Shown here: piece after piece, positions 1 through 64,000 of the stretch | How positions within the stretch are numbered: position 1 is the stretch's first letter | Layout of the letters: every line of letters starts with the position of its first letter | Origin: Treponemataceae bacterium | Lineage (GTDB): Bacteria; Spirochaetota; Spirochaetia; Treponematales; Rectinemataceae | Direction: 5' to 3' | DNA: 64,000 nt | Assembly: GCA_963678065.2 (NCBI GenBank) | Contig: CAXXVZ010000002.1 | Coordinates: 64,001-128,000, forward strand | Notes under the pieces: generated by a model | Seen by the model: only the letters and a program-made list of their open reading frames with translations | Told to the model about the DNA's origin: nothing | The model's database searches: none | Translations under genes and position numbers: made by a program

Positions 1-998
1 ATGATGTCGCCGGCCTCGACCTCGTCGATCGGGATCTCCACCTCGACTCCGCCCTGGATGACAGTTGCCGTCTTGGGCTGGAGACCCATGAGTTTTTTGA
101 TCGACTCCGAAGTTCTGCCTTTGGTGACGGCCTCGAGGGACTTTCCGAGGAGGATGAGGGTTATGATGACGCCGGCTGTCTCGAAATACAGACTCTCCAC
201 GGCGCGGAAATTGCCACCCGCGATGCCGAAGACCGAATAGATGCTGTAGAGGACGGCGGCCGAGGTTCCCATAGCGATGAGGGAGTCCATGTTCGGGCTG
301 CGGTGCAGTATGGCTTTGAAGCCGACGACATAGAACCGGTATCCGGCGGCTATGACGGGTATCACGAGGGCGATTTCCAAAAGAGCGTAGCGCAGGGGGT
401 AATTCATCGCGTTGATCGCCGCAGGCAGGGGCCATCCCAGCATGGCGCCCATGGCGATGTACAAGAGGGGCAGGGAGAAGGCCGCCGAGATTATGAACTT
501 GGTCCACAGGACGCGGATTTCCTTTTCTTTGGCCGCCTTGTGCTCGTCCACCGCTTTCGCGCCCGACTCTATTGCCAGCGGAGTGTAACCGGCTTTCGTA
601 ATCGCGCGCTTGATCTCCGAAAGCCTCAACGATGAAGGATCGTACTTCACGAAAGCTCTCTCGGTGGCGAGATTCACCGAAACGGAGACTACGCCGGGCA
701 GTTTTCTGACCGCGCGCTCGACCGCCGCGGAGCAGGAGGCGCAGGTCATTCCGCCGACGGGGATCGTGACTTCCTTTTCAGCCCGCTCCTCAACTGCTTC
801 GTAGCCTGCCTTCCCTACCGCCGCCACGATCTCGTCGATGCCCAGCTTCCCGTCCTCGAATTTGATGAGGAGCTTCTCGGTCGCGAAGTTGACTGCGGCC
901 TCCTCTACTCCGGCAAGCTTTTTGACCGCCCGTTCAGAGGCCTGGGCGCAGGCCGCACAGGTCATACCGTGTATAGTGAGTTGCCGCACCTGGGTCAT
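1..998 (-). CDS. copA: Cu(I)-translocating P1B-type ATPase, N-terminal part (runs off window start)
   Basis: Not in ORF track; manual translation from ATG 998: MTQVRQLTIHGMTCAACAQ..., second HMA GMTCASCSAAVE, then PNMDSLIAMGT and YFETAGVIITLILLGK; AAGGAG RBS at 1005-1010. Confidence 0.93.
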   Translation of the reverse strand, partial: MTQVRQLTIHGMTCAACAQASERAVKKLAGVEEAAVNFATEKLLIKFEDGKLGIDEIVAAVGKAGYEAVEERAEKEVTIPVGGMTCASCSAAVERAVRKLPGVVSVSVNLATERAFVKYDPSSLRLSEIKRAITKAGYTPLAIESGAKAVDEHKAAKEKEIRVLWTKFIISAAFSLPLLYIAMGAMLGWPLPAAINAMNYPLRYALLEIALVIPVIAAGYRFYVVGFKAILHRSPNMDSLIAMGTSAAVLYSIYSVFGIAGGNFRAVESLYFETAGVIITLILLGKSLEAVTKGRTSESIKKLMGLQPKTATVIQGGVEVEIPIDEVEAGDI

Positions 999-1018
999 GT
1001 TTTACTCCTTCGCAATCA

Positions 1019-1303
1019 TCAATTGTCTGGAGAACCCATGTAGTGCTCGAGTATCTGGGCTATCTCCTCGACTTTTTCCGCGCCCTTGTCCGCATTGACG
1101 GCGTCCATCACGCAGGTGTCGATGTGCTGGCGCAGGACGACCAGATTCGCCTTCCTCAAGAGGGCCGCCGAAGCCAGTATCTGCTTGGACACATCTATGC
1201 AGTAGCGATCTTCTTCCATCATCCGTATCGCCGCGTCCACCTGTCCCTTCGCCGTCTTGAGAAGGGTCAAGGCTTTTCGGCTCTCTGCGCTGCAATGGTC
1301 CAT
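1019..1303 (-). CDS. csoR: CsoR/RcnR-family metal-sensing repressor
   Basis: LKTAKGQV..IRMMEEDRYCIDVSKQI...RQHIDTCV (Cys...His-x3-Cys ligands); ATG 1303 with GGAGG RBS; directly upstream of copA. Confidence 0.9.
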   Translation of the reverse strand: MDHCSAESRKALTLLKTAKGQVDAAIRMMEEDRYCIDVSKQILASAALLRKANLVVLRQHIDTCVMDAVNADKGAEKVEEIAQILEHYMGSPDN

Positions 1304-1330
1304 GCTCAAGGCCTCCCAGAATCGAGTATC

Positions 1331-1368
1331 ATTATCGACCCCTCCCCTGGTAGGGAGGGGTCGATAAT
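1331..1368. promoter_or_regulatory. Putative CsoR operator (16-bp perfect inverted repeat)
   Basis: ATTATCGACCCCTCCC-N6-GGGAGGGGTCGATAAT just upstream of csoR; C/G tracts flanked by AT-rich ends as in known CsoR operators. Confidence 0.75.
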
Positions 1369-1395
1369 CGAATTTACATCCATTCTCCCGGCAGG

Positions 1396-1749
1396 TCAAG
1401 CACCCTCAGAAGGAGGGGTATTAGGACTATCCGACTGTCCGCCCACCCGATCAGGGCCATTTGCACCGTCGACTGCCGTTTCGGATGACGAATGACATGA
1501 GAGCCCGGAGGCCTCTTTTCCGCCTCCGCGACCGTGACCTCTGCCCATGAATATCATCATCGCGATCATCGATATCGGACACAAAAGCGATGCTGCGAGG
1601 GAAAGGAAACGCCCGCCGAGTCCCCGTGCGATACCGCTCAGGGAAAGAGCCGCGACTATCGCGACGGGCACTATGCAACACAGGGCCATGGCCGCCCCGT
1701 GATACCGTCCCATGAACTCGCTCACCGATGCCTGTATGTCTCGTTTCAT
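1396..1749 (-). CDS. Small Cys/Met/His membrane protein, DUF2933-like
   Basis: Two hydrophobic segments with ALCCIVP and LLCPISMIAMMIFMGRGHG; lies in copper cluster. Confidence 0.7.
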   Translation of the reverse strand: MKRDIQASVSEFMGRYHGAAMALCCIVPVAIVAALSLSGIARGLGGRFLSLAASLLCPISMIAMMIFMGRGHGRGGGKEASGLSCHSSSETAVDGANGPDRVGGQSDSPNTPPSEGA

Positions 1750-1809
1750 TGCCCTATTCCTTCCCGGAAAGTTTTATACGCACGGTCGACGACCGGATCT
1801 TCGATATTC

Positions 1810-1842
1810 ATGATAGCCACCTCCTGTGAATGGAGTGTGAAC
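1810..1842 (-). promoter_or_regulatory. Direct-repeat box plus -10 element (copy 2)
   Basis: Minus strand GTTCACACT-CC-ATTCACAGG, 7 nt, TATCAT; same layout as 3888-3920. Confidence 0.55.
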
Positions 1843-1864
1843 ACTCTGTGCTTTCCCTGCGGAT

Positions 1865-3853
1865 TCACCGATTCCCGGCCGGGGACATACCCGCACAGCC
1901 CCCGCCCCCTGCTGCCCGGTACGCGCCTATCTCCCGTTTCACCTTCTGCAGGTCCACCTTCGACAGATCGTCGACTGTCTTCACGTATCCGTGAAGCATT
2001 CCCATCCAGCACTGGAAGGTAAAATCCTCCGTCACCGTGATGGCTGGCGTCCTGGCTTCTCCACCTCTCAGGTCGATCCGGCCATTGTACTCGGGGAAGG
2101 AGATAGGATTGTTGCAGGATGTGAGCTCATCGACCTTGAAGGTGATCACAGCCTTCATTCCTTTCTGGAGGACAAGCGCGGCCGGCGAATAGCCCTGTGC
2201 ATTCACCGTTACGGTTATCTCCTGGACACCATCTTTGATGGTGGGAAGCCCAATGGTATCGACGGAAACCCTTCCTCCGGCGAAGGCCGGGTTGGTCGCG
2301 CTGGAGCAGCATCCTCCTGAACCCGATCCGGCACCAGTACCCTGTCCGGACGCCTGCGCGAGCAATTCAGGCAAGGTCAATTCTTTGCTCCCCTCGAAGG
2401 AAGTCTTGCCGGCGAGGTCCTTTACCACCGTGATGCGGCTCGAAATCATCCCCATCCAGCAGGTATAGGCGATAAAACCTTCTTTTTTCGGCGTGAATTC
2501 GATGAGGTTGTCTCCGGGTACCAGAGTCTTCTTGATTCCATAGGCAGGAACGGTGATCGGATTGTTGCAGCCATTGAGTCCGGCGGCCGTGACACGGATA
2601 GTCCACTTTACGGGAACTCCCGCCTGGACGACGAAGGGCAGGTAGTACCCCGAGGATCCGAAATCGGTGAGCACGGTCTGCACGCCGTCCTTGACCGCGG
2701 TCCTGATGGGCGCGGCGGACTTTCCTGGTTCCGGCCGATCGGCAACCTGAACCGCCGGGGCAAGGCCAGTCCTGGGCGGAGCGCCTGAAAGTTGTGCGAG
2801 GCCGGCCCTGAGGGACGGGAACCTGGGCAGCGCGACGCCGGCGAGGGCGACTGCCCTGCCGAATGTGATCAGGCCCAGGAACATCACGAGAATGGCGCTC
2901 GCCTTGACCATTACGGGAACGAACTTCTTCGGAATGAAGGCCGCCGCGAGGCTGAAGACGAGCATGAGCGGCACGGTGCCGACCGAGAAGATGAACATGG
3001 AAAGAGCGCCGGCCAGGAGGCTGCCGGTGCCGAGGGCGTAGAGCTGCATGGTCTGGAGAGGGCCGCAGGGCATGAGGCCATTGAGAAGTCCCACCGCGAA
3101 AGGGCCGCGCTTTCCGAGGGCGGATGAGAATCGACCTGCGACGTTCCGGAGGGAGGCGGGGATTACCCGGGAAATTCTCGGCAGCCCGGAGAGGACCCCG
3201 AGCATCTTGAGTCCGAGAAGAACCATGAAGAGGCCGGCAGCGGCGGCAATGATTCCTTTCACGACCGGCGAAAAGCTGAACGCAGCTCCGAGGGCTCCGA
3301 CTGCACCGCCTAGAATGGTGTAAGAGAGGACCCGGCCGCCATTGTACAAAAGGCCGGGAATGAGTTGCACGAGCTTGCCTTCCGCCGACCGGCCGCGGGA
3401 GGGATCTGCGGAGGCCGGGCTCTTTTCGAGCTTCGCGATGCTCTGCGACAGGGCGATGCCGCCGCACATGGCCACGCAGTGAACCGAGGTCAGTATTCCG
3501 ACAATGAAGAGCATGCCGTAGCCGAGGGAAGCGTTTATCGCGGGGATGGCGTTGAAAAGTCCCGCCGCGCTCGCGATCATGTACAGGGCCGCGAGGATGA
3601 GGCCGATTCCAAGGGCGATCGTCGTGCTCGCGCTTTTGCTGTTCCCGACCGTATAGCCGTTTTTTTCGATTACCGCCTTCATCGCTCCGATCGTCGTTTT
3701 TTCGTCATCATATTCAATATCTACACGGCCGCCCTTGAGCTGAGCCCCTGCGGCGATGACGCCATCCAGGGCTTCCAGAACCTTCTTTATCCGCGTTTCG
3801 CAGGCGGAACAGGTCATGTCGACCACAAATATCGTCGTTTTCTTCGTGCCCAT
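1865..3853 (-). CDS. HMA domain + TauE/DsbD-like membrane domain + two cupredoxin-like domains
   Basis: DMTCSAC; TSVHCVAMCGG and GLMPCGPLQ; two CNN...CWMGM units; start at ATG 3853 after GAGGTG. Confidence 0.85.
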   Translation of the reverse strand: MGTKKTTIFVVDMTCSACETRIKKVLEALDGVIAAGAQLKGGRVDIEYDDEKTTIGAMKAVIEKNGYTVGNSKSASTTIALGIGLILAALYMIASAAGLFNAIPAINASLGYGMLFIVGILTSVHCVAMCGGIALSQSIAKLEKSPASADPSRGRSAEGKLVQLIPGLLYNGGRVLSYTILGGAVGALGAAFSFSPVVKGIIAAAAGLFMVLLGLKMLGVLSGLPRISRVIPASLRNVAGRFSSALGKRGPFAVGLLNGLMPCGPLQTMQLYALGTGSLLAGALSMFIFSVGTVPLMLVFSLAAAFIPKKFVPVMVKASAILVMFLGLITFGRAVALAGVALPRFPSLRAGLAQLSGAPPRTGLAPAVQVADRPEPGKSAAPIRTAVKDGVQTVLTDFGSSGYYLPFVVQAGVPVKWTIRVTAAGLNGCNNPITVPAYGIKKTLVPGDNLIEFTPKKEGFIAYTCWMGMISSRITVVKDLAGKTSFEGSKELTLPELLAQASGQGTGAGSGSGGCCSSATNPAFAGGRVSVDTIGLPTIKDGVQEITVTVNAQGYSPAALVLQKGMKAVITFKVDELTSCNNPISFPEYNGRIDLRGGEARTPAITVTEDFTFQCWMGMLHGYVKTVDDLSKVDLQKVKREIGAYRAAGGGGCAGMSPAGNR

Positions 3854-3887
3854 CAGGCCCACCTCGTTTCATTCCGTGTACAGACAG

Positions 3888-3920
3888 AGAGTACAGCATG
3901 AATATGAATGGACAATGAAC
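3888..3920 (-). promoter_or_regulatory. Direct-repeat box plus -10 element (copy 1)
   Basis: Minus strand GTTCATTGT-CC-ATTCATATT, 7 nt, TACTCT, 35 nt upstream of start codon. Confidence 0.55.
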
Positions 3921-4014
3921 GCGCTGTGCTCTTTGTATGCATTCCGCGGACATACGTTCATGAGCCGGGAGAGAGGATTTTCCTCCACACCAGTCCGTAT
4001 GGAACGAATAACAG

Positions 4015-4058
4015 AAGAAGCCGCCTTCAGAACATGCTGGTTCTGAAGGCGGCTTCTT
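4015..4058 (-). terminator. Intrinsic terminator downstream of dnaJ (possibly bidirectional)
   Basis: 19-bp perfect inverted repeat AAGAAGCCGCCTTCAGAAC-N6-GTTCTGAAGGCGGCTTCTT with T-rich tails on both strands. Confidence 0.8.
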
Positions 4059-4168
4059 TTCGCTACAGGGAAAACCGGGAGCGGGAAAACGTCAGCCCCT
4101 ATGCGCCTGGGAATCATCTCTGGCGTTTTTCCGAATGCCCGCGCATCAAGAAAAGACGCCATTCACAA

Positions 4169-5311
4169 TTACTGGTTCTTGACCTCCGAAAGTTTTATCA
4201 GCAGCGGTTCGGTGTTTTCGCCCTCCGTTTTCCGGAACTCATCAAGAAGCTCGCGTCCGCGGCGGGAGAGGCGCTGGGGAACCTGCACCATGACCTTGAG
4301 ATACATATCGCCGCGCCTCGAACCGGTGGCCGGCACGCCCTGATCGCGCACGCGGAGGAGCTTGCCGTTCTGTGTGCCGGCAGGTACCTGGATGGTGATC
4401 CTCGCGCCCTCGATGTTCTGGACCGAGATTTCGCCGCCGAGGGAGGCCGTCGCAATGGATACAGGGACGGCGCAGTAGAGGTCGTTGCCCTGACGCTCGA
4501 AGTACTCGTGCGGCTGGACATGGATAAACACGAACAGGTCGCCCGAAGGCCCGCCGTTGGGTCCCGCATCGCCCTGGCCGGGAATGTTGACCCGTCTTCC
4601 GTCCTCGACGCCCGGAGGAATCGTGACCTTGATCTTCTGCTTTTTCTTGGTCAGCCCGGAGCCACCGCACTCGCGGCAGGGCTTTTCGATGATGGCGCCC
4701 TCGCCCCGGCACGAAGGACAGGGCTGGGACACAGAGAAGAATCCCGAACTGCGCCTGACCTGCCCGGCTCCCTGGCATGTGGGGCAGGTCCGTCTTCCGG
4801 AGCCGTCGGAGGAACCTGTGCCGTTGCAGGACTTGCAGGCATCTTCCTTGCTGTAGGCGATCTCGATCGTCGTGCCGAAAACGGCTTTATCGAAGGGGAG
4901 TTCAAGATCGTAACGGAGATTGGAGCCGCGCGAGACCCGGTCGCGGGAACGTCCGCCGCCGGAGCCGCCGAAAAAGGAATTGAGTATGCCGGAAAAATCC
5001 CCGAACCCGCCGCCGGAGCCGAAGATATCCTCGAAGCCCTGGAACACGGAAGAAAAATCCTGCGCTCCGCCCTGCCCGCCCATGCCCTCCACTCCGGCAA
5101 AGCCAAACTGGTCATAGGCCTGACGCTTGGGCTCGTCGCCGAGCACTTCGTAGGCTTCGGTCGCTTCCTTGAAGCGCTCCTCGGCAGCCTTGTCTCCGGG
5201 GTTTTTGTCCGGATGATTCTGGATGGCGAGCTTGCGGTAGGCTTTCTTGATATCGTCTTTCGATGAGTCCTTAGGAACTCCCAGGACTTCGTAATAATCG
5301 CGTTTGGCCAC
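4169..5311 (-). CDS. dnaJ: Chaperone DnaJ
   Basis: [13 protein letters not shown] motif, G/F region, four CxxCxGxG repeats. Confidence 0.98.
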
Positions 5312-5334
5312 GTAGGGATCCTTGGATCGCTCGG

Positions 5335-5392
5335 GGTTGACCGTGAAACCGGAAGAAGGAGGAACACAGTTCCTCCTTCTTCGAGGTCAACC
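5335..5392. terminator. Intergenic stem-loop between dnaK and dnaJ
   Basis: 14-bp IR GAAGAAGGAGGAAC-ACA-GTTCCTCCTTCTTC (5352-5382) nested inside GGTTGACC/GGTCAACC arms. Confidence 0.6.
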
Positions 5393-5403
5393 GCAGTGCG
5401 GAT

Positions 5404-7359
5404 TTATTTCTTGTCTTCGTCGTCGACGACTTTGTAGTCCACGTCGTCGGCGCTCTTGGTTTCGCCGCCCTGGCCGGGGTTGAAGCCCGCCCCGCCAGCC
5501 GTCCCCGCATCGGCGCCAGGCTGCCCCTGGGCTCCGGCCGCGCCGGCGGCATTGGCGCCCGCGTTCTTGTACATCTCCTCGGCGAGCTTGTAGGAGGCCT
5601 GCTTGAGAGCCTCGGTCTTGGCCTTGATGGCTTCGACATCGGAGCTGTCGATCACCTTGCGGAGTTCCACGATAGCGGCCTCGATCGCTGCCTTGTCGGA
5701 GGCGCCGATCTTGTCGCCGTAGTCTTTGAGGGACTTCTCGGTGGTGTAGATCATGCTGTCGGCCTCGTTGTGGGCTTCGGCCCGGTCGCGCTCGCGCTTG
5801 TCCTCGGCCGCGTGGGCCTCGGCTTCCTTGACCATGCGGTCGATGTCGGAGTCGTTGAGGCCGGAAGAGGACTCGATGCGGATCTTCTGTTCCTTGCCGG
5901 TTCCGAGGTCCTTTGCCGAGACGTGGACGATTCCGTTCGCGTCGATGTCGAAGGTGACCTCTATTTGCGGAATGCCGCGCGGAGCGGCGGGAATGCCGAC
6001 GAGGTCGAACCGACCAAGGGTGCGGTTCTGCGCCGCCATCTCGCGCTCGCCCTGGAGTACGTGGATGGAGACAGCCGTCTGTCCGTCCGCAGCCGTGGAG
6101 AAAATCTGGCTCTTGCGGCAGGGGATCGTCGTGTTGCGGGGCAGGAGCTTGGTGAAGACCGAGCCGAGTGTCTCGATGCCGAGGGAGAGGGGGGTTACGT
6201 CGAGGAGGAGGACGTCCTTCACGTCGCCGCCGAGGATTCCGCCCTGGATGGCCGCGCCGACCGCGACCGCCTCGTCCGGGTTGACGCCCTTTGAGGGTTC
6301 CTTGCCGAAGAGCTCGCGGACAATCTGGACTACTTTGGGAATGCGCGTCGATCCGCCGACGAGGATGACTTCGTCGATCTGTGCGGCGGTGAGGCCGGCA
6401 TCTGCGAGCGCCTTCTTGCAGGGATCGAGGGAGCGGATGAAGAGGTCCTCGACCATCTGCTCGAACTTGGCGCGGGTGAGGGTCTTCTGGAGGTGCTTGG
6501 GACCGGAGGCGTCCGCGGTGATGAAGGGCAGGTTGATGTCAGTCTGCTGGACGGCGGAGAGCTCGATCTTGGCCTTCTCGGAGGTCTCGCGCAGGCGCTG
6601 GAGGGCCATGCGATCGCCGGAGAGGTCGATCCCGGTGTCCTTCTTGAACTCGGAGATGAGCCACTCCATGATGCGGCGGTCGAAGTCGTCGCCGCCCAGG
6701 TGGGTGTCGCCGTTTGTGGACTTTACCTCGAAGACGCCCTCGCCGAGTTCGAGGATGGAAATGTCGAAGGTACCGCCGCCGAGGTCGTACACGGCGATGG
6801 TCTTCTCCTTCTTCTGATCCTTGTTGAAGCCGTAGGCGAGGGAGGCGGCCGTCGGCTCGTTGATGATGCGCTTGACCTCGAGGCCGGCGATCTTGCCGGC
6901 ATCCTTGGTGGCCTGGCGCTGGGAGTCGTTGAAGTAGGCGGGAACGGTGATGACGGCCTCGGTGACTTCCTCGCCGAGGTAGTCTTCCGCGGTCTTCTTC
7001 ATCTTCTGGAGGATGAAGGCCGAAATCTCCTGGGGGCTGAATCCTTTCCCGGAGATGTCGACGCGAACGTCGTTCCCGTTGTCGTTCACCCTGTAGGGGA
7101 CAAGCTTGATCTCGTTCTGGACTTCCGCGTACCGCCTGCCCATGAAGCGCTTGATGGAGTACACCGTGTTTTCGGGGTTGGTGATCATCTGGTTCTTGGC
7201 CGGCTGGCCTACGACGCGCTCGCCCTTGCCTGTGAATCCGATGATAGAGGGAGTGGTCCGCTGACCTTCGGAATTGGCGATGACGAGGGGCTCTCCGCCT
7301 TCCATAACCGCGACGCAGGAATTGGTGGTTCCAAGATCGATACCGATAATTCTGCCCAT
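5404..7359 (-). CDS. dnaK: Chaperone DnaK (Hsp70)
   Basis: [28 protein letters not shown] 7359 with AAGGAG RBS. Confidence 0.99.
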
Positions 7360-7400
7360 ATTGTCTCTCCTTATATACGTATCAGTTTGAAGCCCCGGCC

Positions 7401-8222
7401 TCAAGGCCGGGAAGCGGAATCCGGGCCGGTTTCAGGGCCGGCTCCGGCGACGTCGGGGAAATCGCCGGAGGCCAGCCCGGCCGGGCCTTCCGTCCCATTT
7501 TCGGGGCCGGAGGCGACAGCCGCCGTGGCAGCTTCCACGGCGGGTTTGGGCGCGGGCATCCGAACCTTGACCTTGGCGGTGCGCACGACCCTCTCTTCCA
7601 CGACATAGCCGGGAAGGTACTCTTCGCAGACGACGGGCTCCTCGGTATCTCCCATCTCCATGTTCACTGCCTCGTGGGAATTGGGGTCGAAGGGTTGGTC
7701 TACAGAGACCATGCGCTTGAGGCCGTACTTGTTCTCTAGCATCTGGCCGAGCTGGCGACGTATGAGGATGACTCCCTCCCGGAGATGGTCGACCTCCGTC
7801 GTTGAATTGCTGCCGGTCAGGGCCCTGTCGAAATCGTCGAGAATGGGAACTATGTCGCCGAGAAAGGCGTTGATAGCGAAGCGGCGGGTATCTTCCTTGT
7901 CCCTGGCCATGCGCTTGCGGAAATTCACCTCATCCGCCAGCTTGCGGAGGTATTTGTCGTTGAGGGAGGCGAGTTCTTCCCGGGCCGCAAGCAGTTCCGT
8001 CTTGACCGTCACGAGCTCGCGGGACTGGTCCTGCCCGGCTTCCTGACAGCCGCCACTCTGTCCGGCCTGGTCTTCCTGAGAAAGAGGGGCTTCGACTTCG
8101 AGATTCGCGGAAAGCGTTTCCGCCGGCCGGCCCGCGGACTCTGAGCCTTCGTTCACGTGGCTGGCCTTGGCTCCATGGGACACGCTTCCGTCCCCATGAT
8201 GTTTGTTTTTCTGTGTAGACAT
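7401..8222 (-). CDS. grpE: Nucleotide exchange factor GrpE
   Basis: [44 protein letters not shown]; long low-complexity termini. Confidence 0.95.
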
Positions 8223-8268
8223 GTTCCTGCCTGGATTGCATCCTTTCGGATTTCTGTTTGTACCTGTA

Positions 8269-8297
8269 AAAGTAATAAGGAGACCGAACAGCGTCAA
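8269..8297 (-). promoter_or_regulatory. Sigma70-type promoter of grpE-dnaK-dnaJ
   Basis: TTGACG-N17-TACTTT on minus strand. Confidence 0.6.
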
Positions 8298-8347
8298 TAC
8301 GAGCCGGCGCCCATATGACACAAGTGTACCGCGGTTTGGCCTTGTTT

Positions 8348-8363
8348 TGGTACGAAATTTGCT
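8348..8363 (+). promoter_or_regulatory. Sigma54 -24/-12 site upstream of rpoN
   Basis: TGGTACG-AAAT-TTGCT, exact GG-N10-GC spacing. Confidence 0.7.
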
Positions 8364-8393
8364 ATTAGAGTAAAAAACGTCTTTTCTCCGTCC

Positions 8394-8421
8394 TTGACAG
8401 TCCACGCCGATGGCATACATT
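8394..8421 (+). promoter_or_regulatory. Sigma70-type promoter of rpoN
   Basis: TTGACA-N16-TACATT, 21 nt before the TTG start. Confidence 0.6.
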
Positions 8422-8442
8422 TAAAGAGAAAGGGAGGATCGA

Positions 8443-9825
8443 TTGCAGTTCCAGAGAGCCACCCTCGTCGCGGAACAGCGCCAGAAGCTCAGCCCGCAGA
8501 TGATACAGTCCATCCGCCTCATGGCCCTGCCCGTCCAGGAACTGCAGGAAGCCATTCAGGCCGAGATCGAAGCCAACCCTGCCCTCGAGATTATAGAAGA
8601 CAGGTCCACCCTGAGTCTCGAGCGGTTCCGAAATGCCGAAAATCCCGGAGCGGGGGCGGGACACGATGATCCTTTCGAGAACAGCTCCGATCCGGGATAT
8701 TCTTCCCGATCCTCCTCCGACGATGACTCCAAGCGCATGTTCATGGAAGGCAGCATCGCCCGGCCGGAGACCCTTCAGGAACACCTCCTCTACCAGCTCA
8801 GGCTCCAGACCCTGGACAAAACCCACAGACTGGTGGGAGAAACGCTGATCCAGAACCTCAACGACGACGGTTTCCACAAGGAAGATCCCTACTCCCTCTG
8901 CCCCGGAATAGGGCGGGACATCATCGACGAAACCATGAACCTCGTGCGCCGGCTGGAGCCGGAGGGTAGCTGCACCGCCAACTATCGGGAGAGCCTCCAC
9001 GTGCAGGCCAATCTGGATGAGGCGCCGCCCAAGGGAGTGTCGGAGATCCTCACCAACTACCTCGAGCTTCTGGAAAAGGGCAAGGACGCCGAAATCCGGA
9101 AAAAACTCAGGCTGAGCCAAGAGGAATATGAGGCCGCGGTGCGCTTCATAAAGGCCCTCGCTCCTTTCCCTGGCCGCAGGTACTCGGCGGAGGAGCCGAA
9201 ATACGTCATACCCGACCTGAAGGTGCGGGTCGTGGACAACGAATTCGTCATCGTTCTGAACGATGTCGAGATCCCCGTCCTCGGCATCAATCCCTTCTTC
9301 GACAAGCTCTCTTCGGAAAAAACGAAGGACAAGGCGACCAACGCCTTCGTCCGGGAGAACATCGGCCAGGCGAAATTCTTTATCCGCAGCATCCAGCAGC
9401 GCAACCAGACTCTCCTGAAAGTGGCCCGCGCCATCGTCGAACACCAGCGGGGCTTTTTTCTGAGAGGGCCCAAAGGCCTCGTCCCCCTCACCCTGAAAGA
9501 CGTCGCGGAGGAAATCGGCGTACACGAGACCACCGTATCCCGCATAGCCCACAGCAAGTACATGCAGACAGAGTGGGGCATCTACGATCTCCGCTACTTT
9601 TTCACGAACTCGATCACGGGAGCCGGCTCTCAGGGTTCGGATTTCTCGAAGGAGGGTGTCAAGGAAGTGATACGCGAAATCATCGTGGCCGAAAATGCGG
9701 CTCTCTCGGATCGCGACATCATGGAAGTATTGTCCCAAAAAGGAATTAAACTTGCCAGAAGGACAGTCGCGAAGTATCGGGGAGAGCTCGACCTCGATTC
9801 TTCCTTCAACCGTCGGCACACATGA
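8443..9825 (+). CDS. rpoN: RNA polymerase sigma-54 factor
   Basis: Q/L-rich region I, HETTVSR helix-turn-helix, RpoN box ARRTVAKYR; TTG start after GGAGG. Confidence 0.97.
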   Translation: MQFQRATLVAEQRQKLSPQMIQSIRLMALPVQELQEAIQAEIEANPALEIIEDRSTLSLERFRNAENPGAGAGHDDPFENSSDPGYSSRSSSDDDSKRMFMEGSIARPETLQEHLLYQLRLQTLDKTHRLVGETLIQNLNDDGFHKEDPYSLCPGIGRDIIDETMNLVRRLEPEGSCTANYRESLHVQANLDEAPPKGVSEILTNYLELLEKGKDAEIRKKLRLSQEEYEAAVRFIKALAPFPGRRYSAEEPKYVIPDLKVRVVDNEFVIVLNDVEIPVLGINPFFDKLSSEKTKDKATNAFVRENIGQAKFFIRSIQQRNQTLLKVARAIVEHQRGFFLRGPKGLVPLTLKDVAEEIGVHETTVSRIAHSKYMQTEWGIYDLRYFFTNSITGAGSQGSDFSKEGVKEVIREIIVAENAALSDRDIMEVLSQKGIKLARRTVAKYRGELDLDSSFNRRHT

Positions 9826-9960
9826 AATAATGCATGTCGACGGGGCGTCACGGGCGGCCCTCCCGGCAGTATATTTGGATCAGGCATCAACGAAAACCGG
9901 GGAATCAAGGCCGGTTTTCGCCGGGGATCATGGGATTCCCGAAAATACAAGGAGGCATGC

Positions 9961-10254
9961 ATGAATATCGACGTTCGTTCCGTGCATTTCGACCTGGGTG
10001 AGGCAAGTACAGCATACCTGAACAGCAAACTCGAGAGGATCGAGTACGCGAAGGACATGATCGTCGATCTCATTTTCGTTTTCACGAAGGACGCCAAGAA
10101 TTATAAAATCGAAGCCACGGTAAATTTCCGTTGGGGCATACGCGCCCACGTCGAGGAGGATTCCTTCGACATCACCTCCGGCATCGACAAGATGTTCGAC
10201 CGGCTGGAACAGAAAATCACGAAAGAAAAAGAGAAAGTCCAGGAAAAGAAATAG
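9961..10254 (+). CDS. hpf: Ribosome hibernation factor (HPF/RaiA, short form)
   Basis: MNIDVRSVHF...KLERI...IDKMFDRLEQKITKEKEK; downstream of rpoN; AGGAGG RBS. Confidence 0.9.
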   Translation: MNIDVRSVHFDLGEASTAYLNSKLERIEYAKDMIVDLIFVFTKDAKNYKIEATVNFRWGIRAHVEEDSFDITSGIDKMFDRLEQKITKEKEKVQEKK

Positions 10255-10297
10255 GACGACCGCGACCGGAAGGGGCCCCCGGCGGCCTCTTCCGGCA

Positions 10298-10326
10298 TTT
10301 ACGATATCCCCGCTTCGTAGTACACT
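10298..10326 (+). promoter_or_regulatory. Sigma70-type promoter directly before hprK
   Basis: TTTACG-N17-TACACT, 8 nt before ATG 10335. Confidence 0.5.
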
Positions 10327-10334
10327 TCCGCGTG

Positions 10335-11330
10335 ATGGACGCAAGCACCCCTAAGCAATTCACCGTTCTGGACCTTCTCGACCTCGACCTCAAGGAACAG
10401 AGTTCCCTCAACATACGCTGTGTGGCCGGACGCTCCGGGCTCTCGCGCGAGATAACGATTCTCGACCTCAACAGACCGGGACTCGCCCTCATGGGTTTCT
10501 ACGAAGCCTTCGCCTGGCAGAGGCTCCAGATTTTCGGCCGGGGCGAGTCGGCCTGCCTCTCAAGACTCACTGCCGAAAACCAGCTGGGAGTGCTGGACCG
10601 CCTCTTCTCCTACGAGATGCCCTGCTGCATCTTCACGAACGACCTCGTTCCCGACAAACACTTCCTCGCCGCGGCTGACGCCGCAAACTGCCCCATCCTC
10701 GTGACGGACCTCTCCACGAGCGAGTTTTCCGTCCGCGTCATCCGGATACTCTCGGACATCTTCGCCCCCCGCGCCACCTTTCACGGCGTCCTCGTCGAAG
10801 TTTACGGAATCGGCATCCTCCTCATGGGCGAATCGGGAGTCGGGAAGAGCGAAACCGCACTCGAACTCATCGAGAGGGGACATCGCCTCGTCGCCGATGA
10901 TGTCGTCGATATACGCTGCATAAATGGTTCCATCATAATGGGACAGGGCGCCAACAAGGTCATCGGACACCACATGGAGATCCGGGGCCTCGGCATCATC
11001 AACATCACGCACCTCTTCGGAGTCGGCGCCATCCGCGACAAGAAACAGATCCAGCTCGTCTGCCAGCTCGAGGACTGGGACCCGGAAAAGGTCTACGACA
11101 GGATAGGCACCGACGAAATGACGACGGAGATCCTCGGAGTCAGGGTTCCCAAACTCGAGATTCCGGTAAAGCCCGGCCGCAACATACCGATCATCATCGA
11201 GACGGCGGCCATGAACGAGCGGCTCAAGAAAATGGGCTACCATTCGGCCCAGGAATTCAATCAGAACGTGCTCAGATGGCTCGAGAGTGAAAACGCGAGG
11301 ACCATGTATTTCAACCGCGACGACAGCTGA
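10335..11330 (+). CDS. hprK: HPr kinase/phosphorylase
   Basis: NRPGLAL, HGVLVEV, GESGVGKSE, LVADD, MEIRGLGII, PVKPGRN. Confidence 0.97.
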   Translation: MDASTPKQFTVLDLLDLDLKEQSSLNIRCVAGRSGLSREITILDLNRPGLALMGFYEAFAWQRLQIFGRGESACLSRLTAENQLGVLDRLFSYEMPCCIFTNDLVPDKHFLAAADAANCPILVTDLSTSEFSVRVIRILSDIFAPRATFHGVLVEVYGIGILLMGESGVGKSETALELIERGHRLVADDVVDIRCINGSIIMGQGANKVIGHHMEIRGLGIINITHLFGVGAIRDKKQIQLVCQLEDWDPEKVYDRIGTDEMTTEILGVRVPKLEIPVKPGRNIPIIIETAAMNERLKKMGYHSAQEFNQNVLRWLESENARTMYFNRDDS

Positions 11331-11352
11331 TCGGCCGGTGCAGGAGACAACG

Positions 11353-11628
11353 ATGACAGAAGTGATGGTCACAATCAGGAACAGGGCGGGAATCCATGCC
11401 CGGCCTTCGGCGATACTCGTGCAGACGGCCACAAAGTTCGCCTCGCGGATATGGCTCGAAAAGGCCGGCGACAGGATCAACGCGAAATCGATCATGGGAA
11501 TCATCACTCTCGGGGCGAGCTACGGCACGCCCATAAAGATAATCACGGAGGGCGCGGACGAAGTCCAGGCGGCCGGGGCCATCCAGGCCCTGTTCGATTC
11601 GGGATTCGAAGAGGAATTGGGCGCCTGA
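11353..11628 (+). CDS. ptsH: Phosphocarrier protein HPr
   Basis: GIHARP (His15) and NAKSIMG (Ser46); AGGAG RBS. Confidence 0.96.
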   Translation: MTEVMVTIRNRAGIHARPSAILVQTATKFASRIWLEKAGDRINAKSIMGIITLGASYGTPIKIITEGADEVQAAGAIQALFDSGFEEELGA

Positions 11629-11698
11629 CCACTTGCGCAGCTCCCGAGACGGTGGAGTATACTTTACGCATAATAAGCGGAATTGAGAGGACGGACCG

Positions 11699-12298
11699 GT
11701 GAAGACCCTGACGGACAGACAGAGCGAAGTTCTCGACTTCATCGCCTCCTATGTGGAAAAACACTCCTACCCTCCGACTATCCGCGAGGTGGCGGAACAT
11801 TTTTCCGTTTCTGTCAAAGGAGCCTACGACCACGTCAAGGCTTTGGAGAAAAAGGGCTACCTCCGCATCGGCGAAAACCGCTCCCGCGCCATCGAGATCC
11901 TTCACCGCGACAAGATCGATCCGAGCGTGACCGACCTGCCCCTCCTCGGGACGGTCGCGGCCGGACGCCCCATTCTCGCGGAAGAGAATTTCTCCGGTTT
12001 CGTGCGCGTCCCTTCGGAGATGACCCGCCCGGGCACATCCTTCGCCCTCTCCGTCAGAGGAGACAGCATGAAGGATGCCGGGATTTTCAACGGGGATATC
12101 GCCGTCATAGAGCAGAGCCAGATAGCGGAAAACGGCGAGATCGTCGTCGCCATGATCGACGACTCGGTGACTCTCAAGCGCTTCTTCCGCGAGAACAACC
12201 GCATTAAGCTCGTCGCCGAAAATCCCGCCTACGCCCCCATCTATACCCAGGACGTAAAAATTCTGGGGCGCCTCAAGGGCATCATCCGCACCTACTGA
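11699..12298 (+). CDS. lexA: SOS repressor LexA
   Basis: YPPTIREVA HTH, VAAG cleavage site, GDSM and TLKR catalytic Ser/Lys. Confidence 0.96.
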   Translation: MKTLTDRQSEVLDFIASYVEKHSYPPTIREVAEHFSVSVKGAYDHVKALEKKGYLRIGENRSRAIEILHRDKIDPSVTDLPLLGTVAAGRPILAEENFSGFVRVPSEMTRPGTSFALSVRGDSMKDAGIFNGDIAVIEQSQIAENGEIVVAMIDDSVTLKRFFRENNRIKLVAENPAYAPIYTQDVKILGRLKGIIRTY

Positions 12299-12309
12299 GG
12301 TCAGAAGAG

Positions 12310-13317
12310 GTGAACCCAGTCCCGGCCTACGTCCTCGCGGGCCCCGAAATCGGCAAACGGAGCGCCTTCATAGCCGAAATCCGCCAGGCTCTCGCAAAAA
12401 ATTCCGGACAGGACCCCGAGATCCACAAACTCTACGCGGCCGATACTCCGGTCTCCGAGCTCCTCCTCCTCCTCAGAAACGGGTCCCTCTTCTCCTCCGG
12501 GAGGCTCGTGGAGTACCGCGGGGCGGAGACCGTGAAGGCGAAGACCGAGCTCGCCGAGCTCAAGGCATATCTCGCCTCCCCCGCCGGAGACGCCGTCATC
12601 CTCTTCGTCACCGACACCTTCTCCGTGGAGAAATCCCTCGAGGAAGCGGTGGGGAAGGAAAACAAGAAGACCTTCTTCGAGATGTTCGAAAACGAGAAAA
12701 ACCGCTGGGTACAGTCCAGACTGGCGGCTTCGGGCCTCTCCATAGACGACGCGGGCATCGAAACCCTCCTCGAGCTGGTCGAAAACGAGACCGGCGCGCT
12801 GGAAGCCGCCTGTCTGGGTCTCGCCGCGGGATTTCCCCCGGGCTCGAATCTTGGGGAAGCCGAGGTGGAGGCCGCGGTCGCGCGCAATCGCAGGGAGGAT
12901 TCCTTCAGCCTCTTCGAGAGAATCGCGACCTCCGACCCGGAAACCGCACTCTCCGTTCTGGAGGCAGTCCTCGCCGACCGTCAGGGCGGGGCCGTCCCGA
13001 TCCTCTCGGCCCTCACCTGGAGTTTCCGCAGACTGCACAAACTCCACACGGCCTGCGCAGAGGGCATCCCTTTCGAAGCGGCCTGCCTCAGGCTCGGCAT
13101 CAGGGGCAGGACCGTACAGAAGCAGAGCCAGACGGCCATGAAACGGTACTCGCTCGCGGACTGCGAACGGATTATCCGCCTCATCTCCTCCATCGACGGG
13201 CTTGTCAGGTCGATGGGGACGATTTTCGAGCGCACCCTCCTGCAGCTCCTCGTCTACGGGGTCATGGTCCGCAAGGGCGCGATCGATCCAGCCGCGCCGG
13301 TCGGTGCATTCTTGTAA
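12310..13317 (+). CDS. holA: DNA polymerase III subunit delta
   Basis: YVLAGPE, NGSLFSSGRLV, size and context. Confidence 0.85.
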   Translation: MNPVPAYVLAGPEIGKRSAFIAEIRQALAKNSGQDPEIHKLYAADTPVSELLLLLRNGSLFSSGRLVEYRGAETVKAKTELAELKAYLASPAGDAVILFVTDTFSVEKSLEEAVGKENKKTFFEMFENEKNRWVQSRLAASGLSIDDAGIETLLELVENETGALEAACLGLAAGFPPGSNLGEAEVEAAVARNRREDSFSLFERIATSDPETALSVLEAVLADRQGGAVPILSALTWSFRRLHKLHTACAEGIPFEAACLRLGIRGRTVQKQSQTAMKRYSLADCERIIRLISSIDGLVRSMGTIFERTLLQLLVYGVMVRKGAIDPAAPVGAFL

Positions 13318-13411
13318 TACCGGCATTCAATAAGGTACTATCAGCCTTCAAGGCCCAGCCGGAGCTTTGCAACCGCAGGACACGGCCGGAAACGGGCCAA
13401 AGGAACACAGC

Positions 13412-14599
13412 ATGTCCGGTACAGTGCGCCGCGTGGAACTCAAAAACCGAACCATCATTCTCGCCGGAACGGCCCACATCTCCCAGGAAAGCATCGAGGA
13501 AGTCACAGCCCTCATCGAGACCGAGAGACCCGGCCGGGTCTGCGTCGAGATCGACGCCACCCGATGGCGCTCCATGAACGAGGGCGGAAGCTGGGAAAAA
13601 CTCGACATCGGCAAGGTCCTCAAGGAAGGCCGCGGTTTCTTTCTCATGGCGAATCTCGCCCTCTCGGGTTTCCAGAGGCGCATGGGTTCCGGGCTGGGCG
13701 TCAAGCCCGGAGAAGAGATGCTCGCCGCGATCAGAACGGCGGAATCCCTCGGTATCCCCTATTCTTTCTGCGACCGCGACATACAGATTACCCTCAAACG
13801 CGCCTGGGCCAAATCAGGCCTCTGGAACCGGTCCAAGCTCCTCGCAAGCCTCGTCAGCTCCTCCTTCTCCAACGAAAAGCTGACCGAAGAGGAGATCGAA
13901 AAACTCAAGGAGCGCAGCGAGCTCGAGCAGATGATGGGCGAGCTCGCGGACTTCCTGCCCTCGGTCAAGACCGTCCTCATCGACGAGCGCGACCGCTACC
14001 TCGCGAGCAAGATATACGAATCCCGGGAGGAACTCGTCGTCGCCGTAGTCGGGGCGGGACACCTCAATGGCATCGAGGAGTGGCTTTGCAAGCTCGACGC
14101 GAGTCAGGATGTCCAGGCCGCCTGCGAGGTCTCGGACATCAACTTTGTCCCGCCCCCCTCCGCCCTCGCAAAGGCCGCAGGCTGGCTCATACCGGCTGCC
14201 ATAATCGGCCTCATCATCCTCGGATTCTTCCGTTCGGGTACCCAAGCCAGCCTCGCCATGCTCCTGCGATGGGTCCTCCTTAACGGCTCGCTCGCGGCCC
14301 TCGGTTCGGCCCTCTGCCTGGCCCATCCTCTGACCATTCTGCTTTCCTTCGTCTCCGCGCCCCTCGCGACCCTCAACCCCTTCGTAGGCGTCGGCCTCTT
14401 TGCAGGTCTTTCGGAAGCCTTCTTGCGGAAACCGACGGTGCGCGACCTCGAGGCCCTGACCGAGGATATCTCCACCATCAAAGGTTTCTACAGAAACAGA
14501 GTCACCCACATCCTCCTCATATTCTTCCTTTCGAGCTTCGGAGGGATGATCGGCAACTTCATCGCCCTGCCCTTCCTGGCTTCGGGCGCCCTTCACTGA
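13412..14599 (+). CDS. TraB/PrgY (TraB/GumN) family membrane protein
   Basis: GTAHIS, CVEIDxx[26 protein letters not shown]-terminal TM helices. Confidence 0.92.
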
Positions 14600-14655
14600 C
14601 AGAAACCCTGCGCACGACTTGTCCGGCTCCGGATGCCGGACGCAGACGATCGACG

Positions 14656-14696
14656 ACCCCGCGGCGAGCTGCGGGGTATGTAACCCACTTCCGGAC
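14656..14696 (+). repeat. REP-like palindromic element, copy 1
   Basis: ACCCCGCGGCGAGCTGCGGGGTATGTAACCCACTTCCGGAC; 31/41 ungapped identity to 24108-24148. Confidence 0.6.
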
Positions 14697-14708
14697 AAGG
14701 AGCTCTCA

Positions 14709-15194
14709 ATGGAAAAATGCCCCTGCGGCTCCGGCCGCGCCTATGACGAGTGCTGCGGCCCATACATAGCGGGCAGCCTCGCCGCCCCGACGGCCGAAGC
14801 GCTGATGCGCAGCCGCTACACAGCCTACGTCAAATCCAAGGTCGACTATATCGTCTCCACCTGCGTCGAGACCGAGGGCATCGACCTCGACTCCACCCGG
14901 AAATGGAGCGAGAAATCGAACTGGCTCGGCCTGAAGATTCACAGGACTGCGAAGGGCGGAGTGGATGACACGGCGGGCGAGGTCGAGTTTTCGGCCACCT
15001 ACGTGCTGGACGGGCTGCGGGAGGAGCACCGCGAGATCGCGAAGTTCGAGAAGAAGGATGGTCGCTGGCTCTACTCGGAAGGCGAAGTCGTTCCGCAGAC
15101 CGTCGTGCGCGAAGGCCCCAAGGTCGGACGGAACGATCCCTGCCCCTGCGGTTCGGGGAAAAAGTACAAGAAGTGCTGTGGCGCGGGGACTTGA
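14709..15194 (+). CDS. ychJ: YchJ family SEC-C motif protein
   Basis: [22 protein letters not shown]-terminal [18 protein letters not shown]. Confidence 0.93.
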
Positions 15195-15218
15195 GTCCCG
15201 CGTCGCCCCGGAGTCACT

Positions 15219-16874
15219 TCAGCCCTTGTCGGCCTTTTCGATCATCTCGAGCAGGGCCGGCATGAGCTGCTTCTTGCGCGAGAGCAGGTCTTTGAGGACA
15301 TGAACCCCGGGTTCGACCCGCGGATAGCTGATGTAGGGTAGAAAGTCCCTGTCAGCCTCGACGAAGAGCAGGCTCGACAGCTCGTTTATGTCCGTGACCA
15401 TGAGCGCGGAGAGGTAGTATCCTTTCGCCATCCTGTGGCTCGCGAGGCTCGCGAGTATCTCTTCCCGCCTCGCCATGATTCCTGCGGTTCCCGCCACCTC
15501 GATCTGGCTCACGGAAATGCGCTTGTCGAAGGCGCTGTACTCTTTCATGTCCATGCCGACGATCTCTTCCGTCGGGCGTCTGGCAGCCTCCGAAGCCGAG
15601 GCCATGAGGTCCGTCCCGAGCGCCTGGATGTCGAGGTCGGTTATGCTCGCGAGGTACTCGGCGATGTCCCTGTCCACATCCGTCGCGGTCGCCGACTGCA
15701 GGACGATGGTGTCGGAGAGGATTCCGCACAGCAGGATCGATGCCAGAGGCTTGGGAAGCGGAGTCCGGGTCTCGCGGAACATCGAGGCGACGATCGTGCT
15801 CGTGGAGCCGACGACACGGTTTATGAAGGTGATGGGATAGCTCGTCGAGAAGGAGCCGAGCCGGTGGTGGTCGATCACCTCGAGGACACGGTAGTGCTCG
15901 ACCCCGTCTATGGCCTGCGAAAACTCGTTGTGGTCCACCATGATGAGCTCGATGTTGGCATCGCGGATGAGATCGCCCTCGGTCAGGATGCCGACGACGC
16001 GTCCATCCTCGTCGATTACGGGCACGGAGCGGCTGGGGGAATCGGTGATGGCCTTTCTGGCTCTTTTTATGAGGTCGAATCGGGAGACCGGCTTTATAGT
16101 CTCGTCGCCCATTGTCCAGACCGGCGTCGAATAGATGGTGAGGAGAACGGTGCTCGAGGTATCGTAGGGAGAGACGAGGATGGAGACCCGCTTGCGCTCG
16201 GCCAGCTCCCGCAGTTCCTTGGACGGTATGGCGCCGTTGGTCACGATGAGAACCCGCACGCCGGCCTCGATGGCGATTTTCTGGGCCTCTTCGCGGTCGC
16301 CGACGAGGACGACCTTGTTGTCGGCCGGATCGGCGTTCATGTAGCGCTGGAAGGATTCCGTCGCGAGGGCGGCCACCACCATGCGCGCCTTGAAAAGTAC
16401 GCCCTCATCGAAGGTGACGAGGGCCTGCGCTTTTATCGTCTGGACGAGGTGTCCGACGCTCGTCGGAATGACAGCCTTCTTCTGCGGGTTCACCTTGGCG
16501 AGGATGTTCTGCGCGAAGGCGCCGTAGTGGAGCATCGACTTGTATCGTCCCTGGCTGTCGACGATGGGCAGGATCTTGCGGTCCGTCTCTCCCATGAGGC
16601 TGAGAGCTTCCCACAGGGGCGTGCTCTCAGAGACCGTCGCGTCCTCCCGCGTAAAGTAATAGTCGACCTTGGGAACGAGATCGGGGATGAACTCGGGCAG
16701 ATCGAGGCCGAAGCGGTCGAAAATGTACTCCGTCTGGGGATTGACGGCGCCGGCCCGGGCGGCGCGGACATTCTCCATGCCCAGGCGCCGCTTGAGCTCG
16801 GCATAGGCGGCCGCGGACACGACTGAATCGGTGTCGGGATTCTTGTGGCCAATGACGTAGACTGTCTTTTCCAT
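15219..16874 (-). CDS. ppaC: Mn-dependent inorganic pyrophosphatase with CBS/DRTGG insert (CBS-PPase)
   Basis: GHKNPDTDS, VDHNE, IDHH, ILSDT, SRKKQ; internal CBS pair and VGDR. Confidence 0.93.
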   Translation of the reverse strand: MEKTVYVIGHKNPDTDSVVSAAAYAELKRRLGMENVRAARAGAVNPQTEYIFDRFGLDLPEFIPDLVPKVDYYFTREDATVSESTPLWEALSLMGETDRKILPIVDSQGRYKSMLHYGAFAQNILAKVNPQKKAVIPTSVGHLVQTIKAQALVTFDEGVLFKARMVVAALATESFQRYMNADPADNKVVLVGDREEAQKIAIEAGVRVLIVTNGAIPSKELRELAERKRVSILVSPYDTSSTVLLTIYSTPVWTMGDETIKPVSRFDLIKRARKAITDSPSRSVPVIDEDGRVVGILTEGDLIRDANIELIMVDHNEFSQAIDGVEHYRVLEVIDHHRLGSFSTSYPITFINRVVGSTSTIVASMFRETRTPLPKPLASILLCGILSDTIVLQSATATDVDRDIAEYLASITDLDIQALGTDLMASASEAARRPTEEIVGMDMKEYSAFDKRISVSQIEVAGTAGIMARREEILASLASHRMAKGYYLSALMVTDINELSSLLFVEADRDFLPYISYPRVEPGVHVLKDLLSRKKQLMPALLEMIEKADKG

Positions 16875-17016
16875 GTCGGCTCCGTGGCGGCCGGTCTTCG
16901 TCGCCGCTCCGCGCCGCTCATTATATGATGATAATGCCGCGCCCACAATCTTGCGCGCGCCTTCGCTATGCAGGAATCGGACCTTCGGTATAGTATGCCA
17001 GCCGGAGAACACCGCA

Positions 17017-17592
17017 TTGATCCGACTCTACGCCTTTTTGGGAAACTATGGCCGCGAACACCGCGGCAACAGACACAATGTCGCCTGGCAGTTCCTGGAA
17101 TCCCTGCCCCTCTTCGGCGAACTCCGCTGGGACCGCAAATTCAAGGGCAGGTACGCTGCGCGCGAAACCGCCGCGGGCAGAATCTATTTCCTCATGCCCG
17201 AGACCTACATGAATCTCTCCGGCGACTCGGCCGCGGAGCTGATGCGTTTTTTCCAGATAGGACCCGGGGAAATTCTCGCCTTGCACGACGAGCTCGAGCT
17301 GCCTTTCGGAACTTTCGGCTTCAAGCAGGGCGGAGGCCTCGGCGGTCACAACGGGCTGCGCTCCCTCGAAGCGAGGCTCGGCACGCGCGACTTCGCGCGA
17401 ATGCGCTTCGGTATCGGCCGACCCGACCACAGCGACATCGCGGCCTATGTACTCTCCGATTTCAGCCAGGCAGAGCGCGAAGCTCTCCAGTGTTCGATAT
17501 TCCCGAAGGCCGCCTCGGCCCTCTCCATCTGCATGGACTCTGGATTCGACGAGGCATTGAGGAATTTCCAGAAAGTGAAGGCCCTGGACTGA
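17017..17592 (+). CDS. pth: Peptidyl-tRNA hydrolase
   Basis: LGN..NRHNV, PETYMNLSG, HDELEL, GGHNGLRS; TTG start after GGAG. Confidence 0.95.
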   Translation: MIRLYAFLGNYGREHRGNRHNVAWQFLESLPLFGELRWDRKFKGRYAARETAAGRIYFLMPETYMNLSGDSAAELMRFFQIGPGEILALHDELELPFGTFGFKQGGGLGGHNGLRSLEARLGTRDFARMRFGIGRPDHSDIAAYVLSDFSQAEREALQCSIFPKAASALSICMDSGFDEALRNFQKVKALD

Positions 17593-17603
17593 ATCCCGGC
17601 CCC

Positions 17604-17655
17604 TACCGGCTCCAAGCCGCGGCTCCAGGCCGCGGAACCAGTCCGCGAACCCGGG
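17604..17655. repeat. Degenerate 13-bp tandem repeat x4 between convergent pth and era
   Basis: TACCGGCTCCAAG CCGCGGCTCCAGG CCGCGGAACCAGT CCGCGAACCCGGG. Confidence 0.55.
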
Positions 17656-17672
17656 CCGAGTCCCGCGCGGGC

Positions 17673-18548
17673 CTAGAAAATCAGCTTTCCGAGACGATTC
17701 TCATCCTTTTTCCAGTCGGGATCGACCCGGACCTGGAGCTTGAGCCGAACGGGAAAGTCAAAAATCTCGTCGAGGTCGACCTCGGCCTCTTCCCTGATGA
17801 TCCTGATCATGGAGCCACCCTTTCCGATCAGGATGCCCTTCTGCGAATCCCGCTCCACCACAAGGTCGTACTCCGCGTTCAGCGTGCCGCCGGGCGTCCG
17901 GGAGGAATCGCGGTAGTCGACGAAGACGGCGTGGGGGAGCTCCTCCCTCGTGTGCAGCATGATCTTCTCCCGGATGATCTCGGCGATGCGGAACACAGGC
18001 TCCTGGTCGGTGTAATATTCCTCGGGATACCAGGCGGGACCTTCCTCGGCGCGGGCATACAGCTCGGAGAGAAGCTCCTCCAGGCCCGTCTTCTGCAGCG
18101 CCGATATCGCGAAAATCTTCGCGCCGGGGAAGCGGGAAGACAGGTATTCGACGCTCGCGGCCGGGTCGGAAGAGGGTGAATCCGTTTTGTTGAGCACGGG
18201 GATCACCTTGACGCTCACGCGGGCGAGCGCTGCGACGAGGGCGTCCTCCTCGGGGCCGGGCCTCCGCGTCGTGTCGACCATGTAGATGACGAGGTCAGCG
18301 TCGGAAAATGCGTCGACCGCGACATCGCGCAGTTTCTGGTTCAGCCGCTTCTCGGAAATGTGGAATCCGGGCGTGTCGAGGAGGACGAGCTGGCCCTCCG
18401 GCCTGTTCACGATGCCGCGCACGGCGTTCCGCGTCGTCTGGGGCACGGGCGATACGATGGATACCTTGCCGCCGCACAGGGCGTTCACGAGGGTGGATTT
18501 GCCGGTCGAAGGCCGGCCCGCGATTGCTACGAATGCCGATTTGGCCAT
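17673..18548 (-). CDS. era: GTPase Era
   Basis: GRPSTGKST, PQTTR, DTPG, NKTD, KH domain IGKGG. Confidence 0.97.
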   Translation of the reverse strand: MAKSAFVAIAGRPSTGKSTLVNALCGGKVSIVSPVPQTTRNAVRGIVNRPEGQLVLLDTPGFHISEKRLNQKLRDVAVDAFSDADLVIYMVDTTRRPGPEEDALVAALARVSVKVIPVLNKTDSPSSDPAASVEYLSSRFPGAKIFAISALQKTGLEELLSELYARAEEGPAWYPEEYYTDQEPVFRIAEIIREKIMLHTREELPHAVFVDYRDSSRTPGGTLNAEYDLVVERDSQKGILIGKGGSMIRIIREEAEVDLDEIFDFPVRLKLQVRVDPDWKKDENRLGKLIF

Positions 18549-18693
18549 AGTTGCTCCCGATAATGATGTGGAGAGAGTGCTCTCCTGATACATGTCTGCG
18601 GCGCGGAAGGCCTTTGGGCCCGCGACGCCGTCCTGCGCGATTGCCGGATCGAGGGAAACAGGAGGTTTTCGCCAATCCGGCATGCGGCGACCT

Positions 18694-20196
18694 TCAGCCT
18701 TCCCCGCGGTATACCTCGGGAGGAGTGAGGCCTGTCCAGATGCGGAACTGCTCGGCCGCCTGATAGCAGAGCATGGGATAGCCGTTGCAGACCCGGCACC
18801 CCGCCTTTTCCGCCCGCGTGAGCAGTTCGGTGCGCTCAGGCCTGTACACGAGATCGAAAACAGCCTCATGGCCCTGGAATTCGTACCAATCCAGCGGGTC
18901 TCCCGGAGTTCCGCCCGTCATGCCGACGCTCGTAGCCTGCACGATGAGGTCCGCATGGTCGGCGACGAGGTCGAGGGAGCGGTCGTCGCAGGGGCCCCAC
19001 CGGAAGCCATAGCGGTTCGCGAGGGATTTTGCCTTGGAAACACTCCGGTTGAGTATGACGCAAGAAGCTCTGTTCCGGGAAAGAACCAGGGCGACAGACT
19101 TTGCGGCGCCTCCTGCGCCGACAAGGGTGACGCGCATGCCATCGAGACTGTCCCGTCCGAGAAATTCGAGGAGGCTCCGTTCAAAGCCCGACGCGTCAGT
19201 GTTGAATCCCTCCCAGCCTGAGTCCGTCTTCAGGATCGTGTTGCAGGCCCCGATGTCGTCGACCTCGGAGGAGGTGCGGCAGAGGTAGGGTATGATGGCT
19301 TCCTTGAGGGGTACCGTGACCGCCGCTCCCCGCGCGCCGGCGGACTCTATCGCGTCGAAGAATCCCTTGGCGCTGTCCGAGGGGAAGGGAACGTAGACCG
19401 CGTCGATGCCGGCTTCCCTGAAGGCCTGGTTGTGGAGGGCGGGAGACTTGGAGCCGATTACGCTCCGGCCTCCGCCGAGGGCGTAGACTGTGGAATCCTT
19501 CGTCGTCTCGCGGCCCCGGTAGGTATCGGCGAACTTGTCCGGGTCGATGTGTCCCGGCGCGGCCGTGGGCATGCCGAAGGACAGGGCGCTCGAGTAGGAA
19601 AGCATGGATCCGAGCCGGGAGGAAAGTATCCGGGTGGGATAGCCGTAATCTCCCATGCCGACGACGATTCTGTCCCGCGGCGGAAGAGTCTTTGCCCAGG
19701 AGACCAGGCTTGCAAGATCTTCGGACCCCTGGGGAGTGACCGCCAGCTTCGGGATGACTCCCGGCTCGGAGGAGAGACCAGACCAGACCGCGTCGAGAGA
19801 GTCCGGCATGCCTTTGGGATAATATCTCGATCGGATGATGCGCGTCCCGAACACGCGACAGGCATCTTCGATGGAGGGAACGCGGAAATCATCCTCGAGG
19901 TCGACATAGGCAAAATTAGCCCGGTTGTCGGAGCGGGCGTAGGACAGGGCCTTGGCGATGATCACGAGCCTGACGCCCTCTCCCTCGTCGAAAATCCCGC
20001 AATCGACCCTGCGCCTGACGGTGAGGATAGCGGGCAGGCCTGCGAGGGCGGGGAAAGACCGCACGAGGAACTGCTCCTCGGGCTCGAGCCAGTCGACCCG
20101 GAGTTCGACGAGATCGACCTTGTTCCGGTAGCGTTCGAGCGCGGCAAGATTTTCCGCTATGGTTTTACCTGTTAGGCTGAGACAGACGGCCGCCAC
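18694..20196 (-). CDS. aroE: Type I 3-dehydroquinate dehydratase / shikimate dehydrogenase fusion (AroD-AroE)
   Basis: VELRVD, LTVRR, APGHI; then SKSPALHN, VTVPLKE, IGACNT, FNTD, VGAGGAA; GTG start after GGAGG. Confidence 0.9.
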   Translation of the reverse strand: MAAVCLSLTGKTIAENLAALERYRNKVDLVELRVDWLEPEEQFLVRSFPALAGLPAILTVRRRVDCGIFDEGEGVRLVIIAKALSYARSDNRANFAYVDLEDDFRVPSIEDACRVFGTRIIRSRYYPKGMPDSLDAVWSGLSSEPGVIPKLAVTPQGSEDLASLVSWAKTLPPRDRIVVGMGDYGYPTRILSSRLGSMLSYSSALSFGMPTAAPGHIDPDKFADTYRGRETTKDSTVYALGGGRSVIGSKSPALHNQAFREAGIDAVYVPFPSDSAKGFFDAIESAGARGAAVTVPLKEAIIPYLCRTSSEVDDIGACNTILKTDSGWEGFNTDASGFERSLLEFLGRDSLDGMRVTLVGAGGAAKSVALVLSRNRASCVILNRSVSKAKSLANRYGFRWGPCDDRSLDLVADHADLIVQATSVGMTGGTPGDPLDWYEFQGHEAVFDLVYRPERTELLTRAEKAGCRVCNGYPMLCYQAAEQFRIWTGLTPPEVYRGEG

Positions 20197-20403
20197 CTTT
20201 TTTCCTCCCCGGCCGGTCTCGCCAGGGGCGATCCGGACAGCATCAGTCTGCGCGCGGAAATGCTGCCAGGCGGCTCTTCCGTACACAGGCTAAATCTACC
20301 GGAAGGAGGCCACCTTGTCCATGAGATACCGAAATGGCTTGCGGATATGTCGTCTTTACGGCACAATGTAGCACTACGTTTCTGTATTCCCAAGGAGATC
20401 CAC

Positions 20404-21327
20404 GTGCCAAGCGATCCGTCATCAATGCGGTTTCCAGCGGACGCCCTCGACGCATTTCTGGAAGGCCTCCTCACGGAGCTGAAAAGCCCGGCGGACCCCG
20501 AGACGCTCGGGCAGATCCGCGCGGCCTTCCGCCGGAGAATTCCCTTCCACATGCGTTCCTACGCAGCTGCCGTACTCATCATGAGGGCAGCCGGGCTTTC
20601 GCGCGGCGTCTCCGCGCGCGCCCAGCAGGAAGGCGTTCCCGCGCCGGCATCCGCCAAAGTCGAAGAACCGAGAATCAGGACTCAGCGGAAACCCGTACTG
20701 ACGGGTGATCCTTCCACCCGCCCCGCAGGAAAGGCTTCCCAGTCAGCTGCCGGCCGTCCGGGCGCATCCGATTTCGAGAGCGGGAGTCCGCGATTCCAGG
20801 GATCGCAGTCCCCCTTTGCGAAGAAAACCCCGAAGGAAACCCCGGCCAGATCCCGGCAGGCAAAGCCCGAGCAGGAGAAGCCCCGGAGTCCGAAACCCGA
20901 AAGTCCTCGCGCCGAGGCGCAGGAAACCCAGACCGCACAGTCTTCCAAGCCCCGTCAGGCTTCCTACGCGCTCTCCGTTCCCTCCACGCCTCTCTTCGTA
21001 TCGATGGGAAGAAGGCAGAGGCTGCGCGCCGCGGAAGTCAGGGATCTCTTCATGGAGAAGGCCGGACTCGGCGTCGACGAGGTCGGACAGGTGAGACTTT
21101 TCGACAACTACTGCTTCATCGACATCGCGTCGGAGAAGGCTCAGGCCGCAACCGAGGCCGTGAATGGCGCCGAACTCCGGGGTCGTCCCATATCTGTCGG
21201 GCCGGCCAAACCCCGCGGCGAGATGCCCCGGGAAGCCTCGGGGACGCAGGAGCTTCCCTCGGAAGAAGGCGACTCCCAGGCCGGAGAGGCCGAAGTCCGG
21301 TCGCCGGAAGGCGGGCAGGAGCCCTGA
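20404..21327 (+). CDS. DbpA RNA-binding domain protein (no helicase core)
   Basis: C-terminal LFVSMGRRQRL...VGQVRLFDNYCFIDI; disordered P/K/S-rich middle; GTG start after AAGGAG (start uncertain). Confidence 0.8.
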   Translation: MPSDPSSMRFPADALDAFLEGLLTELKSPADPETLGQIRAAFRRRIPFHMRSYAAAVLIMRAAGLSRGVSARAQQEGVPAPASAKVEEPRIRTQRKPVLTGDPSTRPAGKASQSAAGRPGASDFESGSPRFQGSQSPFAKKTPKETPARSRQAKPEQEKPRSPKPESPRAEAQETQTAQSSKPRQASYALSVPSTPLFVSMGRRQRLRAAEVRDLFMEKAGLGVDEVGQVRLFDNYCFIDIASEKAQAATEAVNGAELRGRPISVGPAKPRGEMPREASGTQELPSEEGDSQAGEAEVRSPEGGQEP

Positions 21328-21329
21328 GC

Positions 21330-21995
21330 ATGTCCGTCAAGGTCGAGAGACTCAAGGTCGGTTTCATAGACGAGAACAGCTATGTCCTCGTCTATGAGAG
21401 AGCCTGCGTTCTCGTCGATCCGGGCGACGAAGCCGAAAAAATCGTCGCATGGCTGGACGCTCTCGGCCACCTCCCCTCGCTCATTGTCGCCACACACGGA
21501 CACCTGGATCACACGGGCGCCATTCCTGGAGTCCGTGAGGCTTTCCTGAATCGGAACTCCCCGCCGATACCTCTCGCGGTTCACTCCGGAGACGCGTCGT
21601 ATTTCGGGGCCGCAGGCGAAAGGACCAACCGGGAACTGTTCCGGGCCATACGGGCCACAGGGTACTTCTCCCATTTCTGGCATCCGCTTCCCGAGCCCGA
21701 TCTTCTCCTCGCGGAAGGCGACGGGATTCCGGGCACGGGGCTGCGGGTCATCTACAGTCCCGGACACAGCCGGGGCTCCATCTGCCTCCACGACGCGGCC
21801 GAGGGCATCCTGATTTCCGGCGACACCCTGTTTCGCGATGGAGTCGGAAGGACGGACGCGCCAGACTCCGATCCCGCCGCCCTCGAATCCAGCCTGGGAA
21901 GACTCATGAGTCTTCCACCCCAAACCCGGGTCTATCCCGGACACGGAGAGGAGACGACGATCGGCAGGGAAGCCCGTCACTTTTCCACCCGTTGA
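21330..21995 (+). CDS. MBL-fold metallo-hydrolase (glyoxalase II-like)
   Basis: VDPG, THGHLDH, PGHSRGS, SGDTLF, GRTD, YPGHG. Confidence 0.93.
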   Translation: MSVKVERLKVGFIDENSYVLVYERACVLVDPGDEAEKIVAWLDALGHLPSLIVATHGHLDHTGAIPGVREAFLNRNSPPIPLAVHSGDASYFGAAGERTNRELFRAIRATGYFSHFWHPLPEPDLLLAEGDGIPGTGLRVIYSPGHSRGSICLHDAAEGILISGDTLFRDGVGRTDAPDSDPAALESSLGRLMSLPPQTRVYPGHGEETTIGREARHFSTR

Positions 21996-22030
21996 AGAAA
22001 ACGCCACGTTTCAGGCATAGTGGCTCCATC

Positions 22031-23071
22031 ATGTCGATGCCAACCGCAAAACTGCTCCTTATACTCACATCAGCCGCCTTCCTGGCCGCCTGCGCCCCAC
22101 GCCTCCCCGCCGAAGACACGAGGACCGAATTCGTTCTCGGCACGACCTGCACGATCAAACTCGTCCAGGGGGGCGACGAAAAGACCCTCGATGACGTGTT
22201 CGCCCGCCTCCGCGCCATAGACGACAGGATGAGCGCGAACAAGGACGGCACCGAAATCGCGGCCGTCAACAAGGCGGCCGGTCGCACTGGCGCTGCCGGC
22301 GCGGTCAAGGTTTCCGACGATACCTTCTACGTCATATCGAAGGCCCTCGAATACGCGAAGCTGACGGGCGGAGCCTTCGATCCCTCGGTCGGCCCGCTCG
22401 TGAAGCTCTGGAACATCGGGAGCGAAGGCGCCTCGGTTCCTCCCGCAAAGAGCATAGCCGCCGCCCTCAAACTCATAGACTGGAAAAAGGTGAGCCTCGA
22501 CGCCGAGGCCAAGACTGTGCGGCTGGCCTCCCCGGGTATGCGGCTCGACCTGGGCGCCATCGCGAAGGGCTACGCGGCCGACGAGTGCGACCGCATACTG
22601 CACGCCCACAAGGTCAAGGCTGCCATCGTCGATCTGGGGGGCAATGTTCTCGTCTTCGGAAAGAAAAAAGACGGCAATCCCTGGAAGATCGGCGTACAGA
22701 ATCCCGACAAGGAACGGAACAGCTACATCGGCCTCGTGACCGGCTTCGACATCACCGTCGTCACCTCGGGAATCTACGAGCGCTTTTTCATTCAGGACGG
22801 GAAGCGGTACCACCACATCCTCGACACGAAGACGGGCTTCCCCGTGGATAACGGACTCAAATCGGTGACAATCATGACAAACTCCAGCATAGACGCCGAC
22901 GGCCTCTCGACCTCGGTCTTCGCGCTGGGCAAGGACAGGGGACTCGAACTCGTCAAATCCATGAAGGGCGCCGAGGCTGTCATCATCGACAGCGCCGACC
23001 GCGTCTGGCTGAGCCCCGGAGCGAGCAAACTGTTCAAGCTCACCGACAAGACCTACACCCTGGCCGAGTGA
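22031..23071 (+). CDS. apbE: FAD:protein FMN transferase, lipoprotein
   Basis: Lipobox LAAC; FDPSVGPL, DLGAIAKGY, TSGIYERF, HHILD, ADGLST. Confidence 0.95.
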   Translation: MSMPTAKLLLILTSAAFLAACAPRLPAEDTRTEFVLGTTCTIKLVQGGDEKTLDDVFARLRAIDDRMSANKDGTEIAAVNKAAGRTGAAGAVKVSDDTFYVISKALEYAKLTGGAFDPSVGPLVKLWNIGSEGASVPPAKSIAAALKLIDWKKVSLDAEAKTVRLASPGMRLDLGAIAKGYAADECDRILHAHKVKAAIVDLGGNVLVFGKKKDGNPWKIGVQNPDKERNSYIGLVTGFDITVVTSGIYERFFIQDGKRYHHILDTKTGFPVDNGLKSVTIMTNSSIDADGLSTSVFALGKDRGLELVKSMKGAEAVIIDSADRVWLSPGASKLFKLTDKTYTLAE

Positions 23072-23160
23072 TGCGCAGAAAGCGAGACGCAAGGAGGAGA
23101 GCCATCTCGGGCCCGTTTCAGCGCTAATAGCGGCGGCTCGGGCTGATGCCGATCCCCGCT

Positions 23161-24045
23161 TCAGTCTTCCCGATCAGCGAGTTTCAGCTTGAGGAAGAGC
23201 CAGGGAGCCCCGAGGGTCACCCATATTCCCACTATCCCGTACCGGAGGAAACGGATGAGGCCGGCCTGGGAAGGGAACGCGTCGCCGATGAGGTACTTGG
23301 GGCCGAGATAGAGAACCAGGGTCGTCGCGATGCCCACACAGTAGCGCAGAATTTTCGTCCCGATCCTGCCTCCCGCCGAGAAGCCCATATCCTCCGAGGT
23401 GATCACGAAGCCGACTCCGGAGCCGAAGAATGCCCCCGCGATCATGGTGTCGCTCGTCATGAGGTAATTCATGCCGAGCGCGATCGCCGCGAGGATTATG
23501 ATCTTGAAACGGCGCTCGAGGGATTTGAAGAGGGCTCCGGCCCGCTCCCCCAGGAAATGGAACAGAGCTACGCAGACGAGGGCGAGACCCCATCCGGCGA
23601 ACACATCGGTGGGGAAATGGACACCGAGATAAATCCGGGAAAAACCGACGAGAAGGGGGAGGGCGACCGCCGCGACGGTGAAGAGGGCTCTCGGGAAAAG
23701 TACGGCTATCATTCCCCAGAACACTCCCGAACCCTGCGCGTGGCCCGAAGGAAGGCCGTACGATTCCGCCGTATCGAGCATGACGGAGTTGTCCATCTGG
23801 TAGGGGCGGGGCTGCATGATGAGTTCTTTGAGCCAGAGATTCAGGAAGGACGACAGGAGGACGACAATTCCAAGACGCACTCCCTTCCTGCGGTTTACGC
23901 ACCAATAGACGAGGGGCAGGAAGGCCAAGTAGAACTCAAGAGAGCCGACGAAGGACAGGGCCTTCATGGCCACCGTGAACCCCGGCGATGCCACAGCCTG
24001 CACCGACTTCACGACCCCGAGACCCCAAGCCAGAGTATCCGACAT
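23161..24045 (-). CDS. PAP2-family membrane phosphatase
   Basis: K-x6-RP, PSGH, SRIYLGVHFPTD. Confidence 0.92.
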   Translation of the reverse strand: MSDTLAWGLGVVKSVQAVASPGFTVAMKALSFVGSLEFYLAFLPLVYWCVNRRKGVRLGIVVLLSSFLNLWLKELIMQPRPYQMDNSVMLDTAESYGLPSGHAQGSGVFWGMIAVLFPRALFTVAAVALPLLVGFSRIYLGVHFPTDVFAGWGLALVCVALFHFLGERAGALFKSLERRFKIIILAAIALGMNYLMTSDTMIAGAFFGSGVGFVITSEDMGFSAGGRIGTKILRYCVGIATTLVLYLGPKYLIGDAFPSQAGLIRFLRYGIVGIWVTLGAPWLFLKLKLADRED

Positions 24046-24107
24046 CGTACTTTCCTCCCCGAATCGTGATAGAGCATAGTATTCCGCCGGGAGGCCGGAA
24101 TCAACAC

Positions 24108-24148
24108 GCCTCGCAGCGAGCCGCGGAGTGTGAAACCCGCATCCGGAT
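24108..24148 (+). repeat. REP-like palindromic element, copy 2 (degenerate)
   Basis: GCCTCGCAGCGAGCCGCGGAGTGTGAAACCCGCATCCGGAT aligns without gaps to 14656-14696. Confidence 0.55.
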
Positions 24149-24169
24149 GAACACGCCGCGCGGCCGCCC

Positions 24170-24198
24170 TTGACTGTCATCGGGCTCCATAGTACAAA
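24170..24198 (+). promoter_or_regulatory. Promoter of tRNA-Leu
   Basis: TTGACT-N17-TACAAA, 13 nt before tRNA. Confidence 0.55.
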
Positions 24199-24211
24199 CA
24201 AGGACATCCGC

Positions 24212-24294
24212 GCCGGCATGGTGAAATGGCATACACGGCAGACTCAAAATCTGCTGCCTGCGAGGGCGTGTGGGTTCAAGTCCCACTGCCGGCA
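24212..24294 (+). tRNA. tRNA-Leu (anticodon CAA), CCA not encoded
   Basis: Acceptor GCCGGCA/TGCCGGC+A, anticodon stem GCAGA-CTCAAAA-TCTGC, long variable arm, T arm GTGGG-TTCAAGT-CCCAC. Confidence 0.97.
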
Positions 24295-24309
24295 TGAACC
24301 TCCCCCACA

Positions 24310-25257
24310 ATGATGAAAAACCTGCTGTTCGCGATCGGAACTGTCCTTCCCGTCTTCCTCATGGTGGCCACCGGCTATCTCATACGGAAGAGGGGTTTCC
24401 TCACGAAGGAATTCTGCGAGGTTTCCGCCCGCTTCAATTTCCGCTACTGTTTCCCGGCCCTCGTCTTCGACTCGCTGTACACTTCGGACATCGCCCGCCT
24501 GTTCACGGGGAAGCTTGCGGCGCTGGCGCTGGCTGCGGTCTTCCTCACTCTGGCCATTTCCTGGATCGCGGGAAGCCTTGCCATACGGGATCGCCCCACG
24601 CGCGGCTCCTTCATCCAGGGAGCCTTCCGCGGCAACATCGTCCTCATGGCCATGCCGATGGTCGTCCAGGTATTCGGGGAGGCATCGCGGGCGCAGACTG
24701 CCATCCTCATGGCCATCATCGTCCCGACTTACAACGTGGTCTCGGTCATCATCCTCACCCTGAACGCGCGGGGTGGCAAACGGCTTTCCGTTTCCGAACT
24801 CGCAAAAGGCATCATCACCAACCCCATGATCATCGGGGTGCTCGCCGCACTGCCATTCGCTCTCACGGGGACGGGGCTTCCGCGCCCGGCGTCGGTTTTC
24901 ATCAAATACTTCTCCGGGATGACCGTCCCCCTCGCCCTTCTCGACATCGGCGCGAACATGTACGGAAGATCGAGGCCGAAGCACATAGGCCCTGTCCTCG
25001 GCGCCGCGACGATCAAGACCCTCATCGGCCCCATAGTCTACGGCGGACTCTTCGCGCTCGGCGGGATGGAGGGCCATCTCGTCGCCCTCATGACACTCCT
25101 CGGCGCCGCCCCCACGGCCATGGCGAGCTTCACCATGGCCAAAGTCATGGGCTGCGACGCCGACCTCGCGGGCGACATAGTGCTCGTGAGCACCCTCATG
25201 TCCGCCCTCACCATAGCCGGATCCATCGTCTTCCTGAGGTCGACCGGACTCGCCTGA
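24310..25257 (+). CDS. AEC (auxin efflux carrier) family transporter
   Basis: VLPVF, FPALVF, FRGN, ITNPMI, PLALLDIG, APTA; ~10 TM. Confidence 0.92.
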   Translation: MMKNLLFAIGTVLPVFLMVATGYLIRKRGFLTKEFCEVSARFNFRYCFPALVFDSLYTSDIARLFTGKLAALALAAVFLTLAISWIAGSLAIRDRPTRGSFIQGAFRGNIVLMAMPMVVQVFGEASRAQTAILMAIIVPTYNVVSVIILTLNARGGKRLSVSELAKGIITNPMIIGVLAALPFALTGTGLPRPASVFIKYFSGMTVPLALLDIGANMYGRSRPKHIGPVLGAATIKTLIGPIVYGGLFALGGMEGHLVALMTLLGAAPTAMASFTMAKVMGCDADLAGDIVLVSTLMSALTIAGSIVFLRSTGLA

Positions 25258-25345
25258 TTGCCAGCCCGGCGGTCATCGCCCGCGCACCTTCGGCCTGCCC
25301 CCTGCCGGCCACCGACAGTTCCGGCGGCCGGACAAGGCTCGCCCC

Positions 25346-26230
25346 CTAGCGCCCGGAATCGCGCTCCATCCGCTCGTAGACTTCGTCGAGACTTCCCGAG
25401 AAGGGGCCCGGCTTCTCCATCTTGATCGAGCACAGGGCCGCCGCGAAGCGCACCGAGTCCGAAGGATCGTGCGTTATCCTCCGCGCGAGATAGGACGAGA
25501 AGGTCGTGTCGCCCCGGCCCGTCCTTCCCGAGAGGTTCGAGGGCGTGAAGGGAGCCCGGTAGACCTGTCCTTCGACGAGGACGATCGCTTCGCTGTTGTG
25601 GGTGACCATGACTTCCTTCGCTCCCCAGGATGCGAGGGCGCGGGCGGCCTCCTCGCGGTCCGAAAGTCCTGTCAGAATTTCCGCTTCGGCCGCGTCGGTC
25701 TTGAAAAACGAGACGAAAGGCAGGTAACGCCTCTTCTCCGCCCAGTCGATGAATTTCATGGTTTTGTCGGGCATGGCATTGCGCAGGAGTCCCTGGGCAT
25801 CCACGGCGATCTTCGCCCTTCCCGCCAGCTCCTCTATGAGACTGTCCGGCAATTCGCCCACGAAAAGCCCGGCCATGTCGATCACGGTCGCCCTCGCGTC
25901 GCGCGGGATGTCCGCGGCCCTGAAGGGAGTGGCCCTCGAGAGCAGGGTCGTATCCCGCCTCTCGTGATCCGGAGTCCGGAAGACATTGAGGATCGAGGTG
26001 GTCTCGGGGCTCTCGCCTACGATGAGCTCGACCCCGGCCTCGCGGATGAAGCCGACGGAAGCGGCGTCTCCGGGCGCGGTTTTCGTTATGGCGAGGACGC
26101 GGGCGCCCGCCTTGGCCGCCGAGACGGCCGAGTGGACGATGGCGCCGCCGAGAAGCCGGCTCTCGACTCCCAGATGGTCCACAAGGATGTCCTTGGATAC
26201 ATGTCCGAGCATGATGATGTCATAGAACAT
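25346..26230 (-). CDS. PfkB-family carbohydrate kinase
   Basis: GHVSKD, LGGA, VDAQG, EAE, GRTGRGDTT. Confidence 0.88.
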   Translation of the reverse strand: MFYDIIMLGHVSKDILVDHLGVESRLLGGAIVHSAVSAAKAGARVLAITKTAPGDAASVGFIREAGVELIVGESPETTSILNVFRTPDHERRDTTLLSRATPFRAADIPRDARATVIDMAGLFVGELPDSLIEELAGRAKIAVDAQGLLRNAMPDKTMKFIDWAEKRRYLPFVSFFKTDAAEAEILTGLSDREEAARALASWGAKEVMVTHNSEAIVLVEGQVYRAPFTPSNLSGRTGRGDTTFSSYLARRITHDPSDSVRFAAALCSIKMEKPGPFSGSLDEVYERMERDSGR

Positions 26231-27035
26231 TGCACTTCTCCTTCCCGGAACTCTCGATCAGCGCGGCGAGGAGGTCGGGGTGGTTGGTCGTTATCGAATG
26301 CGGCCCGTACGCGAGGACCGTCCGCATGTCCTCCTCCCTGTCCACGGTCCAGAGCATGACGGGCAACCCCCGATTCCGCGCGTATTCGACGAAAGCTGCC
26401 GAGCCCCGGGTCCATTCGAGGTTGATTCCGCTGCAACCATGCTCTGATGCCAGCGAACAGACGCGATCCATATCCCCGGACCTCGCTCTTCCGGCCGGCA
26501 CGAGGGCGTCCGCGTTGAAGAGGTACCTGAAATCCGGAAGCCTTTCGTGCGCGATCGCGATTTCCCCGATCTCCAACCCCGAAAAGATGACTTCGGATTC
26601 CATGCCCCGGGCGCGAAGAAGGAGGGCGGCCACGAGCAGGGCGGAAGGTTCTTTGGCGTCGAGATTGAGGACAGTCCTCCTGCCCGGGCGCATTGTCCGG
26701 TCCAGCTCCCCGGTCAGGTCGAAGAGCATCTCCAGCCGCATGACGCCTTCCTCCCCACCGGGGGCGGAGGCCGCGCGTATCTCCTCCCACGCCAGGTCCT
26801 CCACTCTGACCCGACCGCCGCCGGGCAGAGGAATGGTGTCGTCGTGAGTCAGGACGACGATGCCGTCCTTTGTCGCGCGGATGTCGACCTCGACGATGTC
26901 GGCGCGCGAGGCGAAGGCGGCCACGATCGACGCCCGGCTGTTGGCCACCGTGCCCATGCAGCCCGCGTGCGCGGTCACGAGCGGCGGCGCCGTCAAAGGA
27001 GGGGCAGACAAGGGAGCTGCGTTGAGCGACATCAT
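26220..27035 (-). CDS. Glycerophosphodiester phosphodiesterase family protein
   Basis: TAHAG, VEVDIRATKDG..LTHD, NLDAK, WTVD, ITTNHPD; ATG overlaps upstream TGA. Confidence 0.88.
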   Translation of the reverse strand: MMSLNAAPLSAPPLTAPPLVTAHAGCMGTVANSRASIVAAFASRADIVEVDIRATKDGIVVLTHDDTIPLPGGGRVRVEDLAWEEIRAASAPGGEEGVMRLEMLFDLTGELDRTMRPGRRTVLNLDAKEPSALLVAALLLRARGMESEVIFSGLEIGEIAIAHERLPDFRYLFNADALVPAGRARSGDMDRVCSLASEHGCSGINLEWTRGSAAFVEYARNRGLPVMLWTVDREEDMRTVLAYGPHSITTNHPDLLAALIESSGKEKCNVL

Positions 27036-27865
27036 TTGAGCCCCAGCGAGTAGGCGCTCGTCATCTGGCGGTAGACCACCTTGGAGAACACGATGATGGG
27101 GACGGTCGCGAGCATGCCGATGCCCATGAGCTGCCCCCAGAGGGTTTCGTATTCGCCGATATAGTTCGCGATTTTCAGAGGCAGGGTCAGGAGTTCGGGG
27201 CTGCGGGTGAACAGCATGGTGAAGAGAAACTCGTCCCAGGCGACGATGATGCAGAATATCGCCGTCGCGGCGAGGCCTGTCCGCACGAGGGGCAGGACGA
27301 CGAGCCTCAGGGTCTGCAGCCGCGAAGCCCCGTCGATCTCGGCCGCTTCCTCGAACTCCATCGGAAGTGATTTGACGAAACCGAAGAGCATCCAGATGCA
27401 GTAGGGCAAGGTGTAGACCTGGAAGACGAGAATGAGGCCCCAGAGGTTGTTGAGCAGCTTCATCTTCGCGAACATGTCGTAGAGAGGAACGGCCAGGACC
27501 ACCGGAGGCAGCATCTTCGCGAGGATGATCCAGACGAGGAAGATGTTGTTGAGTCTCGCGGGGAATTTGTGTCGCACGAGCGCGTAGGAGGCGAGAAATC
27601 CGAGGGCGAGCGAGAGGAGGGTCGACGAGGCGGTGACGAACACGGAGTTCCACAGATTGCCGAGCGAGCCGCCTTTCAGGATCTGCGCGTAGTTTTCCAG
27701 CGTAATCCTGTGCGGGAATAGGGTCGGAACCGGAAGGATGTTTTCGACCGGCGTCTTGAACGAGGTGATCACGATCCAGTAGATCGGGAAAAGGGCGAGG
27801 AAGAGTATAAGGGCGAGGAGGAACGGGAAGAGCACGGAGCGCTTGGTCGTGACGAACGATGCCAT
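27032..27865 (-). CDS. Carbohydrate ABC transporter permease (MalG-type)
   Basis: FPIYWIVITSFK, EEAAEIDGAS, AWDEFLF. Confidence 0.93.
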   Translation of the reverse strand: MASFVTTKRSVLFPFLLALILFLALFPIYWIVITSFKTPVENILPVPTLFPHRITLENYAQILKGGSLGNLWNSVFVTASSTLLSLALGFLASYALVRHKFPARLNNIFLVWIILAKMLPPVVLAVPLYDMFAKMKLLNNLWGLILVFQVYTLPYCIWMLFGFVKSLPMEFEEAAEIDGASRLQTLRLVVLPLVRTGLAATAIFCIIVAWDEFLFTMLFTRSPELLTLPLKIANYIGEYETLWGQLMGIGMLATVPIIVFSKVVYRQMTSAYSLGLK

Positions 27866-27867
27866 CT

Positions 27868-28752
27868 TCAGGCCTCCTTTGTGTTCAGGATTTTCCTGAG
27901 ATAGACCACCGAAACGAGGGCGACGGCTGCGAGCGTGATCATGGACGCGGCCGAGGAGCGGCCGAGCTTGAAGTACTGGAAGGCCTCGCGGTAAATGAAA
28001 TACGAAGTCGTCTCGGTCGAGTTGCCCGGCCCTCCCTTCGTGAGCGCGAAAACCTTGGAGAACACCTTGAAGGTGTCTATGGTCCTGAGGAGGCAGAGGA
28101 GGAGAATCTGGTCGCGCAGGATGGGAAGGGTTATGCGAAACAGTGTCTGCCGGTAACTCGCGCCGTCCACGACGGAGGCTTCGAAGATCTCCTGGGGAAC
28201 GGAGGCGAGCCCCGCCTGGACGACGATGAAGGCGAAGGGCGTCCACTGCCAGACATCGACGAGGACGAGGGACCAGAGAGCCATCTTCGGATCGACGAGC
28301 CAGCCGGCCCGCGGAAGGCCGAATGCGGCGAGAGTGTTGTTGAGCAGCCCGATGTCGTAGTGATAGAGGGTCTTCCAGACCGATGATACGACCATGGTGG
28401 ACAGCATCATGGGCAGGATGACCAGGATCATGAAGCCGCTCTTGCCCCTGAAATTGCCGTAGAAAACGAGAGCGAGGATGATGCCGAGGAGCACTTCTAT
28501 CGCCGTCGCCGCGAGGCAGTATTCCAGTGTATTGGCGAAAGAGGCCAGAAAGAGCTTGTCCGAGAGGATATCGGCGAAGTTCGACAGTCCCGTCCATCTG
28601 CGGACGCCCGAGATGTAGTTGTAGTTCTGGAAGGAAGTGAAAAGCACCGTCAGCATCGGATAAACAGTCAGCCACAGCATGACGGCGAGGGCTGGAGCGA
28701 AGATGCACCAATAAAACAGGGCCTTGCCCCGCGTGCGTCCGGAAAGCATCAT
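27868..28752 (-). CDS. Carbohydrate ABC transporter permease (MalF-type)
   Basis: GLSNF, DVWQWTPF, EASVVDGAS, TKGGPGNST. Confidence 0.93.
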   Translation of the reverse strand: MMLSGRTRGKALFYWCIFAPALAVMLWLTVYPMLTVLFTSFQNYNYISGVRRWTGLSNFADILSDKLFLASFANTLEYCLAATAIEVLLGIILALVFYGNFRGKSGFMILVILPMMLSTMVVSSVWKTLYHYDIGLLNNTLAAFGLPRAGWLVDPKMALWSLVLVDVWQWTPFAFIVVQAGLASVPQEIFEASVVDGASYRQTLFRITLPILRDQILLLCLLRTIDTFKVFSKVFALTKGGPGNSTETTSYFIYREAFQYFKLGRSSAASMITLAAVALVSVVYLRKILNTKEA

Positions 28753-28826
28753 GGTCGGGACTCCAAGTCTTCAGAAGGTAGAGAGTGTCGTGTCGGAAAG
28801 GCCGCGGAGTCCGCCGCCCCTGGATG

Positions 28827-28885
28827 GGGGACATTGTCGGAGCGAAGGCGCACCGATCGGCGCGTCGCGCTCCGACAATGTCCCC
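28827..28885. terminator. Stem-loop after the SBP gene
   Basis: 18-bp perfect IR GGGGACATTGTCGGAGCG-N23-CGCTCCGACAATGTCCCC. Confidence 0.7.
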
Positions 28886-28891
28886 AGTCGG

Positions 28892-30142
28892 TCACTTTAT
28901 GATCTGGGCAATCTTGGCGTTGGCTTCATTGAGAGCCTGCTCGGCGGTTTTCTGGCCGATGAGGGCTTCCTGGACGAGGCCGCCGAGAGTGTTCTCGATC
29001 TCGGCCCAGAACAGGGTGCGGGGGCGGGCCACGCCGTCTTCCAGAGCGTCGCGGATGGCGGGGTACCAGGGGTACTTCGCGAGGATCTCCGCATCCTCGA
29101 ACACGGAAGTGCGGCTCGGGGGAAGGCCGGCCTTGAGGACCATGAGCTTCTGTGTTTCCTTGCCCGTGACGAAGTTGAGGAAATCGAAGGCTGCCTGCTT
29201 GTTCTTCGAGGCGGCCGGAATGGCGATGTGCCAGATGCCGATCATCGGAGAAGACTTCTTCACGTCGGCCGGGTGTTTGGTGACCTTGACCTTGCCCGCG
29301 ACCTTGGACTGGTTGGGATCGTCGAGCTGACCGAGCCAGGCCGGCCAGACTTCGGGGGCGATGCCGACGGTGCCGGCGAGAAGGCCGTCGCGGACCTGGG
29401 CGGTGTTGTTCATCGGCGTGCTCTTCGGGCCGTACTTGGCCAGTTCGAGGAAGAACTTGAGCGCCTTCACGGCTTCGGGGGAGTTGACGGTCGGCTTTCC
29501 GGAGGCGTCGAAGAAATCGGCCCCGAAGGACCAGAAGATCGGGAGGAAGGCGGTGAGGATGGGGTTGCCCTTCACGCCGCGGAAGGAGACGCCGGACACT
29601 GAAGGGTCGCTCTCGGATATTTTCTTGGCTGCGACGAGGACATCGTTCCAGGTCTTGGGGGCGGCGAGTCCGTATTTGGCGAAGAGGTCGGTCCTGTAGG
29701 CGAACAGTGAGACGTTGCCGACGAAGGGAAGCGCGTAGAGCTTGCCCTTGGGTCCGTTCGGATAGCGGCAGAGATCCGTCGTCGTGGAGATGAAGTCGGA
29801 ATCGACGGCCTTGCCGGCTTTCTTGTACATCGCGTCGAGATCTTCGAGCCAGCCGGCCTGCTGGTATTGCATGGCCTTGGGATCGTCGATGAGGATGAGG
29901 TCGTAGGTGCCTGTTCCGGTCTTCAGGTCGATGACGGTCTTCTGGTAGACATCGTCGCCGGAGAGCTTGAGCAGTTCGAAGCTGACGTTGGGATTCTTGG
30001 CCATGTAGGCGTCGACAGCGACCTGCATGGCGTTGCCGTAGTCGCCATCGCGGCCGGCGATGACCAGTTTCACTTGTTTCTGGGCAAATACGCCGCCGGT
30101 CAATACGGCGAGCGCGAGAAGAATGAGTGCGGTCTTTTTCAT
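28892..30142 (-). CDS. Sugar ABC transporter substrate-binding protein (family 1)
   Basis: Signal peptide MKKTALILLALAVLTGGVFA; LYALP, FAYRTDLF, PKTW, AAFDFL; AGGAGG RBS. Confidence 0.93.
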   Translation of the reverse strand: MKKTALILLALAVLTGGVFAQKQVKLVIAGRDGDYGNAMQVAVDAYMAKNPNVSFELLKLSGDDVYQKTVIDLKTGTGTYDLILIDDPKAMQYQQAGWLEDLDAMYKKAGKAVDSDFISTTTDLCRYPNGPKGKLYALPFVGNVSLFAYRTDLFAKYGLAAPKTWNDVLVAAKKISESDPSVSGVSFRGVKGNPILTAFLPIFWSFGADFFDASGKPTVNSPEAVKALKFFLELAKYGPKSTPMNNTAQVRDGLLAGTVGIAPEVWPAWLGQLDDPNQSKVAGKVKVTKHPADVKKSSPMIGIWHIAIPAASKNKQAAFDFLNFVTGKETQKLMVLKAGLPPSRTSVFEDAEILAKYPWYPAIRDALEDGVARPRTLFWAEIENTLGGLVQEALIGQKTAEQALNEANAKIAQIIK

Positions 30143-30174
30143 GACATCGGGCCTCCTGGGATTTTCTGAAAACG

Positions 30175-30203
30175 ATTTTATATCCGGTTTCAAAAGCGCG
30201 CAA
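30175..30203 (-). promoter_or_regulatory. Promoter of the sugar ABC operon
   Basis: TTGCGC-N17-TAAAAT on minus strand. Confidence 0.55.
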
Positions 30204-30256
30204 AGAAAAACCATGATACACTTCGGATGGATTTGATGCTTGCATCATCATTTTCA

Positions 30257-30283
30257 CCTGTTACGCATTTCATGCGTAACAGG
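30257..30283. promoter_or_regulatory. Putative operator (12-bp perfect IR)
   Basis: CCTGTTACGCAT-TTC-ATGCGTAACAGG in the divergent intergenic region. Confidence 0.6.
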
Positions 30284-30346
30284 CATTTATACGCAGAACA
30301 AGATGGCCATCCCGCGCTGCACGGGCCGAGAATCGGAGGAAGCAGA

Positions 30347-31315
30347 ATGGACATGGCAAGCCAACGCCACAGATTGAGGCAAAAAGATCTCGTCGCCATG
30401 ATATTCGTCCTCTTTTCGGAGGAATACGACAGGACGGGAGCGGATTCCATATCCGACATCGAAATTCCCATGACCAGGGTCCGCGGTTATCTGGGAAACA
30501 AAGTCGGAATCAAGTACTCGAGCGATGCCTGGATAGCTACCCAGATCCACAAGTACGAGGAGGAGCTGGGATCGCGCCTCTTCAGGCGCAGTGAAGGGCC
30601 GGAGGGACCCTCCCTGGGGCTCTGCAGGGACCTCGACACCTACGCCCAGAAGCGCCATCTCTACATCACGCAGAAAATACGGGCGGCAAACGGCGTCTTC
30701 GACCTCATCCGGAACGCCCGCGGCGAATTCCCCGAACGCGACACTGTCCGCATCCTCCTCGAGGCGGGAAGCACGGTCACGCGCGTGGCCGAGATCATCG
30801 CCGAAAACCTGCCGGAGCTGGACTGGCGCTGGGATATCTCGACCCACAATCTCGGGGTCATCGAGTGTCTCGGAAAGACCGGCCCCGGATTCGAGCGCGT
30901 GAAGATATCCGTGCCCGAGGGGCGCTTTGACCCGGCGACAAACCTCATCCTCGGAGACAGGCTCGATCTGTACACGAGGCAGTCCTTCGACTGGATCATC
31001 CAGGGAACCTCCTTCCTGTCGGGAGGCAGGCTCTTCGTCGAACGCCCCTACGAAGCCTCGGTGAAATCGCAAATCCTCCACGACTGTTCGGGCGTGAAAG
31101 TCCTGGTGCTCACAGGGCACGAGGTCGCGGGGCACCCTCCCGCCGGAATCACGAGTTTCGGATCCATCGGCGATTTCGACTACATCGTTCACCCCTCCCT
31201 GCCCGAAGCCTCCACGGCCTACCGCAGACTCGCCGGCGAGACCCGGTCGGGAGAAGCGAGGCTTTCCGTCTTCATCAGAAACTGGAGCTACGAAATCCAG
31301 AAAATCAGCCGATAA
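30347..31315 (+). CDS. DeoR-like regulator (C-terminal sensor domain, atypical N-terminus)
   Basis: QKIRAA..DLI, ILLEAGSTV, ISTHNL, EASVKSQIL, IGDFDYI resemble the DeoR sensor domain; GGAGG RBS. Confidence 0.65.
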   Translation: MDMASQRHRLRQKDLVAMIFVLFSEEYDRTGADSISDIEIPMTRVRGYLGNKVGIKYSSDAWIATQIHKYEEELGSRLFRRSEGPEGPSLGLCRDLDTYAQKRHLYITQKIRAANGVFDLIRNARGEFPERDTVRILLEAGSTVTRVAEIIAENLPELDWRWDISTHNLGVIECLGKTGPGFERVKISVPEGRFDPATNLILGDRLDLYTRQSFDWIIQGTSFLSGGRLFVERPYEASVKSQILHDCSGVKVLVLTGHEVAGHPPAGITSFGSIGDFDYIVHPSLPEASTAYRRLAGETRSGEARLSVFIRNWSYEIQKISR

Positions 31316-31347
31316 TCGGAGCTCCGCCCGCGCAGGCGGACCTTCGC

Positions 31348-32592
31348 CTAGAGTGTCTGACCCGCCCCGGTCCCGTCTGGGTCCCGGAGAGCGCCCGCCG
31401 TCCTCTCGAATGTCCCCGCGACCACGGAGAGCCCATCGCGGACGAGGATCTTCCCGCGGGCGACGACGAGGGAGGGCTCGAGTCCTGAGTCCAGGGCGAC
31501 GAAATCTGCGTCGGCCCCCGCGCCGATCCTGCCCTTGCGGCCGAGCTTCAGGATGGCCGCGGGCGAGGAGGTGATGGGCAGGAGCGCCAACTCGAGCGAG
31601 AGCCCGAGTCCGAACACGGCCTCCTTCAGCGCGCCTGCGAGGCTGGAACAGGTCCCCACGCCGAGTCCCGCGAAGCGGCCCGCTTCGTCGAAGATGGGAA
31701 GGCTGCCCTGCCCGTCCGAGCTGAAGGTCATGCGGCCGGCGGGAACACCCTCTCTGAGGAAGCGCGCGTAGGCTCGCGCCGCGGAAATCCCGTTTTCTTC
31801 CTTATTATTTGCGACTTTGCTCGTCGTGAAGTCGACGAATCCGCCTGAGCGCGCCCAGGCGAGGGACTTTTCCAGCACGGCCGGAGTCCTGCCACAGTGC
31901 GTGGGCAGAAACTGTGTCCTCGGTATGTCACCGGCAGCGACGACAGCCTCGAGAGGATCGAGACAGGCGGGTGCGTCGCCCAGATGGACATTGACGATGC
32001 CGGCCTTGCCGGAGAGCATGCCGCCGATCCGCGCCTGGCTCGCGATCCGCGCTATTTCGTCCACGGTCGGCCTGGAGGAGCGGTGGTCGGAGATGGCCAA
32101 CTCGCCGATTCCGATGACGGGCTCGATCATCATGATGTCGCGGTCGGCCTCGCCGGTGATAGTCCGCAGCGGCACGCGGTACGAGCCCGTGTAGCACCAG
32201 GCGGAGAGCCCCTCCTCCCTGAGCGCGTAGATCTTCGCGACGAGTGCCTCCATGCTCCGCGCCGTCCCGTCCGTCCCGAGGACACCGACGAGGGTGGTGA
32301 CGCCCGCCCGGGCGGTTTCGCCGAAGGAGAGCTCCGGTGTGCGCGTGCGGAAGCCGCCCTCCCCGCCTCCGCCCGTCACGTGGACATGGCCGTCGACGAA
32401 GCCGGGGACGAGGCGCATGCCGCCCAGGTCGAGTGTCTCGCAGGGGGCCGGAAGCGTATCGGGATCGATGCCGGCTCCCGCTGTGGCCAAAACCGGCACG
32501 AGGGCGACGACGCTGCCGGCGGCGATGAGAACATCGCAGACTCCGAGCGGCGAGGGAGCGTAGACATCGGCATTTTTCAGAAGCAAAAACAT
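31348..32592 (-). CDS. iadA: Isoaspartyl dipeptidase (beta-aspartyl peptidase)
   Basis: DGHVHVTGGGGEGG, LGTDG, GSY, GELAISDHRSS, PTH, SSDGQGSLP. Confidence 0.96.
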   Translation of the reverse strand: MFLLLKNADVYAPSPLGVCDVLIAAGSVVALVPVLATAGAGIDPDTLPAPCETLDLGGMRLVPGFVDGHVHVTGGGGEGGFRTRTPELSFGETARAGVTTLVGVLGTDGTARSMEALVAKIYALREEGLSAWCYTGSYRVPLRTITGEADRDIMMIEPVIGIGELAISDHRSSRPTVDEIARIASQARIGGMLSGKAGIVNVHLGDAPACLDPLEAVVAAGDIPRTQFLPTHCGRTPAVLEKSLAWARSGGFVDFTTSKVANNKEENGISAARAYARFLREGVPAGRMTFSSDGQGSLPIFDEAGRFAGLGVGTCSSLAGALKEAVFGLGLSLELALLPITSSPAAILKLGRKGRIGAGADADFVALDSGLEPSLVVARGKILVRDGLSVVAGTFERTAGALRDPDGTGAGQTL

Positions 32593-32739
32593 GGCAGCGT
32601 CCTTTGTGCAAAGATTCTGTCGGCGCCGCGCGCGTGGGCGTCGTGCCGGCGCCGGCAGGGCGCAGACTGTCCGATACACCTCATTTCCCGGGAGCAATCG
32701 GCCGATACCTATGGTATCATAGGCCCGGAGGGCAGGGAC

Positions 32740-33459
32740 ATGACACAGTACATCGACGACGACACGCTCGCGAGGGCCGGCGCGGATGTGGCGGAAAGTT
32801 TCCATCTTCCCAAAATCCCCGTAAAGAATCCCGAACTCATCGCTCTCGTCACGACGGTGACGAAGCTCGCCGAAGCCCGCGATCACGAGCCCGGAAAACA
32901 CATTGAGCGGATACAGTACTTCTGCAGAATGCTCGCCCTCGAATTGCGCAAGAAGCCCGAATACCGCGACCTGATCGACGATACCTACCTCGAAAACATC
33001 TTCGTCGCGAGCTCCTTCCACGACATCGGCAAGATAGCCATCCCCGACGCCATCCTCTTCAAGCCCGCCAGCCTCGATCCCGAGGAATTCGAGATCATCA
33101 AGACCCACTCCGTCATCGGCATGAACTACCTCAAGATGGCCGCGACGGCCTTCCCCGAGTGCTCCCTTCTGAGCATGGCCGTGGACATCGCGGGATACCA
33201 CCACGAAAAATGGGACGGCACAGGCTACCCCGAAGGCCTCGCGGGCGATGACATCCCCCTCTCGGCGCGCATCATGTCCGTGGCCGACGTCTACGACGCC
33301 CTGCGCTCCAAGCGCATCTACAAGGACGCCTACTCCGACGAGATCAGCACACAGATCATCCGCAACGGCCGCGGCAAGCACTTCGACCCCGACGTCACCC
33401 AGGCCTTTCTCACGATAAAGGGAGAACTCGGCGTCATCACGGATTCGATGTTCGAGTGA
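32740..33459 (+). CDS. Stand-alone HD-GYP phosphodiesterase
   Basis: HDIGKI, HHEKWDGTGYP, ADVYDAL, HFDP. Confidence 0.93.
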   Translation: MTQYIDDDTLARAGADVAESFHLPKIPVKNPELIALVTTVTKLAEARDHEPGKHIERIQYFCRMLALELRKKPEYRDLIDDTYLENIFVASSFHDIGKIAIPDAILFKPASLDPEEFEIIKTHSVIGMNYLKMAATAFPECSLLSMAVDIAGYHHEKWDGTGYPEGLAGDDIPLSARIMSVADVYDALRSKRIYKDAYSDEISTQIIRNGRGKHFDPDVTQAFLTIKGELGVITDSMFE

Positions 33460-33601
33460 AAGGCAAGCTGGTTTCCGGCCGACGCTCCGCCCGCCCTGCA
33501 TCCGTCCTGACGGGCGAAGGTCATTGCGGATCACGGGTTCGGAAGAGTATATTTTGAGCCAGACCCGGCAGGGGGCGCCACCGGGAGACGAGGACGGCGC
33601 C

Positions 33602-34570
33602 ATGAAGACCGACCTGGCGCGACCAAGGACTGAGGGTGCGCCGGGCGACCCGGACGGCACATTGGTGCAGAACGAAACCACAACTATCATCGAGTCGTTG
33701 CGCAGCCTCTCGGACCGTACGGAAGAACTGTCGCGCATCCGCGTCGCCCTCGAATCCGTCCTGGCCCGCAACTCGGTTTTCGTGATTCTCTTCGACTCTT
33801 CGCTGCGCGTCAAATCCCATACGCTGCCAATCGCGAAAGGAGCCGCCGATCTTCGTGACTTCCGGACCTATGTGGGGGATGGTCTTCTGGCCACGATACG
33901 CGAGTCCATCACAAGAGGAGGGCAGGAGCCGGGCGAACTCATGTTCGAGGGTCTGTGCGAAGGCCGGACCGATCTGGATTTCGCCTTGTACAGAACCCAG
34001 GCCGACCCGCCGCTCTACGCGCTCCAGCTCGGTTCCGCCCCGAACGAAAAATCCACAAGCGCCGAGTTCGAGGAAATCTGGGACAAGACGAGCGACCACC
34101 TCGCCGATATGCAGCGACTCGTATCCGCCCTGGATGGCATACGCCGGCTTGATCCGAAGGTGAACGACGAAGCGCTGCACAGGGAAATCCGCGAGAAGCG
34201 GCTGCCCGAACTCATGCGGCTCAAGCAGAAGGTCGCCGATCCTGTGCTCTCCCTCTGCCTGGGCATCATCGAAAAAAATCTTCTCGATATTCTGTCGCCC
34301 GGCCCCTCGGAGATGCCGCAGGCCGTCTACACCAGACTGACCCCATCGGAGTTGCAGATCGCCGAGTTCATCCGCATGGGAAAATCCACCAAGGATATCG
34401 CGGATGCGCTGGACATCGCGGCCAAAACGGTGGAGAACCACCGCAACAATCTGCGGGAAAAGCTGGGCCTCCGGAATATGGGCGTGAACCTGCGGTCGTA
34501 CCTGATCCAGCTCGAGAAGGGCGGCTCAAGCGTGGCAGGGGACGAACGCCCCGATCCCGACCGCGGTTGA
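33602..34570 (+). CDS. LuxR-type HTH transcriptional regulator
   Basis: LTPSELQIAEFIRMGKSTKDIA..TVENHRNNLREKLGL. Confidence 0.88.
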   Translation: MKTDLARPRTEGAPGDPDGTLVQNETTTIIESLRSLSDRTEELSRIRVALESVLARNSVFVILFDSSLRVKSHTLPIAKGAADLRDFRTYVGDGLLATIRESITRGGQEPGELMFEGLCEGRTDLDFALYRTQADPPLYALQLGSAPNEKSTSAEFEEIWDKTSDHLADMQRLVSALDGIRRLDPKVNDEALHREIREKRLPELMRLKQKVADPVLSLCLGIIEKNLLDILSPGPSEMPQAVYTRLTPSELQIAEFIRMGKSTKDIADALDIAAKTVENHRNNLREKLGLRNMGVNLRSYLIQLEKGGSSVAGDERPDPDRG

Positions 34571-34573
34571 GCT

Positions 34574-36271
34574 TCAATCCTGGCGGTAGCGTACAGGCGA
34601 GCTGCCGCCGCGCTTCCCCGCGTGGAGGGCTCTCGCGGCGGCGCGGGCCGAGCAGGGTCTGCTCGAGAATGCGCAGAGATAGGCCTTGAGCCCCGAGTAG
34701 GTCCTCGCTTCATAGGGGCTCCGCAAACCCACCACAACGCACTTCTCAGGCGCCGCGGCCACAGTCCTGCGCACCAGGTCCTGCTGCGCCGAAGTTTCGA
34801 AATCCTCTCCCGGCAGCGGATAGTCCTCTGTCACGAGCACGAGCCGGGCAGCCTTCGAGGCAAAGTCCATCGTGGAGGAAAATTCGTCGAATTCCACGAA
34901 TACAGCCTTCGGGCGCAGTGCGGAGAGCTCCTGTCTGAAGGCGTCGAAGGCGGCCTCCGACTGATTCGGACCGATGCCGCGGGGATTCATGACACGCGGA
35001 TACGAGGACCGCGGTGTCGCGTTGACGTAGAGCACGTTCTCGATGTCGGGAACGGGCCACACCCGATCTTCATCGATCAACAGCGCGCAGGCTTCCTCCG
35101 CGACAGTCTTCTCTATGGATTTCGCGTCCCACACACCGTTTCGCTGCACACCGTTTGGCTGCGCACCGTTCGATCGCACACCGTTCGGCCACACACCGTT
35201 CAGCCGGGCGGCGGGGGATGCCGCACGGAGCCTCGCGGACAGGATGCGTTCGAGCTTCTTCATCACTTCGACCGCGGGCAATCGCCCCGATACGATGGCC
35301 GCCTCGACGGCGCGGATCGTCGCCTTCTGCGTCTCGAGGTAGGCGCCGGTATGGTCGTAGTGCTCTTCGGAGAGCATGACTATGTCGACGCCCGCTTCCA
35401 GCGCCAGGATGGCGGCCTCGCCCGGAGAGTAGTTCTTGCGTATCGCCCCCATATTCATGCTGTCGGAGAGGATCAAGCCTTGGAAACCCATGTCCCGCCG
35501 CAACACGTCCTTGAGGATGATGCCCGAGAGGGTGGCCGGATTGACCGGATCGAGAGCGGGGAAAAGTATATGCGAAGTCATCACCACGTCCGCCCCGGCG
35601 TCGATTCCCGCGCGGAACGGAAGGAAATCCCCCGCCTCCAGCTGATCCCGGGATTTGTCCACGACAGGGATGCTCCGATGCGTGTCCACATGGGTCGAGC
35701 CGTGCCCCGGGAAGTGCTTGACCGTGGTCAGGATACCCGATTCCGCCGCTCCGCGCACGGCTGCGGCCACGCGCGCCGCCACCTCCGCGGGTTTTTCCCC
35801 GAAGGACCGCGTGCCGATTATGGGTGAATCGGGATCGGTGTTCACGTCCGCGCAGGGCGCGAGGAGGAGGGTGAATCCGGCCTCCACCATCTCCTGGCCC
35901 ATAACCCGGTACATGTCTCCGGTGCGCCCGGGGGGCAGGGCGCCGAGAGCCAGGTTGCCCGGGCCTGTCGTCGATTCAGGCACCAATACTCCCCAGGCCC
36001 CTTCCTGGTCCACGCCGAGAAGAAGAGGGGCTCCGGGAGTCCGCGCCCGCGCCGCGGCGTTGAGCGCATCGGTGAGCCTGCGCGCGTCCCCGAACGTGGT
36101 GGCATTGTCCTGGCTCAGATAGCAGCCGCAGAGGTTGTACTCTTCGATCATGGGCAGGGCGAGGGCCGGATCTCCGCCCGGGAATGCCAGCAGGAAGAGC
36201 TGGCCTGCCTTTTCCTTCGGCGACCAGTGCGCTACCGCATCGAGGGCAGCGGCGAGTCTGCGTTCCATCAT
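34574..36271 (-). CDS. Glycoside hydrolase family 3 (NagZ-like, two-domain)
   Basis: VDQEG, APCAD, RSFG, KHFPGHG-x4-DTH, MTSH, SDSMNM. Confidence 0.9.
   Translation of the reverse strand: MMERRLAAALDAVAHWSPKEKAGQLFLLAFPGGDPALALPMIEEYNLCGCYLSQDNATTFGDARRLTDALNAAARARTPGAPLLLGVDQEGAWGVLVPESTTGPGNLALGALPPGRTGDMYRVMGQEMVEAGFTLLLAPCADVNTDPDSPIIGTRSFGEKPAEVAARVAAAVRGAAESGILTTVKHFPGHGSTHVDTHRSIPVVDKSRDQLEAGDFLPFRAGIDAGADVVMTSHILFPALDPVNPATLSGIILKDVLRRDMGFQGLILSDSMNMGAIRKNYSPGEAAILALEAGVDIVMLSEEHYDHTGAYLETQKATIRAVEAAIVSGRLPAVEVMKKLERILSARLRAASPAARLNGVWPNGVRSNGAQPNGVQRNGVWDAKSIEKTVAEEACALLIDEDRVWPVPDIENVLYVNATPRSSYPRVMNPRGIGPNQSEAAFDAFRQELSALRPKAVFVEFDEFSSTMDFASKAARLVLVTEDYPLPGEDFETSAQQDLVRRTVAAAPEKCVVVGLRSPYEARTYSGLKAYLCAFSSRPCSARAAARALHAGKRGGSSPVRYRQD
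35129..35203 (-). repeat. In-frame 15-bp tandem repeat x5 inside GH3 gene
   Basis: Five units with CACCGTT core; encodes LNGVW-PNGVR-SNGAQ-PNGVQ-RNGVW. Confidence 0.9.
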
Positions 36272-37221
36272 CTACCCCTTTTCTCCCGCATGGTGAGCGA
36301 CACCGCGGCGATAATGATGATGCCGCGGGAGATGAGCTGCTGGTCCACCGAGAGTCCCATCAGGATCAGGCCATTGTTGAGAATGCCCATTATCAGGGCG
36401 CCTATGACGGATCCGAATACCGATCCTTTTCCGCCGAACATGCTCGTCCCGCCGATGATCACCGCGGCGATGACGATCATCACCTCATTGTCGCCCAGGG
36501 TGTACCTCGCGCCGTGGAGTCTGCCCGTATACAGGATGCCAGCCAGGGCGGCGAGGAAGGAGTTGATCACCATCACGGAGAATTTGATCCTGTCGGTCTT
36601 GATGCCCGAATAGATGGCCGAGATCTTGTTTCCTCCCGTCGCCAGCACTTTCCGGCCGAAGGCGGTCTTCCGCAGCACCACCGCGCCGAATCCGGCGACG
36701 AGGATGGTCCACACGAAGAGGATCGGCACCGGGCCGATGTCCCCGGAGCCGAACAGGAAGGTATACGGATCGTTGTCCACCGGTATCGACTGCAGGCGGC
36801 TCATCCATCGGCCCACGCCGCTGACGATGCCGGTAGTTCCGAGGGTGACGAGGAAGGACGGTATGCCCACCCAGGCCACGAAGACGCCGTTGAAGGCGCC
36901 GACGGCGACGCCTGATCCGAGGCCCGCCAGAACCGACAGGACGATGCTCCCTGTCGCCCGGAGTGTCAGGGCCGACGAGAGCGCGGAGAGAGCCACGACG
37001 GCGCCGAAAGAAAGGTCTATCTCCGCGGCGCAGAGCACGAAGGTCATGCCCACCGACATGATGGCTATCATGGCAGTCTGGCGGGCGATGTTCATGAGGT
37101 TGTTGCCGCTCAGGAAACCCCTGTTGAACAGAATGACGGAAAAAAGGAGGAATATCCCTGCGAAAACGATGTAAACGACGGAATCCTTGAGTCGTTTTGC
37201 CTGAAGTGTCGCGATCGGCAT
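36268..37221 (-). CDS. Monosaccharide (ribose-type) ABC permease
   Basis: GMTFV..IDLS, IPSFLVTLG, FGRKVLATGGN, IAAVIIGGTSMFGGKG. Confidence 0.93.
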   Translation of the reverse strand: MPIATLQAKRLKDSVVYIVFAGIFLLFSVILFNRGFLSGNNLMNIARQTAMIAIMSVGMTFVLCAAEIDLSFGAVVALSALSSALTLRATGSIVLSVLAGLGSGVAVGAFNGVFVAWVGIPSFLVTLGTTGIVSGVGRWMSRLQSIPVDNDPYTFLFGSGDIGPVPILFVWTILVAGFGAVVLRKTAFGRKVLATGGNKISAIYSGIKTDRIKFSVMVINSFLAALAGILYTGRLHGARYTLGDNEVMIVIAAVIIGGTSMFGGKGSVFGSVIGALIMGILNNGLILMGLSVDQQLISRGIIIIAAVSLTMREKRGR

Positions 37222-37231
37222 GAATATTCTC

Positions 37232-38722
37232 CTATTGCACTATCTGCATAAGCCGGTCTTCGGTGAGGGATTCTTTCACCATGTCCGTGATCCGGCCTTT
37301 CTTCATTATATAAACGACATCGCAGAAATCGGCGATTTCGTTGAATTCCGATGACACGAACACGACTCCCCCGCCGGCCGCCGCGAACTCTCTGACAATT
37401 TTCATGATCTCGTGTTTGGCATGCAAGTCGACGCCGAAGGTGGGATCGTCCAGAAGCAGGATCTTCGCATCGCCCGAAAGGCATTTGGCCACGACGACTT
37501 TTTGCTGGTTTCCGCCCGAGAGGTATCGCACATGCTGGTTCCGGTCCGTGGTCTTGACGCCAAGATATTTGATGAAGTGATCAGCCATCCCGACGCTCTT
37601 GGCATTATCCAGCAAAAACCGGCCGCGCACTTTCTTCAGGACAGGAAGGACCATATTGTGTTCGATGGAAAAGTCAAGTATCAGCCCCTGTCGCCGCCTG
37701 TCTTCGGGCACGAGGGCGATGCCCGCGTTTTGCGCGTCCGCCGGGCTTCTGATCGAAACCTTCCTGCCATCTACTTCGATCCTGCCTGAGCGGATGCGGT
37801 CGCAGCCGAAGAGGGCGCGCAAGAGCTCCGTCCTGCCGCTCCCGAGCAAGCCGGCTATACCGACAACTTCGCCCGGATACACGCACAGCGACGCGTCTTC
37901 CACCGCATCGGTCTGCAGACCCTCCACAACGAAAAGGGGTTTCCCGGTTTCATCCCGTTGGGTTCTCTTCCATGCGCTGCCTGAACCGGAATTTCCTCCC
38001 ACCATCGCCGTCACGAGACGATCCAGCGAGGTCTGCGCAGTCGCGGCGGTGAGGACAGCCTTTCCATCCCTGAGCACCGTTACCCGGTCGCAGACGCGGA
38101 AAATATCCCTGAGATAGTGGGTGATGTAGACGATGGATATTCCTCTGTCCTTGAGACGCTTCATGACGGAGAACAGTATGTCGATTTCCGTGTTGGAAAG
38201 GGACGCGGTCGGTTCATCCAGGATCAGAATGCGGGGCTCGGTCGCCAGGGCCTTGGCGATTTCGACCAGTTGCTGCTGCCCGATGGATATGTCCCCGACC
38301 TTGGCGTCGGGGTGAATCGACTTGTCCACGCCGATCGACGCGAGCAGCTCGGCCGCGCGTTCGCGGGCTTTTCCGTCGTCCAGCAGCGGTCCCTTGCGGA
38401 AAGGATTCCGTGCGAGAAAGATGTTTTCCGACACGGAAAGTGTGGCGACGAGGCTCAAGTCCTGGTAGACCATCGCTACCCCGCCCGCGCGGGCTTCCTC
38501 CGGCGTCGCGAATGAGGAGGGTTTGCCGAACACCTTCAGCGTGCCCGAGTCCATGCGGTAGAGGCCATTCAGAATTTTCATCAGTGTCGATTTGCCGGCG
38601 CCGTTGGCGCCGACCAAGGCGTGGATTTCACCCGTTGCGAGCGTAAAATCCACACCGTCGAGAACAGGGACGCCATCGAATCCGATGCGCACATCTCTCG
38701 CCTCAATGGCGAAGTCCTTCAT
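37232..38722 (-). CDS. Monosaccharide ABC ATP-binding protein (tandem NBD, RbsA-type)
   Basis: GANGAGKST, LDEPT, GLLGSGRTE, PEDRR, LSGGNQQK. Confidence 0.94.
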   Translation of the reverse strand: MKDFAIEARDVRIGFDGVPVLDGVDFTLATGEIHALVGANGAGKSTLMKILNGLYRMDSGTLKVFGKPSSFATPEEARAGGVAMVYQDLSLVATLSVSENIFLARNPFRKGPLLDDGKARERAAELLASIGVDKSIHPDAKVGDISIGQQQLVEIAKALATEPRILILDEPTASLSNTEIDILFSVMKRLKDRGISIVYITHYLRDIFRVCDRVTVLRDGKAVLTAATAQTSLDRLVTAMVGGNSGSGSAWKRTQRDETGKPLFVVEGLQTDAVEDASLCVYPGEVVGIAGLLGSGRTELLRALFGCDRIRSGRIEVDGRKVSIRSPADAQNAGIALVPEDRRRQGLILDFSIEHNMVLPVLKKVRGRFLLDNAKSVGMADHFIKYLGVKTTDRNQHVRYLSGGNQQKVVVAKCLSGDAKILLLDDPTFGVDLHAKHEIMKIVREFAAAGGGVVFVSSEFNEIADFCDVVYIMKKGRITDMVKESLTEDRLMQIVQ

Positions 38723-38840
38723 CCGGTATTCTCCTTGACCGAGACCGCCAGCTACCAACGTGGGCAATCCCCCAGAGGCTTCGACCTGGTGGTGACAGTA
38801 TAAGCTAAATTCGGAACAGGCGAACAGAAAGCGTATCCGC

Positions 38841-38872
38841 GGCCGGCGGATCAGGAAGTCTTCCCGCCGGCC
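38841..38872. terminator. Stem-loop after the SBP gene
   Basis: GGCCGGCGG-N14-CCGCCGGCC. Confidence 0.45.
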
Positions 38873-38900
38873 ACAGACGCATGTCGTTTTTCCGCCACGA

Positions 38901-39974
38901 TCACTTCAGCGCGTTCAACACTTCCTTGGGCGCATCCCTGTTGAGCGATTTCTTCCACATTTCCCTGATGTTGGACTTGTCCACTTTGATCGCGGGAACG
39001 ACGACGAAGGGCGGCGTCTTTACCCCGATGGCGCTGAGGGCGCCCATGCGGGCGAGGGTCTCCCCGAGCGAGTACGGAAGATCCGCCACGATGCCGGCGA
39101 TGTTGCCGCCTTTTACCATGTCCATGGCGTTGTTGGCGCCGAGGTCCATGGTGAATACTTTGATGTCCTTGCGCCCGGCCGCGCGCGCCGCGGCGACGAC
39201 GCCTTCGGCGATTGTGTCCCACGGCGCATAGATCGCAGTGACGTTCGGATTCTGGGTGATGATGGCCGAAGCGATGGCCTCGCCGTCGTTCGGGTTCGCG
39301 ATACCTTTCTCGACCGCGATCTTGATGCCGGGATAGCGGGCCTGCAGGACGGTCTTTACGGCGCGGTCGCGCTGATTGGTCACATAGTAGTTCGCGTCAT
39401 GGTAGATGAGGGCAACGTTGCCCTTCCCGCCGAGAGTCGATCCCATCATCTCGGCGACGGCGTTGCCCATGCCGAACAGGTCGTCGGTCACGATTCCCGC
39501 GTAATCCCTGCCGTGGACGAAGTCGTTCGGCAAATTGCTGATGAGCACCACTTTGACGCCTTGATCGATGGCCTTGCGCAGGGCCACCGCGCCGGATACC
39601 GGGTCAATGACCAGGGTGACGATGATGTCCGGCTTCAGGGCCAGGGCCGTCTCGATGTCCGTCCTCTGTCTGTTGGAGTCCATCTCCGCGTCGGTGGTGA
39701 CCACAACCTCGACCCCGTAGGCGGCGAACACGCTCTTCGCGCCCGCCACGAGGGCGTTCGAGAAATCCGACGACTGGTGCATGAGAATGGCAGCCTTCAG
39801 ATGCCGGGCCCCGATCGTGGATTTTTCACTCGCACTGATCGTGATCTTGTCGTAGGACGTCGGTTCTTCTCCCTTGGGGCCGAGGGTCTTCATCAGAGAG
39901 GCCTGGGCGGCCTGGCCGAATGCGGCTGCCACAACCAGGACGAAAAGCATCAACACGGAAATCGCCTTCTTCAT
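38901..39974 (-). CDS. Monosaccharide ABC substrate-binding protein (RbsB-type)
   Basis: Signal peptide ...VAAAFG; periplasmic binding protein type 1 pattern; GGAGGT RBS. Confidence 0.9.
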   Translation of the reverse strand: MKKAISVLMLFVLVVAAAFGQAAQASLMKTLGPKGEEPTSYDKITISASEKSTIGARHLKAAILMHQSSDFSNALVAGAKSVFAAYGVEVVVTTDAEMDSNRQRTDIETALALKPDIIVTLVIDPVSGAVALRKAIDQGVKVVLISNLPNDFVHGRDYAGIVTDDLFGMGNAVAEMMGSTLGGKGNVALIYHDANYYVTNQRDRAVKTVLQARYPGIKIAVEKGIANPNDGEAIASAIITQNPNVTAIYAPWDTIAEGVVAAARAAGRKDIKVFTMDLGANNAMDMVKGGNIAGIVADLPYSLGETLARMGALSAIGVKTPPFVVVPAIKVDKSNIREMWKKSLNRDAPKEVLNALK

Positions 39975-40004
39975 GCAACACCTCCATATGAGTGAAATAT
40001 AGGT

Positions 40005-40033
40005 ACTTTATGACAATTTCTGCGATCTGTCAA
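40005..40033 (-). promoter_or_regulatory. Promoter of ribose-type ABC operon with overlapping IR
   Basis: TTGACA-N17-TAAAGT; TGACA-N12-TGTCA at 40011-40032. Confidence 0.65.
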
Positions 40034-40114
40034 CAAAAACATTCATATTATACTCATAACAGCGAGATGCTCCGCGACAATGGACAGAGTGTTTTCTATG
40101 ATTCCGGAGAAATA

Positions 40115-40147
40115 AGATTTGACAATCTAAATAGTCGACTATATACT
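40115..40147 (+). promoter_or_regulatory. Near-consensus promoter of the large catabolic operon with palindromic operators
   Basis: TTGACA(40119)-N17-TATACT(40142); ATAGTCGACTAT palindrome 40131-40142; AGATT-TGAC-AATCT 40115-40128. Confidence 0.8.
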
Positions 40148-40170
40148 AATTTTGAGTTTAGGGAGGATGT

Positions 40171-41100
40171 ATGGCGACGAAGGTCATTGTCGATTGCGAC
40201 AACACTATGGGGAAGCCTTACGCGGAGATCGATGACGGTCTCACGATCCTCTACGTGCTCGGCTGCGATGACCTCGAATTGCTCGGCATCACGAACTGCT
40301 ATGCGAATGCCTCTCTGCGGGATGTGGAATACTGGACCGACCGCTTCCTTCACGACATTGACCGCACCGATATACCGAGGTTTTCAGGGAAGCCGTACTT
40401 TGACCAGAACACGACGGACTGGTTCAAGCGCACGTGGGGGCACCACTTTCTGAACGAAAAGCCTACTACTGAAGGCCCGAGCGATGCCGCCGCTTTTCTG
40501 GTAGAGCAGGTAAACAGATATCCTGGCCAGATACACATTCTCGCGCTCGGCTCAATGACGAACCTGCTTGAAGCGTCGCGGATTGACAGTGGGTTTTTTG
40601 GAAAGGTCAATGAGATTTCGCTTATGGGCGGGATACTTGGGTACCTCTCGCTCAATGGTAGGCAGTGTTCCGAACTGAACCTCGCATGCAATCCGGAAGG
40701 GGCCTATCGGGTCCTGAACAATGGCAAATGCCCTGTCGTTGTCATGAATGCCTATACCTGTCTTCAGGCGCCTTTCAGCGATGGAGACATGGGAAAAATT
40801 TCGTTCTGGCCGGAACGCAGGAAACGAATGGTACGGGAATGGCTCAGGGTTTTTGAAGGAACGTTCTATCTATGGGACCTTCTGCCGGCGGTTTATCTGT
40901 CGCACCCGGACCTGTTCGATCTGAAGAAGGTGCACATTTCCTCCACGCTTCAGGATCTGGAGCGTGGACTTCTGGTGAAGGGTGATGGCGGCGCCGAAGT
41001 GATCATGCCTGACAATATCCTCGACAGAGCGCAGTTCATGGATCTCATCTATTCGGCTTGGCGCAAAGCCTGGGAAAAAGAGAGTAAAGGATTGAGATAG
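40171..41100 (+). CDS. Nucleoside hydrolase family protein (paralog 1)
   Basis: VDCDNT..G....DDG, LGSMTNL, MGG, ELNL, YLWD; GGAGG RBS. Confidence 0.9.
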   Translation: MATKVIVDCDNTMGKPYAEIDDGLTILYVLGCDDLELLGITNCYANASLRDVEYWTDRFLHDIDRTDIPRFSGKPYFDQNTTDWFKRTWGHHFLNEKPTTEGPSDAAAFLVEQVNRYPGQIHILALGSMTNLLEASRIDSGFFGKVNEISLMGGILGYLSLNGRQCSELNLACNPEGAYRVLNNGKCPVVVMNAYTCLQAPFSDGDMGKISFWPERRKRMVREWLRVFEGTFYLWDLLPAVYLSHPDLFDLKKVHISSTLQDLERGLLVKGDGGAEVIMPDNILDRAQFMDLIYSAWRKAWEKESKGLR

Positions 41101-41181
41101 TACCGTCCGGTGGTTGTGGCAGGTCGCTCTGCCCGCTGCTTCAGCAGCGGGTGATGTCCCATTGATGGCAAGGAGGCTTTC

Positions 41182-42414
41182 ATGTATCGGAAAATCGGTT
41201 CGGTGTTGCTCGCGCTTCTGTTCCTCGTGCCTTTCGTCGGCGCGCAGGCGCAGTTCGAGCAGAATTACAGGCAGATGACATGGGATCAGATCGCGGCCGA
41301 GGCTAAGGGGCAGACTGTCTATTACTACGCCTGGGGCGGCAGCGACATCATAAACAGTTTCGTCAACGGGTACTTCAAGGACCGCCTTGCCCAAAAATAC
41401 GGAGTGACCCTGAAATTCGTGCCGGTCACCGATGCGACGACCTATGTCAACAAGGTGCTCGGAGAGAAACAGGCTGGCAAGAACAGCGGAGGTTCCGTCG
41501 ACCTCGTGTGGACGAACGGCGAAAATTTCAGAACGATGAAGCAAGGCAAGCTGCTCTTCGGTCCTTACGCCGACAAACTCACAAACACCAAGTATTACAA
41601 CGAATCCAGTACCGCCTACGATTTCGGTTACCCGGTGGAAGGTTTCGAATCTCCTTACGGCGCGGCCCAGGTCGTCATGGAGTACAACTCCCAGTATGTG
41701 TCGAATCCGCCCAAAACCATTCCCGAGCTCGTGGCCTGGGTCAAGAAAAATCCGGGAAAATTCACCTACGCGGCGCCGCCTGATTTCACCGGCAGCGTGA
41801 TAGTCCGCCACTTCTTCTATGCGAACGCGAACAACATCAACGAACTGATGGGTCCCCTCAACATGTCAGTCTACGACAGGGTCGCCGCGAAAACCTGGGC
41901 AATGCTGAACGAAATCAAGCCGTATCTCTGGATGGGCGGCAAGACCTATCCTGAGAGCAGCATCAAGTCCCAGGAGCTCATGAGTAACGGCGACATCTGG
42001 ATCAGCTTTGAATACGGCCCGAAAGGTGCGGAATCGAGAATCGTGAAGGGAACCTATCCCGCTTCCATCAAGACTGCCGTACTCGATACCGGCACGATCG
42101 GCAATACCAATTTCCTGGCCATCTCCTTCAACTCATCGGTAAAAGCCGCGGCAATGGTGGTGTGCAACGAGATGATGGACCCCGAAGTGCAGTACAAGGC
42201 CAGCCTCGATCCCGACCAGGGTGGTATGGCGTGGATGTCGCCCCTCGATCTGACGAAGGTTTCCCGTGATTGGGCGGCAAAATTCGATGCGCTTCCCAGG
42301 CATCCTTCGACACTCTCGGGCGAGGTACTGAATTCGCACAAGGTATCCGAAATGATGTCCGATTGGCTCGTCAGGATCGAGAAGGATTGGCAGTCCAATG
42401 TCCTGAAGAAGTAA
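41182..42414 (+). CDS. ABC substrate-binding protein (YnjB-like, polyamine/thiamine clade)
   Basis: AKGQTVYYYAWGG, VDLVWTNGENF, NPGKFTY..PPDFTG, GTIGNTNFLAI. Confidence 0.88.
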   Translation: MYRKIGSVLLALLFLVPFVGAQAQFEQNYRQMTWDQIAAEAKGQTVYYYAWGGSDIINSFVNGYFKDRLAQKYGVTLKFVPVTDATTYVNKVLGEKQAGKNSGGSVDLVWTNGENFRTMKQGKLLFGPYADKLTNTKYYNESSTAYDFGYPVEGFESPYGAAQVVMEYNSQYVSNPPKTIPELVAWVKKNPGKFTYAAPPDFTGSVIVRHFFYANANNINELMGPLNMSVYDRVAAKTWAMLNEIKPYLWMGGKTYPESSIKSQELMSNGDIWISFEYGPKGAESRIVKGTYPASIKTAVLDTGTIGNTNFLAISFNSSVKAAAMVVCNEMMDPEVQYKASLDPDQGGMAWMSPLDLTKVSRDWAAKFDALPRHPSTLSGEVLNSHKVSEMMSDWLVRIEKDWQSNVLKK

Positions 42415-42459
42415 GGCCTCCGGTTTTGATTCCTCACTCAAGAGGCTGTTGATTGTTTC

Positions 42460-42504
42460 CCGCCCGTGTATCCATAACCAGCAGTACACGGGCGGCATTT
42501 TTTT
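42460..42504 (+). terminator. Intrinsic terminator-like hairpin between SBP and permease
   Basis: CCGCCCGTGTA-N14-TACACGGGCGG followed by CATTTTTTT. Confidence 0.7.
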
Positions 42505-42520
42505 AACCGCAGGAAATCCG

Positions 42521-43381
42521 ATGACAAAGCGCACTACAGTTACTTTGCTTCTCCTGCCGACCGTGGCTGTGCTCCTCTTCCTGTTCTTCGGGGGCCTGGT
42601 GATGGGCTTGATGCAGAGTTTCAGCTTCATGCCGATGATAGGGTTGAACGATTTCAACATCGATGCCTACAGAAGTCTGTTCAGCGATCGGGAATTTCTT
42701 ATGAGTCTTGCGCTCACTCTGTGGATCTCCATCAGCTCGACTCTGTTGACAGTCGTTTTTGCGATCATCACAGCCCTCGCCTTTCGGAGGACATTCCCCG
42801 GCAAACGGCTGATAAACTTCCTCTATCAATTTCCGATCACCATACCGCACATCGTAATAACGATAGGGACCATGCTCGTTTTTTCACAGAGCGGGATTGT
42901 CGCGAGAATTGCGTATCACCTGGGAATGATATCCGATCAAAGCACGTTTCCTGTTCTGATCTCCGACAATTTCGGATTGGGGATAATATACGTCTATTTG
43001 TGGAAGCAGATTCCCTTCGTCGGCGTCATCGTGCTGTCGATATTGCAGTCTCTGGGGAACAACTTTGAAGAGCTGGCCCGCTCTCTCGGAGCCAACAAGT
43101 GGCAGTCGTTCCGCCATGTACTCCTTCCGACAATCATTCCCGGCATCCTCCCCGCGAGCATCATCTGTTTTTCGTTTACGTTTGGATCCTACGAGGTGCC
43201 GTTCCTGCTGGGCAAACCCTATCCGGCGGTCATATCGGTGCTCGCCATGCGGCTGTACCAGGATGTGGACCTGAATGCCCGGCCGCAGGCCATGGCCACG
43301 GCCGTTTTCATGGCGGTTTTCATAAGCGTACTGGTGGTGTTCTACAGAAAACTTCTGAACAAAATGTCGGGGAGAGGATGA
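42521..43381 (+). CDS. ABC permease
   Basis: WKQIPF, EELARSLGA, FGSYEVP. Confidence 0.92.
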   Translation: MTKRTTVTLLLLPTVAVLLFLFFGGLVMGLMQSFSFMPMIGLNDFNIDAYRSLFSDREFLMSLALTLWISISSTLLTVVFAIITALAFRRTFPGKRLINFLYQFPITIPHIVITIGTMLVFSQSGIVARIAYHLGMISDQSTFPVLISDNFGLGIIYVYLWKQIPFVGVIVLSILQSLGNNFEELARSLGANKWQSFRHVLLPTIIPGILPASIICFSFTFGSYEVPFLLGKPYPAVISVLAMRLYQDVDLNARPQAMATAVFMAVFISVLVVFYRKLLNKMSGRG

Positions 43382-43384
43382 TGT

Positions 43385-44206
43385 ATGGAATCCGAAGAGA
43401 ATAAGGCCAACCCGATACATTGGATCATCTATGTGGGTGTCCTGGTTTCGATGATCGGCCCGCTGCTTCCACAGTTCGTGTGGCCGTTCGCGAAAAGCTG
43501 GTTTTTTCCTGATCTCATTCCTTCAGCATGGAGTGTGAGAGCATGGCAGTACATCGGCAATCCGAACAACCAGGTACTCGAGGCGGTCTGGAACAGTCTC
43601 GTCATAGCGGTGATAGTGATGTTCATCTCGGTAATTCTGGGCGTACCCGCAGGAAGGGCGCTCGGGATGTACCGTTTCCGCGGTAAGGGGATTGTCGAAC
43701 TGTTCATCCTTGCTCCGTCGATCATTCCGGGTCTGGCGGTAACTATGGGTATTCAGGTGGTCTTCATAAAGATGGGACTCGCGGACACCATGATCGGCGT
43801 TGTGCTCGTCCACCTCATTCCCACCATCCCCTACATGACCATCAGCATGAGCGGTGTTTTCGCAAATTACGATCCGGATTTCGAAGAGCAGGCAAAAAGC
43901 CTGGGAGCATCTCCGGCCAAGACATTCTTCCTCATCACCTTGCCGGCAGTCTTTCCGGGCATCGTCACCGGAGCCATGTTCGCGTTCCTGATCTCCTGGG
44001 GACAGTATCTTCTCACGGTGCTGATCGGGGGCGGGAGGGTGATCACGTTGCCGCTCCTTCTTTTTTCCTTTGCAGGCAGCAGGGATAACGCGCTCACGAG
44101 CGCGTTGAGCATCATCTTCCTGCTCCCCGCCATCGTTATCCTGGTTTTTACGAGCAAATTCCTGTCAGGAAAGTCCAGCGGAATGGGGGGCTTTGGCAAT
44201 ATATGA
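43385..44206 (+). CDS. ABC permease
   Basis: HLIPTIPY, EEQAKSLGAS, FLISWGQY. Confidence 0.92.
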   Translation: MESEENKANPIHWIIYVGVLVSMIGPLLPQFVWPFAKSWFFPDLIPSAWSVRAWQYIGNPNNQVLEAVWNSLVIAVIVMFISVILGVPAGRALGMYRFRGKGIVELFILAPSIIPGLAVTMGIQVVFIKMGLADTMIGVVLVHLIPTIPYMTISMSGVFANYDPDFEEQAKSLGASPAKTFFLITLPAVFPGIVTGAMFAFLISWGQYLLTVLIGGGRVITLPLLLFSFAGSRDNALTSALSIIFLLPAIVILVFTSKFLSGKSSGMGGFGNI

Positions 44207-45246
44207 CCTCGATCACTCTGAAAAACATCGGCAAGACCTATGAGGGTTGCAAGACTCCTTCCGTGGAAAATTTCAACCTCGAGATAAACCCCGGAGAGCT
44301 CGTCGCATTCCTGGGGCCGTCTGGATGCGGGAAAACCACGACTCTGAAAATGATCGCCGGATTGCATTCCGTCACGAAAGGCGATGTGCTGTTCAACAAT
44401 GTCCGTGTAAACGACGTAAAACCCGAGAAGAGGGAAGTGGTGATGGTCTACCAGAACTACCTCCTTTTCCCTTATATGAATGTGGCTGAAAACGTCGGTT
44501 TCGGGCTCCGGATGCGCAAGACGCCCAGGCAGGAAATCGACCGGCGCGTCAGGGAAATCCTGAAACTGGTAAAGCTGGAAGGCTTCGGCGACCGCAGCCC
44601 TTCCCAGTTGTCCGGAGGGCAGAAGCAGCGGGTGGCCCTGGCGCGGGCCTTGGTGATACGGCCGAAAATCCTGCTTCTTGACGAACCTCTGGCGAATCTC
44701 GACGCACATCTGCGCGACGAGATGCGCGATCTCATACTGAGCATCCACAAAGAATTCGAAGTCACCACCGTATTCGTCACCCACGACCAGGAAGAGGCGG
44801 TGCTGCTCGCAGACCGCATCGCGCTCATCTTCGACGGCCAGCTCGTGCAGTACAGCCCTTCGAGGGACTTCTACGAAAAACCCGCGAGCGAACGGATCGC
44901 AAGATTCTTCGGCAACGGGAACATCATCGAAGGGACTAGGGAAGGGACAGTAGTGGCGACGGCCCTGGGCAAATTCGCGGTCAGGCCGGATCTGCCGGTG
45001 CGCGATGGTCCCGTGAGCCTGATTATCAGGCCGGAATCGATCAGGCTTGCCCGGGAAGACGTCAACAGTTTCAGAACGAGGATCAGGAAAAAAATCTATA
45101 TGGGAACCTACACCAGATACAGCCTCGAAATGGCAGGGACCGTCTGGGAGACAACAGGGGAATCGAACGATATCGCCGGATACGAAACAGATGACGAAGC
45201 GTGGTTCACGCTCCCTCCCGAAAAGATATGGTTGATCCAGCGCTGA
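44203..45246 (+). CDS. ABC ATP-binding protein (PotA-like)
   Basis: GPSGCGKTT, LSGGQKQR, LLDEP, VTHDQEEA, C-terminal TOBE-like domain. Confidence 0.95.
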   Translation: MTSITLKNIGKTYEGCKTPSVENFNLEINPGELVAFLGPSGCGKTTTLKMIAGLHSVTKGDVLFNNVRVNDVKPEKREVVMVYQNYLLFPYMNVAENVGFGLRMRKTPRQEIDRRVREILKLVKLEGFGDRSPSQLSGGQKQRVALARALVIRPKILLLDEPLANLDAHLRDEMRDLILSIHKEFEVTTVFVTHDQEEAVLLADRIALIFDGQLVQYSPSRDFYEKPASERIARFFGNGNIIEGTREGTVVATALGKFAVRPDLPVRDGPVSLIIRPESIRLAREDVNSFRTRIRKKIYMGTYTRYSLEMAGTVWETTGESNDIAGYETDDEAWFTLPPEKIWLIQR

Positions 45247-45267
45247 GGCAGTTATGGAGAAGACTCG

Positions 45268-46689
45268 ATGATGGCAAAGAATAAGCCACTCAGAATCGGA
45301 CTCGCCGGCCTGCATTTCCCCGTCATGGAAGCGGAAGAACACGGTGTTTTCGAGTCAGCGAAAACTCTTGTCGATCGATATGCAGAAACCGGGCGTTTTG
45401 AAATCACGGCGTGGCCGCGGCTGATCTCCGGAGCGGGGGATGCGGCGAGGGCTGCCCTGTTTTTCGAAGAACAGGGAGTCGATTTTCTGTTGCTTCAAGC
45501 TTCATCGTTGACGATGGGCGACACTATCCTTCCCCTCGTCGAGCATATCGACAGAATCGGCCTGTGGGTCGTCGATGAACCGACATATGACGGCGAATTG
45601 CCCCTGAATTCTCTCACCGGATACAACCTCTGCGTTTCACGTATCAGGGGTCGCTGGGGAGACCGGAAGAAGCTCACGTGGTTTTGGGGGATGGGCGAGG
45701 ATTTTGGCACACGGCTTTGCGCCACAGCCAAAGCGCTTTCAGCGCTGAAGACGCTCGACGGGAGCAGAGTCGCTTCAATAGGTGGAGTTGTCCCCTCGTT
45801 CGAGAACCTCGAGTATCAGAGCGGTTTGTTCGAAAGGTCCCTTGGAATTGAAGTTGTGCCGGTGAGTCTCGAAGAACTGTTCCGTCGCTCCGAAGGGGCC
45901 CCGTCTTCCGAAGTGGAAACGATCCGGGCCTCTCTGATTGGTCAGGCTACCTGCGTCCGTGTCAGTGACGCATTGATGGAGAATACGGCCCGGATCTGCT
46001 ACGGATTGCGGACGGTAAAAGAACGAGAAAATGCCGACGCTTCGGCCCTGCGTTGCTGGCCGGAATTCCAGACCTGGAAAGGCATCGCTCCATGTGCGGC
46101 AGTAGCGTGGTCGAACGACCATTGCATGCCGACAGCCTGCGAAGGCGACGTTCCCGGAGCGGTTGCCATGCTGCTCGGGACTATCCTGTCAGGACGGGCT
46201 GCGTCCATGAACGATCCGGTTGCGCTCGACAGAAAAACCGGAACCGTCCAGATGTGGCACTGCGGTCCAGGTCCGGCAAGTTGGGCGGATGAGCGCGGGC
46301 AATGCCTTGACTACCACCATACGCTCAATCGCCGGCTGGCAGTCGATGCGCCCCGGGCGGGGGTTTCCTCCGACATCCGTTTTGCGAAGGGACCGGTCAC
46401 GATGCTCCGCATCCGGGGAGACGGGAAAAGCCTGTTTGTATTGGAGGGAGATGTAGTCGCAGGTCCCGCAAATCCCTATCCCGGGAGCGGAGGCTGGATC
46501 GGCAATCTGCGAATAGGCCAGGACAAAGTGTCTCTTGAGGACTTGCTGCACATGATGGCGGCATATGGTCTGGAGCATCATTATCCGATCATGCGTGAGC
46601 GGCATTTTGACACTCTGAAGGAAATGGCGGCATGGGCCGGATGGGCAATCCTTCCGCGCATCGATGCTCGGGGAAACCCGGTCATTTGA
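45268..46689 (+). CDS. L-fucose/L-arabinose isomerase family protein
   Basis: LNSLTG, ALRCWPEF, ACEGD, WHCG, LEHH. Confidence 0.82.
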   Translation: MMAKNKPLRIGLAGLHFPVMEAEEHGVFESAKTLVDRYAETGRFEITAWPRLISGAGDAARAALFFEEQGVDFLLLQASSLTMGDTILPLVEHIDRIGLWVVDEPTYDGELPLNSLTGYNLCVSRIRGRWGDRKKLTWFWGMGEDFGTRLCATAKALSALKTLDGSRVASIGGVVPSFENLEYQSGLFERSLGIEVVPVSLEELFRRSEGAPSSEVETIRASLIGQATCVRVSDALMENTARICYGLRTVKERENADASALRCWPEFQTWKGIAPCAAVAWSNDHCMPTACEGDVPGAVAMLLGTILSGRAASMNDPVALDRKTGTVQMWHCGPGPASWADERGQCLDYHHTLNRRLAVDAPRAGVSSDIRFAKGPVTMLRIRGDGKSLFVLEGDVVAGPANPYPGSGGWIGNLRIGQDKVSLEDLLHMMAAYGLEHHYPIMRERHFDTLKEMAAWAGWAILPRIDARGNPVI

Positions 46690-46704
46690 ACAGGAGGAAC
46701 GAAA

Positions 46705-48396
46705 ATGGGAAATACCTGCCATAAACTGCACGAGGATATTGTCGGTTGCTTGATCGGGTCGGCTGTCGGCGATGCCTTGGGCGGGCCGGTCGAAGGGCTC
46801 CATTACACCGATATAATCGAGCGGTACGGTGTCGTGAAGCGGATGCTCCCCTACCCTTCTTCACTTCCTCCTTCATTCCACGGCCCCTTCGGTTCCCGTG
46901 CAGGCGAATGCACGGACGATACCCGATTGGCAAAACTGATCTGCGCAGGTCTCATTGCTTCGGGCGGATTGCCACGATCCGGAAACATAAACCATTCCAT
47001 CTGCAAAACGTATTTTGCCACTGAATCGATACTCGAGAGGGGCTTCCTGGAAGAGTACGCGCTCAAGGCTCTTTACGGTCAAGGCAAGGAAGCATTTGGC
47101 GGAAAAACGACGAACGGAGCGATCATGGCGATAGCTCCCGTGGGAGTCCTGTTCCCGGGAGATCCCTACAGGACTTTCGACACGGCTTTCGATATCCTGT
47201 CCATGGCGACCGGCTCCGCGCGGATAAGCGCTGCCGCCGCGGCTGCCTGCATCAGCGCCGCTCTCAGCGGGAAAGGGAAAGCTCTCGATGTGGTCTTGTC
47301 CGGATTGGATGCCGCCGAGGAGCGGCTGCATCGCGTCGAGGGCAATTACTGGCACCACGGAGGCATGTATCCGCGAGTGGGCGGGTGGGTGTTGGGACTT
47401 GCCCGAAAGGCAGCCGACATCGCGTCGGCATACCGCGATCCATTGAACGAAGAATTCCGGAAGCGTCTTCATGAGGAAATCAACCAGCCATTCTTCGCGG
47501 ACGGCGATGAGACTCTTGCGATCGCCCTGGCAATGTTCGTCGCAGCGGAAGGCGACTTCCGGAGTTCGGTCGTCGGTGCGGCGAACTATGGGAAGGACTG
47601 CGACAGCTATGCCGCGGTCTCCGGGGCCATTTCAGGCGCGTTCAATGGCGTTTCCGCGATACCGGCGGAATGGATCGAAGCCGTTGAGTCCTGCGATTCC
47701 CCGCCACACCTGCGATATCTCGCCGATGGGCTCTGCGCAACGGTCACATCGAGGATGAGAAGGGAGCGGAACAGCGCTTCATTGGTCCCTTTCATGGAGA
47801 TATCCGGAGCAGCGAAGCCCGGACTGCTGGATGCCGTGCGCGCGAAAGATGCGCAAGCGGTCAGCCGGCTCCTCGGTGAAGGGGCCGATCTGGGCGAGCG
47901 CGGCGAACACGGGAGGAATTCCCTGCATCTCGCATGCGCGGCGGGCTGCCTCGATATCGTGAAGACCCTGCTGGTCTTCGGTGCGAACATAAATGAGAAG
48001 GACAACAACAAGACTACTGCGCTCCACTTCGCCGCATGGGAAAACCACATCGAAATCGTGGATCTCTTGCTGGATTGGGGCATTTTCCCCGAAGAACCCG
48101 AGGGCAGGGGATGGACCGCGCTTCACGATGCCGTGCGCAAGGAATACGCCGACATCCCCGTGCGCATTCTATCGAAAACCCGGGGGCTGACCGGAGAGCC
48201 CGAGAAAAAGGCAGAGCTCGAGGCTGTGCAGGGAGAGAACCGCTTTCTGAAACTGCTCGGGATACTGGCAGAATTCCACATCGATCTGGGAGCAATCGGC
48301 ATTTGCGGCCATGGTTTGTTGCATGATTCGAAGGAAAGGGGTTATTCCCGCGCAATCGAATTTCTGCTCGGCAAAGGTGTCGCTGATGAAGCCTGA
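46705..48396 (+). CDS. ADP-ribosylglycohydrolase family domain fused to ankyrin repeats
   Basis: GDALG, TDDT, NGAIM, GKDCDS; C-terminal GRNSLHLAC, KTTALHFAA, GWTALHDAV. Confidence 0.9.
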   Translation: MGNTCHKLHEDIVGCLIGSAVGDALGGPVEGLHYTDIIERYGVVKRMLPYPSSLPPSFHGPFGSRAGECTDDTRLAKLICAGLIASGGLPRSGNINHSICKTYFATESILERGFLEEYALKALYGQGKEAFGGKTTNGAIMAIAPVGVLFPGDPYRTFDTAFDILSMATGSARISAAAAAACISAALSGKGKALDVVLSGLDAAEERLHRVEGNYWHHGGMYPRVGGWVLGLARKAADIASAYRDPLNEEFRKRLHEEINQPFFADGDETLAIALAMFVAAEGDFRSSVVGAANYGKDCDSYAAVSGAISGAFNGVSAIPAEWIEAVESCDSPPHLRYLADGLCATVTSRMRRERNSASLVPFMEISGAAKPGLLDAVRAKDAQAVSRLLGEGADLGERGEHGRNSLHLACAAGCLDIVKTLLVFGANINEKDNNKTTALHFAAWENHIEIVDLLLDWGIFPEEPEGRGWTALHDAVRKEYADIPVRILSKTRGLTGEPEKKAELEAVQGENRFLKLLGILAEFHIDLGAIGICGHGLLHDSKERGYSRAIEFLLGKGVADEA

Positions 48397-49258
48397 ACAT
48401 CGGATCATCGTAGACTGCGACAACACCTACGGCATCCCCGGGCTGCCGATCGACGATGGTCAAACGATAATGTACCTGGCCGGCCGCCCCGACATTGAAA
48501 TAGTGGGCATTACATGCACGCATGGGAATGGGCGGGTGGACGAAGTATTCGACGCCACACGATGGCTCGCCGGGGCATTGGGGCTGCATGATGTGCCTGT
48601 AATCAAAGGGGCTTCCGGCCCGGGAGACTATGATACCGAAGCCGCATCCTGGCTCGCGGGAAAAGCCAGAGCGGAGCCGGGGAAACTGGAACTGCTTGCG
48701 ATAGGGACAATGTCCAACCTGCTCGGCGCGAAGAAGAAAGATCCAGGTTTTTTCTCGAACATCGGGAATATTGCGGCGATGGGAGGCTACCTTTATCCCC
48801 TGCCGGTCCGCGGATGGAACAAGATCGAAGAGGTAAACCTTTCTCGCGATCCCGCTGCGACCGCCGCACTCCTCAGCGCCGAGTGTCCCGTCACTGTCAT
48901 GAGCGCCCAGATCTGCCTGCAGGCACCCTTCGGAATCGACGAGCTCTCCCCGATCGCCGAGAGCGACAGGGCATCCTACTTTTATATGCTGAGCTATCTG
49001 ATGGGCATGATCCGTCGCCACAACGGCGCCCAGGAGTACCTGTGGGACCTGCTTCCCGCGGTGTACATCTCCCACCCCGAGCTCTTCAACCGGAAGCAAG
49101 CGCGCATCTCGACGGATCTGCCGCATCTTTCAAAAGGCAATCTGGTGCCTGATGAAACAGGACCCGTGATAAACCTGCCCGACTACATCGCAGACGTCGA
49201 TTTGTTCTACGCGATCCTCTATGCGGCCTGGAAACGGGCGCCGCTCGTGTGTGTTTGA
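48386..49258 (+). CDS. Nucleoside hydrolase family protein (paralog 2)
   Basis: IVDCDNTYG..IDDG, IGTMSNL, MGG, EVNL, YLWDLLPAVY. Confidence 0.9.
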   Translation: MKPEHRIIVDCDNTYGIPGLPIDDGQTIMYLAGRPDIEIVGITCTHGNGRVDEVFDATRWLAGALGLHDVPVIKGASGPGDYDTEAASWLAGKARAEPGKLELLAIGTMSNLLGAKKKDPGFFSNIGNIAAMGGYLYPLPVRGWNKIEEVNLSRDPAATAALLSAECPVTVMSAQICLQAPFGIDELSPIAESDRASYFYMLSYLMGMIRRHNGAQEYLWDLLPAVYISHPELFNRKQARISTDLPHLSKGNLVPDETGPVINLPDYIADVDLFYAILYAAWKRAPLVCV

Positions 49259-49270
49259 AGGCAGGCAAGG

Positions 49271-50497
49271 ATGACACACAATCTGCGCTACGGAAACCGG
49301 GAGATCGTGGTCGATCTTCCCGACAATCAGACCGATATGATTTCCGCAGAACCGACTATTCATCGCGACGAATCACTGCTCGTTCTGGACGCCATAAACA
49401 AATCCTCCCCCATGCTCCAGGATTTTCTGGGTCAGAGTACCTCGGTAGTCATCGTGGTATCGGACCACACCCGCAATACGGGCAGCCGTACCTATATCCC
49501 TATTCTTCTGGATCAGATCAGGAAAACGGGACGGAAAATCACGATTCTTATCGCGCTCGGCCTGCACAGGCCCTCTACGGAGAGCGAAATTGCAGAAATT
49601 CTCGGCTGCGAACCCGGAAACGGTGTGGTTATCAGAAACCACGATCCTGATGCATATCTCGCAGAATGCGGCGAAGGGACGTTCTGCAAAACGGCGGTGG
49701 ATGCCGAGAAAATAATCCTCACCGGCTCCGTGGCTTTCCATCCGATGGCGGGTTATTCGGGCGGATGGAAAAGTCTTCTCCCGGGGATCGCTTCCCGCAC
49801 AAGTGTGATCGAAAATCACAGGCTCTACTTTTCCGGCAATACCATGAATTCCGGAGTCGGACCCGCACGTTTGGAGAATAATCCCATTTCATGCGATATA
49901 CGGCGCAGGACCCAAGGGTTCGCGGAGAAAACCTGGTGCCTGAATGTCGTCCAGAACGAAGCGAAATCGATAGTGTTCGCGGCGGCAGGCATCGTTGACG
50001 ACGCATGGAGAGCCTGCGCCGGTTATCTCGAACGGCGCAATTCACCAATGATCACGCGATTGTATCCGGTCGTCGTGGCTTCATCGGGAGGGTTCCCGTC
50101 GGATTTCAGTTTTTATCAGTCAATGAAGACCCTCACGAATGCCTCGCGCGCGTGCATCAAAGGAGGCAGCATCTATCTGCTCATGGAGTGCCGGAACGGC
50201 TGGGAACTGGATGAAAGCATTCTGGCTTTGAGACATCTGAAGCTGGAGGAGATCGCGTCGCAGGTGAGAAAAGAATTCTCCATGAGCGGTCTTGCGATGT
50301 ACATGGCCCTGTCGGTGATCAGGGCGCACAAGGTTTTCTGCCTGTCTTCCCTGCCGGAACGCGAGGTTAGCGGATTCGGCATGAAATATCTCGCATCGGA
50401 AGCCGAGATCAGGACTCTCGTCGACGCGGAGAACGCGGACCGGATTGCGGTCATACCTGCAGCTGCCGCCGTACTCCCCTCGCTCTACATCTGCTGA
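49271..50497 (+). CDS. LarA-family nickel-pincer 2-hydroxyacid racemase/epimerase
   Basis: VSDHTR, ALGLHR, NHD, FHPMAGYSGGWKS..PG, GGFPSD..YQSMK. Confidence 0.88.
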   Translation: MTHNLRYGNREIVVDLPDNQTDMISAEPTIHRDESLLVLDAINKSSPMLQDFLGQSTSVVIVVSDHTRNTGSRTYIPILLDQIRKTGRKITILIALGLHRPSTESEIAEILGCEPGNGVVIRNHDPDAYLAECGEGTFCKTAVDAEKIILTGSVAFHPMAGYSGGWKSLLPGIASRTSVIENHRLYFSGNTMNSGVGPARLENNPISCDIRRRTQGFAEKTWCLNVVQNEAKSIVFAAAGIVDDAWRACAGYLERRNSPMITRLYPVVVASSGGFPSDFSFYQSMKTLTNASRACIKGGSIYLLMECRNGWELDESILALRHLKLEEIASQVRKEFSMSGLAMYMALSVIRAHKVFCLSSLPEREVSGFGMKYLASEAEIRTLVDAENADRIAVIPAAAAVLPSLYIC

Positions 50498-50513
50498 CGG
50501 AAAGGGGACAAAA

Positions 50514-51593
50514 ATGCTCCACGCGGGCGTCGAAACGTATCAACGGGGATTTTCACTATTCGAAATGAAAATCCTTCTCAGAACCAACCGCAGTGAATTG
50601 ATCGCGGACGATGAGTATTTCCTGGGTGAAGGGTCTCATCTCCATTCCCTGCTCTCCAATTTCAACCGACTTGATGAAATCCCTGTTCCCGAAAGACCTG
50701 ATGTAGTCCTATCCATCGCCGATGTTCCCGGTTCCCCCTTCACCTTTGCCCAGACAGGAAATGGAGGGTATTCGATCACGGGAACGATTGTGGACTACGA
50801 GCGTTCCTGCATGGACAAACGGTCCAGCATCTTCGGAAACATGGGCCTCTTTTCGAAGCTGTTGGTACGGGAGCTGGAAGTCAGGGGGATCTACTCCATA
50901 CACTCCACTTCATTCTTCGATCGGATGCGGAACAGACTCTACGTCGTGATGGGAGGGTCAGGATCCGGCAAGAGCACGGTTTTGCTCAAAGCGATCTCCC
51001 TGGGCGGCATCGAGGTGTTCGGAACAGAGCTCACGCATTTTTCGTTCGGGGAAGGCAGGACAAAGATGCTCAAGGGTTCGCTGTGGCAGAACTGCAGGAT
51101 GGGGAATCTCATGATCGATTTCCCCGAACTTCTGGATCGTTTCGGTCTGGACTCCCCAAAGGGCGACCCCTGGCACAGCTACAAATCGGTCCCGCTCTTC
51201 TCCATTCAGGTTCCGGAGAATGTCCTCGATTCCGCTTCGATCGTGTTGGTGATGCCCCGCATCGAGGGAGAACGGAGTACCTCGAGCATACGTCAGGTGC
51301 CTGTGAGCTCGGTGCGGAATGTTCTCTTCCAGAACCTGTCCGATAAAGTCACCCCTCCCAGCCTCCTGTGGGGTAAGCATTTCATCCCGAGCCTCGACAG
51401 CCCGGATCGACAGACGGCGCGGATGGCTGCGGCCGAAAAGTTCATCAGCGAAGCTCCCGTCATCGAGTGCTGGAACGTGCTGTCCTCACCACATGAATGT
51501 CTGAACGGTATATTCCCCGCGCGGACCGGAAACGGCGCAGAAACGGAAAATCGAAACGAGCACATGAACGTGCAGGAGGTACTACATGAGTGA
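50514..51593 (+). CDS. Hypothetical P-loop protein, HprK/PEPCK-like putative kinase
   Basis: IHSTSF...VMGGSGSGKST...FGTE mirrors the H..GxSGxGKS..DD layout of HprK; start uncertain (alternative near 50564). Confidence 0.6.
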   Translation: MLHAGVETYQRGFSLFEMKILLRTNRSELIADDEYFLGEGSHLHSLLSNFNRLDEIPVPERPDVVLSIADVPGSPFTFAQTGNGGYSITGTIVDYERSCMDKRSSIFGNMGLFSKLLVRELEVRGIYSIHSTSFFDRMRNRLYVVMGGSGSGKSTVLLKAISLGGIEVFGTELTHFSFGEGRTKMLKGSLWQNCRMGNLMIDFPELLDRFGLDSPKGDPWHSYKSVPLFSIQVPENVLDSASIVLVMPRIEGERSTSSIRQVPVSSVRNVLFQNLSDKVTPPSLLWGKHFIPSLDSPDRQTARMAAAEKFISEAPVIECWNVLSSPHECLNGIFPARTGNGAETENRNEHMNVQEVLHE

Positions 51594-52407
51594 TTCGATA
51601 AAGAGAGGTATGGACGGTGTATATCCATTCCCGGTTTCGGGAAGAGAGAATCCGCCTCGCAGCACTGGACTTACCATGGTCATCGACATGGGCAGCGGAT
51701 TGATTGCCACGAAAGACTTGTTGGATTTCGCGGGGTATTGCATCGACATTTTCAAGCTTTCATCGGGAACGATGGCGCTCTATCCAGACGCGATCCTGCG
51801 CGAAAAAGTGGACCTCATAAAATCGCGCGGAATCGAAGTGGAGGCCGGCGGCTCTCATTTCGAAGTGGCGAACTGGAAAGGCATGAGCACGAAGTACTTC
51901 AAAAAGCTCGTCGAGATCGGGGTGGATGTCGTGGAAATCGCCGATGGCCATCTTCCGCTGGCTGACAGTGTGCGGATCGACAGGATCAAAGAGGCGAAGG
52001 ATCTGGGACTCAAGGTCGCGACTGAGGTCGGAAAGAAAGAACCATCGAAAAACATCAAGGCGCCGACCATACTGGAGCAGTATCGCGACAACATTGAAGC
52101 CGGAAGCGATTACGTCATCATAGAAGGCAAGGCTTCGGGGATGGATGTCGGCATCTTTGACGAAAAAGGGAACATCAACGAACAGGAGTTGACAGAGATC
52201 ACTGGCGGAATCTCCGACATGGGCAGGGTCATCTGGGAAGCTCCGTTGCGACCTCAGCAGCAGGCACTCATTCTCCGGTTCGGCCCCAATGTCAATCTCG
52301 GGAACATTTTCCCTCAGGAAGTGTATCCTCTCGAGCTGCTGAGAAATGCGCTCATGCTTTCTCCCCTCATCAATGCCTATAACAGGGAACAGGGGGCGGC
52401 AAAATGA
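51586..52407 (+). CDS. comA: Phosphosulfolactate synthase (ComA) family protein
   Basis: PRSTGLTMVIDMG, VEIADG, TEVGKK, IIEG, IWEAP..QQ, FGPNVNLGNI, LELLR. Confidence 0.88.
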   Translation: MSDSIKRGMDGVYPFPVSGRENPPRSTGLTMVIDMGSGLIATKDLLDFAGYCIDIFKLSSGTMALYPDAILREKVDLIKSRGIEVEAGGSHFEVANWKGMSTKYFKKLVEIGVDVVEIADGHLPLADSVRIDRIKEAKDLGLKVATEVGKKEPSKNIKAPTILEQYRDNIEAGSDYVIIEGKASGMDVGIFDEKGNINEQELTEITGGISDMGRVIWEAPLRPQQQALILRFGPNVNLGNIFPQEVYPLELLRNALMLSPLINAYNREQGAAK

Positions 52408-53237
52408 GGTTGACGGTGCCTGAACTGGAAAGCAAAGCCCGAGGACTGCGGATCGATACGATAAAGATGATCGCGCAAGCTGGGGGAGGACATCTGGGCG
52501 GGTCTCTGAGCGCGATGGATATCATGACGGCCCTCTATTTCAATGTACTGAGAATCGATCCTGCAGATCCGGAGAAACACGACAGGGACAGGTTCATCCT
52601 CTCGGCGGGCCACAAGGCCGCGGGATACGTCCCCGTGCTTGCGGAGCGCGGGTATTTTCCGAAGAACCTTCTGCCCACGTTCAACAAACTCGAAAGCCGT
52701 TTCGGGATGCACCCCGACAAGAACAAGATCCCCGGCTGCGACGCATCGACAGGGAGCTTGGGACACGGTCTCCCCGTCGGATTGGGAATGGCCCTCGCCC
52801 TGAGACTGGACGGGCTCGATAGCAAGGTGTTTGTCCTGCTCGGCGACGGCGAATTGCATGAGGGAACCAATTGGGAGGCGGCTATGGGAGCAGCCCAGCA
52901 CAAAGCGTCCAATCTCATCGCCATCGTAGACTACAACAAGTGTTCGATGGACGGGCCGATCGACCAGGTTGTCTCTCTCGAGCCTCTGGTGGACAAGTGG
53001 AAATCTTTCGGCTGGGACACGATCCGCATTGACGGGAACGATATGGCACAGGTGTTGGGAGCCTTGCAGGATGCGGCGGGCCGCGGTAAACGCGGGATCG
53101 GAACTCCTGCAGTGATCATCGCCGACACGATAAAGGGAAAGGGAGCGGCGTTCGCCGAGGGCGATTACCGTTGGCATTACGGCTGCCCCAGCGACGAACA
53201 GCTGGCCGAGTCAATCAAGGCACTGGGAGGCATCTGA
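52404..53237 (+). CDS. Transketolase, N-terminal (TPP-binding) subunit
   Basis: GHLGGSLS, DRFILSAGH, MHP, GSLGHG, GDGE..EG, TIKGKG, WH. Confidence 0.95.
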   Translation: MRLTVPELESKARGLRIDTIKMIAQAGGGHLGGSLSAMDIMTALYFNVLRIDPADPEKHDRDRFILSAGHKAAGYVPVLAERGYFPKNLLPTFNKLESRFGMHPDKNKIPGCDASTGSLGHGLPVGLGMALALRLDGLDSKVFVLLGDGELHEGTNWEAAMGAAQHKASNLIAIVDYNKCSMDGPIDQVVSLEPLVDKWKSFGWDTIRIDGNDMAQVLGALQDAAGRGKRGIGTPAVIIADTIKGKGAAFAEGDYRWHYGCPSDEQLAESIKALGGI

Positions 53238-53238
53238 A

Positions 53239-54204
53239 ATGGCTGGATTAAGCATGGCTGATATAGAAAAAATGTCCGCCCGGGATGCGTTCGGTCTCGC
53301 ACTCTCGGAAATCGGAGCGGAGAACGACAAAATCGTCCTACTGGGAGCGGATGCGATCGGAAGTACGCGCGCGGCCGGATTCGCGAAACGCTTCCCCGAT
53401 CGTACCTTCAATTTCGGCATCGCGGAGCAGGAGATGATTTCCGCCGCCGCCGGCTTTGCGGCCTGCGGCAAGATACCCGTAGCGACCGCGTATGGATTTC
53501 TGATTTCCCTCAGGGCCTGCGAGCAGGTGAGGTCGGACATCTGCTACCCCAAGCTGAACGTGAAACTCATGTCGACTCACACGGGTCTGTCGATGTCGGA
53601 GGCAGGGACGACCCATCATTCCACCGAGGACATCGCAATCATGCGCAGCTTCGCGAACATGACGATTGTCGCTCCCTCTGATTCCCTTGAAACAGTGAAG
53701 GCCGTCAAGGCCGTCATCGATTATCCGGGGCCCGTATATCTCCGGATGGGCCGCGGAGAAACTGAATCCGTGTACCAGGAGGATTACGAGTTCGTCATCG
53801 GGAAAGCTGTCTCTCTGCGCGAAGGCCGGGATGTCACGATAATCGCGTGCGGCATTATGGTAGCGGAAGCCCTGAAGGCGGCGGCAACGCTCTCGTCCGA
53901 GGGAATCTCCGTGAGGGTCCTGAACATGCACACGATAAAGCCTCTTGACGTCGAGGCAGTCCTGCTCGCGGCGAAAGAAACGAAAGCCATCGTGACCGCC
54001 GAGGAGCATACGATAATCGGCGGATTGGGCGAGGCCGTCGCCGGGGTAGTCTGCGAAAATACGCCTGTGCCTGTCGTCAAGGTCGGATTGAATGACTGCT
54101 TCGGAATCATCGGACCGGAAGACGGCGTCAAACAGAAACTGGGGCTGAATGCGGAGGCGATATGCCGCTCCGTAAAAAAAGCGATCCTGCTCAAGGCTGT
54201 GTGA
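53239..54204 (+). CDS. Transketolase, C-terminal subunit
   Basis: FGIAEQ, RACEQVR, GTTHHSTED, TIKPLD, EEH..GGLG. Confidence 0.95.
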   Translation: MAGLSMADIEKMSARDAFGLALSEIGAENDKIVLLGADAIGSTRAAGFAKRFPDRTFNFGIAEQEMISAAAGFAACGKIPVATAYGFLISLRACEQVRSDICYPKLNVKLMSTHTGLSMSEAGTTHHSTEDIAIMRSFANMTIVAPSDSLETVKAVKAVIDYPGPVYLRMGRGETESVYQEDYEFVIGKAVSLREGRDVTIIACGIMVAEALKAAATLSSEGISVRVLNMHTIKPLDVEAVLLAAKETKAIVTAEEHTIIGGLGEAVAGVVCENTPVPVVKVGLNDCFGIIGPEDGVKQKLGLNAEAICRSVKKAILLKAV

Positions 54205-54219
54205 GCGAAGAGGTGCGGA

Positions 54220-56058
54220 ATGGTCGGCGGATATTGGCTGAAGGCGTTGAGGGTTGATCTTGATCGGGGCGAGGTGCGCGACGAAAACCTGGATGAGAAC
54301 CTGGCAAAAGCCTGCATAGGAGGGGCCGGATTCGCCTCATACTTCCTTCTTCGCGAGGTCGGCAGGGATGTGGATGCCCGGTCTCCGTCCAACCTGCTCG
54401 CATTCGCGACCGGTCCTTTCCAGGCGATGAAAATTCCCGGCGCTGCCAAGTTTTCCATTTGCACACGATCGCCGCTTACAGGAACATTTACAGACTCCGC
54501 CGCGGGGGGAGAATTCGGTTTTGCATTGAAACGAACGGGCTATGATCTCATCCTTGTTTCAGGCAGGAGCCGGGAACCGGTATACCTCCATGTGACCGAT
54601 GGTACGGCGGAAATCCTGCCAGCCGCAGATCTGTGGGGCAAGGATTCTGTCGAGACATCCGAGATCCTGTCGGGCAGACACGGTGGAGCTTCTGTCGCGG
54701 CGATAGGTGCCGCAGGAGAAAACGGCATCGCGATGTCGTGCGTGTATGTCGACAGGTACTCCGCCGCAGGAAGGGGGGGAACCGGATGCGTCATGGGATC
54801 CAAGCAATTGAAGGCAGTAGTGCTTTCCGGAAACCTGGATCCGCCGGTCTCCGATAAAACGAAAGTCGCGGCATACGAAAAGCGGTTCAGGAAATCGATC
54901 GCCGAGACGGCTGCAGGATTCCGTGAAGGGGGGACGGTAGGCGGCCTCGCTCCGGGCGAGGAATCCGGAAATCTGCCCTTGCGCAACTGGAGTCAGGTAG
55001 GATGGAAGGAAGGTGCCGCGAAGATCGGATACCCGGGATATTCCTCGTTGCACAACACCTTGCACCCCTGCAAATATTGCACGCTCTCGTGCCACAGGCG
55101 GTCGGATGTCTCTTTCCCTGACGGGTATTCGTACAAGGGTCCTGCGCCTGAATACGAAACCTTGGCGATGCTTGGCTCGTGCTGCCTTATCGACGATCTT
55201 GAATCGCTCGTGAAGGCGAACGATGCGTGCAATCGTGCGGGCCTTGATACTATGAGCGCTGGTGGCTGCGCGGCCTTCGCGATGGAGGCGCTGGAGAAAG
55301 GGCACACAAATGGGTTCTTCCCGTCCTATGAACTCTCATGGGGTAATGGCGCGGGCTTGCTCGAGTTCATAGGAGAACTGATCGGGCGCAGGGGATTCGG
55401 AGGACTGTTTTCGGATGGAATCGTCGTGGCCGCTTCAAAATTCCTTCCCGAGGCCTCCCGCTACGCGCATCACGTGAAAGGACAGGACATACCGGCGCAC
55501 GATCCCCGCGTCTACTATAACCTCGGCTTGTCCTATGCCACGGGAAACCGCGGCGCCTGTCACATGCGCGCATATTCACAGATTTCCACTATGGGGGCCC
55601 TGTTGCCCGAGGTCGGCATCGATGTCGCGCCGGCGCCCGACACCCTGGAAGGCGCCGCTTTTGTCGTCAAAACCTATCAGGATTTCACGGCATTCTACAA
55701 TTCCTGCGTGCTGTGCCAGTTCATGATATGGGGCGGTCTCAGCTTGGGCGACATGACGGATTGTCTGAACGCGGTTACCGGATGGCAGATGACTCCGCGC
55801 GATGTGATGGAGTGCGGCGAGAGGGTTTTCACCGTACAGAGGGAGCTGAACAATATCTGGGGCTTTTCCAGAAAAGACGACAAATTGCCCGAGCGGTTTT
55901 TCGCGGCTTCTTCATCGGGGCCCCGGGCGGGCAAAGCGCCTGATCGGGATCGCTTTGCCGCCGAGCTGGCAGAGTTGTATCGTCTCCGCGGCTGGGACGA
56001 GGACGGCATCGTCAGAAACGAGACACTTATACGGCTCGGGGTAGACAAATGGATATAG
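54220..56058 (+). CDS. Aldehyde:ferredoxin oxidoreductase family (W/Mo-pterin)
   Basis: SPLTG, IGAAGE, AAGRGG.G.VMGSK.LKA, CxxCxxxC, PEYET, HDPR, CQF, RGWD. Confidence 0.94.
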   Translation: MVGGYWLKALRVDLDRGEVRDENLDENLAKACIGGAGFASYFLLREVGRDVDARSPSNLLAFATGPFQAMKIPGAAKFSICTRSPLTGTFTDSAAGGEFGFALKRTGYDLILVSGRSREPVYLHVTDGTAEILPAADLWGKDSVETSEILSGRHGGASVAAIGAAGENGIAMSCVYVDRYSAAGRGGTGCVMGSKQLKAVVLSGNLDPPVSDKTKVAAYEKRFRKSIAETAAGFREGGTVGGLAPGEESGNLPLRNWSQVGWKEGAAKIGYPGYSSLHNTLHPCKYCTLSCHRRSDVSFPDGYSYKGPAPEYETLAMLGSCCLIDDLESLVKANDACNRAGLDTMSAGGCAAFAMEALEKGHTNGFFPSYELSWGNGAGLLEFIGELIGRRGFGGLFSDGIVVAASKFLPEASRYAHHVKGQDIPAHDPRVYYNLGLSYATGNRGACHMRAYSQISTMGALLPEVGIDVAPAPDTLEGAAFVVKTYQDFTAFYNSCVLCQFMIWGGLSLGDMTDCLNAVTGWQMTPRDVMECGERVFTVQRELNNIWGFSRKDDKLPERFFAASSSGPRAGKAPDRDRFAAELAELYRLRGWDEDGIVRNETLIRLGVDKWI

Positions 56059-56888
56059 GAGTTCATGTCTCGCTGTGGACTCCCGAATGGGCCAGCCCTT
56101 TCCTGGATGCGCTCGACGCGGCGGCGGATCTCGGATGCACCTGTGTGGAAATCCCGCTCATGGATCCTTTCAATTTCCCTCTGGAAGATATTGAACGCCG
56201 GCTCTCGAAGAATGACCTGAAAGTCTATTGCGGTACGGGGTTGGGCAAAGATACCGACATCGGAAGCGTTTCCGCTACGGTGAGGGAGCGAGGAGTCCGG
56301 CACCTGAGCGAATGTTTGCGAATCTGCGCCGATCTGGGAAGCGACTCCCTCGGAGGCGTCTTGCATTCTCCGTGGGGAATGAGGGGGCCGGTCGATTCCG
56401 GATATGCTCAGCGTGTGGCAGCATCGCTCGGATACGTGGCAGACAAGGCGGCCGAATCCGGAATCGGCATCGCGCTGGAGTGCATAAACCGATACGAGAA
56501 CTCCTTCGTGAACACTGTCGATCAGGGGCTGTCGCTGCTGCGGATCATCGGCCGAGAGAATGTTGGCCTGCATCTGGACACCTATCACATGAACATCGAG
56601 GAGCACGGGATCGTACCCGCAATAGCCGAGGCGGGAAAGACAATCCTGCGGATGCACTTGAGTGAGAACACCAGGGGGTATCCCGGAAGCGGCTCGCTTC
56701 CCTGGAAAGAAATTCTCGCCGCAGCCCAAAAGGCAGGGTACCGGGGACCATGGATCATAGAAAGCTATGTATGCCCGGATTTCCCGGCGTCCGCCGATGT
56801 GTGCGTGTGGAGACCGATCGAGCCCGATATGTCCGCGAGTCTGCGGAAATCACTGGAGTTTCTCGGAGGGCTTATTGCAGCAGACTGA
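56049..56888 (+). CDS. Ketose 3-epimerase (D-psicose/D-tagatose 3-epimerase family)
   Basis: VEIP, ECINRYE, HLDTYHMNIEE, HLSENTRGYPGSG, IES, VWR. Confidence 0.88.
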   Translation: MDIGVHVSLWTPEWASPFLDALDAAADLGCTCVEIPLMDPFNFPLEDIERRLSKNDLKVYCGTGLGKDTDIGSVSATVRERGVRHLSECLRICADLGSDSLGGVLHSPWGMRGPVDSGYAQRVAASLGYVADKAAESGIGIALECINRYENSFVNTVDQGLSLLRIIGRENVGLHLDTYHMNIEEHGIVPAIAEAGKTILRMHLSENTRGYPGSGSLPWKEILAAAQKAGYRGPWIIESYVCPDFPASADVCVWRPIEPDMSASLRKSLEFLGGLIAAD

Positions 56889-56923
56889 GAATCGCGGAAT
56901 AGATGTAGCAGATCAGGGGACCT

Positions 56924-57628
56924 TCAGGTCTGTGGCCGGGGGGTATTCCTGATCTGTTTTTTTTCCCGGAAGACCGACAAGATGTTTTCTTCGCTCAGCA
57001 GAATGTGCGAGCGGAACGCTTTCTCGTATTTTTCCTGTTCTCCTGAAGCGAGAGCTTCTATCAGCTCCCTGTGCATCATGGACATGTATGTGTCGGAGAA
57101 CTCGAAATAATGGATCATGCGGAAAAGAACGTGCATCTGTGACGCGATGTCCTTCCATGCCTTCACGAGACGCTGGTTGTCCGATTTCTGAATGATGAAC
57201 AGATGGAATTCAATGTCCAGATCCGATAATTCGGCGTAGTTGTATGATTTCTCCGACGCGACGATCTTGTCGAGAATCGAGTTGAGAGTGACAAAATCAT
57301 TTTCCGTCAAATTCCCGTGGGCAAGGCGGACTCCAAGCACTTCGAGGCTCGCCCGCAGTGTCACCAGCTCGTTGATATCCTTCTCTGTGAAATCGATGAC
57401 CGATATGCCCCGCCGCGCTTTGAACAGTATGAGTCCTTCCTGGGCCAGTTCCCGTATCGCTTCGCGCACAGGTGTCTTGCTGATGGCCATCTGGGTGGAT
57501 ATCGCCTGTTCGACCAGCTTGGTCCCAGGGGGAAGTTGGCCGTTTAAAATCGCTTCCCGAAGGTTGCTGTACGCGATTTTATACAGAGGCGAGTTCAGCG
57601 ATTCCTTTATCTTGAGTTCGTGATGCAT
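56924..57628 (-). CDS. GntR-family regulator (FCD domain)
   Basis: LPPGTKLVE, SKTPVREAI, RASLE, DIEFH, H..LIEAL; convergent on the operon end. Confidence 0.93.
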   Translation of the reverse strand: MHHELKIKESLNSPLYKIAYSNLREAILNGQLPPGTKLVEQAISTQMAISKTPVREAIRELAQEGLILFKARRGISVIDFTEKDINELVTLRASLEVLGVRLAHGNLTENDFVTLNSILDKIVASEKSYNYAELSDLDIEFHLFIIQKSDNQRLVKAWKDIASQMHVLFRMIHYFEFSDTYMSMMHRELIEALASGEQEKYEKAFRSHILLSEENILSVFREKKQIRNTPRPQT

Positions 57629-57745
57629 CGAGTAACTCCAGATAGACTCTTGGACAGCACTTGAATCAGTGTAAGGCGCGTACTACATAATCCATCGGTT
57701 CAGTGCCATATGTCAATTCCTCATAATCGGGTCATAGCCCATTGT

Positions 57746-59000
<1,255 letters not shown>

Positions 59001-59020
<20 letters not shown>

Positions 59021-61592
59021 CGCTTTCCTCCATAAGTTTCCGCGCGCCGGCTTCCGTGCCGGCGACAATCCAGGCCGCCACGAGGCGGGCGTAGACGCTT
59101 TCCGTCGAGAGAGCTCCCATGGGAACCGCCCCCTCTTTCCATAATTCGTGGGCCGTGATGTAGCCCGAGAAGTCGACGATACCTTCCTGCTGACTCGTGC
59201 AGTAGAACATGACGCCCTTTTCGCGGCCTTGCCGCAAGGCCTCTTTCAGCGAGTAGGGCGACGATCCGACGGCGGCCGTCCCGGTGTCGTAGAGCTCGAG
59301 GATGAAGTTGCGGCAGCCCGAGGCCATGAGTGCCGTCACGATCTCGCCGCGCATGCCGGGAAAGATCCTGAGGATCATGGCGCTCTTCGCCGCGGCCTCG
59401 GCCCGGGCCAGGATGGACTGGGCATCGAGCCCCGCGAGGGCCTCCGCGACTACCGAGGCCGGGAAGGGTCCGGGCAGTTTCGCGCCCGAGGCTATGAGTT
59501 CGCCATTCCAGGTGCCGAAGCCAGCCTCCTCCACGCGCAGGAATTTGAGGTTGACGGGGTCGAAGGCCATGCCGTCCACCATGACGGCGACGCTTCCGGG
59601 CTCATTGCCAGCGCCCGCGGCGCCATGTGCGATGGCAGTGCCATTTGCAATGGCGGCGCGCAGGGCGGGCCCGAGCATGGCGGCGGCCTCGCGACTGTCG
59701 GCCGGGGCGCGGGTGGAAGCCGCGAGCACGATACGTTTGCCGAAGTCGCCGAAGAGCCACTGCACGAGGGGAGCCGTGTAGGCGAGTGTGTCCGTGCCGT
59801 GGGCGACGACGAGGCCGTCGGCCGAATCCCCCGCCGTCTTGCGCGCGAGGGCTTCGATGAGCCTGGCCCACTCCACCGGCGAGACTTCCTCGGAGAGGAA
59901 GGAGCCGACGACTTCCGCAGTAACGCCGATATCGGGCAGGGCCTTTTCCGAGACGGAGGCGGCGTCCCGTCCGGCCCTGTCGGCCGCGAGCATGTTCCTG
60001 AGATCTTCCGCCTCGCCGGGCACGACGAGGCCGCCCTCGGTCCTGCCCGTGATCGCTCCGCCGAAGGCGACGAGGTCGACCCGCCTCGAGGCGAATCGCT
60101 TCTCGACCATGGACCTGACGAGCTTCGGGTCGGCACGGCCGCCCGTCGCCGAGAGGGCTTTGCCCACGAGGTAGCCGAGGATCTTCGCGTCTCCCGAGGC
60201 CGCGGAGGCGACGGCGGCCGGATCGGCGGCGAATGCCTCGTCGATGGCCGCGGACACGGTGGCCGGATCGGTTATCTGGCCCCATCCCTTGGACTCGACG
60301 ATCGCGGCGGGATCATCGTCCTTTGCAAAAACGAGCTCGAGGACCTGCTTCGCGATCTTTCCGGAAATCCGCCCCTCTTCGATCATGACGACGAGGGAGG
60401 CCAGGCGCGCGGGAGTCAGGCGCATCGACAGGACCGACTCGGGCGCGATGCCGTCGCGGTTCATGATGCGCTTCACGTCGGAGGACATCCAGGCGACGAG
60501 ACGCTCGGGCGCCACGGACAGGCCCGAAACACGGACCGGGCCGCCGGCGGCAACTCCGGCGCTGGATACGGAGCCTGCGGCTGCCGGAGCCGGGGCCAGG
60601 CACCCGGCTGTCGCCTCGAAATAATCCGCGAGTGCCTTCTCCTCGCAGAGCCAGTTGGCCTGAGCCTCGGAGAGCCCGTACTGGGCGGCCAGCCGCTTCT
60701 CGCGCGGCTGCGGCAGCTCGACGAGGCCCGCGTCGACCGAGGCGAGGAACTTTGCGTCGGGTGTAAAGACGGGAAGGTCGGGCTCGGGGAAGTAGCGGTA
60801 ATCGTTCGCGCTCTCCTTGGAGCGCATCGACTCGGTCTGGTCGCGGTTCTCGTTCCACAGCCGCGTTTCCTGGCGGATCGTCCCGCCCTTGTCGAGAATG
60901 CCACTCTGGCGCTCGATCTCGTAGTTGAGGGCGAGGCGCACAAAGCGCGAGGAGTTGAGGTTCTTGATCTCGACCTTTTTTCCGAGGCCCTGGCCGCGCA
61001 GGTTGATCGAGACGTTGGCGTCGCAGCGCATGGAACCCTCTTCCATGTTGCCGTCGCAGACGCCGAGGTAGCGCACGGTGCGCCTGAGTTGCTGCAGGAA
61101 GAGCTCCGCTTCCTCGCCGATCTCGAGGTCGGGCTCGGTGACAATTTCGAGGAGGGAGACGCCCGCGCGGTTGTAGTCCAGGAGCGAGGTGTCGCCCGCG
61201 TGGATCATCTTGCCCGCATCCTCTTCGAGGTGACATTCCTTGATGCGGATCTTCTTTTTATTGCGCCGGAACTCGAGCTCTATTTCGCCGTTCACGCCCA
61301 GCGGCGAGGCGAACTGGGAGATCTGGTAGTTCTTGGGCATGTCCGGATAGAAGTACTGCTTGCGTTCGAACCATGTGACGGGCGAGAGAGTGCAGCCGAG
61401 GGCCCGCGCGACGAGCGAGCCCATGCGCATCGCCTCGATGTTGAGGGCGGGCAGGACGCCGGGGTAACCCATGCAGACAGGACAGATATTGCTGTTCGGC
61501 TCGTCGCCGAAGGAGGAGCGGCAGCCGCAGAAGACCTTGGATTTCGTGAGAAGGTGTATGTGGATCTCAAGTCCGACGAATGACTGGTACAT
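59001..61592 (-). CDS. gatB: Asp/Glu-tRNA amidotransferase subunit B fused to C-terminal asparaginase-like domain
   Basis: GLEIH, YFYPD.PK.YQISQ, HLEEDAGK, EGSMRCDANVS, DYRYFPEPDLP, YqeY tail; then FGGAIT, HGTDTLAY, IFPG. Confidence 0.93.
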
Positions 61593-61595
61593 GGC

Positions 61596-63101
61596 TTAGC
61601 TCCAGAAGGCGCGGTAACCCGCAGGCCGGGCGATGGGGTGGGCCGCCTCGTATGCGGCCGAGATGCCGAAGAGGAGGTCCTCGCGGAAGGCAGGGGCCAT
61701 GACCTGGACGCCCACGGGCAGCCCGTCCTCCACTGTGCCGGGAAACGACAGCGCCGGAAGTCCCGCGAGATTGGCCGCGCAGGTGAACTTGTCGGCCGCC
61801 TTCTGCTGGTACTGCGTGAGTTCGCCCTCGCCGCGCGCCCAGGACGGGACTGGGAAGACGGGCATGAGGAGGGCATCGCAGCTGCCGAATACGCGGGCGA
61901 AGTCATTCCGGATGGCCGTCCGCACCTTCTGGGCGCGGATGTAGTAGCGGTCCTGGAAGCCCGAGCGGAGCACGAAGGTCCCGAGGAGAATGCGGAGCTT
62001 CACTTCCGGCCCGAAACCAGCCTCGCGGGACATTTCGACGAGACTGTCCGGGTTTTCTGCGCCCGGGGCCCGCACGCCGTAGCGGATACCGTTGTAGCGG
62101 GCGAGATTCGCGCTCGCCTCGGCAGTGGCGATCGTGTAGTAGGCGGGGACGACGTACTCGAGGGTCGGAAGGGTCACGTCGACGAGTTCGTAGCCGAGTG
62201 CAGCGAGGCGCCTCCTGACCGTCGCGTAGCCGCGCCCGACGGCCGGGTCGAGCTCGCCGGGGGCGACTGCGAGGACACCAACCCTGGGTTTGCGACTGAC
62301 GCCTTCCCGCGAGGCGACGGGCGCGGCGGCCGTGCCGGCATCGACAGACATGCCGATGTCGCCGGCGCCTCTGGCGGGCGGATTCCTCGAGGTCTGGTCC
62401 ATGGGATCTTCGCCGCGCATCACCTCGAAGACAGCCTTGACCCGCGCGGTGCTGTCGCCGACGACACCGATCGTCTCAAGACTCGAGGCGTAGGCGACGA
62501 GGCCGAAGCGCGAAACCGCGCCGTAGGTGGGCTTGAGTCCGACGACGCCGCAGAAGGATGCCGGCTGGCGGACCGAGCCGCCGGTATCCGAACCGAGGGC
62601 GAAGGGCACGAGCCCTGCGGCTACGGCGGCGGCCGAGCCGCCCGAAGAGCCGCCGGGCACCCTTCCCGCGGCCCAGGGATTGTCGGTGAGCTGGTAGGCG
62701 GAGTTGTCTGTCGAGGAGCCCATGCCGAACTCGTCGAGGTTTGTCTTTCCGGTCACGAAGGCTCCGGCCGCCTCGATTCTGCCGACCGCGGTCGCGGTGT
62801 AGGGCGAGACGAAGCCCTCGAGAATCTTCGATCCGCAGGTGAGACCGAGGCCCTTCACGGCGATGTTATCCTTCACGGCGAAGGGAAGACCCGCGAGAAC
62901 TCCGCCGCCGCGCGCTTCCCTGACCGCCGCCTCTCCCGGATTGGATGCGCGGGCGGGGGCAAACTCGAGGAAGGACCTGATCCGCTCCTCCCATCCGGCG
63001 AAATACTCGCCAAAACCTCGTGGAAAACCGCTAAAATCCCGAGCATCTGTCGGTCCGGGTCCGGAACCGCGCTCTATATCGGGCTTTGTGCTCATGACCA
63101 T
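61596..63101 (-). CDS. gatA: Asp/Glu-tRNA amidotransferase subunit A
   Basis: AVKDNI, GKTNLDEFGMGSS, PGGSSGGSAAAV, GSDTGGSVRQPA. Confidence 0.96.
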   Translation of the reverse strand: MVMSTKPDIERGSGPGPTDARDFSGFPRGFGEYFAGWEERIRSFLEFAPARASNPGEAAVREARGGGVLAGLPFAVKDNIAVKGLGLTCGSKILEGFVSPYTATAVGRIEAAGAFVTGKTNLDEFGMGSSTDNSAYQLTDNPWAAGRVPGGSSGGSAAAVAAGLVPFALGSDTGGSVRQPASFCGVVGLKPTYGAVSRFGLVAYASSLETIGVVGDSTARVKAVFEVMRGEDPMDQTSRNPPARGAGDIGMSVDAGTAAAPVASREGVSRKPRVGVLAVAPGELDPAVGRGYATVRRRLAALGYELVDVTLPTLEYVVPAYYTIATAEASANLARYNGIRYGVRAPGAENPDSLVEMSREAGFGPEVKLRILLGTFVLRSGFQDRYYIRAQKVRTAIRNDFARVFGSCDALLMPVFPVPSWARGEGELTQYQQKAADKFTCAANLAGLPALSFPGTVEDGLPVGVQVMAPAFREDLLFGISAAYEAAHPIARPAGYRAFWS

Positions 63102-63240
63102 GCTCCTTTTTTGGACCTGCCGGCGACGGGAAATGCCTTCCGCGCCCCGGCCGGCTTCAACGGGATCGGCCCAGGGATTTCCCCGGGCATCCCTTCCCCG
63201 ACCTGCAATCCGCAGATGGGGCTACGCTGACTGGGTGGGA

Positions 63241-63534
63241 TTACAGGACGTTGGGAATGGCGATGAAGCGCTCTTCGCGCTCCGGGGCCATTCCCAGAAG
63301 ATTATTGGCGAGATTGGAGGGATTATTGGTGTCGGGCCTGACCCGGTTTTCGGAGGCGAGGGCGTGGACGGTGGGTTCGAGATGGTCTACATCGAGGAGA
63401 CTCATGCGGGAGAAGTTTTCCAGCATGGCCTCGAATGAGGGGGCGGCCGCAGCGAGCTCCGATTCGGTGACCGGAAGCCGGGCGAGACGCGCGGTGATGA
63501 CGAGGTCTTCTTGCAGCATGGAAGAGATTTGCAT
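63241..63534 (-). CDS. gatC: Asp/Glu-tRNA amidotransferase subunit C
   Basis: TARLARL, VDHLEPT, RPD, AP...FIAIPNVL; start may be ATG 63519. Confidence 0.9.
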   Translation of the reverse strand: MQISSMLQEDLVITARLARLPVTESELAAAAPSFEAMLENFSRMSLLDVDHLEPTVHALASENRVRPDTNNPSNLANNLLGMAPEREERFIAIPNVL

Positions 63535-63606
63535 ATTCCTTATACAAGTGTCAAGAATATTTATGCGAGGCGGACCGGAAAGCGTCGCCTTCCACCTCTC
63601 CGGACC

Positions 63607-64000
63607 TCATCCCAGCTCAAAGCTCGTGACGCCGAAAATCCGCTCCGCCCGCAGATCGGGCACGGAGCCTGTGTACATTCTCGCAGTCTCGAAGACCTTC
63701 TCGAGCCCGAGATCGCGCGCAATCGCGAGGGCGGCCACATTCGTTTCGGGAACATCCAGAAACCAGAGCGGGTCCCTGATCTCCCCGAGAAGCGAGGTCA
63801 GGATGGCGAGAGCGCATTCCCGGTCATCCGCGAAGAGCGGGCCGACCTTCCAGCCTTCCCTGCAGGGCCTGATCGCTCCGAAGCCCCTGATGGCCGACGA
63901 CTCCTTGCCTGAGGCGTGATCTCTCCCTGAAGGGAGACTCCCCCCTGCCCCGGAAAACCTGTCCGCAGCGGGTGCGGCGACAAGCGCCCGGGCTATCGTC
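63607..64000 (-). CDS. GNAT-family acetyltransferase, C-terminal part (enters from window end)
   Basis: Manual translation: ...GFGAIRPCREGWKVGPLFAD...LDVPETN...FETARMY...IFGVTSFELG-stop. Confidence 0.85.
   Translation of the reverse strand, partial: TIARALVAAPAADRFSGAGGSLPSGRDHASGKESSAIRGFGAIRPCREGWKVGPLFADDRECALAILTSLLGEIRDPLWFLDVPETNVAALAIARDLGLEKVFETARMYTGSVPDLRAERIFGVTSFELG

Follow-up and report, generated by a model that had tools for sequence, protein, structure and literature searches.

A gene cluster conserved among anaerobic bacteria probably takes up C5-blocked ribose sugars, most likely arsenosugars rather than sulfonated sugars

How might a bacterium feed on a ribose sugar whose C5 already carries a substituent, and which substituent would it be? 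These questions are raised by a cluster of 16 genes from a Treponemataceae bacterium (assembly GCA_963678065.2), located in a 64,000-nucleotide stretch of contig CAXXVZ010000002.1 that we call the window, and to which all coordinates refer. A first-pass annotation of the window described 15 genes that read in one direction from a near-consensus promoter, and a GntR gene convergent with them. This description is confirmed: all 16 open reading frames are found, 15 of them on the plus strand (40171–56888) and the GntR/FCD regulator (PF00392 and PF07729) on the minus strand (56924–57628). Downstream from the second permease gene, the intergenic gaps range from −44 to +21 nt. The sigma-70-type promoter on the plus strand (40119–40147; TTGACA-17-TATACT) matches the consensus at 11 of 12 positions, and ranks best among 11 sites where shuffled sequence leads us to expect 8.4. 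It is overlapped by a palindromic element with a GTCGAC core (40128–40145, strandless; 16 of 18 positions palindromic), whose central 12 bp (40131–40142) form a perfect palindrome. The exact 10-mer of this operator occurs twice in the genome, and its core recurs in the promoter regions of four further loci carrying the gene set, one of which has an identical TTGACA-17-TATACT layout. The operator is likely bound by the cluster's own GntR; in most loci an orthologue of this GntR/FCD regulator stands at the edge of the cluster. The GC content of the cluster is 0.56, and that of its flanks 0.61 and 0.65.

The 16-gene cluster is conserved in anaerobic bacteria. A search for the same genes elsewhere, proposed alongside the earlier description, recovered the core of kinase, ComA-fold enzyme, transketolase, aldehyde oxidoreductase, epimerase, LarA and isomerase in 24 loci, some of them near-copies, with the gene order reshuffled. 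Despite the reshuffling, the kinase adjoins ComA in 23/23 testable loci, LarA adjoins the kinase in 19/23, and ComA adjoins the transketolase in 19/20. The clusters have two or three nucleoside hydrolases; variant loci replace the isomerase by a different paralogue with PF02952 and include GH42 among their ribosidase types, one of them (L024) has a YnjB of a different paralogue, and in two loci the ADP-ribosylglycohydrolase (ARH) protein lacks ankyrin repeats. ThiF or small MoaD/ThiS-like frames (the small ones named by eye) adjoin the cluster in six loci. Two genomes have ComA loci whose gene context is unrelated. The named samples in which this DNA occurs come from groundwater, sludge and biofilm, with no RNA samples listed; the habitats of cluster DNA are freshwater and anoxic. 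No paper describing the cluster was found among titles and the beginnings of abstracts in a mainly open-access literature.

The cluster likely imports ribose sugars blocked at C5. Its ABC importer consists of a YnjB-family substrate-binding protein (41182–42414; NF008633, 441 bits against a cut-off of 203), two PF00528 permeases (42449–43381, with a true start probably near 42521, and 43385–44206) and an ATPase with a TOBE domain (44203–45246; PF00005). Two nucleoside hydrolases of the IU type (PF01156), at 40171–41100 and 48311–49258 (true start of the latter probably near 48386), are 36% identical and retain the Glu that binds the ribose 5'-OH. The first, of the DCDNT subfamily, has an intact E-x-N motif and is likely a ribosidase for 5-substituted ribosides; among 72,556 plasmid records, the sole match to its subfamily at E 1e-25 sits directly before a ynjBCD-type transporter. 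An ARH-fold protein with ankyrin repeats (46705–48396; PF03747 and Ank) retains its TDD and DxDS motifs, and is likely a second type of ribosidase. As had been noted, no sugar kinase is present among the operon's genes by Pfam and NCBIfam family calls; such a kinase would be unnecessary because C5 is blocked.

The genes for interconverting and splitting the sugar are equally recognizable. The only family match of the fucose-isomerase-like aldose-ketose isomerase (45268–46689) is to SftI (NF048012, E 5e-34), at 118 bits against a cut-off of 700; the isomerases of variant loci reach 238 and 286 bits against the same cut-off. The ketose 3-epimerase, of the D-tagatose/D-psicose/L-ribulose family (56049–56888), matches a solved D-tagatose 3-epimerase at E 2e-45 with its metal ligands aligned. 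The transketolase is split into an N-terminal chain (52404–53237; PF00456) and a C-terminal chain (53239–54204), in which the Asp of the GEDG motif is Ala or Gly. This Asp is absent in 18/18 orthologues, but we dropped the swap as a functional clue, since most other split transketolases of the genome also lack it. A tungsten-type aldehyde:ferredoxin oxidoreductase (AOR) follows (54220–56058; PF02730 and PF01314).

Between the ribosidases and the transketolase lie three genes that would process a C3 acid. The LarA-family 2-hydroxyacid racemase (49271–50497) retains the equivalents of R75, H108, H174, K184 and H200, and scores below all NCBIfam LarA cut-offs. The P-loop protein next to it (50514–51593), which adjoins ComA, has no Pfam or NCBIfam match at E 0.001. 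It has 75 close clusters, and its family profile reaches a distant clade of 623 clusters, with one extra spirochaete match, whose members match HprK-related models down to E 4e-16; only through these relatives is it linked to the HprK/PEPCK-like kinase group. The distant clade has no match among plasmid records, the profile finds only P-loop noise in the PDB, and the Atlas matches are unnamed clusters. This protein is likely a 2-hydroxyacid 2-kinase. The ComA-fold enzyme (51586–52407) matches PF02679 above its cut-off (E 1e-72) and TIGR03849 at 261 bits against a cut-off of 280. It belongs to a clade of its own, whose 61 clusters carry fixed swaps in several motifs, and is likely a beta-lyase that acts on a 2-phospho-3-substituted lactate and expels a neutral group.

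We consider arsenosugars the most likely substrate in preference to sulfonated sugars. Specifically, we propose, with a little less than an even chance of being right, that the operon breaks down 5-dimethylarsinoyl-ribosides, with PEP and dimethylarsinous acid arising from retro-Michael cleavage of the C–As bond. The proposal is built on the observed gene content, conservation, families, residue swaps and genomic ties of the importer, from which we infer all of its substrates and reactions. The YnjB-type transporter would import arsenosugars, that is, 5-deoxy-5-dimethylarsinoyl-ribosides in oxo or thio form, and the hydrolases would free arsenoribose from them; the variety of ribosidases (two or three nucleoside hydrolases, ARH, and GH42 in variants) would serve different aglycones of one sugar. 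Arsenoribose would be isomerised and then epimerised to the xylulose form, from which the transketolase would remove a C2 unit, leaving 3-(dimethylarsinoyl)lactaldehyde. The aldehyde would be oxidised, with the AOR step yielding reduced ferredoxin, then racemised and phosphorylated, and the ComA-fold enzyme would eliminate dimethylarsinous acid to give PEP. This final step would be a Michael addition in reverse, with As(III) instead of sulfite as the nucleofuge, and none of the five ribose carbons would be lost.

Much of this route was anticipated by the first-pass annotation, which had a 5-deoxy-5-sulforiboside passing through sulfolactaldehyde and sulfolactate to a ComA running in reverse, to give PEP and sulfite. 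Its order of chemistry, and its stereochemical requirement that a racemase precede the ComA-type lyase, should apply whatever the C5 substituent, provided that its CIP priority is higher. The path from a 5-substituted riboside to PEP and a leaving group still fits. The sulfonate itself does not, and we regard it as improbable. The ComA clade retains E93, E117, E147, K150, K151 and E218 (E117, E147 and K151 in 61/61 sequences), and its IEG motif aligns with canonical ComA; the acidic and lysine core of the active site is E103, E133, K137 and E171 in 1qwg. It resembles ComA/XcbB phosphosulfolactate synthase in its apparent family and in the Glu and Lys core, but differs in DKG→DMG, (F/W)GT→SGT, PGGT→AGGS, SDG(S/T)→ADGH, RE→KA and LRGDT→LML(M/S)P, and H91 and H122 are newly invariant. 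Two of these swaps replace basic residues by Met: the Lys of DKG (M35) in 61/61, and the Arg of LRGDT (M257) in 60/61, with one gap. That Arg is retained in 58/58 next-nearest ComA sequences, M. jannaschii ComA and the solved homologue 1u83, whereas the DKG Lys is Asn in 1u83; only the Arg, therefore, is universal outside the clade. We infer from the alignment that the swapped residues line the sulfite site. The hydrolases, moreover, retain the Glu that binds the ribose 5'-OH, and the operon has no sulfite exporter, a single TauE lying 3.6 kb away from 1/24 loci. The LarA pocket argues similarly. Malate racemases hold the second anion via a Lys (PMC7583248, PMC11770544), whereas the four specificity positions of the cluster enzyme, as taken from the same papers, are P-M-L-A, with no Lys or Arg. 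No basic residue occupies the pocket in 20 aligned sequences, and an Asp stands two positions before the malate-racemase Lys in 12/20 orthologues. On the side of the sulfonate are the SftI match, the malate racemase that is the nearest solved relative of the cluster LarA, and the demonstrated reaction of ComA with PEP and sulfite (accessible text of PMC9457059). A beta-hydroxyacid dehydrogenase of variant loci also belongs to the family containing sulfolactaldehyde reductase, though it scores higher to tartronate semialdehyde reductase. A search of the genome found no comB, which agrees with a reversed ComA; we rejected a forward role in coenzyme M synthesis for this reason. No paper joining lactate racemase to sulfolactate was found in a mainly open-access literature.

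If not sulfonate, then what? The first-pass annotation had allowed for another C5 substituent, and this clause looks right. The cluster's binding protein keeps 48/60 YnjB-conserved positions and nests among YnjB proteins; we found no PDB relative. YnjB is present in 23/400 other spirochaete genomes, and the arsenosugar glycosyltransferase TIGR04283 in 46/401 (43 over the cut-off). The transferase occurs in 10/23 genomes with YnjB versus 36/377 others (Fisher p 6e-5, kin not being independent), and lies within 5 kb of YnjB on the same contig in 7/23 genomes from three families. ArsS, which converts DMA(III) to 5'-deoxy-5'-dimethylarsinoyladenosine (accessible text of PMC13598754), is found in 0/23 YnjB genomes versus 25/36 genomes with the transferase but without YnjB. 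Among transferase-bearing genomes alone the contrast is 0/10 with YnjB versus 25/36 without (p 9e-5), and it persists within two families (f41 and f44). The distribution of YnjB and ArsS in spirochaetes is a make-or-import pattern, and the genomic association suggests that the ligand of YnjB is an arsenosugar. YnjB and ArsS loci also have accessory genes in common (DedA/VTT, a PRK06370 reductase, rhodanese, TIGR04282/04283).

Several observations count against arsenic. No arsenic-resistance or arsenic-regulator gene lies in or beside the 24 loci or three extensions. The literature searched mentions YnjB in passing and names no ligand for it. In 7/7 cluster binding proteins a conserved His is Asn. 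ARH enzymes cleave alpha-ribosides, while arsenosugars are beta. Neither HMM searches nor tblastn with the proteins of relatives found the cofactor genes larB, larC and larE in the 99.94%-complete genome (larB and larC were found in only 2/7 related MAGs), so that the racemase step proposed earlier keeps its catalytic residues but lacks its known cofactor genes. Arsenosugars are chiefly marine (accessible text of PMC11626214), in contrast to the groundwater, sludge and biofilm samples. In favour of arsenic, ArsP-family permeases, in 8/8 full-cluster genomes but also 8/14 controls, lend weak support, as does an ars region on the same contig as the cluster.

It is important, therefore, to weigh other substituents. 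The same route could act on a C5-thioether by-product of SAM (MTA, 5-methylthioribose, perhaps SAH or S-ribosylmethionine), with the ComA-like enzyme freeing methanethiol or another thiol from 2-phospho-3-methylthiolactate, and with 5-deoxyribose using the upper part and exiting as lactate. A methylthio group would fit the Met-rich, uncharged pockets of ComA and LarA equally well; the genome has neither MtnK nor an MtnN over the cut-off, leaving a salvage gap. The habitats are freshwater and anoxic, and MTA and 5'-deoxyadenosine are universal compounds, on both of which E. coli grows through the DHAP shunt, according to the accessible text. We nevertheless judge this unlikely, if a serious contender: it leaves unexplained the link of YnjB to arsenosugar transferases and the exclusion of ArsS, it gives no need for several unrelated ribosidases plus the GH42 of variant loci, and eight PNP/UDP-family matches in the genome could open MTA. 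Alternatively, the same route could act on some other, undescribed neutral 5-substituted riboside, such as a methylsulfinyl, methylsulfonyl or selenium adduct, which radical SAM systems of the ArsS type would make and many bacteria would import for lipid head groups; this would preserve the make-or-import pattern. An ArsM-like gene occurs in only 6/23 ArsS-positive spirochaetes, never over the cut-off, and the ArsS system may therefore handle non-arsenic adducts; selenoprotein-linked genes and rhodanese recur in ArsS/YnjB-type loci, as such adducts would explain, and one ArsS locus adjoins mtnK-mtnA. Yet environmental DMA could stand in for ArsM, our searches found no such compound, and the only ArsS product found in the accessible literature is the arsenical DDMAA; we give this reading a low probability. 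Finally, there may be no single linear route, ComA working forward or having no catalytic role beside ordinary nucleoside and pentose catabolism. The missing LarA cofactor genes, and steps that are all predicted from sequence, are consistent with this, but it is very improbable in view of the adjacencies that survive reshuffling, the one conserved operator and the lack of a ribokinase in the operon.

The route that we favour, to dimethylarsinous acid, has parallels among known systems. The DHAP shunt, which proceeds by C1 phosphorylation and an aldolase to a C2 aldehyde retaining the substituent, likewise uses the carbon of 5'-substituted nucleosides (MTA, 5'-deoxyadenosine), in the text accessible on it, whereas the cluster would use a transketolase and remove the substituent. 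The sulfo-TK pathway of Clostridium sp. MSTE9 (SqvD, SqwGH, SqwI, SqwF) also breaks down a sugar with a terminal substituent without any kinase, using a split transketolase and an enzyme resembling fucose isomerase (accessible text of PMC12890257); the split transketolase is common to both, by family calls for the cluster and by description for SqwGH. The cluster differs in having ribosidases and a 3-epimerase, as for a ribo-pentose, a C3 fragment, and AOR oxidation; the carbon of that fragment would be regained through the racemase, the kinase and the ComA-like lyase, and the 16 genes include no sulfoquinovosidase, SqwI isomerase or C2-sulfonate end enzymes by Pfam and NCBIfam. We rejected a hexose sulfo-TK reading, because the ribosidases together with the epimerase point to a ribo-configured sugar, and a C3 acid is what the lower module requires. 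Compared with ComA/XcbB, the cluster is without comB and places its enzyme in a catabolic setting beside a new kinase. Its LarA has the cofactor-binding and catalytic residues of the superfamily (Mar2, hydrophobic 2-hydroxyacid racemases), but the P-M-L-A signature fits no group described in section 6 of PMC11770544. Arsenosugar biosynthesis clusters (ArsS TIGR04167, TIGR04282, TIGR04283) and ynjBCD-ynjF loci share with the cluster an importer of the YnjB family and probably also its sugar; they build or lipidate the riboside, whereas the cluster, without those transferases, would degrade it.

According to the accessible text of a 2023 review, microbes help to transform arsenosugars by biochemical pathways that are not known (PMC10594586). 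We advance still more tentatively the wider claim that the cluster gives anaerobic arsenosugar catabolism its first genetic pathway, with a repurposed ComA cleaving C–As non-oxidatively, and that the widespread YnjBCD transporters, the one in E. coli among them, import arsenoribosides. If true, the cluster would supply missing genes for microbial arsenosugar degradation and, as a defined set, make that breakdown directly testable; it would mean one more way in which toxic DMA(III) can form in groundwater and anoxic sediments, and the orphan YnjBCD transporter would gain a ligand. Should one of the three main rivals prove correct instead, the cluster would still encode a pathway not yet described, which includes a new family of kinases and a ComA clade whose specificity has changed.

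The sixteen open reading frames lie where the first-pass annotation placed them, as fifteen forward-strand genes (40171..56888) and a convergent gntR (56924-57628), and searches of Pfam, NCBIfam and the PDB uphold the family names it gave. Most of the cluster genes abut or overlap, and the near-consensus promoter claimed for them is present at 40119-40147, with 11 of 12 consensus positions matched. A palindrome whose core is GTCGAC overlaps this promoter, and the core turns up again in promoter regions at four related loci, in some cases beside divergent gntR genes. The GC content of the locus is lower than that of its flanks. A divergent operon for a sugar ABC transporter and GH3 (34574-39974, minus strand) shares its intergenic region with the cluster; in a related locus, L019, the binding protein and ATPase of that operon stand on the cluster's opposite side, outside the conserved core. 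At 59001-61592 (minus strand), GatB appears, from its translation by eye, to be fused to an asparaginase-like C-terminal domain.

The expectation that these genes travel together is borne out by their neighbourhoods. Despite reshuffling, the kinase and ComA-like genes lie side by side in 23/23 testable loci, ComA and transketolase (TK) in 19/20, and LarA and the kinase in 19/23; the loci were picked by ComA or kinase, so these counts measure linkage rather than frequency. Seven loci come from species-representative genomes (ComA query) and 17 from metagenomes (kinase-alignment query), with near-copies among them (L015/L019, L006/L016, L010/L027 and L025/L026), and gene order is shuffled in L009, L010, L011 and L024-L031. 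The closest named loci belong to spirochaete MAGs, and non-spirochaete source labels include Atribacteria, Firmicutes and Bacteroidetes. The cluster is rare: beyond the source genome, the kinase occurs in 1 of 400 genomes of the phylum and 1 of 60 relatives. Two variants, L028 and L030, hold GH42, a second LarA-like protein, a beta-hydroxyacid dehydrogenase and another isomerase paralogue, and no nucleoside hydrolase was found in either within the available stretch. The core thus stays constant, and it is the entry hydrolases that vary. In three loci (L007:5065-5949, L008:6870-7763, L020:2823-3674), hydrolase 2 and LarA are separated by the gene of a third paralogue of the nucleoside hydrolases, which has lost the aspartate cluster and is possibly a non-catalytic subunit.

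The ribosidases, an aldose-ketose isomerase and a ketose 3-epimerase would together bring a ribo-pentose into the xylulose form, the configuration that transketolase requires. Because no sugar kinase is present, C5 is likely blocked. TK would then leave a 3-substituted lactaldehyde, to be oxidised by the aldehyde:ferredoxin oxidoreductase; ThiF and MoaD-like maturation genes lie beside several loci. The product of ComA, given as (R)-phosphosulfolactate (PMC9457059), is L-configured, so that a fragment of a D-sugar would need a racemase. The unnamed P-loop protein is tied to HprK/PEPCK-like kinases via distant relatives, and is the natural candidate for the 2-kinase. The enzyme order and the need for a racemase, as set out in the first-pass annotation, are still what we infer; its sulfonate substituent is not. 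The source genome (G000; 99.94% complete, 5 contigs) has no match to larB, larC or larE by HMM or tblastn, so that the racemase step could work only if these genes fall in an assembly gap, or if the cofactor is scavenged or replaced by a different one; larB and larC occur in 2 of 7 related MAGs. Five LarA homologues are found in G000 without these genes, and such homologues may rely on a scavenged or alternative cofactor.

The sulfonate ending, in which ComA run in reverse would release PEP and sulfite, is opposed by motif swaps in the ComA clade and by a LarA pocket without a basic residue. The cluster enzymes form a separate ComA clade of 61 clusters, which has a local support of 0.997 in a tree built from 29 selected sequences. 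Eight swaps are fixed in them relative to the 58 next-nearest homologues (K->M35, F->S60, T->S90, F/L->H91, T->H122, R->K182, E->A183 and R->M257), while E93, E117, E147, K150, K151 and E218 are retained. Canonical residues are found in M. jannaschii ComA, and 1u83 keeps the Arg, with Asn in place of Lys. ComA is described as a homotrimer (bioRxiv 2024.10.15.618377), and the swapped residues would form the sulfite site. At the four LarA specificity positions defined by PMC7583248 and PMC11770544, where malate racemases have Lys according to the same sources, we find P-M-L-A, with no basic residue in 20 sequences. Judged from these residues, sulfite is an unlikely leaving group, and the two pockets would point to a neutral, methyl-like substituent.

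The importer, in turn, points to arsenosugars. The cluster's binding protein belongs fully to the YnjB family. In eight annotated plasmid loci, YnjB neighbours include a CDP-alcohol phosphatidyltransferase (5/8), DedA/TVP38 proteins, a MerA-like reductase, DUF547 and a DUF2064 protein (TIGR04282-like, under cut-off); one such locus holds a nucleoside hydrolase of the cluster's own subfamily. In a sample of 401 spirochaete genomes, whose kin are not independent, the arsenosugar glycosyltransferase TIGR04283 occurs in 10/23 YnjB genomes versus 36/377 others, and in 7/23 it lies <=5 kb from YnjB. The arsenosugar-forming ArsS (TIGR04167) occurs in 0/23 YnjB genomes, versus 25/36 transferase-only genomes. 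Kinship inflates the p-values of these contrasts, but the genomes with both YnjB and the transferase come from six families and every one of them lacks ArsS; two families, f41 and f44, each contain both states. Such a distribution would be expected were YnjBCD an importer of the ArsS product, which is reported to be 5'-deoxy-5'-dimethylarsinoyladenosine (PMC13598754). In published descriptions (PMC11626214, PMC6656958), arsenosugars are ribosides that bear a dimethylarsinoyl group, differ in their aglycones and have thio analogues. This chemistry fits, all together, a ribo-configured sugar, a C5 that is blocked, a set of several ribosidases and enzyme pockets that are neutral. In the YnjB loci L082-L084, an APH-fold kinase adjoins the arsenosugar transferases, a layout which suggests that the sugar is taken up, phosphorylated at C1 and then attached to a lipid.

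We weigh four substituents. Dimethylarsinoyl is the likeliest, tentatively and at somewhat under even chances; an As(III) species would be eliminated from the beta-arsinoyl carboxylate, in chemical parallel to sulfite elimination. Yet no ars gene was seen beside the cluster in any cluster locus examined. The ars region shares the cluster's contig, at a distance of about 250 kb (G000:C2:371897-386000; several ArsP-family permeases and Acr3, plus arsR/arsD/arsA/arsC-like ORFs by eye), and ArsP is also common among control genomes. Named samples that contain this DNA are from freshwater or engineered habitats, where arsenosugars are scarcer, although in freshwater mussels they are stated to dominate extractable arsenic (PMC10594586). 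A methylthio group comes second, as an unlikely candidate favoured by the absence of MtnK, and of any clear MtnN, from the source genome. One ArsS locus adjoins methylthioribose kinase and isomerase genes, and ArsM-like genes were found in only 6/23 ArsS-positive genomes, so the ArsS system may serve more than arsenic. In that locus (L117:2909-12974), ArsS, TIGR04282 and TIGR04283 lie with YdjY, rhodanese and dicluster oxidoreductase genes, abutting mtnK-mtnA; its family has ArsS and lacks ArsM in 8/8 tested genomes. Another ArsS-type adduct is improbable, and to the same degree so is the sulfonate, disfavoured by the ComA and LarA pockets.

The upper half of the pathway resembles sulfo-TK, but the cluster does not belong to that pathway; likewise the cluster enzyme shares the fold of canonical ComA but not its motif. 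The cluster kinase has a large, unnamed sister family (623 clusters at E 1e-30; proteins P0076-P0121 and P0411-P0529) that carries labels of Syntrophales, Chloroflexota and other anaerobes; its member P0235 and a canonical ComA, P0382, share the longest-contig value 108,895. These lineages may possess a module in which a kinase and a canonical ComA genuinely desulfonate sulfolactate. A different ComA context is seen at L044:9547-15079 (genome G022), with ComA followed by sulfate adenylyltransferase- and sulfatase-like ORFs, by eye.

The available text of a 2026 review of sulfoquinovose catabolism (PMC12890257) has SuyAB cleaving sulfolactate and does not contain the words epimerase or ferredoxin. 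No published account of the gene set was found in the mainly open-access literature searched, and the biochemical route by which arsenosugars are degraded is, according to PMC10594586, not known. The cluster encodes a real, conserved and undescribed catabolic pathway; with no ArsS, TIGR04283 or ArsM found in the source genome, this organism would be a consumer of arsenosugars.

Follow-up and report, generated by a model that had tools for sequence, protein, structure and literature searches.

What does a homologue of phosphosulfolactate synthase do when it is encoded behind a racemase homologue and a kinase-like protein, with no ComB phosphatase gene nearby? The question is raised by a 64,000-nt stretch of DNA (hereafter the window), in which three genes are adjacent on the forward strand. 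They encode a LarA-family 2-hydroxyacid racemase homologue (49271-50497, 408 aa; Lar_N 131.8 bits, plus LarA_C), a P-loop protein of the PEPCK/HPr-kinase fold predicted to be a 2-hydroxyacid 2-kinase (50514-51593, 359 aa from an ATG start; no Pfam match; longest open reading frame beginning at TTG 50445) and a divergent ComA-family TIM barrel, predicted to be a beta-eliminating lyase yielding PEP (51586-52407, 273 aa; PF02679 244.7 bits). A sequence-only reading had described them (49271..52407) as a possible catabolic module for sulfolactate. Its account of the gene layout was borne out, the last two genes sharing 8 nt (51586-51593), and Pfam-family searches confirmed that ComB, ComC and SuyAB genes are missing from the window. 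In the whole source genome (G000), ComB (PF04029) had no match; the six ComC-family (PF02615) and three SuyB/UxaA-family (PF04295) matches all lay outside the window, in broad families, and were assigned no sulfolactate role. A comB gene was present in two of ten other cluster genomes, on a different contig in the comparable case (G406).

A stand-alone three-gene module was ruled out: the same-strand run extends from 40171 to 56888, the ComA gene overlaps the next one (a transketolase, from 52404) by 4 nt, and the three genes are in the tail of a conserved 16-gene cluster or operon found mostly in spirochaete bacteria. The run opens with a nucleoside hydrolase family protein predicted to be a riboside hydrolase (40171..41100; PF01156 114.4 bits; conserved in the cluster) and a whole YnjB-type ABC importer (41182..45246; Pfam matches, NF008633 441 bits for a cut-off of 203), i.e. 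a binding protein (41182-42414), two permeases (42449-43381 and 43385-44206) and an ATPase (44203-45246). An aldose-ketose isomerase-like protein follows (45268..46689; no Pfam match), a distant relative of sulfoquinovose isomerase SftI whose 117.8 bits against profile NF048012, far under the cut-off of 700, leave it outside that family. The ADP-ribosylglycohydrolase (ARH) family protein with C-terminal ankyrin repeats (46705..48396; PF03747 146.5 bits, plus Ank), for which solved structures include distant relatives only, is predicted to be a second type of riboside hydrolase. The last gene before the racemase homologue encodes another nucleoside hydrolase family protein (48389..49258; PF01156 110.7 bits; longest open reading frame from 48311), whose sole match in the plasmid collection (E<=1e-15) was a Peptoclostridium acidaminophilum hydrolase encoded directly upstream of a YnjB-type importer there. 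Beyond ComA lie a split transketolase (52404..54204, in two parts, 52404-53237 and 53239-54204), in which the EDG motif has lost its conserved Asp (Ala or Gly in six of six aligned orthologues), an aldehyde:ferredoxin oxidoreductase family protein (54220..56058; AFOR_N 228 and AFOR_C 344 bits) and a ketose 3-epimerase-like TIM barrel (56049..56888; PF01261; 174 bits against D-psicose 3-epimerase profile NF051856, cut-off 300), all again on the forward strand. A GntR/FCD regulator recognised by Pfam (56924..57628, reverse strand) travels with the cluster, a homologue flanking it in six of ten genome loci.

The kinase gene was found directly upstream of ComA in ten of ten genome loci, and an independent scan, with the ComA-clade alignment as query, recovered it there in 17 of 18 clade loci (several of them near-duplicates), the 18th being too short. 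This gene order is not due to chance. LarA directly preceded the kinase in seven of the ten genome loci, transketolase directly followed ComA in all seven whose contig continues, and three loci also carried an additional LarA homologue as well as a gene of the 3-hydroxyisobutyrate-dehydrogenase family. Few genomes have the cluster, and its distribution is patchy: the kinase profile gave strong matches in two of 401 Spirochaetota (the source genome and G123) and, in 401 genomes of the phylum of G406, matched the centre genome alone. The only such gene in G123 is a broken kinase of the sister type, on a contig of 1.7 kb, and this genome was left out of the larBCE and comB counts (11 genomes searched, ten counted).

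The ComA homologue belongs to the ComA fold, with a PF02679 score far above the cut-off of 25.2 and a structure close to that of M. jannaschii ComA (1qwg; TM 0.81, 37% identity, Foldseek E 4.7e-23). Against TIGR03849, the phosphosulfolactate synthase equivalog, it stayed below the cut-off of 280 (261.4), whereas the canonical ComA of a sister locus (L061) reached 334.1. Its clade was delimited at 58% identity to the query, within the best 120 of 1773 homologues, and P0227 (50% identity), an intermediate with several of the clade changes, was counted as canonical. Relative to the nearest canonical homologues, K35M, F60S, T90S, F91H, S119A, T122H, R182K and E183A were fixed in 61 of 61 members and R257M in 60 of 61, the changes being located at strand ends, after barrel strands 1-4 and 6. 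The canonical motifs DKG, GGT, SDG, EGRE and RGDT read DMG, GGSH, ADGH, EGKA and MLxP (60-61 of 61 members), in a clade that is strongly conserved (mean column identity 73%). Residues K57, E93, E117, D120, E147, K151, E180, E218 and N240 are kept, K151 being the equivalent of Lys137, a catalytic-core residue of known ComA. Judged from its sequence, the protein is a separate clade, an altered copy in which conserved active-face Lys, Arg and Glu are replaced. XcbB is reportedly the ComA-type (2R)-phospho-3-sulfolactate synthase of bacterial coenzyme M synthesis. With known ComA our homologue shares the fold and the catalytic core (Lys137/K151), but it differs by at least nine clade-fixed active-face changes, the replaced RGDT, the absent comB and the kinase partner, and it is a predicted lyase on another leaving group rather than a synthase. 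Synthesis of coenzyme M or spore sulfolactate was ruled out by the absence of comB and the altered ComA motifs.

The P-loop protein had no Pfam or NCBIfam match to PEPCK or HprK, a sequence search against solved structures gave no match (best E 0.59), and an ESM Atlas search returned unnamed clusters only. Its structure model (pLDDT 90.8) had PEPCK as best Foldseek match (E 8.8e-10), and VIA structure comparison related it to both PEPCK (Z 12.2, rmsd 5.3, 294 aligned) and HprK (Z 10.6, rmsd 3.8, 133 aligned), at 10-13% identity. This fold and a Walker A motif place it in the PEPCK/HprK P-loop superfamily, within an unnamed family of some 600 proteins; 37 divergent members all have H130, G147, G152 and K153. 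An identity as a true PEP carboxykinase or HPr kinase was rejected, as neither family profile matched and the protein, with 359 aa, is shorter than PEPCK, which has more than 500. The kinase-like character proposed earlier agrees with this nucleotide-binding fold, the activity being predicted from the model. The protein has Thr-Glu where the PEPCK/HprK motif has Asp-Asp; for this reason kinase activity is itself only a prediction, which counts against the reading that we favour below.

A kinase followed by ComA running backwards to PEP can reasonably be deduced from the PEPCK/HprK fold, the lack of comB, the separate occurrence of kinase and comB in the loci scanned, and the presence of PPDK. 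Of the canonical-ComA loci, 14 in all, four had the kinase upstream and four others had comB downstream, with no scanned locus having both, and PPDK, a PEP consumer, directly preceded the kinase in two of the four kinase loci. The catabolic direction claimed by the sequence-only reading is plausible in this light, but sulfolactate as the substrate is doubtful here: the ComA clade has lost conserved basic residues, LarA is without the anion-binding Lys, the upstream genes encode riboside and pentose enzymes, and no exporter was found among the cluster genes of 28 loci. The sulfolactate idea better fits a sister pair, composed of a PEPCK-fold kinase and a canonical ComA (L059, L061, L070 and L071). 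The sister kinase is of the same family (27-32% identity) and likewise directly upstream of ComA. Unlike the ComA studied here, the sister ComA keeps DKG, GGT, SDGT and RGDT and passes TIGR03849, and the neighbours are PPDK, a D-2-hydroxyacid dehydrogenase and TctCBA, whereas riboside enzymes belong to the present cluster. Searches of plasmids and viral contigs returned no match to the sister kinase, so that this context rests on four to five short loci (three or four near-identical); our literature search found no published description of the pair.

The LarA homologue keeps D65, R68, H99, H157, K167, H183 and K286, i.e. catalytic and cofactor-binding residues; catalytic H99 and H157 with cofactor-binding R68, K167 and H183 make it a member of the LarA superfamily, and the catalytic residues are kept in all aligned orthologues. 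Both catalytic His and the cofactor Arg/Lys/His are shared with Mar2 (PDB 6d6z) and the hydrophobic groups LarAH10, LarAH52 and LarAH66 (PMC11770544), whereas the present protein falls under all five NCBIfam LarA subfamily cut-offs and its specificity positions (P158, M159, L341 and A342) match no listed group. In malate racemases, LarA1 positions 358/359 are His/Gln and Lys, the Lys serving the distal anion (PMC11770544); here they are Leu341-Ala342, with Leu-Ala/Gly and no Lys in the window and in eight of eight orthologues. This, and the cofactor genes, tell against the suggestion that LarA is a one-enzyme sulfolactate racemase. The sequence-only reading had placed larBCE elsewhere in the genome and had itself tied the racemase step to their presence, yet the genome search that it proposed found no larB, larC or larE over cut-off in the source genome (99.94% complete, five contigs, leaving a gap possible), and LarB/C/E queries taken from three other spirochaete genomes gave no tblastn match either. 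A full larBCE set was present in just two of the ten other cluster genomes, whose completeness is not given. As larBCE was not found in the source genome or in most carriers searched, the racemase may lack its cofactor, a further point against the reading favoured below.

From the observed gene content, conservation, folds, residue changes and importer neighbourhoods, we infer substrates, direction and the identity of the substituent: the cluster probably imports a riboside carrying some group X at C5 and dismantles it to PEP. The likeliest X is dimethylarsinoyl, the group of the arsenic-bearing sugars that occur in algae, a reading to which we give a little less than an even chance; the cluster would then serve arsenosugar catabolism, the divergent ComA ending it with carbon-arsenic cleavage to PEP. 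In this anaerobic pathway, a 5-deoxy-5-dimethylarsinoyl-riboside would enter through the YnjB-type ABC system and lose its base or aglycone to the nucleoside hydrolases and the ARH-family protein. Isomerase and 3-epimerase would turn 5-X-ribose into 5-X-xylulose, from which the split transketolase would pass two carbons to central metabolism, leaving 3-X-lactaldehyde for oxidation to D-3-X-lactate by the aldehyde oxidoreductase. LarA would invert C2 to give the L-form, the form used by the ComA scaffold, the PEPCK-fold protein would phosphorylate the 2-OH of L-3-X-lactate, and the ComA homologue would eliminate X (as dimethylarsinite) to leave PEP. With ribohydrolases and a transketolase, a three-carbon product can arise from a C5 (or C7) ketose only. 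Hexose sulfoglycolysis was rejected, having the wrong carbon count.

Arsenic is suggested by the surroundings of the importer family. Of the other spirochaete loci with this importer, 22 in number, we examined 19, omitting three that lay at contig ends. The importer adjoined a TIGR04283 'arsenosugar biosynthesis glycosyltransferase' gene, over cut-off, in six of the 19, which come from three genera and two families and are non-independent; the other 13 had no glycosyltransferase. Four of the six genes were fused to TIGR04282, and an APH-family kinase gene lay beside the ABC genes in such loci. In 12 plasmid importer loci, CDP-alcohol phosphatidyltransferases were beside the importer in eight, a TIGR04282 match, below cut-off, occurred in one, and arsS was named in none. 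Co-occurrence of importer and arsS failed, arsS being present in 0 of 23 importer-bearing spirochaete genomes against 97 of 401 overall. Because arsS is absent from importer genomes and loci, the arsenic link runs only through the names TIGR04283 and TIGR04282, and no test of the corresponding reactions was found in our literature search. The binding protein and its counterparts adjoining glycosyltransferases share only some 40% identity, and E. coli has the importer family without TIGR04283 over cut-off. The source genome has neither arsS nor TIGR04283 over cut-off, as expected because the organism would be a consumer only. Arsenosugar biosynthesis (ArsM, ArsS, TIGR04283/TIGR04282) would have 5-dimethylarsinoyl-ribose in common with the cluster, which holds no biosynthetic genes and is read instead as a breakdown route. 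In favour of an arsenosugar, the same hydrolase subfamily lies beside the same importer in Peptoclostridium; the ArsS product is 5'-deoxy-5'-dimethylarsinoyladenosine, a 5'-substituted nucleoside (PMC13598754). Across 28 loci, we recognised neither an ArsR gene nor an exporter for arsenic within the cluster, and the ArsP-family permeases of the source genome lie only outside the cluster. Dimethylarsinite is toxic, so that this lack counts against an arsenosugar; in our judgement, peat or groundwater may also hold too little arsenosugar to make a 16-gene operon worthwhile.

A thioether would suit this set of genes too, and likewise the basic residues lost from ComA and LarA: 5'-methylthioadenosine (MTA) or methylthioribose (or S-ribosylhomocysteine, or their sulfoxide or sulfone) would be converted through 3-methylthiolactate to PEP and methanethiol. 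SAM chemistry commonly yields MTA and methylthioribose as by-products, methanethiol needs no exporter, in agreement with the absence of one from the cluster, and one importer homologue lies beside msrA/msrB and two beside rhodaneses. We nonetheless hold a thioether to be unlikely: importers next to TIGR04283/TIGR04282 and phosphatidyltransferases would go unexplained unless these make a sulfur analogue, and the source genome has a separate mtnA over cut-off, though no mtnK. Methylthiolactate is a reported MTA-derived metabolite of Rhodospirillum rubrum (PMC4958253), which speaks for the thioether.

A sulfonate, as in the sequence-only reading, would require reverse ComA to split phosphosulfolactate, the product of the kinase, into PEP and sulfite, with LarA as sulfolactate racemase and a sulfosugar source upstream. 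The retained ComA fold and catalytic core agree with it, as do SftI as the sole family match of the isomerase and the sister kinase and canonical ComA with their PPDK, D-2-hydroxyacid dehydrogenase and TctCBA neighbours; split transketolases also act in sulfoglycolysis. It appears quite improbable for this locus, since the clade has lost Lys35, Arg257, Glu183 and RGDT, all kept in the sister ComA (261 against 334 on TIGR03849, cut-off 280), LarA is without the distal-anion Lys, and the SftI score is 118 of 700. TauE was near one of 28 loci only, on the opposite strand and ~3.6 kb past the cluster, and transketolase acting on C6 sulfofructose gives C4 and then C2 products, not C3. Rather unlikely, too, is any of a mixed set of alternatives. 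X could be a halide, a selenium group or another 5'-substituent, or else a hydroxyl, in which case pentose would be degraded non-phosphorylatively with the help of an L-2-phosphoglycerate enolase; or ComA may have ceased to eliminate, the LarA step being vestigial. Two histidines newly fixed in the clade (H91 and H122) may signal another metal site or another reaction, and this set is also favoured by the absence of larBCE from most carriers searched and by the three loci with an additional LarA homologue and a gene of the 3-hydroxyisobutyrate-dehydrogenase family; ordinary ribose, however, requires none of these special enzymes, and the LarA catalytic residues and the ComA clade are conserved.

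The proposed breakdown of a 5-X-riboside has parallels in known systems. The sulfoglycolytic transketolase pathway SqwGH reportedly starts from a C6 sulfosugar and ends with excreted C2 sulfonates; there, too, a split transketolase acts on a sugar with another group in place of the terminal phosphate, whereas the ribohydrolases here imply a C5 substrate, a C3 product and bond cleavage. The known C-As lyase, ArsI, is an oxygen-dependent dioxygenase. Degradation of sulfolactate to pyruvate by SlcC/ComC dehydrogenases and the UxaA-type lyase SuyAB (10.1101/2023.08.01.551581) shares with our proposal the order of events, i.e. C2 inversion of a 3-substituted lactate and then loss of the C3 substituent, but in the present cluster these steps would fall to the LarA homologue, the kinase and the TIM-barrel lyase, and PEP is the predicted product. 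Arsenosugar to dimethylarsenic conversion is described as unclear (PMC6656958). Our literature search, whose coverage left out most subscription papers, returned nothing on arsenosugar catabolism or degradation, dimethylarsinoyl lactate, a sulfolactate kinase or a phosphosulfolactate lyase.

Whether X is arsenic or methylthio, the ComA scaffold would have been put to new use as a general eliminase, acting after a kinase of a family without a name. The analysis also tells apart two systems that share the annotation 'phosphosulfolactate synthase', and the cluster supplies named, soluble enzymes. If X is methylthio, the locus would encode a new MTA route releasing methanethiol; if X is arsenic, new C-As lyase chemistry without oxygen. 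Tentatively, and with somewhat more doubt than belief, we propose a complete oxygen-independent route of arsenosugar catabolism with a new kinase family and a ComA-derived C-As lyase. If this is true, the genes that convert arsenosugars to dimethylarsenic in anoxic sediments would be named, a class of ligand would be assigned to the YnjBCD importers, and a nickel-pincer racemase would be seen at work in cells whose cofactor is not made by LarBCE.

Three adjacent genes, encoding a LarA homologue (49271-50497), a P-loop protein of 359 aa (50514-51593) and a ComA homologue (51586-52407, overlapping the P-loop gene by 8 nt), were confirmed as ORFs where the sequence-only reading had placed them. 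They form the middle of a same-strand run (40171-56888) that opens with a nucleoside hydrolase, a YnjB-type ABC importer, an isomerase-like protein, an ADP-ribosylglycohydrolase-family protein and a second nucleoside hydrolase, and continues after ComA with a split transketolase, an aldehyde:ferredoxin oxidoreductase and a ketose 3-epimerase-like protein; a GntR gene is convergent to it. The P-loop protein, ComA, the binding protein and the ADP-ribosylglycohydrolase-family protein each occur once in this genome. comB, reported missing from the window, had no match anywhere in the genome, and the ComC-family and SuyB-family matches all lie outside the window. In a divergent operon (34574-39974, minus strand) a GH3-family gene accompanies a ribose-type ABC transporter, which also flanks the cluster in locus L043 and may share its substrate class. 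Further along (59001-61592, minus strand) lies a GatB-like ORF of 863 aa whose C-terminal extension resembles, by eye, an asparaginase/GatD domain.

The P-loop protein had no Pfam match and no useful NCBIfam match. Its model (pLDDT 90.8) resembles PEP carboxykinases (Foldseek E 8.8e-10; VIA Z 12.2, rmsd 5.3, 294 aligned) and HPr kinases (Z 10.6, rmsd 3.8, 133 aligned), unrelated rows of the same comparison scoring well below, at Z 4.4. H130, the Walker A Gly/Lys, E172, H175 and R195 are kept across members down to 25 % identity, and a small-molecule kinase is a fair prediction.

The kinase alignment, run against a single genome of each species, picked out 10 loci; by their titles nine are spirochaete MAGs and one is a Firmicute. 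The kinase gene was immediately 5' of comA in all ten, and a transketolase followed in all seven whose contig continues; LarA preceded the kinase in seven of the ten, was three genes off in one and fell outside the fetched stretch in two. Conversely, metagenomes searched with the ComA clade returned 32 loci, some near-duplicates, including 18 of clade type, with the kinase upstream in 17 and the last too short to tell. The stable core is kinase-ComA-transketolase rather than the LarA-kinase-ComA unit first proposed. The cluster is rare: of the 401 Spirochaetota sampled, only this genome had a strong kinase match apart from G123, whose sister-type kinase gene is broken, its two ORFs following a methyltransferase-like ORF (L022, G123:C268). 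A variant (L052:2630-8955, also L053 and L056) carries, upstream of the usual LarA, a GH42 gene and a 3-hydroxyisobutyrate-dehydrogenase-family gene, together with another LarA homologue that comes nearest to LarAH14/15/16 but is below cut-off.

The ComA homologue retains the fold and scores 261 on TIGR03849 (cut-off 280). Among the best 120 of 1773 homologues, 61 form a clade at 58 % identity or more, the next being at 50 % or less. Compared with the 59 others, K35M, F60S, T90S, F91H, S119A, T122H, R182K, E183A and R257M are fixed in the clade, two basic residues thus becoming methionine, and MLxP replaces RGDT; K57, E93, E117, D120, E147, K151, E180, E218 and N240 are unchanged. The active site of a TIM barrel lies on the face at the strand ends, and the model places the clade changes after strands 1-4 and 6. 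The replaced residues may bind sulfite or sulfonate in the canonical enzyme. The window protein falls outside the canonical phosphosulfolactate synthases. An intermediate homologue, P0227, has part of the clade changes; P0076 and P0227 have longest contigs of equal length (6744), as do P0299 and P0285 (108895), which hints at linkage of these kinase and ComA homologues.

The LarA homologue keeps the catalytic histidines and cofactor-binding residues and falls under all five LarA subfamily cut-offs. PMC11770544 describes four specificity positions; malate racemases have His/Gln at the third and, at the fourth, a Lys that probably pairs with the distal carboxylate. Since sulfolactate is a malate isostere, Lys would be expected in its racemase; the window protein has P158, M159, L341 and A342, and Leu-Ala/Gly occupies the last two positions in 8/8 orthologues. 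LarBCE had been supposed to be encoded elsewhere; neither four profiles nor tblastn, its protein queries taken from three other spirochaete genomes, found larB, larC or larE in this assembly (99.94 % complete, 6.72 % contamination, 5 contigs), a result that by the sequence-only reading's own terms would refute the racemase step. Full sets were found in 2/10 other cluster genomes, of unstated completeness. The cells might take up the cofactor or make it by another route, the assembly might have a gap, or the enzyme might be idle. Lar_N matches in the genome comprise five strong (LarA-family genes at C3:377056, C3:600984, C4:503470, C5:972099 and C2:113289) and two weak.

The run may encode the following pathway, pieced together from protein families, several matched only below cut-offs. 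The ribohydrolases would release a pentose, which the isomerase and 3-epimerase, without a kinase, would convert to a xylulose; the transketolase would leave a three-carbon aldehyde bearing the former C5 substituent (X), and the oxidoreductase would yield 3-X-lactate, whose D configuration would come from ribose C4. The product of ComA is 2R (PMC9457059), by our own assignment the L form, which would explain a racemase ahead of the kinase. In 6/6 transketolase orthologues the conserved Asp of the EDG motif is Ala or Gly, consistent with an unusual substrate.

The best clue to X is the importer. In 19 other spirochaete importer loci, none with the kinase or ComA, TIGR04283 ('arsenosugar biosynthesis glycosyltransferase') exceeded its cut-off in six, from three genera, four being fused to TIGR04282; a MerA-like flavoprotein occurred in 12 and a TVP38 protein in 7. 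In six loci (L087-L091, L094), from genomes without arsS, the YnjB-type importer is joined by an APH-family kinase gene, TIGR04283/TIGR04282, the flavoprotein, TVP38 and DUF1499, an arrangement suggestive of taking up a 5-substituted ribose and building it into a glycolipid. Among 12 plasmid importer loci, a CDP-alcohol phosphatidyltransferase was adjacent in 8, and a DUF2064 gene and the same nucleoside hydrolase subfamily were adjacent in one each.

The ArsS product is a 5'-dimethylarsinoyl nucleoside (PMC13598754), and we tentatively read X as dimethylarsinoyl. Against arsenic count the absence of arsS from all 23 importer-bearing genomes (97/401 overall), binding proteins only about 40 % identical and the lack of a recognised arsenic exporter in any cluster. 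A thioether such as methylthioribose is unlikely: methylthiolactate is a reported MTA metabolite (PMC4958253), but this genome has a separate mtnA. A sulfonate is quite improbable; the catabolic direction of the sequence-only reading is plausible, and its sulfolactate substrate is probably wrong, given the ComA changes and a LarA without Lys. Other outcomes, taken together, are unlikely too, if slightly less so than a thioether.

Sulfolactate fits better a sister system, whose ComA, in contrast to that of the window, is canonical and exceeds the TIGR03849 cut-off. In 14 canonical-ComA loci (Pfam scan of all but three long ones), a distant kinase homologue was immediately 5' of ComA in four (L059, L061, L070, L071), and comB was downstream in four others. 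L071 (1-6983) reads CoA transferase, D-2-hydroxyacid dehydrogenase, PPDK, kinase, ComA, and L072 reads ComA, GntR, TctCBA; L071, L059, L061 and L072 come from near-identical organisms. Homologues of the sister kinase number 601, and those with a name come mostly from Deltaproteobacteria. For genuine desulfonation of sulfolactate to PEP, this operon is the strongest candidate.

The literature searched, which covered few subscription papers, gave no description of the proposed steps, the sole match being for 'methylthiolactate'; the window cluster is real, conserved and, within that literature, undescribed. Elsewhere the genome holds no fewer than ten more gene pairs of split-transketolase type, along with several aldehyde:ferredoxin oxidoreductases, which suggests that it has many other sugar catabolic operons yet to be described.

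Follow-up and report, generated by a model that had tools for sequence, protein, structure and literature searches.

A GatB fused to an asparaginase-like domain lacking the catalytic threonine and lysine in a Treponemataceae bacterium

The fusion gene and its operon

The window analysed here, a stretch of 64,000 nucleotides from a Treponemataceae bacterium, contains an operon of the order gatC-gatA-gatB-aspS2 in which gatB is fused to an asparaginase-like sequence. The fusion gene (P0001, positions 59001..61592, minus strand) is a single open frame of 863 codons encoding an intact GatB (amino acids 1–500) followed by an asparaginase fold (amino acids 503–856). An earlier note had described a complete GatB running on into an asparaginase-like stretch, and this was borne out by the 863-amino-acid frame and by Pfam, which recognised both halves: GatB_N (5–281), GatB_Yqey (362–499), Asparaginase (505–648, E 1e-15) and Asparaginase_C (740–840, E 3e-9). 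The motifs quoted in that note were located at amino acids 510–515 (FGGAIT), 598–605 (HGTDTLAY), 743–746 (IFPG) and 829–837 (STESVYARL). The fusion is real and not an assembly artefact: single contigs from runs X2 (which may be the source sample), X5 and X6 span the junction with no indels there. Contigs from the RNA run X17 covered parts of gatB and left the domain uncovered, which says nothing on expression.

The GatB half consists of the catalytic cradle domain (amino acids 5–281, positions 60750..61580, minus strand; PF02934, E 2e-108) and the helical/YqeY tail (amino acids 362–499, positions 60096..60509, minus strand; PF02637). The helical domain carries an Ala/Gly-rich, lineage-specific insertion (approximately amino acids 334–360, positions 60513..60593, minus strand), which is absent from about 62 of the 65 proteins of group A and from all 39 of group B, and which contains a segment with pLDDT below 50 (amino acids 338–356) in the AlphaFold model. 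The asparaginase-like domain begins near nucleotide 60086 (amino acids 503–856, positions 59025..60086, minus strand) and was assigned to the asparaginase fold from PF00710, PF17763 and structure and profile matches. In the AlphaFold model of the fusion, built from a 147-row alignment (mean pLDDT 83.8, pTM 0.69), helix 489–500 of the YqeY tail directly continues into the first strand of the domain (504–510); a model of the domain from single sequence reached a pLDDT of 34 and was set aside. Structural comparison of the predicted domain confirmed the two-lobe asparaginase fold (Z 26–28.5, rmsd of about 3, about 300 residues aligned), the VIA-align match to 7cbr_A giving Z 28.5 and rmsd 3.0 over 296 residues, and hhalign matched the domain to standalone asparaginases at 100% (E 2.5e-55).

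The GatB half exceeded the curated cut-offs for this family (NF004012, 563.6 versus 338 bits; TIGR00133, 488.5 versus 314.8) and its catalytic residues His11, Glu123/124, Glu149, Asp191 and Glu208 are intact, as is the turn Asn182-Met183-Glu184. His11, Glu123/124 and Glu149 match those of 3h0l_B and do not vary in any of the 33 group A rows; following the S. aureus numbering, they are the metal-binding His/Glu/Glu of the kinase pocket. The kinase-pocket residues of GatE are His15, Glu157 and Glu184 (PMC2330236, in part). The Asn-Met-Glu turn corresponds to the 3-10 turn described for U1-A72 in an excerpt of PMC2811023, and the host tRNA-Asn has U1-A72.

Upstream of the fusion lie gatA (positions 61596..63101, minus strand; PF01425, E 5e-126) and gatC (positions 63241..63534, minus strand; TIGR00135, 49.3 bits, cut-off 47.1). 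GatA scores 475.5 bits with TIGR00132, 5.6 bits below the cut-off of 481.1, and it retains the Ser-cisSer-Lys triad (Lys77, Ser152 and Ser176), in agreement with the claim that an intact GatA is present. Downstream, aspS2 (positions 57746..59020, minus strand) encodes a short archaeal-type non-discriminating AspRS (TIGR00458, 383.8 bits, cut-off 368.4; NF003483, 502, cut-off 353), and its ATG at 59020, with GGAGG ahead of it, overlaps the 3' end of gatB. Comparison of 49000–64000 with Rfam gave neither a T-box nor any other element at gathering score, and promoter and terminator scans gave no excess over chance. AspRS, AsnRS, GluRS and GlnRS are all above cut-off in the host genome (99.94% complete), in which AsnA and AsnB had no match. 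Because these two enzymes were not found, ND-AspRS with GatCAB is the host's likely asparagine route, and from its gene content the operon likely constitutes that route. The part of PMC4206432 on the Thermus/Deinococcus set-up describes the same pattern of synthetases, AsnA, AsnB and tRNA.

Among the nearest known systems are the GatB subunit of bacterial GatCAB and the Asn-transamidosome with an archaeal-type ND-AspRS (Thermus thermophilus 3KFU, A. aeolicus 3H0L, S. aureus 3IP4). As in those systems, GatB has cradle, helical and YqeY domains (Z 39.3, rmsd 4.0, 405 residues aligned to 3h0l_B), with the catalytic residues and the 3-10 turn, gatC, gatA and aspS2 share one operon, and the host has AsnRS and GlnRS with no AsnA or AsnB match. 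Unlike GatCAB GatB, the protein bears a 354-residue asparaginase-fold domain after the tail, with no linker; this domain is missing from all six PDB GatB sequences returned (325–483 amino acids).

Catalytic and binding positions of the asparaginase-like domain

At the position of the nucleophilic threonine the domain has Ala513 (positions 60054..60056, minus strand; GGA versus GGT). The change is conserved: alignment counts gave Ala in 140, Ser in 4 and Thr in 3 of 147 fused domains, and the threonine was present in 31 of 31 unfused comparison proteins. The note had held that one catalytic threonine was missing; the threonine is indeed lost, and the loss goes beyond it, as the triad lysine is also replaced. 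Phe684 occupies the catalytic lysine column (Lys683-Phe684, positions 59541..59546, minus strand), which is Phe in 141 and Tyr in 6 of the 147 domains, according to alignment counts that replaced a noisy regex census; the register is gap-free in both L-INS-i and hhalign, these being sequence alignments and not a residue-level structural alignment. The preceding residue, Lys683, belongs to a basic column (Lys 125, Arg 21 and His 1 of 147) and appeared as a candidate catalytic lysine in a HMMER alignment in which a gap was opened. This was ruled out by the gap-free alignments and by the Lys/Arg/His variation at 683.

The substrate-binding positions are retained. By alignment, Ser567 of Ser567-Glu568-Glu569 (positions 59886..59894, minus strand) is the alpha-carboxyl-anchoring serine of asparaginases, and Asp601 of the His598-Gly-Thr600-Asp601-Thr602 motif (positions 59787..59801, minus strand) is the substrate-binding aspartate position. 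Ser567, Glu568 and Asp601 are each found in 147 of 147 domains and Thr600 in 145 of 147. In the C-terminal lobe (positions 59160..59291, minus strand), the columns of YDTGT (768–772), CTSQQ (798–802) and Tyr811 are conserved, with Gly771, Thr772, Cys798, Ser800, Gln801, Gln802, Asp807 and Tyr811 each present in 147 of 147; the loops matching these motifs presumably complete the site of the partner subunit in asparaginases. Put in terms of type I/II L-asparaginases, the domain does not have the catalytic Thr12/14 and Lys162/163 (TIGR00519, 79.4 versus a cut-off of 260.5), and Ser567 and Asp601 match the substrate-anchoring Ser58/60 and Asp90/92. Asp90 of asparaginase, unlike Lys162, is critical to substrate binding, and Ser58 anchors the alpha-carboxyl (PMC6667453, in part). 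Engineered mutants with similar losses hold ligand according to their PDB titles (7c8x, "T13A with L-asn"; 5dnc, "Asn-bound T19A"; 5dne, "Asn-bound K188M"); in lacking Thr and Lys the domain resembles such substrate-trapping variants. Judged by these alignments, the lost residues are catalytic and the retained ones serve binding. Because the catalytic residues are lost and those that grip an amino acid are kept, the domain is likely an amino acid sensor and not an ammonia supplier.

The domain shares with GatD of archaeal GatDE (P. abyssi 1ZQ1, M. thermautotrophicus 2D6F) an asparaginase fold tied to a GatB/GatE kinase, a Ser-Glu motif and TSQ. Unlike GatD, it has no N-terminal barrel (no PF18195), scores 80.8 with TIGR02153 against a cut-off of 324, has lost the nucleophile and the triad lysine, and follows the C-terminus of GatB, with an intact GatA encoded next to it. 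In a quick tree without an AU test, 24 fused domains formed one branch (SH-aLRT 100) and 7 GatD rows stood apart (99). The nearest intact relatives are standalone asparaginases of 350–390 amino acids; the domain, called GatD-like in the note, does not derive from GatD itself. This standalone subfamily (P0256–P0278) shares the SE, LELYxSGT and SQQ motifs with the domain, and the type I-like L-asparaginases (E. coli AnsA, Pyrococcus/Thermococcus) share the whole two-lobe fold and the pocket Ser, Asp and Tyr; both keep GGT and HGTDT, whereas the fused domain has neither the Thr nor the Lys.

These comparisons bear on the proposal that the domain is a second amide donor, hydrolysing Gln or Asn as GatD does and feeding ammonia to GatB. 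GatD 1zq1 is the best PDB sequence match (E 2e-19), Thr600 and Asp601 are kept, and the gapped HMMER alignment could set Lys683 at the catalytic lysine. However, GatD requires its Thr nucleophile and a Thr-Lys-Asp triad (PMC2330236, in part), and here the nucleophile position holds Ala and the lysine column Phe; 22 of 147 domains have Arg or His at residue 683; and the second threonine, Thr600, is also gone from a deeper group of fusions (Leu in 6/7, Ala in 1/7), in which Ser, Glu and Asp are retained in 7/7. At loci with an intact GatB and upstream room, an intact gatA is adjacent in 23 of 23. The intact GatA makes a second donor very unlikely, and we give this reading almost no weight.

Distribution of the fusion and its loss

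Of 407 database matches to the domain, the best 120 carry it without exception, mostly within full-length GatB fusions. Shorter matches to the domain came mostly from short contigs or were labelled partial. Among GTDB Spirochaetota, GatB was in view at 77 of 80 loci and was fused in 77 of 77. Two cultured species carry the fusion: Alkalispirochaeta alkalica DSM 8900 (L168), with an intact GatB, and Breznakiella homolactica (P0046), whose GatB is of a dead type. This dead type accounts for 53 of the 77 fused loci, at which the domain is kept on a GatB whose metal ligands have turned to Arg or Lys and which has no neighbouring gatA or aspS2 (gatA at 0/43 and ND-AspRS at 0/44 loci with room). In 23 aligned rows the pocket changes were H11R (22), H121R (23), E149R (22), D191N (22) and E208K (23), residue 11 being Arg or Lys in 23/23; the tail is retained and the basic residues are fixed in the pocket. 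In three genomes (G253, G337 and G367) a dead-GatB fusion was the only GatB found and neither GlnRS nor gatA was seen. This would favour a second amide donor, but the three are drafts of 90–99% completeness, and a dead-GatB fusion acting as a one-chain amidotransferase is less likely than assembly gaps, both active sites being altered.

The operon also exists without the domain. The 13 unfused operon GatBs examined among close kin all cluster with the GatB of this window (SH-aLRT 97, quick tree), so that the operon persists where the domain is absent; loss of the domain is repeated among these kin, and none of the 41 other genomes examined from the host's family yielded it. It follows that regulation of the Asn-transamidosome with the adjacent AspRS, as first proposed, is not the whole story: 53 of 77 fusions carry a dead GatB with no adjoining gatA or aspS2, and close kin have the operon without the domain. 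Asparagine enzymes gave no clear partition. AsnRS was above cut-off in 38 of 39 other domain-carrying genomes and was also present in 7 of the 8 genomes that lack the domain, and thus does not discriminate. When AsnA was set against the domain, counts were 8/15 versus 4/25 in family f4 and 5/6 versus 27/35 in family f2, kin being non-independent; the association is weak, seen in f4 and absent in f2.

These losses raise the alternative that the domain was useful in an ancestor and is now drifting out of this lineage. Consistent with decay are its repeated loss and absence from sister genomes, degenerate or frameshifted copies in family f2 (L034 and L035), low-confidence insertions, and the number of conserved columns, 15 out of 108 (median 3), at which this window's copy differs from the consensus. 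Within GatB, His410, Gln439, Pro471, Met480 and Thr483, mostly in the helical/tail region, are conserved together with the domain and not in unfused kin, and this window's GatB bears the unfused-type residues Ser410, Ile471 and Leu480. Given these departures and unfused-type residues, constraint may be relaxing here. Against a relic, every pocket and lobe invariant is intact in this copy, its fold is confidently predicted, and the 22 strain differences listed in the domain comprise 18 synonymous and 4 non-synonymous changes (11 more across the gene lie beyond these 22). Going by these substitutions, selection on the domain persists, and we regard a mere relic as highly improbable.

A candidate sensor acting on tRNA binding

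The earlier suggestion of an inactive sensing or oligomerising module fits the residue pattern. From the sequence pattern, we consider the chances about even that the domain is a pseudo-enzyme which binds an amino acid, probably forms dimers and gates the binding of tRNA. In the putative mechanism, the domain would take up asparagine or a similar amino acid and leave it uncleaved, two copies of the domain would pair, and the grip of the GatB tail on tRNA would thereby be gated; GatA would provide the ammonia in this organism. The proposal is supported by the direct attachment of the domain to the YqeY tail, which in S. aureus GatB binds the tRNA D-loop (PMC2811023, in part). The dead domain might then restrain the route by feedback once free asparagine is abundant and tRNA(Asn) can be charged directly by AsnRS. 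By analogy, HisZ, an inactive HisRS paralogue that regulates HisG, is likewise a dead end-product-amino-acid enzyme attached to its biosynthetic enzyme, and it mediates allosteric inhibition by His (PMC9437257, in part). Unlike the domain, HisZ has an unrelated fold and is a separate subunit, and feedback is shown for HisZ whereas for the fusion it is inferred.

Braking the sole route to asparagine is of less use than braking a dispensable one, which argues against feedback, and the pocket residues could be invariant because folding needs them. Simple GatCAB feedback also fails to explain dead-GatB copies where no gatA was found. If the conserved unit across the family is an amino-acid-gated tRNA binder, this would explain why it has outlasted transamidation in the dead-GatB group. 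Tentatively, the whole family may be an asparagine-gated tRNA-binding sensor made from two retired enzymes, a feedback module of GatCAB and then a stand-alone protein in many treponemes. The stand-alone form, a dead GatB with a basic pocket and YqeY tail joined to a dead asparaginase, would read free asparagine and the tRNA charging state and act on translation or a partner with no transamidation.

In a competing account, the dead domain would be a scaffold only, dimerising as asparaginases do and joining two GatCABs or dead GatBs around tRNA and an AspRS dimer, with the pocket ligand irrelevant. The invariant C-terminal-lobe motifs agree with this, as do the GatDE alpha2beta2 tetramer built around a GatD homodimer (PMC2330236, in part), the helical/tail location of most domain-linked positions and the missing clean link between asparagine synthetases and the domain. 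However, Ser567, Glu568 and Asp601 are fixed even where the deeper group has lost Thr600, which looks like ligand-pocket selection, and unfused kin retain the same operon. We consider a pure scaffold possible and less probable than the gating reading. New chemistry on aminoacyl-tRNA would fit the dead-GatB copies, which are solitary yet conserved and have a consistently remodelled basic pocket, and the invariance of Cys798, Thr772 and Gln802 in 147 domains. It is an unlikely explanation, since the domain adjoins the tail, which contacts the elbow of the tRNA and not its acceptor end, two of the seven deeper fusions have Ala in place of Cys798, and the asparaginase pocket holds a free alpha-carboxyl, which is esterified in aminoacyl-tRNA.

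If the family-wide reading with a stand-alone form is true, it would describe a type of bacterial amino-acid/tRNA sensor not met in the open-access papers searched, which also yielded no description of the fusion. How organisms with two Asn-tRNA routes choose between them is the open question that closes PMC4206432 (seen in excerpt), and a dead asparaginase joined to the tail of GatB would be a direct, testable candidate for protein-level feedback, with fused, unfused and dead-GatB versions as natural controls. The doubly dead version is wrongly labelled as GatB or asparaginase in databases and can mislead metabolic reconstructions of treponemes.

A GatB-asparaginase fusion in a gatC-gatA-gatB-aspS2 operon

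The minus-strand frame at 59001-61592 runs uninterrupted for 863 codons, and its product carries the Pfam domains GatB_N (amino acids 5–281), GatB_Yqey (362–499), Asparaginase (505–648) and Asparaginase_C (740–840), which confirms the earlier note's fusion of GatB to an asparaginase-like domain (amino acids 503–856). By every test run, the protein is a GatB family member. The junction near 60086, where that note had proposed a check of the reads, was spanned without an indel by single contigs in sequencing runs X2, X5 and X6, from three studies (X2 matches exactly there and may be the source sample). Run X6 carries a 33-base in-frame insertion at 59612-59625, in a low-confidence loop near amino acids 656–660. 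In an AlphaFold model built on a 147-row alignment (mean pLDDT 83.8, pTM 0.69), the final YqeY helix (489–500) leads directly into the first strand of the domain; the GatB half matched a GatB structure (Z 39.3, rmsd 4.0, 405 aligned) and the domain half matched asparaginase structures (Z 28.5, rmsd 3.0, 296 aligned). Databases label these proteins GatB or 'asparaginase domain-containing', and a search of the open-access literature found no description of such a fusion.

The operon order is gatC, gatA (61596-63101), the fusion gene and aspS2, whose ATG at 59020 overlaps the 3' end of the fusion gene and whose product scored above its cut-offs in a profile search as a short archaeal-type non-discriminating AspRS (ND-AspRS). 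The N-terminus of GatA is short and divergent, insertions interrupt its sequence, and its score falls slightly below the TIGR00132 cut-off, as for many GatA proteins in such operons. Third-position GC of gatA, gatB and aspS2 (0.82–0.87) exceeds that of a cluster at 49271-57628 (0.66–0.72), which encodes LarA-family and ComA-family (PF02679) proteins, two transketolase-like subunits, an aldehyde ferredoxin oxidoreductase, a xylose-isomerase-like barrel and a GntR/FCD regulator. The source genome (99.94% complete, 6.7% contamination) encodes bacterial AspRS, AsnRS, GluRS and GlnRS, all above cut-off, and a tRNA-Asn with U1-A72, and no AsnA or AsnB match was found in it. In Thermus and Deinococcus, a second AspRS and GatCAB form asparagine on tRNA (PMC4206432). 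Because the AspRS/AsnRS/GlnRS/GatCAB set is the same here, with AsnA and AsnB unmatched, the gat operon is likely the asparagine route of this organism. The genome also encodes a small, separate asparaginase with an intact GGT. At L007:1474-2010 (G000:C3, about 1859971-1860504) lies an asparaginase of ~170 amino acids, N-terminal lobe only, with GGT and HGTDT intact and a TetR-like gene following it.

Catalytic and binding residues of the domain

The earlier note had pointed to a Thr-to-Ala change whose conservation was to be checked, and of 147 sequences 3 keep the Thr, the others having Ala (140) or Ser (4). Its count of a single missing residue proved too low: the triad lysine column is occupied by Phe684 (Phe 141/147, Tyr 6/147). 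Lys683, placed there by a gapped HMMER alignment, was dropped because closer intact relatives align Phe684 in that column gap-free, with Lys683 in the preceding basic one. Seven more distant fused proteins, detected when 1.84 billion representatives were searched with a profile, have Leu (6) or Ala (1) in the Thr600 column, and six of them have Ala at position 513. GatD requires the Thr nucleophile and a Thr-Lys-Asp triad (PMC2330236), and the window's GatA, intact as first described, retains Lys77, Ser152 and Ser176. Because the domain has lost the Thr and Lys, with Thr600 missing from the distant fusions too, and GatA is intact, a second ammonia donor, the note's alternative, is very unlikely. 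Judged by its defining residues, the domain is neither GatD nor an active asparaginase.

Residues invariant in 147/147 were Ser567, Glu568, Gly599, Asp601, Thr602, Gly771, Thr772, Ser800, Gln801 and Tyr811, and Ser567, Glu568 and Asp601 were fixed also in 7/7 distant fusions. The C-terminal motifs we take to be the dimer contact, as in asparaginases. For asparaginase, PMC6667453 names Ser58 as the anchor of the alpha-carboxyl and describes Asp90, unlike Lys162, as critical for binding the substrate. PDB fold-match titles included Asn-complexed Thr-to-Ala and Lys-to-Met mutants (7c8x, 5dnc, 5dne); the domain's natural substitutions thus look like those of engineered substrate traps.

Among intact relatives, the closest are standalone proteins, ~350–390 amino acids long and with GGT and HGTDT, which share the SE, LELYxSGT and SQQ motifs with the domain (hhalign 100%, E 2.5e-55). 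A quick 55-row tree split the 24 fused domains from all other rows at a single branch (SH-aLRT 100); GatD was separate, and fusions whose GatB had lost its metal ligands (dead type) nested among those with normal GatB (intact type; this label was assumed for row P0239). The note's label 'GatD-like' thus denotes a resemblance and not descent from GatD. Proteins P0256-P0278 and related matches form an unnamed standalone asparaginase subfamily of 350–390 amino acids with a GatD-type Ser-Glu motif; for some of them (P0264, P0268, P0269 and P0280) the alignment shows no triad lysine.

Of the 22 strain differences listed for the domain, 18 were synonymous and 4 non-synonymous (11 more over the whole gene lie outside the list). 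The window's copy differs from the consensus in 15 of the 108 conserved columns, where the median is 3, and its GatB has unfused-type residues at some domain-associated tail positions. Selection acts on this copy, yet it drifts more than most, and a decaying relic in the window's lineage is a quite improbable reading of it.

Distribution and versions of GatB

A domain query gave 407 matches among 8000 candidates, of which the best 120 all had the domain, mostly in full-length GatB fusions, with spirochaetes as the taxon-bearing source names. All titles of the best 80 GTDB loci with the domain were Spirochaetota, and the proposed search for the architecture bore it out: GatB was fused in 77/77 loci where it was visible, the remaining 3 being cut by contig ends. 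The distribution is patchy, with the domain in 22/150 other genomes of the source genome's order, in none of 41 other genomes of its family and in 17/151 of a class-wide sample centred on genome G280.

With 16 partial rows set aside, 104 near-full-length homologues divided into 65 with normal GatB (69–100% identity to the window's) and 39 divergent ones (36–42%). The divergent pocket (n = 23) showed a consistent set of changes, namely H11R (22), deletion of Lys78 (23), H121R (23), E149R (22), D191N (22) and E208K (23), and the turn for U1-A72 differs as well; the tail and four cysteines of the N-terminal region are retained. Mutating equivalent His/Glu residues abolished GatE activity (PMC2330236). 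At loci with enough flank, gatA lay upstream in 23/23 intact-type versus 0/43 dead-type cases, and ND-AspRS downstream in 24/24 versus 0/44. The same MGH1-like glycoside hydrolase gene adjoins both (22/23 and 37/43); the dead type therefore probably originated at this site when gatC, gatA and aspS2 were lost. In the source genome, the gat operon is not adjacent to the hydrolase gene. A third version, unfused GatB, occurred in 13 operons examined, and 13/13 grouped with the window's GatB (SH-aLRT 97 in a quick 72-row tree that carries a long-branch warning for the dead group). Two dead-type genes are decaying further: L035 (genome G100) is split into three frames, and L034 (G286) has both GGA and HGTDT altered.

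Seventeen of 22 dead-type genomes carry gatA and a normal gatB elsewhere. In the other 5, no gatA, normal gatB or ND-AspRS was found, and 4 of these have AsnA. Three of the five (G253, G337 and G367; loci L032, L042 and L043), with the dead-GatB fusion only, gave no GlnRS match either, so their assemblies must miss some Gln-tRNA route and these absences are probably assembly gaps. The strongest case, G265, is a single contig with GlnRS, AsnRS and AsnA, and 16,000 masked bases; in G310, GlnRS is split across contig ends. Because of these assembly gaps, masked bases and split GlnRS, independence of the dead type from transamidation is likely, not proven. In G401, from the source genome's family, L038:8642-10840 encodes an archaeal-type GatD (GGT, HGTDT and N-terminal barrel intact) beside a GatB/GatE-family match, and GlnRS is present as well; GatDE is described as archaeal (PMC2330236).

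Predicted role of the domain

The window encodes an intact GatA and an intact GatB whose tail, a tRNA D-loop binder (PMC2811023), bears a folded domain without two catalytic residues but with the binding ones. We propose that the domain would bind asparagine or a close amino acid and pair with a second copy, which would alter the tail's hold on tRNA; such gating has about an even chance of being right. In the intact type it would be a brake on asparagine synthesis when AsnRS can act directly, working as HisZ does on HisG (PMC9437257). In the dead type, tRNA binding gated in this way would outlast transamidation and serve another purpose; that the family is a stand-alone sensor of amino acid and tRNA is a possible but less likely extension. 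Read beside the invariant binding residues, a scaffold that holds units together with an idle pocket is possible but doubtful, and new chemistry on aminoacyl-tRNA is rather unlikely.

Gene content gave weak support to amino-acid gating. AsnRS was present in 38/39 genomes with the domain versus 7/8 without, and an AsnA or AsnB match in 25/39 versus 0/8 unfused genomes (hand-picked, four genera). AsnA did not track the domain in family f2 (5/6 with, 27/35 without), unlike in family f4 (8/15 with, 4/25 without).
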